The notes under the pieces: model-generated
Database searches by the model: none
Told to the model about the DNA's origin: nothing
What the model saw: the letters and a program-made list of their open reading frames with translations, nothing else
Position numbers and translations under genes: made by a program
Shown here: positions 1 through 64,000 of the stretch, piece by piece
How the letters are laid out: each line of letters opens with the position of its first letter
Position numbering within the stretch: the stretch's first letter is position 1
Assembly: GCF_902713615.1 (NCBI RefSeq)
Contig: NC_052160.1
Span: 137,620,737 to 137,684,736, forward strand
Source of the DNA: Scyliorhinus canicula
Lineage: Eukaryota
Reading direction: 5' to 3'
Length of the DNA: 64,000 nucleotides

Positions 1-1544
1 TCTCCACTCTCCGGAGAGTCGGCAGACCGCCGTCTCGGCAGCGTCGCGCAATTCACGCCCGGCCAGACGATTCTCCGGCCTGGGCTGAGAAAATCCCGCC
101 CAGTATCTCATTAATTCCCCTGCCCATACCCCTCAGGGTCATGAACACCTCTATCAAGTCTCTTCTCAGCCTTATTTTCTCCAAGGAAAACAGTCCGAAC
201 TTCTCCAATCCATCCTCATAGCTACAGATCTTAATCCCTGGAATCATTCTTGTGTATCCCCTCTGTACTGCCTCCCATGCCTTCAAAACGTCCTCATGTA
301 TGACGGCGAGAACGGGACACAATCTCAACATGAGACCTAACCACCCAGAAGGTGAAAAATAGTAAAATCTCAGAAATAATAATACTGATCCACTTTGTTT
401 TTCTCTATGCGTAGCGTCTTATACAAGTTCAACATGACGTCCTTACTCTTGTACACAATGCCCCGATAGGATTGCTTATTCTATCTTCTGATAAGACTCA
501 AAAGTCCGGTTGATTGGAGGTGTCCAAAATACAACTTTTATTTGCTAATTATTCACCTTAATACACTTGCAAAAAAACTAAATCAAAATCGTTGATCAAA
601 ATAATACAGAAACTTGTCAGAACATAGCGAAAAGCGTAAAACATAAAGCAGAAGAAAAGTTCAAATAAAATTACGTCAAAACAAATTAAGTCGATAGATC
701 GTTCAAAAATTCATGAAAGCATAAATTTGGACCAACCCCTTAACCACGAGGTCTTTCTCTTAAGGAGATTTCTATCGATGGTCTAATCCCTCATTCACTC
801 TCATTGGTTTCAAATACTCAGCTGAGACCTCCTGGTTTATTCAAATAGATGTTTGTCACTTAGAAGATGATTTATTAATCAAACATTGGTCATTACTTGA
901 GATTTACTAATGTCCATCAAAATTAATTCAGTGTCTACATGCGCACCACTGTACGAGGATAAGATGCTCCCGTCATGGCGAGCTATTAACCTTGCTGTTG
1001 CTAATTATCTGATACATTTTCATTACTAAATGCACTAGAATACAATGGTCTATACATTATACAAAATATTTTATGAAACAATGTCTGAATTTATGCAGGC
1101 ATGGCACCAAAGTTCAAGAGTGTATTCATTATCTGAAACAGTGACTATCATTCTGCAGTTAGGGTGTCTTGAATAATTTTCTTCTCAAGCTATACACTCA
1201 ATCAATCCTTAAAGGCAGCAAATAAATAAATCAATCAATAATTTGTCAGTCTGTATTAATAAAGCCTAAGATCCTATTAGCTTTATTAACATCTCCACAT
1301 GCCCTGCCAGCTTCATATGCATCTCCAGTGATATCCATCTGGGCACCTCCTTTGGAGCTTCTCCCATTGTTTTCTGCTGTCTCTCCATTTTCTTCCTGCC
1401 AAAATGAATCACCTCACACTTCTCTACATTGAACTTCATATGCCACTTGTATGTATAATCCGCCAGCATATCTGTCCCTTTAAAGTTCAAGACTATCCTC
1501 ATCACAGTTGACAAAGGTTCCACTCCACATATTATATTGCTTAA

Positions 1545-1985
1545 CCACACTCAAGAAACGTGGCACCATCCAGGACAAGGCAGCCCACTTTATTGGCACC
1601 CATCCACAAACATTCAGCACTGGCGCAAAGAAGCGCCATGTGTACCATCTACAAGATGCAATGCAGGCACTCACCAAGGTTCCTTAGATCGCACCTTCCA
1701 AACCCACGACCACTACCATCTAGAAGGGCAAGAGCAGCAGATACCTGGGAACCCCACCACCTGGAGGTTCCCCTCCAAGTGATTCACCACCCTGACTTGG
1801 GAAGATATCGCCGTTCCTTCACTGTTGTTGAGTCAAAATCCTGGAACTCCCTTCCTAACAGCACAGTGGGTGTACTTACACCACAGCAGTTCAAGCAGGC
1901 TGCTCACCTCCATCTTCTCAAGAGAAATCAGGGATGGGCAATCAATTCTGATCTACCCAGTAATGTCCATGTCTCGTGAAGGAAT
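1545..1985 (+). mobile_element. CR1-clade LINE 3' fragment (copy B ~25256-25695)
   Basis: LLAPIHKHSALAQRSAMCTIYKMQC...HLPNPRPLPSRRARAAD. The same family occurs at ~21050-21200 (+) and ~51590-52250 (-). Confidence 0.7.
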
Positions 1986-2290
1986 AACTATAAAATTAAT
2001 TACTAATACAGTTTACTTTCATGCTGTGTATTTTATTACTGGGGTTTGGACTGGCACCTTGTGGTCTGCTGAAGTGCGTGGCTGTGTTTACTGTATACAA
2101 GTCCTATTTTACCTGTGTTTATGGGCGGCCCAAGCCCTCCTAGATATGTGCGCAGGCTGGAAAATGGACAAATCTCAGTGCATTCACTATTACGTGTCAC
2201 AATTCCTCGGGACGCTAAAAGGCTAAAAATACTCATCATGGGGTGTAAGCACTTTTATAATGTACTAATGATAGCTTCCTGTTTAACTAG

Positions 2291-2407
2291 AGAAGCTGAA
2301 CTGAACAGTCACCGTTTATGGACTCTATTCCGCTGGCTGCTCTTTGCTGCTCTGGCTGTTTGCACCGTTTCAGTCACATGTTGGACACGATTTGCAAAGA
2401 AATCCAG
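2291..2407 (+). CDS. Gene 1 transmembrane exon (activating-type, Arg in TM); upstream exons lie outside the window
   Basis: tttaactag|A GAA...TCC AG|gtatga, phase 2-2. Encodes EAELNSHRLWTLFRWLLFAALAVCTVSVTCWTRFAKKS. Paralog of 26004-26120. Confidence 0.75.
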
Positions 2408-2930
2408 GTATGATCATTTAAATCTCATGATTCTAATATTCAAGGTGATTTCGTTCAGTTGAAAAGCTCAAGCACTTTGAAAGTTGCCTCAAAATAATAG
2501 GTCAAAGATCCAAAATAAAATACCCACTGCTCATAAACTCCAAGTGAGTGAAGCATTGTCACCATTCCGATGTTATAACGATGGCTTTTACCGTAAGCTT
2601 TATGCCTGTCGACTGCAGTTGGTCTGGAGTTTTTGTTCTCAAATGGAAATCCATGAGAGAGGACAAATCAGAGCAGGCAGATGATACAAAAACATTCACA
2701 TACATTGATCACTGACTGATTACAGAACATAACTGCAGTGATATCACGGTAGTGTTGCAATTCACTGACGGACCACTAAGAGTCTCACTCGTATATAGGT
2801 GAATTCAGCTGACCAGACATTGGCTGGAGGAAGGAAAAGAGGGAGCTTGCATGTGACATGATTTTGCTGTTGTTCATCTGCTGTCTTGTATAGTTTATCC
2901 GTTTCTAACTTTAACTACAAGTGTTCTTGT

Positions 2931-2936
2931 AATAAA
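2931..2936 (+). terminator. Candidate polyadenylation signal for the activating-type genes (copy B equivalent 26643-26648)
   Basis: AATAAA about 520 bp after the TM exon, present in both copies. Confidence 0.3.
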
Positions 2937-5301
2937 TTAGACCATCCAACAAGAACATTACAACAACTACCTGATGATATGGGCTGAATTTTAACGATCA
3001 ACAGGGAGAGAAATGGAGGTAAAACCCTGGGAAGCAGAATCAGATCAGCTCCTCGACACAGTCCTCCCATCGGGGTAATTTACTGGCCGTGGGGGGGGGG
3101 GGGGGGGAGTGGGCAGGCTAATTGCCCCATGGAGACAGACAGACGATTTACAGATGTCAAGGCGCCTTTTTTTAAGTATTAATTTGTGGGATGTGGGCGT
3201 TGCTGGGTGGACCAGCAGCAAGGCCCATTTTACAGGGCTGTCTACATTTAGCCAACAACGTGGCAACTCCCTGTCACATGTGGTGGAGGCACCAGCTAAA
3301 TGGAGTCAACCTCTGAGCGACAGCCCAGCTGAGGGGAGGTTTTAAGCAGCAAATAGAGAGCCCTGGGGGCAGACAGGCCTTGGGGCCTCAACAAACCTGT
3401 AGAGATCAGGTCTCCCTTCTGCCTCTGGAGACAACACCACTCCCGGTGTTCCTGCTGAGTTACTGACCCTCTGGCTGAGTCGACAGTTCTGTGGGCAGAC
3501 GGCCATCCATAATAGGCGGCTACCCACAAAATTTAACTGGCAGACTCTCCGCCCACTCGTGGTGACGCACATTCCCTCCCAATGTCGGGGCTGCCGCGCT
3601 CATGGAGGTGAAACCTGCCTTATGTAACCGCTTGACCCAGTCACAACCCACGTGAGTGCAGCACAAGGTCAAGTGTGGAAAACTGATCAGCTTTTGGTCA
3701 TTTACCCAATATCTCCTTCTGTGGCTCAGTGTTGTTGTCGACACTTTACTACATTAAAGGAGATATAAAAGTGCAGGTTGCCATTGATGCTGTAGATATT
3801 GTGTCACCGACAGAATTACCATTTCCAGTTAGTGCCTGTGGTCCGTGTACTTTGTCTGAAAGTATGCTCTAGTTCCTGACCATCGATGTGTGTATCCCAC
3901 TTAAATGATTCTACCAGAAAGCTGCTGTGAATTGTAAAATAAAGAATGTAATTTATTCTCATCCATGCCATTCTCATTCCAAAATAGGTGCAAATAAATA
4001 TATCGGGTCAAACCTGTAGGGGAGCTGATGGGCCGCACACTGTTGTCCACTCTGGAATTGACCCTCGGTCATGACGATACCAGGTCACCCCCTCACCAAC
4101 AGCAGACAGGCATGAAGGTGACCCGACTCCCCCCCCCCCCCCCCCAACCCCCCCACCAGCTCCCTCATCAAAACCACCCATCAAATCCCCCAACAAACCC
4201 CCGATCAGAGGTTCCTGTCAGTCACTCGTGCCTGAAAGTTGAAGAGAAGTCCAGGAAGTAGAGCAAAAATCACTGCATTTTCACTTCCCCTTCCCTAACA
4301 CCTGCTGCCTCAGGCAATAATGTTTAACACAGCAGCTTTGCCAGAGGCTTCCTTGAAGACCAAGTACACTGAAAAGGCTTCAAATCCCTCGATAAGCTTT
4401 GAAATGCAAATCTTCCATTCAATTCCACGCAACAATACATTTCATTAGCCAGTGATGACAGTTTTAATACTCCAGAGACACTTGCTAGGTGGATTGTTTA
4501 TCTTTCTTTCCCTTCAGACTTGACTGCATCTCAAATAGCCTGTTGTGATGCTAACCACAATGTTTATAAACACTCTTGCCATGATTGACAGATTCTCATC
4601 ACATCAAAAGCAGCTACGTGCTTTCTGCTGTGGGGGCAAGCTCTTCCCCATGCATAAATTAGCATGGGTAAGGAGAGAGACTCACATTCCGGGCGCTGCT
4701 CCTAACGCCAGCAGAGACCAGTAGCGATTCTCCACTGGCAAGAGCATCTATGATCCATAGTGGAGAATGCTGACCTTCATCTTAAATCAATGCCTACGTT
4801 CAAAGGCAAATATGAAACAGGGGATGGGAGAAGCATCAACAGCGTTCCTGGATCAGGCACAGTGTGTTGCATTGTTCAACCTGGGACCCAGTGCCATGGG
4901 CACCAATTGCAAAATAGAAAGTTCCCCAAACCCCAGGTAAGTTGAACAATATCAGAGTTAGACGTTATGGCAGACCAATCTCACCATTTGGATCAGAATA
5001 TTGCCATCCACCATCTCCCCTGCGTATTATTGCCTGGTAGCCCTTCACGTGAAACACTTTTGAAAGAAGGACAATCAATTCATTTTCTACAGGTCAGTTG
5101 CTTAAATTAATTTCTTATTCAGTTCCCCAGGACAGCAAATGAAGGGTTAAACGTAAACATCAACCACAGAACACGAATGGATCAGAGCGGCACTCGAAGA
5201 CTGGCCAGAGGATCAGAGCCTAATGTCCAGAACATTTTCACTTGCTTTTAGAAGTTACGCTCCAATGTTATTTCATACTTGATTATAATTTGAAATTTCT
5301 C

Positions 5302-5524
5302 TGTATTAGAGAACGCGCCCTGCTGGTGGAACATCATCTGATCTATAGTGATGTCAGCAGAGTGTTTGTGTGGTCTTCAGTTCTCCATCTTAGATTGTAT
5401 GAGTAACATCTCCTAATAAACCTCGCATCTTGTTTGTCAGAAATCCATGCCTGCGGCACCTCCAAACCTTTTCTCTTTGCAGAAAATTGAGAACATAATA
5501 AAAGCAAAAACTGGCGACGAGGAT
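5302..5524 (+). mobile_element. Gypsy-type 5' LTR remnant with tRNA-Ser primer-binding site (copy B PBS 29222-29234)
   Basis: Starts TGT, contains AATAAA, and is followed by TGGCGACGAGGAT at 5512-5524, complementary to the 3' end (...ATCCTCGTCG-CCA) of vertebrate tRNA-Ser(GCU). Confidence 0.6.
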
Positions 5525-5691
5525 TGAGGCAAGAAACAATACCTGCCGAGGGACTGAAATCGCCGGCGCAAAAAGAGGAGGCGGCGACTAGAGCGGTGGA
5601 GGAGATTCTGCGGACTGGACGTTGAAGTCGATCGTAAGAAAGGGCACTGATGCAGGAGGTTTAAATAAGAATAAAACAAAGATATCCGTGA

Positions 5692-5960
5692 TGTGTTGTT
5701 CCTTGTCACTGAATAAAGCTCGTAGTCTTAAAGTTGTGGTAGATGCTTATTGTGAGTTTGTTCTCTCTCCAGCGCTTAAACTATGTTATATCTGAGCTGC
5801 CTGTCTGTGTTCTGCTCCCAGCTGCAGTTCCTGTGAAGTGACCCCTAACTTCCTGTCTGTCTCTATTTATACCTCTCCCGTGCTCCCTCTAGTGCTTGCT
5901 CAGTTGTATTGCATCTACATTGCCCCCTCGTATATTTACACAGATATACAGATCACTACA
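5692..5960 (-). mobile_element. Solo LTR (copy B 29402-29671)
   Basis: TGT...ACA termini, flanks CGTGA/CGGGA (5-bp TSD with one mismatch), TATAAA on the minus strand. Confidence 0.7.
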
Positions 5961-6341
5961 CGGGAGTTGGCAGAACAAAAGTTTCGAAATGTTTTCTTGC
6001 CGCCGGATGCCAATGGATTCTAGGTCAGTGTTTCTAGGCCATATTGGTCTGCTGCGGGAAGGATGCAAGTGTGGCTCGACCGCCGACGCTTCTGCGAAAT
6101 CACCCTTGCATCATGCCTCCCGACAAGGCCGATCTTTTCTCTCCGTGACTGCTAGGCTCCCTCTGCAGCTGCCAATTGAATGCTGCATTCGAAATCCGTT
6201 CTCTTCCCAACAGCTGCCGGGCACGTGCCCACCCAGTTAGCAGAGCACCAATCGCTCGGGCCAAGACAAGGGAGGCCATTTTCAGCTCATACAATGCACC
6301 GGTTGTGAGGTCTTTGCTGGGCGCTGTGGAGAAGGCCAACA

Positions 6342-6570
6342 AAATTATTTTTCTTTCAATATAAATTTAGAGTATCCAATTCATTTTTTTCCAATTAGCG
6401 TGACCAATCCACCTACCCTGCACATCTTTTGGGTTGTGGGGGCGAACCCCACGCAAACACGGGGAGAATGTGCAAACTCCACACGGACAGTGACCCAGAG
6501 CCGGGATCGATCCTGGGACCTCGGCGCCGTGAGGCAGCAGGGCTAACCCACCGCGCCACCCAGGGATAAT
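6342..6570 (-). mobile_element. HE1-like SINE (copy B ~30053-30272)
   Basis: Reverse complement of the 20679 family (GGGAGAATGTGCAAACTCCACACGGACAGTGACCC). Confidence 0.8.
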
Positions 6571-7260
6571 CCACTGTGCTGCCTAGGAGAAGGCCAAAAA
6601 CAAGGCCTTGCCAAATGTTTGGTCACTGGCTGCCATTAACGTGATGTCGGGCAAGGCAGCCAAATCCTCAATGTGAAATGTACCCAGAGAGAAGCTGCAG
6701 CTGCTCCTGTATTCCCTGGGAGTCTCTGTCTGTTATGTTTACTCTGGGACTTTACAGGAAGCGATGTAACTACTCAGAGCCCAAGACACAGAGCAGGCGG
6801 TGAATTGATTTGAAAGGAATACTTTTGTGTCTATGAAATGGCCCATTCTTTGAACATATACAAAATGTCACACCCCCCAAGGATTAATGATTTATTGAGA
6901 CAGAATGCATAGCTTAATTAAAGTACACTCAACGATATATAATAGAAAAATGTTGAGGAAATATATACACCTGTATTTATCTCACGGCGACCGGCGATTC
7001 TCCGGCCCGGATGGGCCGAGCGGCCTACCGAGCCCAACCGGTTCACGACGGCGCCAACCAAATCTGGTCACTGCCGGCGTGAACAGCGTGCGACCGGTGA
7101 GTGTGGGGCCTGTGGGGGATGGAGGGAGGATCGAGCACCACGGGCGTGCTCAGCAGATGTCTGGCCCGCGATCGGTGCCCACCGATCGTCGGGCTGGCGT
7201 CGCTAAAAGACGCAATCTTTTCCCTCCGCCGCCCCGCAAGATCAAGCCGCCATGGAAAAC

Positions 7261-7830
7261 TGTGAGACAGGGGTACAGCGCCCCAGGAATGATGAACCTG
7301 ACCAAATGGTATTTTTTAATGTTAAAACAAACTTTAATTTAAACACAGAATTAATCACATTGACATCAAATAAATAGCTTTACAATTAACAGTTAAACAG
7401 TTCTAAATGAAAGGAAAAACCTTAACTCGCTCAGTACACCTGCTTCTGTACATATTCCAACTAAGCAACCCAATGCAGGTCAAAATCCACTCAGAAGTAA
7501 AGTTAGCAATCAGGGTTGCTTGTTGTTGTCTGGACTTGTTGGCCAGACCTTTGGAGAGAGACCCTTTCAGGAACAACCTGAATCTGTCTTGTCAGATTCA
7601 AATCCTATAGCAAAACCATAGACACACAGGCCCCTCTTATTAATTATATCCCACTAAGATGTCCCATGACCTGCTTAGATGTCCCATGACCTGCTTAGCT
7701 GGGACTAAACAAAATCCCTCAAATTATCTACACTCCAGGGAACCTCCAGCAATTAAAATAATGTTCAATCCACCATCTCCCTGTAAACAAGTAAATGGTT
7801 AAAATCAAAGAATTCTTCAAATTTACTACA
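7261..7830. mobile_element. Probable solo LTR (copy B 30977-31525)
   Basis: TGT...ACA termini and LTR-like composition, but no clear TSD. Copy A has a 20-bp tandem duplication at 7657-7696. Confidence 0.45.
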
Positions 7831-8429
7831 CCTTAATTACCGCTTTGGTAGACACAATGCCTGTCAATATTGTAAACCAGGGTTTTTAATATCATTATTG
7901 CCACAAATTTAAAATAATACGTTGATCAAACTATTATAATTTTCGCTGGAATTATTGTTACACTGAATATAAGGGCTTTGAATTAAAGTGAAGTTCAGTC
8001 CGAATGCGGATTTAAACTGATCTCCCAGAATGAATGGTCGTACAATGGGCAAAACGCTTTGCTGCAGATTGCTGAATTGTGGCACAGTTTATGCCCCCTC
8101 CCCTAGTATGTGACTGGCCACAGTCGGTTCGCTACTACAATGTGGGGTGTTTATAAGCAATCAATTTGGCTGAAAAAAAAAGTGTTTGTGCTGTGGAATT
8201 ATATTTCTCATTGAAGTGTGCCATTTTGCTGGACAGGTTGGGAAGCACTGGTCTGGGCTGCAGGAACCACACGCCTGGCGGAATGAAACGGGCTGTGGGA
8301 TTAGGGATTCAAAAGTCTTTCCGATTCTGTGCATGTCACTAAGCCAATAAGGCAAACCAGAGTCCAGGCAAAAGAGACATTTTTATGTTGCATTGTGGAT
8401 CAGGAGACCTCTTGTTTCACACATGATAA

Positions 8430-9590
8430 AAAAACGGAAGGGAGGAAAGTTGATCGAAGTATATTCCCGAGGCGCCGGTATCTGGAATTGCGGGAAATGG
8501 TGGCACCGTGGATACATTTGATGATGACGGTGAGTGTTGGAACTTGCATCGAGAGAGCTTTCCACTTGTCCTCCTAGCGACTCAAACATCTGTGAACCTC
8601 AAAGATTGCAATATTTCTCAGTTCGGTAAGGTGTAAAACTTTTATGCTGTTGTAAACCTTGGTCCACCCAGCAAAGCTGGGAGAGAAGACCTACAACAAA
8701 TGGATGAAAATTCTAGAAGGGCATTTCTGACCGTGACCACTTATAATTACAGGAAGGTTTCGTTTCCAGTCAGGAAGAAGGTTACAATTCTTGGTGACCT
8801 TAAGAAAGTGAACAAAATGCAAAGAGTTTGGTACTACAATTGACGACACCCTTTGGGACAGGCTGGTATGAGTCCTCCACAACAAAGCTGTTCAGAGGAA
8901 GCTGCTTACTGTCAGAGATTTAACTCTCAAATCAGCTGGAGAAATTGCCACGTCAATGAAGCTCGCAGCAAAAGCCGATTCACAGATAGGAGCTGGAGCG
9001 AAGATGCACAAAATGGAGGCCGCCAAAAACAAGTCTGCAAGGGTTCGACCGTGTCATCGACGAGCAGAAAGTTGGACACTCAATGGGGAAATGCTGGAGA
9101 ACAGAAAATAAGTGCATAAGTGCTGTGGTAAAAAGGGTCATGTTGCCAAAGTGTGCTGGGCACGGCAAACCTCACCAACACTTAAGATGTGTAAGAGAAA
9201 AAATATATCTCAACCTACTCGTCGAGTTTACATGTTAATAAACTAAGTTCGAGACCCCTCAGGGGATGATTTGTCAGGACAGGGTGATTAACAATGTCTT
9301 TGGGGACTCCCAAAACTAGATGGTAACCAAATCAAACTGGAAACATATATGGGTGCAGCTGTATCATTGATACCAGAGACTATTTATAATCAGAAGTTCG
9401 AGCACCTGCCATTAATACCATTAAATGTTAACCTATACACACAGAGGTCAGACCACTAAAAGGCTATATTACAGTAAAATGGAAGTAAATGAAACAGCGG
9501 TGTCGCCTCTCCACGTTGTCCGTGGAAGCTTTCCTTTTTTATCTGGTAGCGCACGGTTGGGAAACATTGGGCTGGATTCTCCGATTGAGA
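8430..9590 (+). mobile_element. Degenerate Ty3/Gypsy gag-protease fragment, copy A
   Basis: Broken frames give TL(W)DRLV..LHN...QRKLLT (gag), a CCHC knuckle C..CGKKGHVAKVC at ~9115-9155 and a decayed aspartic protease ..GAAVSLIPE at ~9350-9380. Confidence 0.8.
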
Positions 9591-9599
9591 GAATAACCG

Positions 9600-12500
9600 C
9601 TGACTCTGTGGCTGGAAGGTCCAGGGTCCCGATGGCGGCATCGGTCCCAAAGCAATTCAGGACAGCACTCGCGGCACGTGGAACCAGTGTGATTCCATCT
9701 GCCGCCGGCGCTGGATTTGCTGCAGTCAGGATTGGTACCGGAGAGGCTGACAAGCTGGAGCTGCGGATAAGAGCTCCACTCCCCACACACTCTCATTCCA
9801 GCCAAGAAACTGGCTCCCCAGAGAGCGGCCCCGGGATTCACAGATGCAGAGTTGGAGGTATTGCCAGATGCTGTGGAGGAGACACAGGAACCCTGTTCCC
9901 CGGAGTTGGATGGAGGTTACTACCCGCCGTGTTAACTGGGCCTGGCCGCAGGTGGCAGGAGAGCCGTGGGCCCCACCGCGAGGGCCGGTTAGCAGTGCCG
10001 GGCAAAGCTGCACAAACTCCTCAGGGTGGCCCAGGTGAGTCACCGCCTCCTGCCCCTGGCGCCACTCCTGCCCCACCCACCCCACACCCATCCCCACAAC
10101 CACCCCCCACCCCCATCATGCCAACACCCATCCGACTCACCATGGGGTGTGCCCCGCACACACAGGTCACCATCTGCAGACCCCGTGCACTGCCCATGTC
10201 CGAGTGTCTTACACTGCGCATAATCTGTCCCCCAGGATAAGGTGGTCCATAACCGCAGGGAGGCAGAATAGACTGGGGAAGGGGGGGGGGGGGGTCTGCC
10301 GGACATGCGGCCCCTCACCATCGTGGGGCAGAGGGTGTCGGACCTGTTTGGCGGGGTGAGGAAGCGGGTAGTCGCAGAAGCGGAAGTCGGCATGAGATAC
10401 CCCCATTTCGTTACGATGTGCCTATGGCACATGAGTCACCCCTCACTGCCCCCCCCACACCGCGCCTCTCCGCAATTTCACCGTACGTTTTGCACTGTGT
10501 CCTGCAGGGTCACCACCAGACCAGGCGGAATCGGCCTGTGTCCCCGCTCCCAGCTACAACCCCACGACTCACCAGGCCATGAGACGGGACACCGCTCCCC
10601 ACCCGCCCCCCCTCCGCCGCAATCCCACATCACTCCGTGGCACATGTCCAGGGACGGCACCGACATCTGGTCACACCTGTCAGCGGCACCCTCCACCACC
10701 CAGAGACACTCAGTTGGAAGAGGCTCCTGGGACACTATCTGTTGAGCAGCAGGCACATGCAGCGATGCATCAGGTGGAGGTGGGAACGCGCGAGGGGTCG
10801 GACGGTCGGAGGACAGCCCGACCCCAGGGACCAGCTGCCGTCCAGAAGGGTCGGGTACTTCTGCACGGAGTGGTCCCATCAATGCTGGAGATGCAGACTC
10901 AGAGCCGGGGACTACGGGAGGGGGTGCCAGCAAACATCCAGCACCTGCAGGTGCAGTTGGAGGAGTACAGCCCCCTGCAGGAGGCGGTGCCGACCATGTT
11001 TGCTACCCAGGCCAACACCGCATGGGTGGCATCCATGTGGAGGACATGGGTGTAAAGGTATAAAACATGGGTCAGGATATCCAAGGCATGGGGCATCTTG
11101 TGCGGGCAGTGGCTGAGGCACAGGTCAGGGTGGCCATGTGTCAGGGCCACATGGACATTGCTGCGGCATGCCAGAGCACGGCCCTACACAACAGGCTCTG
11201 GCTGCGGGAGTCAAAAGCATTGGCCTGTTCCTGGATGATCAGAGCCAGACATAAAGGAACCTGGCACAGTCCCTGAGTGAGATGGCCCAGTCCCAGAGGG
11301 ACGTGGCGTAGTCCCTGTGCTCCATGGACGCGAGTATTGAGACCCTGGTCGGTATGAGTGCAGACCTCCAGGACTGGCAGTGCCAGGTGATGGCAGAGCT
11401 CCCGGAGCTCGCTCTGGTCACACCCCCATCCCAAAGAGCAGCGCAGGGGCCATCAGGGACCCTGAGGGTGGAGGAGGTGATAGGGCACTGGGAGTGCCAG
11501 TGTGCCAGGGAGAATGTAGCAATTGCCACGGTGCATACATCTGCTATTCCTGTTCAGACTGTGCTCTGCCCCTCCCCCCGCGTCTCCCCCTGCAGATGAG
11601 CAGTTCTTTGGAAGGGTGTACTGAGTGATGCCATCACCTGGAGGGTCACTGGCTAAGCTGGGCCATGCACGCCCTGTACATGGGTTGCCAAGAATCTGGG
11701 GGTGCCTAGTGGGATGGCTTGAAGGGGGGCAGGGCCCCCATATAGCCGTTGGTGCTCTGCACATTGACGGTCATGGTGGGCAGTCAGCGAATTGCCCAGC
11801 CAGATGGCCACAGCAATGGTGGTGCGTGCCCGTGTCGTATTCAATATTTTCCCCGCTTCGGGACTGTGATAGAGAAATTCAAACAACATTCATTACGTAA
11901 GCAAAACTGAACTTTATTTACGAATTAGAACTGACTGCTAGCAGTATGGCTGAGACTTGAAGTCGGAAGGCAGTCAAATACAAACTGCTTGGTCCGTCCC
12001 AAGTCTGCGATATTACAGAAGAATAAGGCGATTTGTATACATTATAGGATCAAGATAACATGAATACAGCTTGGTCAGGAATTTGATCGAAAGTAAAACA
12101 TAAATAATACTCGTTACAATGGCGTCTCCTTGTTGACCTTTAGAGGACTCGGGTCTCATGTCATTATCTTGTCTTTGTTTTAAGCGATGGACAAATTTGT
12201 TTACGTACAGGAAGAGACAGTTTTTTAGCTTATCGAATATATTTAGACTCCTCTGGTCTCATGACGAACGCGTCTTATCTGAGTTTTAGAGTCAGCCAGT
12301 TCTCAGGTCAAGTTGACCTCAGCTGTTTGTATCTGTGCCTTAGGTTATGTGAAGTCAGTTTAAATTCAATTGTACCAAGAAGACTTGACAAGTTTTCCCA
12401 TCATGCCATTATTTGCTTCGCACAATACCACACTCGGACAAACCGGACTTGGGAGGACATTCCCGGACCTCGGGCCATCTCCTGGTCACACCCCCCAATA

Positions 12501-12990
12501 CTCCCCCTGCCCTCAGCCAGCGGCACTGCTATCAGCCCAGGGTTTGGGCCTCTAGAAACATGTCTTACCTCCTCTCTCACCCTCAGCAGCCACGCGCCCG
12601 GTTCCCGTTTTTAAATACCACAAGTGAACCGCGATGGCGTCACTTCCGCCAGACGAAGGTAGAGCACCGCGGAAGGCCAGAGACACCAGCGAATCCTCGC
12701 GACACACGCCATGTTCGCTTACCTCTAATGTGAAAGGGGCACTGGTTAGGAGCTCACTATCTCACTTGAATCAGGTTTAATGGAGAAGATGGCGATGCAG
12801 GAACTGGCAGAGTTCAGCCAGTTCTTTCGTGCCGTTTCCACCTTCATGAAAACGTAATATCCAACCTCGCACGTGTAGATCATCGTGGAGGGCAATAGCA
12901 ACAAAACGCTCATTTTACTCAGCACTCAGATTCAGCCAACCAGCAGGAAATGCTCCCCGCACAACAGGGTGCCAGTTTGGAAGGCTGCCC
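9600..12990 (+). mobile_element. Degenerate Harbinger-like element carrying a Myb/SANT-like ORF exon (9809-10034); copy B ~33290-35720
   Basis: Frameshifted RAAPGFTDAELEVL.DAVEE..TLFP...AWPQVA...R.GQQCRAKLHKLLR followed by a gtgagt donor. This resembles the Myb/SANT partner protein of PIF/Harbinger transposons. Boundaries are approximate. Confidence 0.6.
11833..12432 (-). mobile_element. Solo LTR present only in copy A
   Basis: 600 bp with inverted termini TGTCGTATT...AATACCACA and flanks CCCG/CTCG. Empty site GTGCCCGGACAA at ~35533-35544 in copy B. Confidence 0.88.
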
Positions 12991-14576
12991 AAATCAATTC
13001 CATCCCCCTTTAAGGTCCCCCCCCCCCCCCCCCGTTTTCAAACACCCCTCAACCCTCCAACCTTGGGGTGCCACTGGGAACCCTCTCAACGCCCCCCCCC
13101 CCCCCCCCTCCCCATCGGTAAAGAACAGGAGGGAAAAATCCCGGCCAATGCCTTTCATGATTTCCATTGACAGGATTGAAATAATGAGAAGCACAGCAAC
13201 ATAACACTGGCGAACAAAACATTCAAACCAAATAGGTTTTAGCTCCCATTTCCAGACAGAAAACGGGCCTGACTATACAGCTTTCCTCAAGTCTGTTCCA
13301 ATAAACTGGTGCTGACGTATACTTCATGGAAGCCGTTTTTTTACAGGTGGACTTCAGTCAGTGCAGATACAGATTACCGCTTTGTGTTTTTAATTTTCAT
13401 GCCATGTATAATTAACAGCTTGCCAGCGTTTGGACTGTGTGAGGAAGCCGGAGACCCACAGAGAAACCCACGCAGACACGGGGGCGAATGTGCAAACTCC
13501 ACACAGACGGTCACCCAAGGCCGGAAGTGAACTCGGGGCCCCTGGCGCTGTGAGGAAGCACTGCTAACCACTGATAAGAGGAGGGAAGACATTTGCCACG
13601 TTTTGCGAGGGCCACAAAGAATCCAGCACAAGTTGAAGGATGGAAAGAAATAACATTTATTTACAATAACGTATATACGCAGCAGCAGCAGCAATTTCCC
13701 TAGCTGCTCACTCTCCTCTAGCCGATTCCAAACTGGCCAGCTTTATTTATTCAGGGAGTCTGCTGACGATTTCTCCGCCCCCCCCCCCCCCCCCCCCCCC
13801 CCTCATTAGGGAAGCTCATACTCCCAAAGGATTGTTGGATTGCCATTAGTCCCCAGCCAGTGGTAAGCAGGCAGGTTATAACACCATGAGACTGCATAAC
13901 CGGTCATGTACTCACAGAATATGCTGTTTAAACATGCGGATCGAGACAGTGCAGAATGGCCTTTGTTAATTTGGAGACGCGCATTTAGACATCAGCGCAG
14001 ACTGTGTTCCACAAAACGTTTAGGCTCCAACACGGCAGGCATAAAAATATATTGTAGTTACCGAAATGATGCAGCAGGAACCAAGTAAACTCATTAACCT
14101 CTCTAATTAGCTCAATCCTGGCCGACAAAAATCCCCCTCATGGTCAGAAAGTGGGGAAAACGGTTTCCGCAGCCCACGAGGAATTTTATTCTGAGAGGTA
14201 AGTTGATGATGGACCGCCATTTGGGGAGAATGTTGATTGGAAAGTTATTTTCCTGCTCGTGAAAGTAACCTCCCTCAGCTGCCGCATTTATGTTGTCACG
14301 GTGATTGATTAGAATAGAGTCTATTCAATAGACTGTTTCCCTTTTCTAAACGTGTGAGGAAGCACTTGGAACTGTTAATGTGTAAGAAGAGGTTAAAGAG
14401 TAATCTACCTGAATACAGAGTATTAGAATTTACCATCAAGGTGCCTAAACTGAATCAGACCCCTCCACATTTATTTAGTCTCCGGAATGTAAGTGTCCCA
14501 CGACCCAGGCCTTTAGTCAGGTTGGGGAACATGGATACAGGCTCTGCAGTTGGTGCCCGACCTCTTTCTCATTCTG

Positions 14577-14588
14577 AAAGAGGAACTG
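14577..14588 (+). promoter_or_regulatory. Candidate PU.1/SPI ETS site upstream of gene 2
   Basis: AAAGAGGAACTG about 120 bp before the ATG, plus a second GAGGAA at ~14612. Motif match only. Confidence 0.45.
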
Positions 14589-14705
14589 AGAAATTTGGCT
14601 GCAATTTGAAGGAGGAAATGACAAATACAAAGTAGAAAACCACCAGAGTGAAAGACAGCAGAGCTCTGAGCTGGGAGACATCACCCACCCAAAACACTCC
14701 AAACA

Positions 14706-14745
14706 ATGGAATTAATTGCTCTTCTAATTCTAATGCCGGTATCAA
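14706..14745 (+). CDS. Gene 2 exon 1, signal peptide
   Basis: ATG GAA TTA ATT GCT CTT CTA ATT CTA ATG CCG GTA TCA A|gtgagt = MELIALLILMPVS. The phase-1 end joins the phase-1 V exon (A+AT = Asn). Confidence 0.85.
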
Positions 14746-15584
14746 GTGAGTTCCTTTTTTTTTAAACGTTGATCTTTAATATTCTTAAAAAGCATTTTTT
14801 TGCAACCTGAGCTGATGCGACCCAGAAACACTGAACTGACTCAGGCACCGGTGGTTTTGTCGGTGTGAGCTGCGGATGGTGTTACAAGTTGTAGGTGTTG
14901 TTGGAAAAGCCACGAATCTGCTCCTCCAGCATCTTCAATCAGCCTTCGCTCCTTTCCGCGCTTCCCCCTCTGCATTCTCACTCCATCTGCCTCGTCGCAG
15001 CTCTGTCTTCCCTGAAACACCAGCTCTTCATCAATCACAGGAAACTAACTTTGTTCTCTTTTCAGTTTAACACAACAAGTTCTGTGGGGGGGGCACCTTG
15101 ACCTCAGTAAAAGCTCTCAAGCAGATTCACATGGTGTTCCCTCAGCAGGTTGCATAGATGAATAGGGAACCTAGAAGACATGTATGTGTGTCTTAAATGG
15201 CAAACTGTGGAATATTCTTCTTCAGTATAGAAGTAGATTTGGAGAACAAAGACTCACAATCGGCTGTTTTATTTCAGCCAAGATCACCAGCGTGAGAATA
15301 GACATTGAGTGGTTCTTTCTGTTTAAATGAATCTGCATTGCGACACATGTCTTTACCAGGGATTATTTCATCATATTTCTCAGCATCAGCTCGGAGCTGA
15401 CAATTCTCTTCCTGTACCTGTTCATGTCGTCCAACATCATTTCCCATCTGCTTTTTAGTGACAAAATTAGCACAGGCCACCTCCTTAGCCAATTCAGTCT
15501 TTGTGTGTTTACAAACTAACGGAGCCACAGAGAACCTGCCTTAACCCCCCTGTCCCCCTATTGCATGGTTATCTTGTTGAATCA

Positions 15585-15888
15585 GAACCGTAGAATTTCT
15601 GCAGTGCCGAAGGAAGCCATTCAGCCCATTGAGTCTGCACTGACCCTCTGAAAGAGCAGCCTACCAAGGCCCACAACCCCAACCCTATCCCCGTAACCCA
15701 TAACATCACCCAACTTGCACATCTTTGGACACTAGTCTGTGGGATGAAACCGGAGCACCCGGAGGAAAACCACACGGACACAGGCAGAAAGTTCAAACTC
15801 CACACAAAAAGTAGCCGAAGGCCAGGATTGAACCCGAGTCCCTGGCACTGTCAGGCAGCAGTGCTAACCACTGTGTCACCCTGCTGTC
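15585..15888 (-). mobile_element. HE1-like SINE (copy B ~38320-38620); further copies at ~13400-13570, 47560-47870, 48850-49160 (+), 50905-51250 and 52540-52860
   Basis: Shared core AAACCGGAGCACCCGGAGGAAACCCACGCAGACACGGGGAGAA and a tRNA-like head. Confidence 0.8.
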
Positions 15889-16164
15889 TCTCAGACATTG
15901 ATGCTTAGATTTAAAACCCTAGTTTCAGTTTGATCGACATCACTTTCAAACTTAGTGTGAAGTATTTTCATATTGTGGTCACTCTTTCCGAAATACTATT
16001 ATTAATTAGCCTATATTCATCGCACAATACTGGATCTAAATTAGCAAGTTCCTCAGTGCACTATTCTAGACATCCATCTCCCATACATTCCATGAATTCA
16101 TCTTCCACAACATTAATACTAATTAGGTTCACCTAACCTATTAGTACATTGATAAATAAATAAT

Positions 16165-16372
16165 CAATAACCTTTATTGACACAAGCAGGCTCACATTAA
16201 CACTGCAATGAAGTTACTGTGAAAAGCCCCTAGTTGCCACATTCCGGCGCCTGATCAGGAACACAGAGGGAGAATTCAGAATTCTCAGCTGATACGGGAA
16301 TTGAACCCACGCTGCTGGCCTTGTTCTGCATCACAAACCAGCTGTCAAGCCCACTGAGCTAAACCAGCCCCC
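16165..16372 (-). mobile_element. Second tRNA-derived SINE family (copy B ~38898-39105; also ~52250-52430 + and ~54275-54440 -)
   Basis: Shared GAAGTTACTGTGAAAAGCCCCTAGT core and GGGAATTGAACC B-box (minus). Confidence 0.75.
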
Positions 16373-17229
16373 AAAGCTTCCAAGAACATTGTATTATTTT
16401 TGTCAGACAGATCGCTAATTTCCTGATGTATATTGTGGTTTACTAAACCAATACTACTTGGTGGCCGATAGACTACGCCCACCAATGTTTTCTGCCTGTT
16501 GCTGTTTCTTAGTTCCACCCAAACTAATTCGATGGGTGCAATTTAATAGAAAAATAGAGTCCCGCTTTGGGCGCATTTACCACGGTGTTTCCGACGCTTG
16601 GTAGCACAGAGAATGATCCCGCTATTATATAGGACTCTTTTTCCGGCCTCGGAGAGGAACGCCCCACTTGGACTCATTTCCCGCTCAGCTTGCCAATGCA
16701 GGAAGAGATCTGGGCACCAATTTTAAATGGTGCCCAATTCTCAACCACCCATTGCAGCCTCCGAGTCCCACCCAGTGCCCCAATTTACCAATTAGGGGCT
16801 CCACGAGCCACCCCATAATCCATCTCATTAGGGCCGGGCAGCCCCTGTCCCAATCCCTTGCACAGGTAACCTGGCACATAGGTGCCTTGATACTGCCAGC
16901 CTGAGATCCTGGCAGTGCCCATGCCCACCTGTCAGTGTTACTTGGGCACCCTGGCAGGGCCAGAGTGGTAGTGACAGTGTGACACTGCCAGAATTCCAGC
17001 GTGGAAGTGCCAAGGTGCCGGCGTGGCATCAGGAGTGCCACCGTGCCCAGAGCCTGACACCCCCAGCCCTCCGATCGCCACGGCGATCCCCAAATGACAT
17101 TATGCCTGGCACACATTTGTGGAAACCAGCACCATGGCGGGGTCTCGGAGGTGGGGCCATTCGATTCTGAGCCTTGCGCAACTTCTCACTAACTACTCAC
17201 TTGAATATGGCAACGTTAGATCGCGTGAG

Positions 17230-17820
17230 ATATAACAAGCATCGCAAACCTCAAATCCCTGGCGAGATATCACAAACGCTGCATCCGCAAAATCCTGCAA
17301 ATCCACTGGCAGGATAGGCGTCCCAACCTGAGAGCCCTCTCCCAGGACAATATCCCCAATATCGAGGCACTGGTCGCGCTCGACCAGCTGCAATGGGTGG
17401 GCCACATTGCCCGTATGCCCGATTCCCAAGACAAGTGCTCTAATCTGAGCTCCCCAATGGCAAGACATCACCAGGAGGGCAGAGGAACCACTACAAGAAC
17501 ACTCTGAAAGTTTCCATAAATAAATGCAACACCCCAGGAACAGGTGGGAATTGGTTGCCTGAGAAGAAACAAACTGGGAAAAAACATCGGCGCGGAAGCC
17601 AATCACCTCGGGCGTCGCAGGGTGGAGCACGCACAGGCCAAGTGTAAACCGTGGAAAGAGATTGAGAATCCAGAATGACCCAACCATCCACCTCATCAAT
17701 CACCGCCTGCCAGATCTCTGGCAGCGTCTGCGGATCCACGATTGGACTATTCAGCCACCGCAGAACCCACCTCCCCAGAGTGGAACCAGTCATCCTCGAC
17801 CCTGAGGTACTGCCTTGAAG
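17230..17820 (+). mobile_element. RTE-clade LINE 3' fragment (copy B ~39962-40552)
   Basis: RCIRKILQIHWQDR...LDQLQWVGHIARMPD...GGQRNHYKNTLK is typical of the RTE ORF2 C-terminus. Confidence 0.8.
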
Positions 17821-17900
17821 ATGAAGTCCCTTGGTGCCAATGTCAGTCTGTCCATCCACACTATGCCCTTTAATCTTGTCTAAACAATCTGCAAGAATAT

Positions 17901-18470
17901 GGGGCGAGATTCTCTGCTCACCAGGGGGACGGACTGGACTGACGCGATGGAGTGGCGTGAACCACTCCGGGGTCGGGCACCTTCGGGGGCTAGGTCGGCG
18001 CTGGAGGGGTTGGCGTCGCGCCAACCAGCACCGAAGGGCCTCTGCCGGCCGGCGCGTGTTGGCGCATGTGCGGGAGCACCAGCGTGTGCTGGCCTCAACC
18101 CAGCGCATGCGCAGGGAGGTTCTTCACCGCGCCGGCAATGGCAGACCGTTACAGCGGCTGGCGTGGAGGGAAAGAGTTCCCCCACAGCACAGGCCCGCCC
18201 GCGGATCGGTGGGCATCGATCGCGGGCCAGGCCACCGTGGGTGCACCCCCTGGGCCAGATCCCCCCCCCCCCCAAGGACTCCGCAGGCCGCCCTCAGAGC
18301 CCGGTCCCGCCAGTACGGACCTGGTTTGATTTACGCCAGCGGGACCGGCGCGATTCCCGCCCCTGCCAAAACCCTGGCACCGGAGAATTCGGCAGCCGGC
18401 GTCGGGTCGGGATTCACGCCGCCCCCCCGGCGATTCTCCCACCCAGCGGGGGGTCGGAGAATCCCACCCC
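17901..18470. mobile_element. PIF/Harbinger-type MITE, copy A
   Basis: Termini GGGGCGAGATTCTC...GAGAATCCCACCCC; same family core as the other MITEs. Confidence 0.8.
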
Positions 18471-19487
18471 TCATACTTGTTGTTCAACTGGAAGGGCTGA
18501 AGATCCTGCACTCCCTCCTTCTCAATCCCCTTAACCTACTTGACTCACATGTCACACCCTTCAGTCCCTGATCACTAAACAAATCAGAGGATGCTAATCA
18601 AGACAGTGTGGACTGCCTTCTGGAAAAATGTTTCCAGGTAACGTTCCTGCTCGCTGATGCATTCCAATGTCCGTGATGTGACCATCAATTCACGCGAGAC
18701 AGAGAGTTGGATTGCAGTGGTAGCCATGAGCCCCCACGTGCTGTAGTCTGAACAAAAACTGATACATCTTTGTATCAATTAAATTTATTTTGCTTAATTA
18801 ATTTGTGGTTCCCCTCTTCACAAAACTCACTCTTGCACACACTCAAGCACTCGTGTACTCCAGCATTCGTGCACTCGCGCACGCACTCGTGTACTCAAGC
18901 ACTCAAGCATCCGTGCTTGTCAAGGGTGTCTAGGCCACATGTTTAAACATAAATCTCATCCCTGATACCTTTTTAATTGTTATTGCCGGTCCGACAGTTC
19001 ACCCCACCCTCCATTGATTGAAATTGAAGTTAAATCAAAAGACACTCTGACTAATCGGCCCACCCAGCAACTGTAAAATTAGATGGGCCACGTAAACTTT
19101 GCTTTCATTGATCCCTTACTGGGCTAAAGTGCCCCTAAAGTGATTGTGGGTGGGCACACATCTGACCCTCACGTGCACCCGCCAATTGAAATAATTTGCA
19201 AGTGCACAATGACGTTGGGATGCGCTCCTGACGCTTCTCCGCGAGATAGACACGCTCCCGGGTCAGGCAGGGCCTTGCCAGAGCAATGTAATATTCTGAC
19301 CTGTGTACAGGCAGTGATTTGACAGATTGTTGGTGAAATGAGGTGAATGATTGTTGGGGAAATGTGACATGATCGGTAATTGCAAAGGAGATTGCCCTAA
19401 CAATGAAACAGCCGCGTTTACTTGGTTGTTGTTTTTGTTGATTCTGATGAAGCTATTAGTAACCTTTCGTCATTAATATCCCAACAG

Positions 19488-19811
19488 ATTTGTGTCAATT
19501 AACTGGACCCGAGAAGGTTTCTGGGGAATTAGGAAGATCAATCACTGTGAACTGTCTGTATGATCGGAAATACGAGGACAATGTTAAACAATGGCGTAAA
19601 GGTCTTTATTACATAACAAGTTCTGTTGTGGTTTCCACTGAACATCCAGAAAAAGGAAAAGTAACTCTGACTGACAACAGAACACAAGGAATATTTTCAG
19701 TGACCATGGACAAGCTAATGAAGAGCGATGAAGGACGATACTGGTGTGTGATAGGAACAGGAGCATTTAAATATGATGAAAAGGTTCCTGTTGACATAGA
19801 ATTATCTGAAG
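19488..19811 (+). CDS. Gene 2 Ig V-set domain exon, CD300/pIgR/CMRF35-like
   Basis: ccaacag|AT...GAA G|gtaaga, 324 nt, phase 1-1. SITVNCxYDRKYEDNVKxW...FSVTMDKLxxSDxGRYWC has the B- and F-strand Cys, C-strand Trp and D-x-G-x-Y-x-C motif; the CxYxxxYxxxxKxW pattern is typical of CD300/pIgR V domains. Confidence 0.95.
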
Positions 19812-20441
19812 GTAAGATACTAACGGATTTCCTTTTAATTTATTCAGTCAAAATGCTAACATTTGAAATCAGAAATACCACCTGTCCCACCAGAGGACCA
19901 GCAGCTCAACAGACTTGACAATGTCACCAAACGGCGTGGCCACTGCTGAGGCTGCAGGAACGCTGCCTCTGCTGAGAGGATTGAATTGGCAGCGGATCTG
20001 TTCACAGACAGACATTTCTCACGTGTGGTTCAGCCGCAAAGTAATTGGGTGAATTTTAACAGTTAAATAGACGCACGTTTGGATGTGTGCAAAGGGTTAC
20101 ATCAAGTCACAGAAAGTTGGGATCCCGATAGCATCCAGTGCCCTTTCAGGATATCCGTGGGAAGGTTTGATGGGGGGCGGGGAACCCTCGTGCAGCTCGC
20201 TGTCAGATATGTCATTTGCATATTCAGATAAGCAATTAAGTTCTATTTAAATTAAGGATTCTGACCTTAACAGACAGCGGACTTCTTTTCCAAGCTGCTT
20301 GGAACTTACTCGTGTCACTGAGGCGACTGCACAACATTTCTTCAATAAAACTGACAGGCTGGGAAGCCTTTGACAGTGAAAATGACGAGCCTCAGTTTCC
20401 CAGACCTGGCCGATCACCCGGGTGGGTAACCTTGCCAATGG

Positions 20442-20597
20442 CCACCCAGCTGGCTGTCCCCACACCCCACCCTCTAACCCACCCAGCTGGCTGTCCCCAC
20501 ACCCCACCCTCTAACCCACCCAGCTGGCTGTCCCCACACCCCACCCTCTAACCCACCCAGCTGGCTGTCCCCACACCCCACCCTCTAACCCACCCAG
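20442..20597. repeat. Minisatellite, 37-bp unit x ~4.2
   Basis: CCACCCAGCTGGCTGTCCCCACACCCCACCCTCTAAC repeated four times without mismatch, plus a partial unit. Confidence 0.95.
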
Positions 20598-20678
20598 GTC
20601 TCTGCCTCTCCCTGAGGTTCTGTCCTCCCTTCTCCACAAGGAGAGGTCGGGAGTTGTGAGTGTTGGAAATGGCTTGTG

Positions 20679-20874
20679 CAGGGCAGCCTCACGGCGCCGA
20701 GGTCCCAGGTTCGATCCCGGCTCTGGGTCACTGTCCGTGTGGAGTTTGCACATTCTCCCCGTGTCTGCGTGGGTTTCGCCCCCACAACCCAAAGATGTGC
20801 AGAGTAGGATTGGCCACACTAAATTGCCCCTTAATTGGAAAAAATGAATTGGGTACTCTAAATAAAAAAAAGAA
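20679..20874 (+). mobile_element. HE1-like tRNA-derived SINE, 5'-truncated, recent
   Basis: B-box GGTTCGATCCC, A-rich tail, 13-bp TSD GAAATGGCTTGTG (20666-20678, 20875-20887). Confidence 0.88.
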
Positions 20875-21272
20875 GAAATGGCTTGTGTGAATAAGAGGGA
20901 AGGGTGTGAAGGGTGACTGCGTGCCATGGACTAACAAATGCATCCCAGTATTTTACCTTTAAAAAGGAACGATCAGCTGAATTAAGTGACTCAAATGGTA
21001 TGGGGTGGAAATTTCATATTTTAAAAATGTGGCGTAGTCAAGAGAATAATTGGGTCAAAATCCAGGAACACCCCTCCCTAACAGCACTGTGGGTTTACCT
21101 GCAACGCATGGACTGCAGCGGTTCAAGAAGGCAGCTCACCCTCCACCTTCTCAAGAACAGTTAGTGATGGATAATGAATGTTGGCTTCGCCCGCAACACC
21201 CACATCCCAGAAATGAATATTGAAATAGATCGCATTCATTAATAAAATGTTCAACGGCTTCCTCTATTATAG

Positions 21273-21360
21273 AACTGCAATGGACTTCAACAATGGGCCC
21301 TAACACCAGGATAGCATCGGATACTGTGACACCTTCTTCTTCCATAAGTCCCAATCACAT
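21273..21360 (+). CDS. Gene 2 Ser/Thr/Pro-rich stalk exon
   Basis: ctattatag|AA CTG...CAC AT|gtaagt, phase 1-2. Encodes ELQWTSTMGPNTRIASDTVTPSSSISPNH. Homologous to 44009-44114. Confidence 0.85.
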
Positions 21361-22305
21361 GTAAGTTGAAATCAATATATTTGTTTCTTTAGTAACCATA
21401 TATAAGGAATGGCAGCCTACAGAACATTAGCCAAGATGACCCTATAGAGCTGACAGCAAGATTGTACTTCAGTATTCTTTGGGCAGTCGCAGTTCAAAGT
21501 ACAGCCAACCCTATATCTACGGGTCAGGTGGCTTTTTTGGGCAAATCAGATTTCAAGGACTATTATTTTTAATTTGTTCATGGGACGTGGGTGTCGCTGG
21601 CTGTGCCTGCATTTATTGCCTAGCCCTAATTGCCCTTGAGGGGCAGTTAAGAGTCAACCACATTGATGTGGGTCTGGAGTCACACATAGGCCAGACCGGG
21701 TAAGGGAGGCAGATTTCCTTCCCAAAAGGACATTTGTGAATCAGATGGGTTTTTATGACAATCGACAAAAGTTTCATGGTCATTTTTAAGCTTTTAATTC
21801 CCAATTTTTATTGAATTCAAATTTCACTAACTGCAGTGGCAGGAATTGAACCAGGGACCCCGAGAGTTCTCTGGGTCACCAGTCCAGTGACAATCCCACT
21901 ATGCCACCGCCGTCCCAAGTCCCCTATTTAGCAGTTAGATAAGTAAATGAAAACTGCAGCATTATATCATGGCAATTGTTCTGGTCAAGCCTGAGTATCG
22001 AAATGTATTTTATCACGTCAGACATTACAAAATCACAGAAACTTTGCAGTGCGAAAGGAGTCCATTTGGCCCATCGTGTCTCCACCAGCTCTCTGAAAAA
22101 AGCATGCTGCCAAGTCCTCTGCCTTATCCCAGTAACATTGCAGATTTTTTTCTTTTCAAATAGCAATCCAATTCCCTTTCGAATACTTAGATCGAATCTA
22201 CCTCCACCGCCATCAGAGGAAGTTCATTCCAGCCTCTGGATGAAACATTTCCTCACACCACTTTTACTCCTTTTGCCAAGAGATTCTCACTTGAGTGGAA
22301 ACAGT

Positions 22306-22954
22306 GGGCGGGATTCTCTGATCCTGAGGCTAAGTGTTGACGCAGTCGTAAACGGTGTCGCGTTCCTCGATGCCGTCAACATGCCCTCAGGAGCAGCGAT
22401 TATGACCCCTACAGGGGGCAAGCACGGCACTGGAATGACCCATACCGCTCCAGCTGTCGATACAGGTGTCAGATGGGCATCGCGGGTCTGCGCATGCGCA
22501 GTGCGAAAGGTGCCAATGCGCGCAAGCGTGGTGGGTCCCTTCTCCGCGCCGGCTCGATGCAACATGGCGTAGGGTGACAAGGCCGGCAGGGAATGAAAGA
22601 GGCCCCCAGCCTGAGAGGCCGGCCCACCGATTGGTAGGCCCTGATCGCGGAGTCCCCTCCCCCCAGGGTCGGACCCCCCTTCCCTCCCCCACCAGGCTAC
22701 CCACAGATGGATGGATGCCGAGGCCCCACCGGGTAAGGCCACATGTGGACGGTGCTGGAGCTGCTCGGATTTGTTGTCCAGCCGCTCGGCCCATCCCGGG
22801 CGGGAATCGCCGGGGGGGGGGGCGCGTAGTGCGGCCCTGACCGGCGCCCCGATTCCCCACTCTCCGGAGAGTCGGCAGACCGCCGTCGCGGCAGCGTCGC
22901 GCAATTCACGCCCAGCCAGACGATTCTCCAGCCTGGGCTGAGAGAATCCCGCCC
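22306..22954. mobile_element. PIF/Harbinger-type MITE (its copy-A counterpart ends at 101)
   Basis: 14-bp TIR GGGCGGGATTCTCT, 3-bp TSD AGT, inserted in a CR1 3' fragment. Confidence 0.88.
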
Positions 22955-24392
22955 AGTATCTCATTAATTCCCCTGCCCATACCCCTCAGGGTCATGAACA
23001 CCTCTATCAAGTCTCTTCTCAGCCTTATTTTCTCCAAGGAAAACAGTCCGAACTTCTCCAATCCATCCTCATAGCTACAGATCTTAATCCCTGGAATCAT
23101 TCTTGTGTATCCCCTCTGTACTGCCTCCCATGCCTTCAAAACGTCCTCATGTATGACGGCGAGAACGGGACACAATCTCAAGATGAGACCTAACCACCCA
23201 GAAGGTGAAAAATAGTAAAATCTCAGAAATAATAATACTGATCCACTTTGTTTTTCTCCATGCGTAGCGTCTTATACAAGTTCAACATGACGTCCTTACT
23301 CTTGTACACAATGCCCCGATAGGATCGCTTATTCTATCTTCTGATAAGATCAAAAGTCCGGTTGATTGGAGGTGTCCAAAATACAACTTTTATTTGCTAA
23401 TTATTCACCTTAATACACTTGCAAAAAAACTAAATCAAAATCGTTGATCAAAAAATACAGAAACTTGTCAGAACATAGCGAAAAGCGTAAAACATAAAGC
23501 AGAAGAAAAGTTCAAATAAAATTACTTCAAAACAAATTAAGTCGATAGATGGTTCAAAAATTCATGAAAGCATAAATTTGGACCAACCCCTTAACCACGA
23601 GGTCTTTCTCTTAAGGAAATTTCTATCGATGGTCTAATCCCTCATTCACTCTCATTGGTTTCAAATACTCAGCTGAGACCTCCTGGTTTATTCAAATAGA
23701 TGTTTGTCACTTAGAAGATGATTTATTAATCAAACATTGGTCATTACTTGAGATTTACTAATGTCCATCAAAATTAATTCAGTGTCTACATGCGCACCAC
23801 TGTACGAGGATAAGATGCTCCCGTCATGGCGAGCTATTAACCTTGCTGTTGCTAATTATCTGATACATTTTCATTACTAAATGCACTAGAATACAATGGT
23901 CTATACATTATACAAAATATTTTATGAAACAATGTCTGAATTTATGCAGGCATGGCACCAAAGTTCAAGAGTGTATTCATTATCTGAAACAGTGACTATC
24001 ATTCTGCAGTTAGGGTGTCTTGAATAATTTTCTTCTCAAGCTATACACTCAATCAATCCTTAAAGGCAGCAAATAAATAAATCAATCAATAATTTGTCAG
24101 TCTGTATTAATAAAGCCTAAGATCCTATTAGCTTTATTAACCTCTCCACATGCCCTGCCAGCTTCATATGCATCTCCAGTGATATCCATCTGGGCACCTC
24201 CTTTAGAGCTTCTCCCTTTGTTTCTGCTGTCTCTCTATTTTCTTCCTGCCAAAATGAATCACCTCACACTTCTCTATATTGAACTTCACCTGCCACTTGT
24301 ATGTCTAATCCGCCAACATATCTGTCCCTTTAAAGTTCAGGACTATCCTCATCAAAGTTGACAAAGGTTCCACTCCACATATTACATTGCTT

Positions 24393-25237
24393 TTTTTAAA
24401 TAATAATTTTTCTTGAGCTTTTTGAAAAATGTTTAACAACAGAACAATAATAATAATAACAATAACAATAATAAACACCCCCCGGCACCCATAACAATGC
24501 ATATGACTAACTCCCCCACGCTCCCAAACCCAATAAACAACAAAATAAATTAACAATAAATTAAATAAACAATGCCCCCCTGAAACACCCCCCTTTTTTT
24601 CCCCCTCCCCCCCCCCCAGGTTGCTGCTGCCACTGACCTAGTTCCCTATCTTTGAGCCAGAAAGTCGAGGAAAGGCTGCCACCGCCTAAAGAACCCTTGT
24701 ACAGACCCCCTCTGGGCGAATTTGACCTTCTCCAGCTTAATGAATCCCGCCATGTCATTGATCCAGGTTTCCACGCTTGGGGGTCTCGCATCTTTCCATT
24801 ACAACAAGATCCTCCGCCGGGCTACTAGGACGCAAAGGCCAAAACACCGGCCTCTTTCGCCTGCTGCACTCCCGGCTCCACCAACTCCTTTGGGACAGGC
24901 TGGTCTGAGTACTCCAGCAACTCCACTTTCAGCTCCGTAAAGTAGTGCAGAAGGGCCGCCTGCTGCTCCTCCGCGCACTGCCTCCACTCCTCGGGGGCTC
25001 CACCGGCCGCCATTTTGTCCACCTTCCCCCGCTTTTCCAGGGGAGCTGCTGCCGCTTATTTCCTCGTCCCACTCCGGGTCAGCACCATAAATCCCGGGGG
25101 TATTGCCCCAGACCCCTTTACACACCGGGAATCGTTGAATCAGCGCCGTTTGGGGTCCTTAAAAGAGCCCACAAGGCCTATAAAAGCGGGAGCTGCCGAA
25201 CGTGCGGCTTAGCTCCGCATTGCCGGCACCGGACGTC
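24393..25237 (-). mobile_element. Internally deleted L1 derivative (5'UTR + ORF1 start fused to ORF2 end + 3'UTR/polyA), copy B only
   Basis: TSD CCACATATTACATTGCTT at 24375-24392 and 25238-25255; empty site at ~1525-1542 in copy A. The 5' end resembles that of the 57911 element. Encodes KMAAGGAPEEW...ELLE then EPGVQQAKEAGVLAFASLVARRRILL. Confidence 0.92.
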
Positions 25238-26003
25238 CCACATATTACATTGCTTAACCACACTCAAGAAACGTGGCACCATCCAGGACAAGGCAGCCCA
25301 CTTTATTGGCACCCATCCATAAACATTCAGCACTGGCGCAAAGAAGCGCCATGTGTACCATCTACAAGATGTAATGCAGGCACTCACCAAGGTTCATTAG
25401 ACAGCACCTTCCAAACCCACGACCACTACCATCTACAAGGACAAGAGCAGCAGATACCTGGGAACCCCACCACCTGGAGGTTCCCCTCCAAGTGCCTCAC
25501 CACCCTGACTTGGGAAGATATCGCCGTTCCTTCACTGTTGTTGAGTCAAAATCCTGGAACTCCCTTCCTAACAGCACAGTGGGTGTACTTACACCACAGC
25601 AGTTCAAGCAGGCTGCTCACCTCCATCTTCTCAAGAGAAATCAGGGATGGGCAATCAATTCTGATCTACCCAGTAATGTCCACGTCTCGTGAAGGAATAA
25701 CTATAAAATTAATTAGTAATACAGTTTACTTTCATGCTGTGTATTTTATTACTGGTGTTTGGACTGGCACCTTGTGGTCTGCTGAAGTGTGTGGCTGTGT
25801 TTACTGTATACAAGTCCTATTTTACCTGTGTTTATGGGCGGCCCAAGCCCTCCTAGATATGTGCGCAGGCTGGAAAATGGACAAATCTCAGTGCATTCAC
25901 TATTACGTGACACAATTCCTCGGGACGCTAAAAGGCTAAAAATACTCATCATGGGGTGTAAGCACTTTTATAATGTACTAATGATAGCTTCCTGTTTAAC
26001 TAG

Positions 26004-26120
26004 AGAAGCTGAACTGAACAGTCACCGTTTATGGACTCTATTCCGCTGGCTGCTCTTTGCTGCTCTGGCTGTTTGCACCGTTTCAGTCACATGTTGGACA
26101 CGATTTGCAAAACAATCCAG
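26004..26120 (+). CDS. Gene 2 transmembrane exon with TM Arg (activating-type)
   Basis: tttaactag|A...TCC AG|gtatga. The phase-2 acceptor fits the stalk exon (AT+A = Ile). Encodes ...LWTLFRWLLFAALAVCTVSVTCWTRFAKQS. Confidence 0.8.
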
Positions 26121-29100
26121 GTATGATCATTAAAATCTCATGATTCTAATATTCAAGGTGATTTCGTTCAGTTGAAAAGCTCAAGCACTTTGAAAGTTGC
26201 CTCAAAATAATAGGTCAAAGATCCAAAATAAAATCCCCACTGCTCATAAACTCCAAGTGAGTGAAGCATTGTCACCATTCCGATGTTATAACGATGGCTT
26301 TTACCGTAAGCTTTATGCCTGTCGACTGCAGTTAGTCTGGAGTTTTTGTTCTCAAATGGAAATCCATGAGAGAGGACAAATCGGAGCAGGCAGATGATAC
26401 AAAACATTCACATACATTGATCACTGACTGATTACAGAACATAACTGCAGTGATATCACGGTAGTGTTGCAATTCACTGACGGACCATTAAGAGTCTCAC
26501 TCGTATATAGGTGAATTCAGCTGACCAGACATTGGCTGGAGGAAGGAAAAGAGGGAGCTTGCATGTAGCATGATTTTGATGTTGTTCATCTGCTGTCTTG
26601 TATAGTTTATCCGTTTCTAACCTTAACTACAAGTGTTCTTGTAATAAATTAGACCATCCAACAAGAACATTACAACAACTACCTGATGATATGGGCTGAA
26701 TTTTAACGATCAACAGGGAGAGAAATGGAGGTAAAACCCTGGGGAGCAGAATCAGATCAGCTCCTCGACACAGTCCTCCCATCGGGGTAATTTACTGGCC
26801 GTGGGGGGGGGGGAGTGGGCAGGCTAATTACCCCATGGAGACAGACAGACAATTTACAGATGTCAAGGCGCCTTTTTAAAAAAATTAATTTGTGGGATGT
26901 GGGCGTTGCTGGGTGGACCAGCAGCAAGGCCCATTTTACAGGGCTGTCTACATTTAGCCAACAACGTGGCAACTCCCTGTCACATGTGGTGGAGCCACCA
27001 GCTAAATGGAGTCAACCTCTGAGCGACAGCCCAGCTGAGGGGAGGTTTTAAGCAGCAAAGAGAGGGCCCTGGGGGCAGACAGGCCTTGGGGCCTCAACAA
27101 ACCTGTAGAGATCAGGTCTCCCTCCTGCCTCTGGAGCCAACACCACTCCCGGTGTTCCTGCTGAGTTACTGACCCTCTGGCTGAGTCGACAGTTCTGTGG
27201 GCAGACGGCCATCCATAATAGGCAGCTCCCCGCAAAATTTAACTGGCAGACTCTCCGCCCACTCGTGGTGACGCACATTCCCTCCCAATGTCGGGGCTGC
27301 CGCGCTCATGGAGGTGAAACCTGCCTTATGTAACCGCTTGACCCAGTCACAACCCACGTGAGTGCAGCACAAGGTCAAGTGTGGAAAACTGATCAGCTTT
27401 TGGTCATTTACCCGATATCTCCTTCTGTGACTCAGTGTTGTTGTTGACACTTTACTGCATTTAACGGAGCTATAAAAGTGCAGGTTGCCATTGATGCTGT
27501 AGATATTTTGTCACTGACAGAATTACCATTTCCAGTTAGTGCCTGTGATCCATGTATTTTGTCTGGAAGTATGCTCTAGTTCCTGACCATCGATGTGTGT
27601 ATCCCACTTAAATGATTCTACCAGAAAGCTGCTGTGAATTGTAAAATAAAGAATGTAATTTATTCTCATCCATGCCATTCTCATTCCAAAATAGGTGTCA
27701 ATAAATATATTGGGTCAAACCTGTAGGGGAGCTGATGGGCCGCACACTGTTTTCCCCTCTGGAATTGACCCTCGGTCATGACGATACCAGGTCACCCCCT
27801 CACCAACAGCAGACAGGCATGAAGGTGACCCGACTCCCCCCCCCCCCCCCCCCCCAACCCCCCCACTAGCTCCCTCATCAAAACCACCCATCAAATCCCC
27901 CAACAAACCCCCGATCAGAGATTCCCGTCAGTCACTCGTGCCTGAAAGTTGAAGAGAAGTCCAGGCAGTAGAGCGAAAATCACTGCATTTTCACTTCCCC
28001 TTCCCTAACACCTGCTGCCTCAGGCAATAATGTTTAACACAGCAGCTTTGCCAGAGGCTTCCTTGAAGACCAAGTACACTGAAAAGGCTTCAAATCCCTC
28101 GATAAGCTTTGAAATGCAAATCTTCCATTCAATTCCACGCAACAATACATTTCATTAGCCAGTGATGACAGTTTTAATACTCCAGACACACTTGCTAGGT
28201 GGATTGTTTATCTTTCTTTCCCTTCAGACTTGACTGCATCTCAAATAGCCTGTTGTGATGCTAACCACAATGTTTATAAACACTCTTGCCATGATTGACA
28301 GATTCTCACCACATCAAAAGCAGCTACGTGCTTTCTGCTGTGGGGGCAAACTCTTCCCCATGCATAAATTAGCATGGGTAGGGAGAGAAACTCGCATTCC
28401 GGGCGCTGCTCCTAACACCAGCAGAGACCAGTAGCGATTCTCCACTGGCAAGAGCATCTATGATCCATAGTGGAGAATGCTGACCTTCATCTTAAATCAA
28501 TGCCTACGTTCAAAGGCAAATATGAAACAGGGGATGGGAGAAGCATCAACAGCGTTCCTGGATCAGGCACAGTGTGTTGCATTGTTCAACCTGGGACCCA
28601 ATGCCATGGGCACCAATTGCAAAATAGAAAGTTCCCCAAACCCCAGGTAAGTTGAACAATATCAGAGTTAGACGTTATGGCAGACCAATCTCACCATTTG
28701 GATCAGAATATTGCCATCCACCATCTCCCCTGCGTATTATTGCCTGGTAGCCCTTCACGTGAAACACTTTTGAAAGAAGGACAATCAGTTCATTTTCTAC
28801 AGGTCAGTTGCTTAAATTCATTTCTTATTCAGTTCCCCAGGGCAGCAAATGAAGGGTTAAACGGAAACATCAACCACAGAACACGAATGGATCAGAGCGG
28901 CATTCGAAGACTGGCCAGAGGATCAGAGCCTAATGTCCAGAACATTTTCACTTGCTTTTAGAAGTTACGCTCCAATGTTATTTTATACTTGATTATAATT
29001 TGAAATTTCTCTGTGTTAGAAAACGCGCCCTGCTGGTGGAACATCATCTGATCTATAGTGATGTCAGCAGAGTGTTTGTGTGGTCTTCAGTTCTCCATCT

Positions 29101-32100
29101 TAGATTGGATGAGTAACATCTCCTAATAAACCTCGCATCTTGTTTGTCAGAAATCCATGCCTGCGGCACCTCCAAACCTTTTCTCTTTGCAGAAAATTGA
29201 GAACATAATAAAAGCAAAAACTGGCGACGAGGATTGAGGCAAGAAACAAAACCTGCCGAGGGACTGAAATCGCCGGCGCAAAAAGAGGAGGCGGCGACGA
29301 GAGCGGTGGAGGAGATTCTGCGGACTGGACGTTGAAGTCGATCGTAAGAAAGGGCACTGATGCAGGAGGTTTAAATAAGAATAAAACAAAGATATCCGTG
29401 ATATGTTGTTCCTTGTCACTGAATAAAGCTCGTAGTCTTAAAGTTGAGATAGATGCTTTATTGTGAGTTTGTTCTCTCTCCAGCGCTTAAACTATGTTAT
29501 ATCTGAGCTGCCTGTCTGTGTTCTGCTCCCAGCTGCAGTTCCTGTGAAGTGACCCCTAACTTCCTGTCTGTCTCTATTTACACCTCTCCCGTGCTCCCTC
29601 TAGTGCTTGCTCAGTTGTATTGCATCTACATTGCCCCCTCGTATATTTACACAGATATACAGATCACTACACGGGAGTTGGCAGAACAAAAGTTTCGAAA
29701 TGTTTTCTTGCCGCCGGATGCCAGTGGATTCTAGGTCAGTGTTTCTCGGCCATATTGGTGAGCTGCGGGAAGGATGCAAGTGTGGCTCGGCCGCCGACGC
29801 TTCTGCGAACTCACCCTTGCATCATGCCTCCCGACACGGCCGATCTTTTCTCTCCGTGACTGCTCGGCTCCCTCTGTAGCTGCCACTTGAATGCTGCATT
29901 CGAAATCCGTTCTCTTCCCAACAGCTGCCGGGCACGCGTCCACCCAGTTAGCAGAGCACCAATCGCTCGGGCCAAGACAAGGGAGGCCCTTTTCAGCTCA
30001 TACAATGCACCGGTTGTGAGGTCTTTGCTGGGCGCTGTGGAGAAGGCCAACAAAATTATTTTTCTTTCAATATAAATTTAGAGTATCCAATTCATTTTTT
30101 CCCAATTAGCGTGACCAATCCACCTACCCTGCACATCTTTTGGGTTGTGGGGGCGAACCCCACGCAAACACGGGGAGAATGTGCAAACTCCACACGGACA
30201 GTGACCCAGAGCCGGGATCGAACCTGGGACCTCGGCGCCGTGAGGCAGCAGGGCTAACCCACCGCGCCACCCAGGGCTAATCCACTGTGCTGCCTAGGAG
30301 AAGGTCAAAAACAAGGCCTTGCCAAATGTTTGGTCACTGGCTGCCATTAACGTGATGTCGGGCAAGGCAGCCAAATCCTCAATGTAAAATGTACCCAGAG
30401 AGAAGCTGCAGCTGCTCCTGTATTCCCTGGGAGTCTCTGTCTGTTATGTTTACTCTGGGACTTTACAGGAAGCGATGTAACTACTCGGAGCCCAAGACAC
30501 AGAGCAGGCAGTGAATTGATTTGAAAGGAATACTTTTGTGTCTATGAAATGGCCCATTCTTTGAACATATACAAAATGTCACCCCCCCCCCCCCAAGGAT
30601 TAATGATTTATTGAGACAGAATGCATAGCTTAATTAAAGTACACTCAACGATATATAATAGAAAAATGTTGAGGAAATATATACACCTGTATTTATCTCA
30701 CGGCGACCGGCGATTCTCCGGCCCGGATGGGCCGAGCGGCCTACCGAGCCCAACCGGTTCACGACGGCGCCTACCAAATCTGGTCGCTGCCGGCGTGAAC
30801 AGCGCGCGACCGGTGAGTGTGGGGCCTGTGGGGGACGGAGGGAGGATCGAGCACCACGGGCGTGCTCAGCAGATGTCTGGCCCGCGATCGGTGCCCACCG
30901 ATCGTCGGGCTGGCGTCTCTAAAAGACGCACTCTTTTCCCTCCGCCGACCCGCAAGATCAAGCCGCCATGGAAAACTGTGAGACAGGGGTACATCGCCCC
31001 AGGAATGATGAACCTGACCAAATGGTATTTTTTAATGTTAAAACAAACTTTAATTTAAACACAGAATGAATCACATTGACATCAAATAAATAGCTTTACA
31101 ATTAACAGTTAAACAGTTCTAAATGAAAGGAAAAACCTTAACTCGCTCAGTACACCTGCTTCTGTACATATTCCAACTAAGCAACCCAATGCAGGTCAAA
31201 ATCCACTCAGAAATAAAGTTAGCAATCAGGGTTACTTGTTGTTGTCTGGACTTGTTGCCAGACCTTGGAAGAGAGACCCTTTCAGGAACAACCTGAATCT
31301 GTCTTGTCAGATTCAAATCCTATAGCAAAACCATAGACACACAGGCCCCTCTTATTAATTATATCCCACTAAGATGTCCCATGACCTGCTTAGCTGGGAC
31401 TAAACAAAATCCCTCAAATTATCTACACTCCAGGGGACCTCCAGCAATTAAAATAATGTTCAATCCACCATCTCCCTGTAAACAAGTAAATGGTTAAAAT
31501 CAAAGAATTCTTCAAATTTACTATACCTTAATTACCGCTTTGGTAGACACACTGCCTGTCAATGTTGTAAACCAGGGTTTTTAATATCATTATTGCCACA
31601 AATTTAAAATAATACGTTGATCAAACTATTATCATTTTCACTGGAATTATTGTTACACTGAATATAAGGGCTTTGAATTAAAGTGAAGCTCAGTCCGAAT
31701 GCGGATTTAAACTGATCTCCCAGAATGAATGGTCGTACAATGGGGGAACACTTTGCTGCAGATTGCTGAATTGTGGCACAGTTTATGCCCCCTCCCCTAG
31801 TATGTGACTGGCCACAGTCGGTTCGCTACTACAATGTGGGGTGTTTATAAGCAATCAATTTGGCTGAAAAAAAAAGTGTTTGTGCTGTGGAATTATATTT
31901 CTCATTGAAGTGTGCCCTTTTACTGGACAGGTTGGGAAGCACTGGTCTGGGCTGCAGGAACCACACGCCTGGCGGAATGAAACGGGCTGTGGGATTAGGG
32001 ATTCAAAAGTCTTTCCGATTCTGTGCATGTCACTACCCCAATAAGGCAAACCAGAGTCCAGGCAAAAGAGACATTTTTATGTTGCATTGTGGATCAGGAG

Positions 32101-32122
32101 ACCTCTTGTTTCACACATGATA

Positions 32123-33280
32123 AAAAACGGAAGGGAGGAAAGTTGATCGAAGTATATTCCCGAGGCGCCGGTATCTGGAATTGCGGGAAATGGTGGCACC
32201 GTGGATACATTTGATGATGACGGTGAGTGTTGGAACTTGCATCGAGAGAACTTTCCATTTGTCCTCCTAGCAACTCAAACATCTGTGGACCTCAAAGATT
32301 GCAATATTTCTCAGTTCGGTGAGGTGTAAAACTTTTATGCTGTTGTAAACCTTGGTCCACCCAGCAAAGCTGGGAGATAATACCTACAACAAATGGATGA
32401 AAATTCTAGAAGGGCATTTCTGACCGTGACCACTTACAATTACAGGAAGGTTTCGTTTCCAGTCAGGAAGAAGGTTACAATTCTTGGTGACCTTAAGAAA
32501 GTGAGCAAAATGCAAAGAGTTTGGTACTACAATTGACGACACCCTTTGGGACAGGCTGGTATGAGTCCTCCACAACAAAGCTGTTCAGAGGAAGCTGCTT
32601 ACTGTAAGAGATTTAACTCAAATCAGCTGGAGAAATTGCCACATCAATGAAGCTCGCAGCAAAAGCCAATTCACAGATAGGAGCTGGAGTGAAGATGCAC
32701 AAAATGGAGGCGGCCAAAAACAAGTCTGCAAGGGTTCGACCGTGTCATCGACGAGCAGAAAGTTGGACACTCAATGGGGAAATGCTGGAGAACAGAAAAT
32801 AAGTGCATAAGTGCTGTGGTAAAAAGGGTCATGTTGCCAAAGTGTGCTGGGCACGGCAAACCTCACCAACACTTAAGATGTGTAAGAGAAAAAATATATC
32901 TCAACCTACTCGTCGAGTTTACATGTTAATAAACTAAGTTTGAGACCCCTCAGGGGATGATTTGTCAGGACAGGGTGATTAACAATGTCTTTGGGTACTC
33001 CCAAAACTAGATGGTAACCAAATCAAACTGGAAACATATATGGGTGCAGCTGTATCATTGATACCAGAGACTATTTATAATCAGAAGTTCGAGCACCTGC
33101 CATTAATACCATTAAATGTTAACCTATACACACAGAGGTCAGACCACTAAAAGGCTATATTACAGTAAAATGGAAGTAAATGAAACAGCGGTGTCGCCTC
33201 TCCTCGTTGTCCGTGGAAGCTTTCCTTTTTTATCTGGTAGCGCACGGTTGGGAAACATTGGGCTGGATTCTCCGATTGAG
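32123..33280 (+). mobile_element. Degenerate Ty3/Gypsy gag-protease fragment, copy B
   Basis: Duplicate of 8430-9590. Confidence 0.8.
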
Positions 33281-36200
33281 AGAATAACCGCCGACTCTGT
33301 GGCTGGAAGGTGGATGTTCCAGGGTCCCGATGGCGGCATCGGTCCCAAAGCAATTCAGGACGGCACTCGCGGCACGTGGAACCAGTGTGATTCCATCTGC
33401 CGCCGGCGCTGGATTTGCTGCAGTCAGGATTGGTACCGGAGAGGCTGACAAGCTGGAGCTGCGGATAAGAGCTCCACTCCCCACACACACTCATTCCAGC
33501 CAAGAAAATGGCTCCCCAGAGAGCGGCCCCGGGATTCACAGATGCAGAGTTGGAGGTATTGCCAGATGCTGTGGAGGAGACGCAGGAACCCTGTTCCCCG
33601 GAGTTGGATGGAGGTTACTACCCGCCGTGTTAACTGGGCCTGGCCGCAGGTGGCAGGAGAGCCGTGGGCCCCACCGCGAGGGCCGGTCAGCAGTGCCGGG
33701 CAAAGCTGCACAAACTCCTCAGGGTGGCCCAGGTGAGTCACCGCCTCCTGCCCCTGGCGCCACTCCTGCCCACCCACCCCACACCCATCCCCACAACCAC
33801 CCCCCACCCCCATCATGCCAACACCCATCCGACTCACCATGGGGTGTGCCCCGCACACACAGGTCACCATCTGCAGACCCCGTGCACTGCCCATGTCCGA
33901 GTGTCTTACACTGCGCATAATCTGTCCCCCAGGATAAGGTGGCCCATAACCGCAGGGAGAGAGAATAGACTGGGGAGGGGGGGCTTCCAGACATGCGGCC
34001 CCTCACCATCGTGGGGCAGAGGGTGTCGGACCTGTTTGGCGGGGTGAGGAAGAGGGTAGTCGCAGAAGCGGAAGTCGGCATGAGATACCCCCATTTCGTT
34101 GCGATGTGCTTATGGCACATGAGGCACCCCTCACTGACCCCCCCCCCCCCCCCCCCCACACCGCGCCTCTCCGCAATTTCACCGTACGTTTTGCACTGTG
34201 TCCTGCAGGGTCACCACCAGACCAGGCGGAATCGGCCTGTGTCCCCGCCCCCAACTACAACCCCACGACTCACCAGGCCATGAGACGGGACACCGCTCCC
34301 CCACCCGCCCCCCCCTCCGCCGCAATCCCACATCACTCCGTGGCACATGTCCAGGGACGGCACCGACATCTGGTCACACCTGTCACCGGCACCCTCCACC
34401 ACCCAGAGACACTCACCTCAGTTGGAAGAGGCTCCTGGGACACTATCTGTTGAGCAGCAGGCACATGCAGCGATGCATCAGGTGGAGGTGGGAACACGCG
34501 AGGGGACGGGCGGTCGGAGGACACCCGACCCCAGGGACCAGCTGCCGTCCAGAAGGGTCGGGTACTTCTGCACGTGGTGGTCCCATCAATGCTGGAGATG
34601 CAGACTCCGAGCCGGGGACTACGGGAGGGGGTGCCAGCAAACATCCAGCACCTGCAGGTGCAGTTGGAGGAGTACAGCCCCCTGCAGGAGGCGTTGCAGA
34701 CCATGTTTGCTACCCAGGCCAACACCGCATGGGTGGCATCCATGTGGAGGACATGGGTGCAAAGGTATAAAACATGGGTCAGGATATCCAAGGCATGGGG
34801 CATCTTGTGCGGGCAGTGGCTGAGGCACAGGTCAGGGTGGCCATGTGTCAGGGCCACATGGACATTGCTGCGGCCATCCAGAGCATGGCCCTACACAACA
34901 GGCTCTGGCTGCGGGAGTCAAAAGCATTGGCCTGTTCCTGGATGATCAGAGCCAACCATAAAGGAACCTGGCACAGTCCCTGAGTGAGATGGCCCAGTCC
35001 CAGGGGGACGTGGCGTAGTCCCTGTGCTCCATGGACGCGAGTATTGAGACCCTGGTCGGTATGAGTGCAGACCTCCAGGACTGGCAGTGCCAGGTGATGG
35101 CAGAGCTGCCGGAGCTCCCTCTCGCCACACCCCCATCCCAAAGAGCAGCGCAGGGGCCATCAGGCACCCTGAGGGTGGAGGAGGTGATAGGGCACTGGGA
35201 GTGCCAGTGTGCCAGGGAGAATGTAGCAATTGCCACGGTGCATACATCTGCTATTCCTGTTCAGACTGTGCTCTGCCCCTCCCCCCGCGTCCCTCCCTGC
35301 AGATGAGCAGTTCTTTGGAAGGGTGTACTGAGTGATGCCGTCACCTGGAGGGTCACTGGCTGAGCTGGGCCACGCACGCCCTGTACATGGGTTGCCGAGA
35401 ATCTGGGGGTTCCTAGTGGGATGGCTTGAAGTGGGGCAGGGCCCCCATATAGCCGTTGGTGCTCTGCACATTGACGGTCATGGTGGGCAGTCAGTGAATT
35501 GCCCAGCCAGATGGCCACAGCAATGGTGGTGCGTGCCCGGACAACCCGGACTTGGGATGACATTCCCGGACCTCGGGCCATCTCCTGGTCACACACCCCG
35601 CTACTCCCCCTGCCCTCAGCCAGCGGCACTGCTATCAGCCCAGGGTTGGGCCTCTAGAAACATGTCTTACCTCCTCTCTCACCCTCAGCAGCACAGCAGG
35701 GTGCCAGTTTGGAAGGCTGCCTTAATCAATTCCATCCCCCTTTAAGGTCCCGCCCCCCGTTTTCAATCCCCCCTCAACCCTCCAACCTTGGGGTGCCCCC
35801 GGGAACGCTCTCAACCCCCCCCCCCCCCCCCCCCCCCCACCTCCCCATCCGTAAAGAACAGGAGGGGAAAATCCCAGCCAATGCCTTTCATGATTTCCAT
35901 TGACAGGATTGAAATAATGAGAAGCACAGCAACATAACACTGGCGAACAAAACATTCAAACCAAATAGGTTTTAGCTCCCATATCCAGACAGAAAACGAG
36001 CCTGACTATACAGCTTTCCTCAAGTCTGTTCCAATAAACTGGTGCTGACGTATACTTCATGGAAGCCGCTTTTTTACAGGTGGACTTCAGTCAGTGCAGA
36101 TACAGATTACCGCTTTGTGTTTTTAATTTTCATGCCATGTATAATTAACAGCTGGCCAGCGTTTGGACTGTGTGAGGAAGCCGGAGACCCACAGAGAAAC

Positions 36201-37306
36201 CCACGCAGCCACGGGGGCGAATGTGCAAACTCCACACAGACGGTCACCCAAGGCCGGAAGTGAACTCGGGGCCCCTGGCGCTGTGAGGAAGCACTGCTAA
36301 CCACAGATAAGAGGAGGGAAGACATTTGCCACGTTTTGCGAGGGCCCCAAAGAATCCAGCACAAGTTGAAGGATGGAAAGAAATAACATTTATTTACAAT
36401 AACGTATATACGCAGCAGCAGCAGCAGCAATTTCCCTAGCTGCTCACTCTCCTCTAGCCGGTTCCAAACTGGCCAGCTTTATTTATGCAGGGAGTCTGCT
36501 GACGATTTCTCCGCCTCCCCCCCCCCGCCGCCTCATTGGGGAAGCTCATACTCCCAAAGGATTGTTGGATTGCCATTAGTCCCCAGCCAGTGGTAAGCAG
36601 GCAGGTTATAACACCATGAGACTGCATAACCGGTCATGTACTCACAGAATATGCTGTTTAAACGTGCGGATCGAGACAGTGCAGAATGGCCTTTGTTAAT
36701 TTGGAGACACGCATTTGGACATCAGTGCAGACTGTGTTCCAGAAAACGTTTAGGCTCCAACACGGCAGGCATAAAAATATATTGTAGTTACCGAAATGAT
36801 GCAGCAGGAACCAAGTAAACTCATTAACCTCTCTAATTAGCTCAATCCTGGCCGACAAAAATCCCCCTCATGGTCAGAAAGTGGGGAAAACGGTTTCCGC
36901 AGCCGGCGAGGAATTTTATTCTGAGAGGTAAGTTGATGATGGAACGCGATTTGGGGAGAATGTTGATTGGAAAGTTATTTTCTTGCTCGTGAAAGTAACC
37001 TCCCTCAGCTGCCACATTTATGTTGTCACGGTGATTGATTAGAATAGAGTCTATTCAACAGACTGTTTCCCTTTTCGAAACGTGTGAGGAAGCACTTGGA
37101 ACTGTTAATGTGTAAGAAGAGGTTAAAGAGTAGTCTACCTGAATACAGAGTATTAGAATTTACCATTAAGGTGCCTAAACTGAAACAGACCCCTCCCCAT
37201 TTATTTAGTCTCCGGAATGTAAGTGTCCCACGACCCAGGCCTTTAGTCAGGTTGGGGAACATGGATACAGGCTCTGCAGTTGGTGCCCGACCTCTTTCAC
37301 ATTCTG

Positions 37307-37318
37307 AAAGAGGAACTG
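37307..37318 (+). promoter_or_regulatory. Candidate PU.1/SPI ETS site upstream of gene 3
   Basis: Same AAAGAGGAACTG motif in copy B. Confidence 0.45.
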
Positions 37319-37435
37319 AGAAATTTGGCTGCAATTTGAAGGAGGAAATGACAAATACAAAGTAGAAAACCGCCAGAGTGGAAGACAGCAGAGCTCTGAG
37401 CTGGGAGACATCACCCACCCAAAACACTCCGAACA

Positions 37436-37475
37436 ATGGAATTAATTGCTCTTCTAATTCTAATGCCGGTATCAA
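37436..37475 (+). CDS. Gene 3 exon 1, signal peptide
   Basis: Identical to 14706-14745 (MELIALLILMPVS + A|gtgagt). Confidence 0.87.
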
Positions 37476-40400
37476 GTGAGTTCCTTTTTTTTTAAACGTT
37501 GATCTTTAATATTCTTAAAAAGCATTTTTTTGCAACCTGAGCTGATGCGACCCAGAAACACTGAACTGACTCAGGCACCGGTGGTTTTGTCGGTGTGAGC
37601 TGCGGATGGTGTTACAAGTTGTAGGTGTTGTTGGAAAAGCCACGAATCTGCTCCTCCAGCATCTTCAATCAGCCTTCGCTCCTTTCCGCGCTTCCCCCTC
37701 TGCATTCTCACTCCATCTGCCTCGTCGCAGCTCTGTCTTCCCTGAAACACCAGCTCTTCATCAATCACAGGAAACTAACTGTTTGTTCTCTTTTCAGTTT
37801 AACACAACAAGTTCTGTGGGGGGGGGCACCTTGACCTCAGTAAAAGCTCTCAAGCAGATTCACATGGTGTTCCCTCAGCAGGTTGCATAGATGAATAGGG
37901 AACCTAGAAGACATGTATGTGTGTCTTAAAAGGCAAACTGTGGAATATTCTTCTTCTGTATAGAAGTAGATTTGGAGAACAAAGACTCACAATCGGCTGT
38001 TTTATTTCAGCCAAGATCACCAGCGTGAGAATAGACATTGAGTGGTTCTTTCTGTTTAAATGAATCTGCATTGCGACACATGTCTTTACCAGGGATTATT
38101 TCATCATATTTCTCAGCATCAGCTCGGAGCTGACAATTCTCTTCCTGTACCTGTTCATGTCGTCCGACATCATTTCCCATCTGCTTTTTAGTGACGAAAT
38201 TAGCACAGGCCACCTCCTTAGCCAATTCAGTCTTTGTGTGTTTACAAACTAACGGAGCCACAGAGAACCTGCCTTAACCCCCCTGTCCCCCTATTGCATG
38301 GTTATCTTGTTGAATCAGAACCGTAGAATTTCTGCAGTGCCGAAGGAAGCCATTCAGCCCATTGAGTCTGCACTGACCCTCTGAAAGAGCAGCCTACCAA
38401 GGCCCACAACCCCAACCCTATCCCCGGAACCCATAACATCACCCAACTTGCACATCTTTGGACACTAGTCTGTGGGATGAAACCGGAGCACCCGGAGGAA
38501 AACCACACGGACACAGGCAGAAAGCTCAAACTCCACACAAAAAGTAGCCGAAGGCCAGGATTGAACCCGAGTCCCTGGCACTGTCAGGCAGCAGTGCTAA
38601 CCACTGTGTCACCCTGCTGTCTCTCAGACATTGATGCTTAGATTTAAAACCCTAGTTTCAGTTTGATCGACATCACTTTCAAACTTAGTGTGAAGTATTT
38701 TCATATTGTGGTCACTCTTTCCGAAATACTATTATTAATTAGCCTATTTTCATCGCACAATACTGGATCTAAATTAGCAAGTTCCTCAGTGCACTATTCT
38801 AGACATCCATCTCCCATACATTCCATGAATTCATCTTCCACAACATTAATACTAATTAGGTTCACCTAACCTATTAGTACATTGATAAATAAATAATCAA
38901 TAACCTTTATTGACACAAGCAGGCTCACATTAACACTGCAATGAAGTTACTGTGAAAAGCCCCTAGTTGCCACATTCCGGCGCCTGATCAGGAACACAGA
39001 GGGAGAATTCAGAATTCTCAGCTGATACGGGAATTGAACCCACGCTGCTGGCCTTGTTCTGCATCACAAACCAGCTGTCAAGCCCACTGAGCTAAACCAG
39101 CCCCCAAAGCTTCCAAGAACATTGTATTATTTTTGTCAGACAGATCGCTAATTTCCTGATGTATATTGTGGTTTACTAAACCAATACTATTTGGTGGCCG
39201 ATAGACTACGCCCACCAATGTTTTCTGCCTGTTGCTGTTTCTTAGTTCCACCCAAACTAATTCGATGGGTGCAATTTAATAGAAAAACAGAGTCCCGCTT
39301 TGGGCGCATTTACCACGGTGTTTCCGACGCTTGGTAGCACAGAGAACGATCCCGCTATTATATAGGACTCTTTTTCCGGCCTCGGAGAGGAACGCCCCAC
39401 TTGGACTCATTTCCCGCTCAGCTTGCCAATGCAGGAAGAGATCTGGGCACCAATTTTAAATGGTGCCCAATTCTCAACCACCCATTGCAGCCTCCGGGTC
39501 CCACCCAGTGCCCCAATTTACCAATTAGGGGCTCCACGAGCCACCCCATAATCCATCTCATTAGGGCCGGGCAGCCCCTGTCCCAATCCCTGGCACAGGT
39601 AACCTGGCACATAGGTGCCTTGATACTGCCAGCCTGAGATCCTGGCAGTGCCCATGCCCACCTGTCAGTGTTACTTGGGCACCCTGGCAGGGCCAGAGTG
39701 GTAGTGACAGTGTGACACTGCCAGAATTCCAGCGTGGAAGTGCCAAGGTGCCGGCGTGGCATCAGGAGTGCCACCGTGCCCAGAGCCTGACACCCCCAGC
39801 CCTCCGATCGCCACGGCGATCCCCAAATGACATTATGCCTGGCACACATTTGTGGAAACCAGCACCATGGCAGGGTCTCGGAGGTGGGGCCATTCGATTC
39901 TGAGCCTTGCGCAACTTCTCACTAACTACTCACTTGAATATGGCAACGTTAGATCGCGTGAGATATAACAAGCATCGCAAACCTCAAATCCCTGGCGAGA
40001 TATCACAAACGCTGCATCCGCAAAATCCTGCAAATCCACTGGCAGGATAGGCGTCCCAACCTGAGAGCCCTCTCCCAGGACAATATCCCCAATATCGAGG
40101 CACTGGTCGCGCTCGACCAGCTGCAATGGGTGGGCCACATTGCCCGTATGCCCGATTCCCAAGACAAGTGCTCTAATCTGAGCTCCCCAATGGCAAGACA
40201 TCACCAGGAGGGCAGAGGAACCACTACAAGAACACTCTGAAAGTTTCCATAAATAAATGCAACACCCCAGGAACAGGTGGGAATTGGTTGCCTGAGAAGA
40301 AACAAACTGGGAAAAAACATCGGCGCGGAAGCCAATCACCTCGGGCGTCGCAGGGTGGAGCACGCACAGGCCAAGTGTAAACCGTGGAAAGAGATTGAGA

Positions 40401-40633
40401 ATCCAGAATGACCCAACCATCCACCTCATCAATCACCGCCTGCCAGATCTCTGGCAGCGCCTGCGGATCCACGATTGGCCTATTCAGCCACCGCAGAACC
40501 CACCTCCCCAGAGTGGAACCAGTCATCCTCGACCCTGAGGTACTGCCTTGAAGATGAAGTCCCTTGGTGCCAATGTCAGTCTGTCCATCCACACTATGCC
40601 CTTTAATCTTGTCTAAACAATCTGCAAGAATAT

Positions 40634-41306
40634 GGGGCGGGATTCTCCGCTCACTAGCGGGGCGGACTGGACTGACACGATGGAGTGGCGTGAACCACTC
40701 CGGGGTCGGGCACCTTCGGGGGCTAGGTCGGCGCTGGAGGGGTTGGCGTCGCGCCAACCAGCACCGAAGGGCCTCTGCCGGCCGGCGCGTGTTGGCGCAT
40801 GTGCGGGAGCGCCAGCGTGTGCTGGCCTCAACCCAGTGCATGCACAGGGAGGTTCTTCACCGCGCCGGCAATGGCAGACCGCTACAGCGGCCAGCGTGGA
40901 GGGAAAGAGTTCCCCCACGGCACAGGCCCACCCGCGGATCGGTGGGCATCGATCGCGGGCCAGGCCACCGTGGGTGCACCCCCTGGACCAGATCCCCCCC
41001 CCAAGGACTCCGCAGGCCGCCCGCAGAGCCCGGTCCCGCCAGTACGGACCTGGTTTGATTTACGCCGGCGGGACCGGCCGAAAACGGGCAGCTGCGCGGC
41101 CCATCGCGGAGCAGGAAATCGCCAAGTGGGTGCTGACAGCGGCTGCCGACCGGCGCGATTCCCGCCCCTGCCAAAACCTTGCTGCCGGAGAATTCGGCAG
41201 GCGCCGTCGGGGGGGGGGGGGGGGGGGGGGGGGGGCGGTGCGGGATTCACGCCGCCCCACCCCCAGCGATTCTCCCACCCAGCGGGGGGTCGGAGAATCC
41301 CACCCC
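40634..41306. mobile_element. PIF/Harbinger-type MITE, copy B (retains 76 bp deleted in copy A)
   Basis: Termini GGGGCGGGATTCTC...GAGAATCCCACCCC. Confidence 0.8.
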
Positions 41307-42305
41307 TCATACTTGTTGTTCAACTGGAAGGGCTGAAGATCCTGCACTCCCTCCTTCTCAATCCCCTTAACCTACTTGACTCACATGTCACACCCTTCAG
41401 TCCCTGATCACTAAACAAATCAGAGGATGCTAATCAAGACAGTGTGGACTGCCTTCTGGAAAAATGTTTCCAGGTAACGTTCCTGCTCGCTGATGCATTC
41501 CAATGTCCGTGATGTGACCATCAATTCACGCGAGACAGAGAGTTGGATTGCAGTGGTAACCATGAGCCCCCACGTGCTGTAGTCTTAACAAAAACTGCCA
41601 TCTTTGTATCAATTAAATTTATTTTGCTTAATTAATTTGTGGTTCCCCTCTTCACAAAACTCACTCTTGCACACACTTAAGCACTCGTGCACTCATACAC
41701 ACACTCGTGTACTCAAGCACTCAAGCATCCGTGCTTGTCAAGGGTGTCTAGGCCACATGTTTAAACATAAATCTCATCCCTGATACCTTTTTAATTGTTA
41801 TTGCCGGTCCGACAGTTCACCCCACCCTCCATTGATTGAAATTGAAGTTAAATCAAAAGACTCTCTGACTAATCGGCCCTACCAGCAACTGTAAAATTAG
41901 ATGGGCCACGTAAACTTTGCTTTCATTGATCCCTTACTGGGCTAAAGTGCCCCTAAAGTGATTGTGGGTGGGCACACATCTGACCCTCACGTGCACCCGC
42001 CAATTGAAATAATTTGCAAGTGCACAATGACGTTGGGATGAGCTCCTGACGCCTCTCTGTGAGATACACACGCTCCCGGGTCAGGCAGGACCTTGCCAGA
42101 GCAATGTAATATTCTGACCTGTGTACAGGCAGTGATTTGACAGATTGTTGGTGAAATGAGGTGAATGATTGTTGGGGAAATGTGACTTGATCGGTAATTG
42201 CAAAGGAGATTGCCCTAACAATGAAACAGCCGCGTTTACTTGGTTGTTGTTTTTGTTGATTCTGATGAAGCTATTAATAACCTTTCGTCATTAATATCCC
42301 AACAG

Positions 42306-42629
42306 ATTTGTGTCAATTAACTGGACCCAAGAAGGTTTCTGGGGAATTAGGAAGATCAATCACTGTGAACTGTCAGTATGATCGGAAATACGAGGACAAT
42401 GTTAAACTATGGTGTAAAGGTTCTTATTACATAGGAAGTTCTGTTGTGGTTTCCACTGAACATCCAGAAAAAGGAAAAGTAACTCTGACTGACAACAAAA
42501 CACAAGGAATATTTTCAGTGACCATGGATAAGCTAATAAAGAGCGATGGAGGACGATACTGGTGTGTGATAGAAACAAGACTATTTAAATATAATAAAAT
42601 GGTTTCTGTTGACATAGAATTATCTGAAG
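42306..42629 (+). CDS. Gene 3 Ig V-set domain exon, CD300/pIgR/CMRF35-like
   Basis: aacag|AT...GAA G|gtaaga. Encodes LCQLTGPKKVSGELGRSITVNCQYDRKYEDNVKLWCKG...SDGGRYWC, retaining the family W-C-K-G motif. Confidence 0.95.
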
Positions 42630-43129
42630 GTAAGATACTAACGGATTTCCTTTTAATTTATTCAGTCAAAATTTTAACATTTGAAATCAGAAATACCACC
42701 TGTCCCACCAGAGGACCAGCAGATCAACAGACTTGGCAATGTCACCAAACGGTGTGGCCACTGCTGAGGCGACAGGATGACGATGAAGCATCTCCACTCT
42801 GAGGCACCATCAGAGAATAGTATTTACAAAGCTGGGGCCTAGTCGGCAGGCTTCAGCCATCAGGGGGTGCACCTTCCATTATGGGCCATGGAGGCTTCCC
42901 CCTTCCATGGAACCCACTGGGATAAAGGCCAGGGTTTATCTGGATGTCTCAACTTGTGGTGGCAGCTGCTCCCAATACCTGGAAATTGCTGATTGCAGCA
43001 GAACGTGGCCCTTAATTGGGCAATTAATCGGTTTAATTGCAAGGAGACAAGAGGCAGAGAGGTAGCCGGTGGTGTAGTGGTATTGTCACTGGACTAGTAA
43101 TCCAGAGACCCAGGCAAATACTCTGGGCT

Positions 43130-43420
43130 AAAAGCAAATTACTGCGGTTGCTGGAATCTGAAAGCAAAGAGGAAATGCTGGAAAATCTCAGCAGGTCTGG
43201 CAGCATCTGTCGGGAGAGAAAAGAGCCAACGTTTCGAGTCCAGATGACCTTGGTCAAAGCTAAAAGACCGAGAAAGTGGGAAATATTTATACTGGAGTGT
43301 GAATGAAAGATGAGTCATAGCCACAGAAACCAAGGGAACAGAGTGCAGATAGCTACAGAAACCAAGGGAACAGAGTGCAGACAGCTGCAGAAACCAAGGG
43401 GGAAGGGTGCTAATAATCCA
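43130..43420 (+). mobile_element. Penelope-like element fragment
   Basis: ACTGCGGTTGCTGGAATCTG...AAATGCTGGAAAATCTCAGCAGGTCTGGCAGCATCTGT resembles the terminal region of shark Penelope-like repeats, recognised from memory only. Confidence 0.5.
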
Positions 43421-43439
43421 GGTGGTGATCTTCAGATTC

Positions 43440-43700
43440 TGCAGCAGTACCTTTACGTTAAGGCCCCTCCTAGACGATGTACCCCTGGTGACGCATTTCT
43501 TCCACCAGGTGCACGGCCTGCACTATGACATGCAACACCTGTTCGTAGACCAGACCTATCGTCACAATTCTTTGCAGGTGTTGTCCATCTTTTACCAGGA
43601 CCTTCTCAAAGTCTGGAACATGGTCACGCGCGCCGCAGCTCCTCCCCTGTCAGGAGTAGCGACTGTCATCAGAGAGCCACTGCTCAGGAAGCTGCACCTC
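43440..43700 (+). mobile_element. Tx1-like LINE ORF2 fragment
   Basis: FHQVHGLHYDMQHLFVD...FYQDLLKVWNMV...IREPLLR. Confidence 0.55.
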
Positions 43701-44008
43701 CACTAATACCACTTCTCCAAAATGGCCAAGCAAGTCAATCAGTGCAAGGGCAATTAGAAATGGGCAACAAAAACTGACCCTGCTCGTGACATCCACATAC
43801 CACAAAATAATTTTAAAATCCCACCAACTGGGGGTAGGTGAATTCTCGTTGTGTAACTGAGGTTGCTGCCGCTGACAATACATTGGGCGGCCCTCCTGTC
43901 ACCGCCCCCCCCCCCCCCCCCATTGTCCAAGTCTCAGCTGCCTCCCAATTCACTGTGCACAAAAAGTATATTTAATAATAAAGTGTTCAACAAGTTTGTC
44001 TCTTATAG

Positions 44009-44114
44009 GCCAACCACAGAGGTCAACAATGAGCCCATCTACTGTCACAACAGAAAGTAACAAGACTCCTGTTACCACAGCTCTCACCACTTCTACCACT
44101 GCTAACTTTCACAA
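44009..44114 (+). CDS. Gene 3 mucin-like stalk exon
   Basis: tcttatag|GC CAA...CAC AA|gtgagt, phase 1-2. Encodes GQPQRSTMSPSTVTTESNKTPVTTALTTSTTANFH, with an N-K-T sequon. Confidence 0.88.
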
Positions 44115-44184
44115 GTGAGTCCTGTAAAAACTGAACTCAGTATATTTGCTTCTGTAGTATTCGTACATGCTATCTGTATTCTTT

Positions 44185-44560
44185 GAAGGTGTAACAAGCC
44201 AAGTGGATAATGGGGATCCTGTAGATGTAGTATATCTGGACGTCCGGAGGGCATTTTATAAGGTGACGCACAGAAGGTTAATGCACAATGTTAGATCACA
44301 TGGGATTGGGGTAATTTATTATCTTGGATAGAAGACTGGCTGACGGACAGAAGACAGAGAGTCAGGATAAACGGGCCTTTTTCTGGATGGCAGGGTGTAA
44401 CTAGTGGGGTTGCAGAGCGTTTGGTGCTTGGGCCCCAACTACTTACAATCTATATTAATGACTCAGAGACAGGGATAGAAAGTTCTATGGACAAATTTGC
44501 AGATGACACTAAAACAGGTGAGACAGTAAATTGCAATGAGGAAATAAGAACCTTAGAAAT
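44185..44560 (+). mobile_element. CR1 RT fragment
   Basis: VDVVYLD...WLTDRRQRVRING...LGPQLLTIYIND...KFADDTK. Confidence 0.8.
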
Positions 44561-44660
44561 GGATATAGACGGGCAGCACGGTGACGCAGTGGATATCACA
44601 GGTTTGGAAGCTGTTGCTGAACAAGCTTTGGGAAGTTGCTGTAATGCAGCCTCAACAGAG

Positions 44661-46160
44661 GATTGGATTGGATTTATTTATTGTCACGTGTACCGAGGTA
44701 CAGTGAAAAGTATTTTTCTGTGAGCAGCTAAACAGATCATTAAGTACATGGGAAGAAAAGAAAATACCTAATAGGGCAACACAAGGTATACAGTGTAACT
44801 ACATAAGCACCGGCATCGGATGAAGCATACAGGGTGTAGAGTTAATGAGGTCAGTCCATAAGAGGGTCATTTAGGAGTCTGGTGACAGTGGGGAAGAAAC
44901 TGTTTTTGAGTCAGTTTCGTGCGTGTTCTCAGACTTCTGTATCTCCTGCCCGATGGAAGAAGTTGGAAGAGTGAGTAAGCCGGGTGGGAGGGATCTTTGA
45001 TTATGCTGCCCGCTTTCCCCAGGCAGCGGGAGGTGTAGATGGAGTTCACGACTCTCTGAAGTTTCTTGCGGTCCTGGGCCGAGCAGTTGCCATACCAGGC
45101 TGATGCAGCCCGATAGGATGCTTTCTATGGTGCATCTGTAAAAGTTGGTAAGGGTTAATGTGGACATGCCGAATTTCTTTAGTTTCCTGAGGAAGTATAG
45201 GCGCTGTTGTGCTTTCTTGGTGGTAGCGTCGATGTGGGTGGACCAGGACAGATTTTTGGAGATGTGCACCCCTAGGAATTTGAAAATGCTAACCATCTCC
45301 ACCTCGGCCCCGTTGATGCTGACAGGGGTGTGTACAGTACTTTGCTTCCTGAAGTCAATGACCAGCTCTTTAGTTTTGCTGGCATTGAGGGAGAGATTGT
45401 TGTCTTTACACCACTCCACTAGGTTCTCTATCTCCCTCCTGTATTCTGACTAGTCGTTATTCGAGATCCGGCCCACTATGGTCGTATCGTCAGCAAACTT
45501 GTAGATGGAGTTGAAACCAAGTTTTGCCACGCAGTCATGTGTAGGGAGCTAAGTACGCAGCCTTGCGGGGCCCCGGTGCTGCGGACTATTGTCGAGGGGG
45601 TGTTGTTGTTCATTCTTACTGATTGTGGTCAGTTGGTCAGAAAATCGAGGATCCAGTTGCAGAGTGGGGAGCCAAGTCCTAGGTTTTGGAGCTTTGATAT
45701 GAGCTTGGCTGGGATTATGATGTTGAAGGCGGAGCTGTGGTCAATAAATAGGAATCTATTGTAGGAGTCCTTGTTTTCAAGATGCTCTAGGGAAATGGCG
45801 TCTGATGTGGACCGTTTGCAACGGATATGCGAATTGGATCAAGGCATTCTGGGAGTATGGAGGTGATGCGCTTCATGATCAACCTCTCGAAGCACTTCAT
45901 TACGACTGAAGTCAGGGCCACTGGACGGTAGTCATTGAGGCACGTTGCCTGGTTCTTCTTTGGTACCGGTATGATGGTGGTCTTCTTGAAGCAGGTGGGA
46001 ACCTCGGAGTGGAGTAGGGACAGGTTAAAGATGTCCGCGAATACCTCTGCCAGCTGGACCACGCAGGCCCTGAGTGCACGACCAGGGATCCCGTCCGGGC
46101 CTGTCGCCTTCCAAGTGTTCACTTTCAGGAAGGCCGATCTGACTTCGGAAGCTGTGATGC
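44661..46160 (-). mobile_element. Rex1/Babar-like LINE RT fragment
   Basis: KATGPDGIPGRALRAC...LNDYRPVALTSVVMKCFERL and WCKDNNLSLNASKTKELVIDFRK...KKAQQRLYFLRKL, with a GATTG-repeat tail at ~44661. Confidence 0.85.
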
Positions 46161-48039
46161 TGGGTATGGGTGAATTATGGGCTGATCTGTTGGGTGAACT
46201 CGCAGAGAGTCGCCTCGCTCCGGCGCCATCTTGGAATCTCAGAGAGATGCCGTCTCACCAGAACACAGCTCATCTCTCAGCAATTCCTGTTTGAGATATT
46301 TTCACTGTGTGTACAAAGCCCAAAGCCCCCTGGATGTGGGGTGCGATTCAGCGAGCACATTACGGAGGCAATGGGTGCATTCCAGGAAAGGCTCAAATCA
46401 AGCTTCACACCGAGTGCTGGTCCAATCACCCGACTCGCTACGCCCAGCGCGATCTGGATCACGCCTTCACTAGGTAGGATCCTGATATTTAAATGAGTAA
46501 TTGGGCTTATTTAAATACCCGGTCGCTGTATTCACCCGTCGCCCAAGAGTCACCAGCCATGCCAGCGAGGCCTCAATCGGGCGCCGTTCAGCTTCCACAA
46601 CCATGGGCCAGGCGTGATGGCACCTCATTGCTGTCTCGCAGGGCATCAGAGGGTGCCCCCCCTTCCCTGGTGGCCTGGGACTGGGCACTCCCCCGGCACC
46701 TGGGCATCTTGGCATTCTAGCTTAGCACCCTGGCAGTGCCAACCAAGTGTTAGCTTTTGGCTGCTGTTGAGTAAAGAGTCAAGAGTTCTGCTCCTTTCCC
46801 AAACACCTTTACTTTCCTTGAACGCACTCCATACAAAACTCTATCACCACACACCACAAGTGCCACCTGCAAACCCTTCACATATCAATGTCAATTATTG
46901 GATACTTAACACCAATTTGACATGTAATTGAAATGTCTCTTAACCCATTCCTAACACCAAGCACCCAGGCAGTGCCAATCTGGCACTGTCGGGGTGGCTG
47001 GTTTGCACTTCCAGGGTTCCCAGTCGGCACTGCCAAGAGGGCCTGAGAGGGCCGAAGGAAGGGTGGAGTGGTGAAGGGGGGGGTCTTGAAAGGGGAGGGT
47101 GTAGAGATGGGGGCGGCCTTTCAGAATCGCACTCTGATCTCTGACCTGCTGGTGAGCTCCGATCCGCAGCGCAGGAAACCTCTCCGAGTGTGGCTTCAAT
47201 GGGGAGGAATTCTCCGAGGCCCACAAACATGGCTAGGTGCCATTGAACGGCTGTGTCATTCTCGGCACTGCGGCCCCTTAGAAACATCCCACCACACCCT
47301 CCCGAAACCAGACTCAGAAATGATTGGGGTGAATTGTGCTCCTAATTACATGAATGCAGGAAGTAAGTCGGTTCACAAGAATGTAACCCGCACATTTGCG
47401 TTAAATTCCTATTTTAACAGAAACGTTTAATGTGCTTTTGAAAAACATTTGCAAATATAGCAGGAAAAATAATTTAGTAGGAACACATTAAATGTTCAGG
47501 AACTAATCTTGGCACGGTATGGTTCCAAAGGCACAGAGTTTCCTTAAATGGCAGCAGAAAGAATGATAATAATAATAATCTTTATTAGTGTTACAAGTAG
47601 GCTTACATTGCAATGAAGTTACTGTGAAAAGCTCCTAGTCGCCACACTCCGGCGCCTGTACGGGTACACAGACAGAGAATTCAGAATGTCCAAATTACCT
47701 AACAACACGTCTTTGGGGACTTGTGGGAGGAAACTGGAGCACCCGGAGAAACCCACGCAGACACTGGGAGAACGTGCAGACTCCGCACAGGCCGTGACCC
47801 AGCGGGGAATCGAACCTGGGACCCTGGCCCTGTGAAGCCACGGTGCTAACCACTGCGCTGCCGTGCTGCCCTTAGTTGCTTATTTCATGCACCACTTAGA
47901 GCTACAGGTTTAGCAACATTAAAATGTATTTCTTATTTGCACTTGATCAGATTGCGACTGAGTGAACTTGCGAGGAATGTTGTACGATTACATCAGTTGT
48001 GACGGTCTCATGCCCCATTATCTGAATTGTATTTTGCAG

Positions 48040-48146
48040 CGAGGGACCGTGGGGTGTGATCCTGCCGGTGGTCTTGGCGCTCTTCATCCTACTGGTCATC
48101 GCTGCTGTTATTCTTTATGTAAAACTGAGGCAGCAGAAGAAAAACG
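48040..48146 (+). CDS. Gene 3 transmembrane exon (no charged TM residue)
   Basis: attttgcag|C GAG...AAC G|gtacgt, phase 2-1. Encodes EGPWGVILPVVLALFILLVIAAVILYV followed by the stop-transfer KLRQQKKN. Confidence 0.9.
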
Positions 48147-49364
48147 GTACGTTCTGTCCGCAACAGAATGTAAAAATCAGCCGCAGCAAATATAACTATG
48201 AGAACAAATGAGCATTTATTTATGCAGCGTTTCCCGGCACCTCGGGGAATCCCTGAATCACTTAACAACCAATTAAATATTTTGAAGAGCAGTGACTGTC
48301 GCAATGTCGGAATTGCATCTAATTTGTACACAGCAAGATCCCAAAAACTGCAATGAGCAGAGTCATTGATTAATGACATGAATTGAGGGGTAAATATTGG
48401 TCCTGATGGCTATGAGAATTCCTCTGGTCTTCTTTGAGGTATTTAGAAGGAGAGGGAGGGGGAGGGAGGGGGGGGGGGGGGGTGGAGGGACTGGATTCTA
48501 TTTAGCTGATGTGATTTTAAAACAATTTGAAGGATTGATCAGCAGGAGCTATAATTCAGTCTGCTGTTAAAAACCACCTCATTCAGCGAGGAATAACTGT
48601 TTCAAGTGTTTTTACAACCAGACTCGCAGAATAAAATGTATAATTGATTTTCACCTGCAAGGACCTCAACAGCGCACCCGGTGGGGAAGCAGGTTATCAA
48701 TGAAAGCAGTGAACTCTGCGTATGTTAATAGCAGAAGTTGTCATCAGTTTCCTAGAATCATAGTGACAAATGCTGACAGATCATCAGCATTACAGCTGAA
48801 TGTCAGGTGTTACTGCCACAGTGCCGGGGTATCCTGGATTACCTACATCCACGGTAGCACAATGGTTAGCACTGTTGCCTCGCAGCGCCAGAGACCGGGT
48901 TCGATTCCCGGCTTGAGCCACTGTCTGTGCGGAGTCTGCACATTCTCCCCGTGTCTGCGTGGGTTTCCTCCGTGATGTGCGGGTTAGGTGGACTGACCAC
49001 GCTAAATTGCTCCGTAGTGTCCAAAGGTTAGGTGGGGTTGCTAGGTTACGGGGATGGGGTGGAGGTGTGGGCTCAGATAAGGCGCTCTTTCAGGGGCCAG
49101 CATAGACTCGATGGGCCGAATGGCCTTCTTCTGCACTGTAACTTCTATGATTCTATGATTGCAAGAGGAAGATTGGGTAGGGTGAAAAGCAAATGGCCAC
49201 ATAGGTTTGTGCCCCGTCTTCTCCCATGTGATCCAATGCATGCAGGTCCGGGAGGAGGAAAGTCTACTCCTTTGTGTCTTTCCAGGGCACTTGAAGATTT
49301 GCAAGCAGTTTAGTAATGTCTTCAAATGGTCTAAATTATGAATCCAGTACATTAGAAACCCATT

Positions 49365-50086
49365 GGGCGAAATTCTCCACCCCCCACGACGGGTGGGAGA
49401 ATAGCGGGAGGGCCTTCCCGACTTTTTTGACGCCCTCCCGCTATTCTCCCACCCCCCCGCCGAAATCCCGACACGAATCGCTGCCGCCGTTTTTTTACGG
49501 CCGGCAGCGATTCACAGCTGTTAGAAGGGCCGAAGTCCCAGCCCTTTACGACCTTTTTACGAACGGCAAACACACCTGGTCCTGCCGTTCGTAAAAACGT
49601 CGTGACTACCTGGAAAAAAATAACCATGGCACCGATTGGCACGGCAGTACCACGGCCGTGCCAAGGGTGCCATGGGCCCGCGATCGGTGCCCACCGATCG
49701 CGGGCAGCGGGCCCGATGCCCGCGCACTATTTGTCCTTCCGCCGCCCCGCAGTATCAATACGCGGGGCGGCTGAGGGGCAACCCGGACCGCGCATGCGCG
49801 GGTTTCGCGCAAAAACGCGGTGACGTCACCCGCGCATGCGCGGGTGGCGTCTTCCCACCTGCGCATGCGCGGCTGACGTCATATGACGCGTCAGCCGGCG
49901 CTAAGTCCGACAAGCGGGTTTAACGATTTTCGTTAAGCCCGACTTGTCGGAGCCTCCGACGTCGGGCTGCTAGCCCCGACGGGGGACCAGAATCGGTCCC
50001 CCGTCGGGAAGGGGCGCGATGCCGTAAAACCCGCCCGGGTTTTACGGCGGTTTGACGATTTTTCCCGTTTTGGGAGAATTTCGCCC
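49365..50086. mobile_element. PIF/Harbinger-type MITE in the gene 3 intron after the TM exon
   Basis: Perfect 14-bp TIR GGGCGAAATTCTCC; flanks ATT/ATA match at 2 of 3 positions. Confidence 0.85.
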
Positions 50087-50284
50087 ATAGATTCTGTTAT
50101 ACAATGGAATATCTTGAGGATGCGATTGGAAACTAACAAGGTCTATCTTTCAGAAGAATAAAATCTCCACCTAAATCATAGGTCAAATATCGATTAAATA
50201 AATAAAGCCCATCAAGAATCTTTGCATATTTGAACTCAATAAAGTTCTGATAATAAAATGATGTTTGATAATTTTCTTTTGCAG

Positions 50285-50337
50285 TCACGACCGGACAGAA
50301 CCTTTCTGGTGTGGAAAATTCTGTGGCAGTCCGTCAG
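50285..50337 (+). CDS. Gene 3 cytoplasmic exon 1
   Basis: ttttcttttgcag|TC ACG...CGT CAG|gtgaga, phase 1-0, which bridges the TM and ITIM exons. Encodes VTTGQNLSGVENSVAVRQ. Confidence 0.75.
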
Positions 50338-50414
50338 GTGAGATGATGTCGCGTCAATGGTCACACCATGACAGCAGACCCAAAGAGACAATTCCAAACA
50401 TAGATTGGGTACAG

Positions 50415-50774
50415 CAGGGGTGGGCATACCTTTCCGTGCAAGGGCCACATTCAGAAATTCACAATTTTAAAGGGCCGCATAGTATATTAAGTAAAATAAT
50501 TACTTCACCCGGTTATGATTCTGGGCGCCTCATATAGAACATAGAACAGTACAGCACAGAACAGGCCCTTCGGCCCTCGACGTTGTGCTGAGCAATGATC
50601 ACTCTACTCAAGTCAACGTATCCACCCTATACCAGTAAGTAACCCAACAGCCATTAACCTTAAAAAAATAATTTTAAATTTTTTTTTTTTTAATTTAAAA
50701 ATTGACTTGGTGGGCCCCATAAAGACCTTTGGCAGGCCGCATGCGGCCCGCGGGCCGTAGTTTTCCCACCCCTG
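50415..50774. mobile_element. hAT-type MITE with a nested retroposon tail
   Basis: TIR CAGGGGTGGG...CCCACCCCTG and a perfect 8-bp TSD GGGTACAG (50407-50414, 50775-50782). Confidence 0.88.
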
Positions 50775-63548: not shown

Positions 63549-64000
63549 AAACTGAGGCCGTGACAGCAGCAACCCGGGAGGGGAGGGGAGGGCGGGAGGG
63601 AGGGGGGGGGAGGGGGGACAAAGACGAAGGAAGTACGGTAGCGGTGGTGGCACGGGCAAGGCCTGCCCGAGGACGCTGCCAGAAATGATAAGTTGGTCTG
63701 ACTGTCGGTTCGCCGGCGGGGGGGGGGGGGGGGGGGGGGGGGGGGACGCGCGAGTAGGGGGGGGGGGGCTTTTTTCTTTTTGTGTTAAGTAGGGGGGTTT
63801 GACTTTGTTTTGTTATAATTTAAATGTAAATGTAGGGGGGGTTAAAATGTTTGTATTTTGAAAAACTTCTTCAATAAAAATTATTTAAAAAAAAAAGAAA
63901 ACTGGTTGGCAGAGAGGAAACAAAGAGTAGGAATTAATGGGTCCTTTTCGAATTGCCAGGCAGTAACCAGTGGGGTACCACAGGGATCGGTGCTGGGACC

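Follow-up and report, generated by a model that had tools for sequence, protein, structure and literature searches.

The origin of activating partners of inhibitory receptors is usually inferred late, from diverged mammalian genes that have been blurred by gene conversion. Human FCGR2C is traced to the 82-kb FCGR2/3 segmental duplication (Warmerdam 1993, in the account given by the review PMC6786274), and the FCGR2/3 repeats drive NAHR copy-number variation (PMC6786274). In the dog, CEACAM1 and CEACAM28 are similar up to a point 114 bp beyond the N-terminal Ig exon, within the next intron; the explanation given for this pair, as well as for human SIGLEC5/14, is that gene conversion transferred a 2.3-kb tract from one existing gene to another, and the dog CEACAM N exons are under purifying selection (PMC2110893). 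Primate CD300A and CD300C are kept similar by gene conversion (PMC12447643), and at the KIR locus unequal crossing over produced the expansion (Martin et al. 2003, cited in PMC2110893).

We analysed a window of 64,000 nucleotides (the whole stretch of DNA presented here; negative positions lie upstream of it) from the CD300/CMRF35-like cluster of the catshark Scyliorhinus canicula, which contains a head-to-tail tandem pair of exactly abutting 22.82 kb units. An activating gene, gene A, spans their junction and is flanked by the activating gene 0 and the inhibitory gene B. This duplication is a clean new example of the kind known from FCGR2C. Like FCGR2C, it is a direct tandem duplication whose outer breakpoints lie inside two flanking paralogues. 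The copies meet in an intact hybrid gene, and neither parental gene has been lost; the ectodomain exons of the hybrid come from the inhibitory gene and its signalling exons from the activating gene, and the FCGR2/3 repeats are >98% identical, as are the catshark units. The differences concern the family (CD300/pIgR-like V-set, not C2-set Fc receptors), the lineage (a shark), the unit (22.8 kb without an extra gene, versus 82 kb) and signalling, as activation in the catshark would depend on an adaptor recruited through a TM arginine instead of an ITAM of the receptor's own. Moreover, FCGR2C is described as a product of unequal crossover, whereas the catshark junction, with only GG(A), does not have the homology of such an origin.

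The dog CEACAM1/CEACAM28 and human SIGLEC5/14 pairs resemble the catshark pair in that the activating partner has the 5′ flank, leader and N-terminal Ig exon of the inhibitory gene, and the dog endpoint of 114 bp is close to the 148 bp found here; in contrast to these pairs, the catshark has a head-to-tail duplication that takes in all 22.8 kb of the unit, and its V exons have an excess of amino-acid change. CD300A/CD300C belong by sequence to the same V-domain family as the catshark genes, with an ITIM member and a charged-TM activating member of similar ectodomain, in a cluster that, like that of the catshark, undergoes birth-and-death evolution. However, the catshark pair appears young and diverging, its V domains (V-A and V-B) are without the second (C-C′) disulfide, and the likeness to mammalian CD300 can be stated at the level of the family, not of one-to-one orthologues. 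KIR, as far as the cited source covers it, also has head-to-tail Ig-receptor genes, hybrids, and gain and loss of activating members through misaligned recombination, but there homologous recombination acts between similar genes and population haplotypes are documented, whereas the catshark would owe its hybrid to one non-homologous founding event.

Extent and content of the duplicated units

Self-BLAST of the window aligned positions 1-1542 with 22854-24392 (98.3%), 1525-11832 with 25238-35539 (97.3%), 12959-18349 with 35691-41078 (98.0%) and 18343-19959 with 41148-42777 (93.8%). Units A and B have 438 mismatches over 21,759 aligned positions (2.0%). As the first-pass annotation of this DNA had stated, a repeat with activating TM, leader and V exons is present in both copies (self-BLAST and exon models); the unit also contains the activating stalk and tail exons. 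The size of ~20 kb given at that time was an underestimate, since the true length is 22.82 kb and the repeat starts before the window. A dot-plot against the upstream scaffold had been proposed for finding the left boundary and counting the units: we located the left end of unit A in 30 kb of additional upstream sequence, and the count is two, not an array. The seeming 2.9 kb spacer at 19960-22853 is the start of copy B, and the copies therefore abut exactly at 19957-19959. A third unit or longer array was rejected, as the upstream 30 kb and a genome search gave two units only; the next V exon upstream (V0, of gene 0) is only 73-75% identical in DNA. All coordinates are listed in Table 1.

An L1-related insertion is found in unit B only, and its empty site is retained in unit A at 1524/1525; this L1 fragment, with its target-site duplication, entered unit B after the units had been duplicated. 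The two segments found only in unit A are unique sequence without a target-site duplication and hence are probably deletions in unit B. Ten long ORFs within the unit, including the GC-rich block at 9.4-11.8 kb, gave no match in a Pfam scan and are not genes.

Table 1. Positions of the units, breakpoints and exons relative to the first nucleotide of the window
Feature	Position	Strand	Remarks
Unit A	-2864..19959 (window part 1..19959)	+	22,824 bp; start C15:137,617,873
Unit B	19957..42777	+	22,821 bp; adjoins unit A directly
A/B junction	19957..19959	+	GG(A) microhomology common to left and right breakpoint sequences
Right boundary of duplication	42777..42778	+	148 bp into the 1,379-bp V-to-stalk intron of gene B
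Gene A hybrid intron	19812..21272	+	148 bp gene-B-type and 1,313 bp gene-0-type
Unit-B-only L1-related insertion	24375..25237	.	863 bp; 18-bp target-site duplication (CCACATATTACATTGCTT)
Two unit-A-only segments	11832-12434 and 12590-12958 (span 11832..12958)	.	Flank shared 155-bp piece
Gene 0 (XP_038675620.1) leader	-5719..-5680		Upstream of window
Gene 0 V0 exon	-4056..-3730		Upstream of window
Gene 0 stalk exon	-1582..-1495		Upstream of window
Gene 0 TM exon with Arg (LWTLFRWLLFAALAVC...)	2291..2407	+	Model equals the 199-aa protein exactly
Gene 0 short cytoplasmic tail exon with stop	5123..5150	+	
Gene A leader exon, phase 1	14706..14745	+	Same as gene B leader
Gene A V-set exon (V-A), CD300/pIgR-like	19488..19811	+	
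Gene A stalk exon, activating type	21273..21360	+	Copy B of unit
Gene A TM exon with Arg	26004..26120	+	
Gene A short tail exon with stop	28833..28860	+	Model equals XP_038675621.1 (198 aa)
Gene B leader exon	37436..37475	+	
Gene B V-set exon (V-B)	42306..42629	+	
Gene B stalk exon, inhibitory type	44009..44114	+	
Gene B uncharged TM exon	48040..48146	+	
Gene B cytoplasmic exon	50285..50337	+	
Gene B tail exon, two ITIM-type motifs (VAYATV, VEYSTL) and stop	55147..55302	+	Model equals XP_038675542.1 (261 aa)

Breakpoints and the proposed origin of gene A

The left breakpoint is located 866 bp into the V-to-stalk intron of gene 0, at the 3′ edge of a minisatellite (40 bp x 5.5). The right end had been placed 141 bp into the intron after V; the intron is the same, and the distance is 148 bp, the lower value stopping short of two near-end mismatches. 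The breakpoints are thus out of register (866 bp versus 148 bp past their respective V exons), and homology between V0 and V-B is detectable only to about 76 bp into the introns. In a three-way alignment, the junction consists of the end of A up to ...GCAGGA and the start of B from GGAAC.... Unequal crossover or long gene conversion had been suggested as the origin. This part of the first-pass annotation does not hold: because only 2-3 bp are shared at the junction and the breakpoints are out of register, the founding event was neither a homologous unequal crossover, which the junction sequence rules out, nor a gene conversion. The short microhomology at a minisatellite edge points to a replication-based or end-joining event. 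The proposed register, on the other hand, was right. The extra unit amounts to one complete activating gene that uses the promoter, leader and V of the inhibitory gene (NCBI models, XP_038675621.1), and the two copies do lead to different downstream exons: A to the activating stalk, TM and tail, and B to the inhibitory stalk, TM and ITIM tail.

We consider it probable that a recent 22.82 kb tandem duplication in the S. canicula lineage, with intronic breakpoints, built the chimeric activating gene A by a microhomology-mediated join. The segment between the two breakpoints would have been copied once and joined via the 2-3 bp of microhomology in a replication-based or end-joining manner. According to the exon models, the V-to-stalk introns of all three genes are phase 1, so that the join would give an in-frame gene A, with the 5′ flank, leader and V of gene B followed by the stalk, Arg-TM and short tail of gene 0. 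One event would thus have provided the inhibitory receptor with an activating counterpart that closely resembles it. What the sequence itself shows is how the locus is built, where the junction lies, that the reading frames are intact, and that V has accumulated an excess of amino-acid change. By analogy with human FCGR2/3, the two direct repeats, being 98% identical, could plausibly serve as a substrate for NAHR and may now mediate gain or loss of gene A, the kind of copy-number change that the first-pass annotation had envisaged for activating receptors.

The receptor pair and the divergence of its V domains

Exon models with canonical AG/GT sites give all three NCBI proteins, named CMRF35-like molecule 1 and 3, exactly. 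The V domain matches pIgR (E = 2.6e-35), CLM-1/CD300f (2.7e-15) and CD300c/CMRF35 (about 1e-12), and scores 44-46 bits with Pfam V-set PF07686 (cut-off 26). The single N-terminal domain is therefore of the pIgR/CD300 V-set type that characterises CD300/CMRF35-like receptors. The remaining architecture is also of CD300 type: after the leader and the V domain come a Ser/Thr/Pro-rich stalk and one TM, which either continues into an ITIM tail or is charged and has a short tail behind it. Counted in the genome, the V subgroup has three members only, the ITIM tail is unique and the Arg-TM exon exists in two near-identical copies; a search with the activating back end in the proteins of other species matched the two catshark proteins only. 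A second intradomain disulfide, between the WC... of the C strand and a Cys of the C′ strand, is typical of the CD300 family, though not strictly defining. Both cysteines are kept in V0 and in the Scyliorhinus torazame orthologue, V-B keeps the C-strand Cys alone (LWCKG...IGSS), and V-A has neither (QWRKG...ITSS). On these sequences, the absence of the second disulfide from V-A and V-B is a derived loss within the family.

Genes A and B have the features of paired receptors. They are 22.7 kb apart, their leaders are identical (that of gene A lies within a 496-bp tract identical between the units), and V-A and V-B share 91 of 107 residues (85%) in protein and 94% in DNA. VAYATV and VEYSTL in the tail of gene B fit the ITIM consensus (S/I/V/LxYxxI/V/L) as motif matches, and gene A has a basic TM residue (LWTLFRWLLFAALAVCTVSVTCW) followed by a motif-free tail of about 10-15 residues. 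Two zeta/gamma-type adaptor TM exons are present elsewhere in the genome, and gene A may signal via a zeta/gamma or DAP12-type ITAM adaptor through its TM arginine. Co-expression of the two genes from their near-identical promoters would be expected.

The V exon is the most diverged part of the unit. V-A and V-B differ at 20 of 324 nucleotides (19 non-synonymous changes and one synonymous), and their dN of 0.080 exceeds the background rate (0.0195) about fourfold (Fisher p = 9e-7); the N:S test within the V exon alone is not significant (p = 0.089). At the protein level, 16 of 107 residues differ, seven of them in the FG loop. Hence, the earlier view that the duplication keeps promoter and ectodomain shared holds for the leader and core promoter, which are identical, but not for the V domain. 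V0 was also considered, and rejected, as a donor of sequence to V-A or V-B by conversion, since at the 16 differing residues it matches A, B or often neither. The fast divergence of V may reflect ligand- or pathogen-driven selection.

Alternatively, the duplication could be real and gene A a neutral by-product nearing pseudogenisation instead of a working activating partner. The N:S ratio within the exon, which is not significantly above neutral, would fit this, and so would the precedent of human FCGR2C, a pseudogene in most people (PMC6786274). Loss of function may also follow from the change of the WCKG Cys to Arg in V-A, but the partner Cys is already missing in V-B, so dropping an unpaired Cys is not obviously damaging. 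We regard this explanation as unlikely, because the 198-aa ORF of gene A is intact with canonical splice sites in four of four introns, a dN about 4 times that of non-coding DNA goes beyond relaxed constraint, and changes fall on both lineages: counted from protein sequences with S. torazame as outgroup, five are derived in A and six in B, and five have no assigned polarity. Furthermore, in small sequencing runs (75-298 M letters; RNA-like, the type being guessed) the words of 19480-20100 are represented to 29-57%. V-B by itself would explain at most about 8% of these words, too low a share, which suggests that V-A is transcribed.

Age of the duplication and the locus in other sharks

We compared gene spans and proteins of the locus with those of S. 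torazame and Mustelus asterias. The V of S. torazame is about equally far from V-A (75.7%) and V-B (74.8%), and in one non-coding stretch S. canicula and S. torazame differ by at least 9%, whereas the units differ by 1.3%. The gene spacing in S. torazame is 29.5 kb, which is weak evidence, as that assembly could have collapsed a young duplication.

It is improbable that the three-gene arrangement is instead old and homogenised by long gene conversion, its young look being secondary. Primate CD300A/C and dog CEACAM1/28 show that conversion can keep such genes similar (PMC12447643, PMC2110893), and here the inter-unit divergence shows over-dispersion (index 3.0) and there are identical tracts 441-587 bp in length, so that some conversion between the units may blur the age. 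However, the similarity spans the full 22.8 kb, of which about 9.5 kb is intergenic, and stops at the single point at which A gives way to B without a spacer; there is no reason why conversion from either side should stop at precisely this point. No older, more diverged paralogous DNA lies between the unit ends, and the V exon, which should have been kept similar, is the most diverged part.

The junction was also searched for in sequencing runs. Twenty-five 31-mers span it, all unique in 344 kb, and 27 of the 30 word starts in 19930-19989 are junction-specific; two sampled junction 31-mers from this interval occur in contigs built from the short reads of seven runs. These runs come from two samples, each of which is flagged as a possible source of the assembly. 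That units A and B are merely haplotypes of a single-copy 22.8 kb segment misplaced in tandem is hardly credible: the units are adjacent and 98% identical, and the assembly may itself derive from the samples in which the junction 31-mers occur, but a mis-join would be absent from raw reads, from which the contigs of the seven runs were assembled independently, the window has no N or gap, two different introns are joined cleanly at the base level, it would be extreme for alleles to diverge by 2%, to differ at 16 residues encoded by a single exon and to be distinguished by an L1 insertion, with its target-site duplication, private to one of them, and V-A-specific words occur in the RNA-like runs beside the annotated V-B gene.

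A recent tandem duplication thus remains our preferred reading. V0 is 58% identical to V-B, and the Arg-TM exon of gene 0 is 66-69% identical, over about 29 residues, to those of the downstream activating array. The Mustelus asterias pair has 88% identity across leader, V and stalk, and is unrelated thereafter. Tentatively, and with more doubt than confidence, the shark inhibitory CD300-like receptor may have been given front-end-reusing partners repeatedly, by independent lineage-specific duplications with intronic breakpoints, and gene A may be copy-number variable among catshark populations. If so, gene A would be the youngest case, its junction still legible and its V domains changing in the burst of an arms race; gene 0 would be an older product, and the Mustelus asterias pair would have been made separately through a breakpoint located elsewhere, downstream of the stalk exon.

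The catshark event is readable at the base level, with its breakpoints, phase-compatible introns, hybrid and parental genes, and a burst of change in the binding loop. The FCGR2C-type route to a paired receptor therefore operates at the base of the jawed vertebrates and in the CD300 family, and with its PCR-testable junction the locus is a place to follow a newly formed receptor pair in its copy number, the balance of its expression and the divergence of its ligands.

Extent and gene content of the tandem duplication

Self-comparison of the window, which contains no N, revealed a long direct repeat (94-98% identity, few indels), as the first-pass annotation had reported. We extended the comparison by 30 kb upstream and 20 kb downstream of the window, which showed that copy A starts 2,864 bp before the window and that its first 2.9 kb matches the start of copy B with 96.6% identity. 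The two copies of this head-to-tail duplication, units A and B, thus span 22,824 and 22,821 bp rather than the ~20 kb first estimated, and they abut exactly, with no spacer in between. Their global alignment contains 438 mismatches in 21,759 aligned positions (2.0%). The possibility of further units did not hold: in the 4.2-Gb genome, a DNA search with the V exon returned only those of genes A and B (V-A and V-B) and the upstream V0 (76% identical), and a protein search with V gave nothing above 44% identity beyond these three. Hence, there are exactly two copies and no array.

The coordinates of the features are collected in the table below. The three NCBI proteins, which protein searches assign to Scyliorhinus canicula, were rebuilt residue for residue from exon models with canonical AG/GT sites. 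Their V domains match Pfam V-set and, among solved structures, pIgR domains (E = 2.6e-35) and CD300/CLM V domains (~1e-15). Each unit contains the stalk, transmembrane (TM) and tail exons of an activating gene, then an intergenic stretch of ~9.5 kb, and lastly the downstream gene's leader and V exon together with its 5' flank; the activating TM exon and the promoter, leader and V exon of the next gene had been recognized before, and the stalk and tail exons had been missed.

Coordinates of genes and other features (window numbering unless a chromosome is given; negative positions lie upstream of the window)
Feature	Position	Remarks
Window	C15:137,620,737-137,684,736
Unit A	-2864..19959	Direct-repeat part within window: 1-19959
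Unit B	19957..42777	Direct-repeat part: 22854-42777; 19957-22853 matches the start of unit A
Gene 0	leader -5719..-5680; V -4056..-3730; stalk -1582..-1495; TM 2291-2407; tail 5123-5150	XP_038675620.1, CMRF35-like molecule 3 isoform X2; Arg in TM; no cytoplasmic exon
Gene A	leader 14706-14745; V 19488-19811; stalk 21273-21360; TM 26004-26120; tail 28833-28860	XP_038675621.1, CMRF35-like molecule 3; Arg in TM; no cytoplasmic exon
Gene B	leader 37436-37475; V 42306-42629; stalk 44009-44114; TM 48040-48146; cytoplasmic 50285-50337; tail 55147-55302	XP_038675542.1, CMRF35-like molecule 1; uncharged TM; VAYATV and VEYSTL in tail
Minisatellite	-3075..-2856	40-bp repeat, 5.5 copies, 98% matches
L1-related insertion	24375-25237	863 bp, unit B only; empty site at 1524/1525
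A/B-identical tracts	767-1291; 14701-15198; 16015-16457; 17139-17727	441-587 bp; with unit B counterparts
GC-rich block	9,400-11,800; 33,100-35,500	~60% GC, in the intergenic DNA of both units; long open frames on either strand
SINE-like repeat	20729-20778 lies inside it	Hybrid intron of gene A
C-C' Cys position	19593-19595; 42411-42413	V codon 36/107
TCR_zetazeta exons	C7:44542922-44543008; C6:201010333-201010413
Tandem repeat array	~65,680-67,170	~1.5 kb, just past window end; self-matches at many offsets, 81-86% identity
Downstream array	~78,000 to beyond 314,000	C15:137.70-137.93 Mb; recent segmental duplications

The long frames of the GC-rich blocks gave no match in Pfam. Gene B is predicted to encode an inhibitory receptor because it combines an uncharged TM with two ITIM-type motifs. 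Genes 0 and A both have the TM LWTLFRWLLFAALAVC... and a short tail of ~15 residues without signalling motifs. An Arg-containing TM with a short, motif-less tail is the classical signature of receptors that signal via an Asp-bearing ITAM adaptor, and genes 0 and A are thus putative activating receptors coupled to such an adaptor. Two exons, on C7 and C6, score above the curated cut-off of Pfam TCR_zetazeta and are candidates for CD3-zeta/FcR-gamma-type adaptor genes serving the Arg-TM receptors.

Junction and origin of the chimeric gene

The left breakpoint is located 866 bp into the 2,147-bp V-to-stalk intron of gene 0, and the right breakpoint 148 bp into the 1,379-bp V-to-stalk intron of gene B. 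Both introns are in phase 1, because the leader and V exons together (40 nt plus 324 or 327 nt) exceed a whole number of codons by one base. In a three-way alignment, the A/B junction reads ...GGCTGCA/GGAACGCTGCC...; it agrees with the right boundary as far as CAGGA and with the left boundary from GG(A/G)AC onward, and only 2-3 bases are common to the two. Detectable homology between the parental introns ends ~76 bp past the V exons, so the two breakpoints lack homology and are out of register. The connection of V-A to an activating stalk is the sole new one; gene A is therefore the chimera, and its parents, genes 0 and B, are unchanged. The 3' edge of the 40-bp minisatellite coincides exactly with the left breakpoint, and this repeat may have been a fragile site for the duplication event.

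Units A and B are very unlikely to be an artefact of the assembly. When a sequencing-run index was queried with the 60 bases 19930-19989, for which 27 of the 30 possible 31-mer starts are junction-specific, both sampled junction words were found (share 1.00) in seven runs, dated 2019 and 2024, that come from two samples and two studies. The indexed contigs were built from each run's own reads, and the junction therefore exists in reads, with the proviso that each of the two samples carries a flag as a possible source of the assembly, so that the finding does not count as evidence from independent animals. Moreover, of the 31-mers that cross the junction, 25 extend beyond the 3-bp microhomology by 2 bp or more on both sides, and each of these occurs only once in 344 kb. 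The units also differ in ways that argue against an artefact. The L1-related insertion of unit B is flanked by a perfect 18-bp target-site duplication and is younger than the duplication, since it is present in this unit only and the empty site has been kept in unit A. In addition, two segments are present in unit A only, and these look like deletions in unit B.

Gene conversion as the origin gives no cause for similarity that ends at one single shared point, and the exact head-to-tail abutment likewise favours duplication. Homologous unequal crossover is contradicted by breakpoints that are out of register and have only 2-3 bp in common. We conclude from the junction sequence that the structure was probably made by one non-homologous, microhomology-mediated tandem duplication, which could have proceeded by a replication template switch or by end joining between sister chromatids. 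Thus, the first-pass annotation placed the duplication in the right register with respect to the exons, and the recombination mechanism it proposed does not agree with the non-homologous junction.

Divergence and age of the two units

Divergence between the units ranges from 0-1% to 4-6% per comparison window (dispersion index 3.0). Under a uniform divergence of 2%, the simulated 95th percentile of the longest identical tract is 449 bp, and the four observed tracts are about as long or longer. One of them takes in the leader exon and the beginning of intron 1. Later gene conversion or sequence constraint may account for these tracts.

Divergence is highest in the V exon, where 20 of 324 nt differ, 19 changes being non-synonymous and one synonymous. 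Its dN is 0.080 and its dS 0.014, with a non-coding background of 0.0195 (dN versus background, Fisher p = 9e-7; non-synonymous versus synonymous within the V exon alone, p = 0.089). At the protein level, 16 of the 107 V residues differ. Seven of these lie in the FG (CDR3-like) loop, taken as the 15 residues that follow the F-strand Cys (p = 0.004, with the stretch chosen post hoc). By our own count with the S. torazame orthologue as outgroup, five changes are derived in A, six in B and five are unplaced, so both genes have been changing. The promoter and ectodomain had been expected to be kept shared; the leader and proximal promoter are indeed still identical, but the V domain is not. An extra C-C' disulfide is typical of CD300/pIgR V domains. 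Both cysteines are present in V0 and in the S. torazame orthologue; V-B keeps the C-strand Cys alone, unpaired, and in V-A it is replaced by Arg. The extra disulfide is in decay.

A 225-nt non-coding stretch upstream of the leader can be compared between species because it happens to be translated in the S. torazame gene model. It differs between S. torazame and S. canicula in 21 of 75 codons (at least 9% of nucleotides), and between units A and B in three codons. The S. torazame V is equidistant from V-A (75.7%) and V-B (74.8%). Furthermore, the distance from the start of the V0-type gene to that of the inhibitory gene is 29.5 kb in S. torazame versus 43.2 kb in S. canicula, with 20.4 kb expected for a single unit. 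These data fit a duplication after the split of the two species, although a repeat of this type could have been collapsed in the short-read S. torazame assembly.

Indirect evidence bears on the expression of V-A. Of the words sampled from 19480-20100, a stretch that is about half V-A exon, 29-57% occur in seven small sequencing runs (75-298 M letters, equal to <0.07x of the genome; guessed type, RNA or unknown). Transcripts of V-B could supply at most ~8% of the words, since only 49 of the 294 31-mers of the V-A exon are common to V-B. The runs must therefore contain V-A itself, most simply as mRNA.

Neighbouring genes, other sharks and known systems

The downstream array consists of four units of ~53-78 kb (95-99% identity) with internal sub-repeats of ~17.5 kb, so that the region is a hotspot for recent tandem duplications. 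The array has two recurrent kinds of V exon, with V domains only ~30% identical to those of genes A and B, and no ITIM tail like that of gene B was seen there. Eight of the array genes carry a relative of the Arg-TM exon of genes 0 and A (KIWTIFRWLLFAA...), with 66-69% identity over ~29 residues (63-67% when the genome was searched). In gene 0 itself, a V from the lineage of gene B (58% identical) is joined to a TM from the array lineage, which hints that it may be the product of an older event of the gene A kind. In Mustelus asterias, two CMRF35-like proteins encoded on one 58.7-Mb contig (P0004 and P0005) show 88% identity across the 169 aa of leader, V and stalk, and no relationship past that point; P0005 has an ITIM tail, and P0004 a different C-terminus with an SSPGQQ motif like that of the catshark activating tail. 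They are possibly a pair of independent origin that shares its front end, the breakpoint lying past the stalk exon.

Our literature search found no paper on catshark CD300-like genes. In dog, the similarity of CEACAM28 to the inhibitory CEACAM1 extends over 5' flank, leader and N exon and ends 114 bp into the following intron; it is due to gene conversion of 2.3 kb, and the N exons are subject to purifying selection (PMC2110893), and primate CD300A and CD300C are held alike by conversion (PMC12447643). Human FCGR2C arose by an 82-kb tandem segmental duplication with breakpoints in FCGR2A and FCGR2B; it joins the front exons of the inhibitory receptor to the back exons of the activating one, and copy-number variation driven by non-allelic recombination then follows (PMC6786274). 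Altogether, the initial observation is confirmed and sharpened, and its interpretation partly supported. FCGR2C is the closest precedent for gene A and of the same kind, with the catshark case differing in gene family, lineage, non-homologous junction and the rapid divergence of the binding domain.

Follow-up and report, generated by a model that had tools for sequence, protein, structure and literature searches.

Receptor pairs with one activating and one inhibitory member are familiar from mammals, as is positive selection on their ligand-binding domains, and in the KIR and Ly49 families activating receptors have been born recurrently from inhibitory ones. Few clean, datable examples are available from outside mammals. 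A study of CEACAM paired receptors describes an activating member produced by recombination, followed by quick evolution of the ligand domain (PMC5112662). Mammalian CD300 molecules (CMRF35-like/CLM/LMIR/MAIR) form pairs such as CD300A/CD300C and mouse CD300lf/CD300ld, which have single V-set ectodomains and are encoded by adjacent genes, one member being inhibitory and ITIM-bearing and the other activating, with a charged TM and a short tail. In mouse CD300lf the CDR3 and CC' loops form a ligand/virus cleft, the floor of which comprises a Cys36-Cys44 disulfide with Tyr34, Gln41, Arg42, Trp89 and Met100, and this cleft is the binding site for both lipid head groups and norovirus capsid (PMC6166816). 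The ectodomains of primate CD300A and CD300C are kept alike by gene conversion (PMC12447643). Among cartilaginous fish, the clearnose skate has a multigene family, the modular domain immune-type receptors (MDIR), whose activating and inhibitory members bear V domains that are CD300/TREM/pIgR-like (PMC3031540).

The locus described here was found in the catshark Scyliorhinus canicula, in a 64,000-nt stretch of chromosome C15 (137620737-137684736, hereafter the window) of the 4.2-Gb genome, and was examined together with the 20 kb upstream. It resembles the mammalian CD300 pairs in that adjacent genes encode an inhibitory ITIM-bearing receptor and an activating-type receptor with a charged TM and short tail, each with a single V-set ectodomain, and the differences between the two catshark receptors cluster in elements that appear homologous to the CC' and CDR3 cleft of CD300lf (PMC6166816). 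In contrast to primate CD300A and CD300C, however, the catshark pair differs most in the V exon, and probable conversion is confined to the leader and intron 1. The family-typical Cys36-Cys44 disulfide has been lost, fully in one catshark receptor and half in the other. The likeness to MDIR is drawn from their published description, and MDIR can carry several domains whereas the catshark genes encode one. As in the KIR, Ly49, CEACAM and Siglec-5/14 pairs, an inhibitory-type ectodomain has been joined to a charged-TM module, but in the catshark the founding event is legible base by base and belongs to a shark lineage. The differences between the two V exons are best explained, with a probability of roughly 0.65, by positive selection acting on the probable ligand-binding cleft of this newly formed activating/inhibitory CD300-type pair.

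A hybrid activating-type gene beside its inhibitory parent

An exhaustive HMMER search together with a full-protein search recovered three NCBI proteins from the contig, and all three gene models, rebuilt from the DNA with canonical splice sites, match these proteins exactly (Table 1). Gene 0 (199 aa, P0152) begins upstream of the window and carries the V0 exon; gene 1 (198 aa, P0022; XP_038675621.1, named 'CMRF35-like molecule 3' by NCBI) carries V1, and gene 2 (261 aa, P0153; 'CMRF35-like molecule 1') carries V2. The V1 and V2 exons encode 107-residue domains, both of which score above the Pfam V-set (PF07686) curated cutoff and are CD300/CMRF35-like (pIgR-type) V-sets by sequence and fold similarity. 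The further organization of genes 1 and 2 is that of the family, with one V domain, a stalk and a TM, followed by an ITIM tail in gene 2 and, in gene 1, a charged TM with a short tail. Genes 0 and 1 have in common the stalk, the Arg-containing TM and a short tail (about 16 aa in gene 1) without tyrosine motifs.

Table 1. Features of the locus, with positions numbered from the first nucleotide of the window
Feature	Position	Strand	Remarks and basis
Duplication unit A	2864 nt before window (intron 2 of gene 0) to 19959		Self-comparison
Duplication unit B	19957..42777		Self-comparison
Duplication junction	19954..19962		Intron 2, 148 nt past V1; microhomology only 2-4 nt
Low-divergence tract	14702..17726 vs 37432-40460		Leader exon and first 3 kb of intron 1; ~0.5% vs ~2% elsewhere, P=1e-12
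Gene 0 leader, V0 and stalk exons	Before window		Exact protein match
Gene 0 TM exon (Arg)	2291..2407	+	Exact protein match
Gene 0 last coding exon	5123..5150	+	Exact protein match
Gene 1 leader exon	14706..14745	+	Exact protein match
Gene 1 V1 exon	19488..19811	+	CD300-type V-set; Pfam V-set E=4.7e-12; exact protein match
Gene 1 stalk exon	21273..21360	+	Copy of gene 0 stalk exon
Gene 1 TM exon	26004..26120	+	Arg within membrane span (LFRWLLF)
Gene 1 last coding exon	28833..28860	+	Short tail without tyrosine motif
Gene 2 leader exon	37436..37475	+	Exact protein match
Gene 2 V2 exon	42306..42629	+	V-set; Pfam V-set E=2.3e-11; exact protein match
Gene 2 stalk exon	44009..44114	+	
Gene 2 TM exon	48040..48146	+	Uncharged span
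Gene 2 cytoplasmic exon	50285..50337	+	
Gene 2 last coding exon	55147..55302	+	Two ITIM-type motifs, VAYATV and VEYSTL

Genes 1 and 2 have the layout of paired receptors: they are adjacent, 22.8 kb apart, with near-identical ectodomains (V1 and V2 share 85% protein and 94% DNA identity) and opposite signalling modules. Both V reading frames are intact, and 31-mers specific to V1 and to V2 each occur in small sequencing runs, probably of RNA, that come from several studies. The arginine in its TM suggests that gene 1 may signal through an ITAM adaptor, and the very low divergence of the two genes over the leader and the initial 3 kb of intron 1 points to possible co-expression with gene 2. The gene 2 intron between the stalk and TM exons also contains reverse-transcriptase-like open frames on the minus strand (44800-46130), a LINE fragment.

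Self-comparison of the window and the upstream 20 kb revealed a tandem duplication of 22.8 kb, in which each V exon lies 148 nt from the end of its own unit. Both breakpoints fall in an intron 2, one 866 nt past the V0 exon of gene 0 and the other 148 nt past the V exon of the ancestral inhibitory gene, and the inhibitory leader and V exon were therefore fused to an activating stalk, TM and tail. The promoter, leader and V exon of the inhibitory gene were thereby copied to a place in front of the duplicated stalk, Arg-TM and short-tail exons of activating gene 0; gene 1 is the hybrid born of the duplication and gene 2 is the intact inhibitory parent. In Scyliorhinus torazame the gene immediately after the V0 orthologue is an inhibitory one, an order that fits the state before the duplication, although a duplicate might have been lost by collapse in that short-read assembly. 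The S. torazame gene model scyTo_0008610 seems to take a different frame through the TM exon and to extend into sequence upstream of the next gene.

V0 itself, just upstream of unit A, is an older paralogue with 59% protein and 73% DNA identity to V1/V2, and a genome-wide search for copies of the V exon found only these three. The two units differ unevenly along their length. Divergence is low in a tract whose start lies no more than 5 nt from the leader exon (Table 1) and that is probably the product of later gene conversion, which has kept the leader and early intron 1 of both genes alike. Unit-specific indels of 863, 604 and 370 nt are present at 1524/24375, 11831 and 12589. Perfect 37-nt tandem repeats occupy 20442-20597, in intron 2 of gene 1 just past the junction, and their counterpart past V0 (2260-2379 nt before the window) has fewer repeats.

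Replacement and silent change in the V exons

An earlier note on this DNA had claimed a strong excess of amino-acid change between V1 and V2, and the counts on which it relied were reproduced. The exons differ at 20 of 324 nt, which in the phase-1 frame replaces 16 amino acids and leaves a single synonymous codon difference (GAC/GAT). There are 6 differences in the 248 positions of the upstream intron flank (19240-19487) and none in the 40 nt of the leader exons. The C/CC' and FG peptides that it quoted are correct, and there is a shift in charge from V1 to V2, from net 0 to +2 in the FG segment (residues 89-100) and from -1 to +3 over the whole domain. At the nucleotide level there are 19 nonsynonymous changes and one synonymous change; three differences are adjacent nucleotide pairs (double substitutions) and CpG accounts for only 2 of the 20 changes. 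The downstream flank (19812-19959) is somewhat elevated in divergence, differing at 7 of 148 positions (4.7%).

The non-exon DNA copied in the same event provides a background, with differences at 340 of 18579 aligned positions (1.83%), which may underestimate the age of the duplication in view of the conversion tract at 0.5%. At 6.2% the V exon is well above this value (P=3e-6) and is the most diverged 324-nt segment of the 18.9-kb duplicated alignment. Nonsynonymous sites (19/251, 7.6%) have changed at about four times the neutral rate (Fisher p=4e-7), whereas synonymous sites (1/70) are at the background level. Because gene conversion has visibly been active in the duplication, nonsynonymous change was also compared with local silent sites, namely the synonymous sites of the exon and the introns within 100-500 nt. 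These differ at 1.9-3.0%, again significantly less than nonsynonymous sites (p=0.001-0.008).

The dN/dS ratio was 5.5 by the NG86 method and omega was 7.2 by pairwise maximum likelihood under a GY94 model that allowed for strong transition bias, with omega=1 rejected in this single pairwise comparison (2dlnL=6.3, p=0.012). The claim of diversifying selection on the exon is thus upheld by the likelihood estimate and by the comparisons of dN with neutral and with local silent divergence, but not by a Fisher test of nonsynonymous against synonymous change within the exon alone (p=0.089).

The other exons copied by the duplication, all 3' exons, differ at 6 of 233 nt (four nonsynonymous and two synonymous changes), which is nothing unusual. 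In five other recent V-exon pairs of the same cluster pN was not above the divergence of the flanks, as measured by local BLAST, and pooling nonsynonymous and synonymous changes with the focal pair excluded gave no excess (p=0.28). Since neither the other pairs nor the other duplicated exons show it, the signal is specific to V1/V2, and an excess of dN across the family as a whole was ruled out by the comparison of the five pairs with their flanks.

The putative cleft and the cause of the excess

The AF2 model of V1 has a pLDDT of 94.5. The closest solved structures identified by Foldseek are those of mouse CD300lf (TM 0.90), and phmmer against PDB sequences matched pIgR and CLM-1. The register between catshark and mouse domains was fixed by motif landmarks and not by coordinates: the family KYWC motif at positions 33-36, the cysteines that the S. 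torazame orthologue has at both 36 and 44, and the phmmer coordinates, which put the F-strand YWC at an offset of 4 residues. In this register catshark sites 34, 36, 39, 43 and 89-96 would line a cleft homologous to that of CD300lf.

Seven of the 16 changes fall among the 12 residues of the FG hairpin (89-100; permutation P=0.011) and four belong to the C strand and CC' loop (34, 36, 39 and 43). The evidence that changes cluster on ligand-contact surfaces is mixed: the FG cluster is significant, enrichment of the 16 changes across all canonical loops is not (P=0.33), and placement at ligand contacts is suggested by homology to CD300lf. The changed sites also vary more throughout the family (entropy 2.46 vs 1.69 bits, p=0.003), which low constraint would produce likewise. 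The exception is Cys36, which is kept in 35 of 38 relatives. V1 carries Arg36 and Ser44, and V2 carries Ser44 with an orphan Cys36, so the family-typical C-C' disulfide is missing from both. It is present in V0, in the S. torazame orthologue and in 35 of 38 aligned relatives, and its loss is derived within the family. Both domains keep Cys22-Cys86, Trp35 and the D-x-G-x-Y-x-C motif.

When the changes were polarised with the protein residues of the S. torazame positional orthologue (P0156), five were assigned to V1 and six to V2, and the remaining five sites changed in both lineages or are ambiguous. Both partners have therefore changed, and about equally. If the S. torazame residue represents the ancestor, the double substitutions at codons 39 and 92 can each be read as one step per lineage.

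What, then, could have produced so many replacements against so few silent changes? The main rival to positive selection is that an older divergence was kept at the V exon while concerted evolution homogenised the rest of the unit, so that omega would be near 1. Later conversion is evident from the 3-kb tract, comparison of V0 with V1 or V2 gives an omega of about 1.1, as in older paralogues of the family, and the divergence of the downstream flank is raised. This account nonetheless seems improbable, although it is the most serious of the competitors, as the synonymous sites of the exon and the adjacent introns are at background and significantly below the nonsynonymous sites, likelihood rejects omega=1, and the escaped tract would have to match the exon borders. 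Somewhat less probable again, and next among the rivals, is patchy gene conversion from a divergent V exon, be it an allele, a haplotype or a paralogue, that is absent from the assembly. The cluster is large and conversion-prone and the three adjacent double substitutions might be taken as traces of a donor. Against this, the genome contains only V1, V2 and V0, the last at 73% identity, and V0-like states are interspersed with V0-specific sites and form no V0 tract, which rules out V0 as the donor. The doubles at codons 39 and 92 have the stepwise reading given above, and of 20 changes imported from a donor about 4 should have been synonymous, where one was observed.

Relaxed constraint on one copy, as a decaying duplicate, might be proposed from the youth of the hybrid gene and the lack in V1 of the family-typical Cys36. 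Neutral change would yield about 4.6 nonsynonymous differences, however, where 19 are seen, and these are distributed symmetrically between the copies; both frames, Cys22-Cys86, Trp35 and D-x-G-x-Y-x-C are intact and both genes are modelled by NCBI. A rate above neutral and its symmetry rule out pseudogene decay, and relaxed constraint as such is very unlikely. Equally hard to credit is an assembly artefact or a mutational hotspot targeted to the exon, given that V1- and V2-specific words each occur in runs from several independent studies, and that a hotspot would lift synonymous changes to the same degree and CpG contributes so little.

Under positive selection, events at the locus may be reconstructed as follows. 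The tandem duplication between the two intron 2s, with only microhomology at its junction, created hybrid gene 1 beside gene 2. Amino-acid changes would then have accumulated in both V exons at roughly four times the neutral pace, with silent sites remaining neutral. These replacements are concentrated in two elements, the C strand with the CC' loop and the CDR3-like FG hairpin, most likely through selection that altered the ligand specificity or affinity of each partner. In paired receptors the inhibitory member is expected to be exploited and the activating member to counter this, and an arms race is made more plausible because V1 and V2 belong to such a pair. The pathogen-decoy idea of the earlier note is compatible with the paired architecture. 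The changes would indicate that selection already acted on the CD300-type cleft in cartilaginous fish. The founding rearrangement is intact, and 18.6 kb of co-duplicated DNA supplies a neutral clock. Because only 16 residues separate the two ectodomains, the effect of individual changes on ligand binding could be traced with few point mutants.

The surrounding cluster and other elasmobranchs

Genes 0-2 form part of a cluster at C15:137.20-137.83 Mb, in which at least 21 CD300-type V exons occupy about 620 kb (loci L004-L021). The other recent pairs in this cluster are L005/L006, L007/L008, L010/L013, L018/L019 and L020/L021. Their exon synonymous divergence (1.4-2.8%) is lower than that of their flanks (3.7-14%), and this suggests exon-centred homogenisation elsewhere in the cluster.

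In the horn shark Heterodontus francisci an inhibitory (P0059) and an activating receptor (P0154) have V domains that are 95% identical. This pair represents an independent event, because its divergence point lies after the stalk. The activating copy has Cys36-to-Arg and Cys44-to-Ser replacements as well as changes at 77 and in the FG loop, and an inhibitory homologue from the sawfish (Pristis, P0119) likewise has Arg36 and Ser44. A broader interpretation, offered tentatively and with some doubt, is that the catshark locus gives a snapshot of an activating receptor born from an inhibitory one and followed by fast, two-sided adaptive remodelling of the cleft, with Cys36-to-Arg convergent with that of the horn shark. 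If this were true, paired-receptor arms races with such mechanics would already have been running in the oldest jawed vertebrates. An inhibitory/activating-type pair with near-identical V domains is also present in Mustelus (P0047/P0157).
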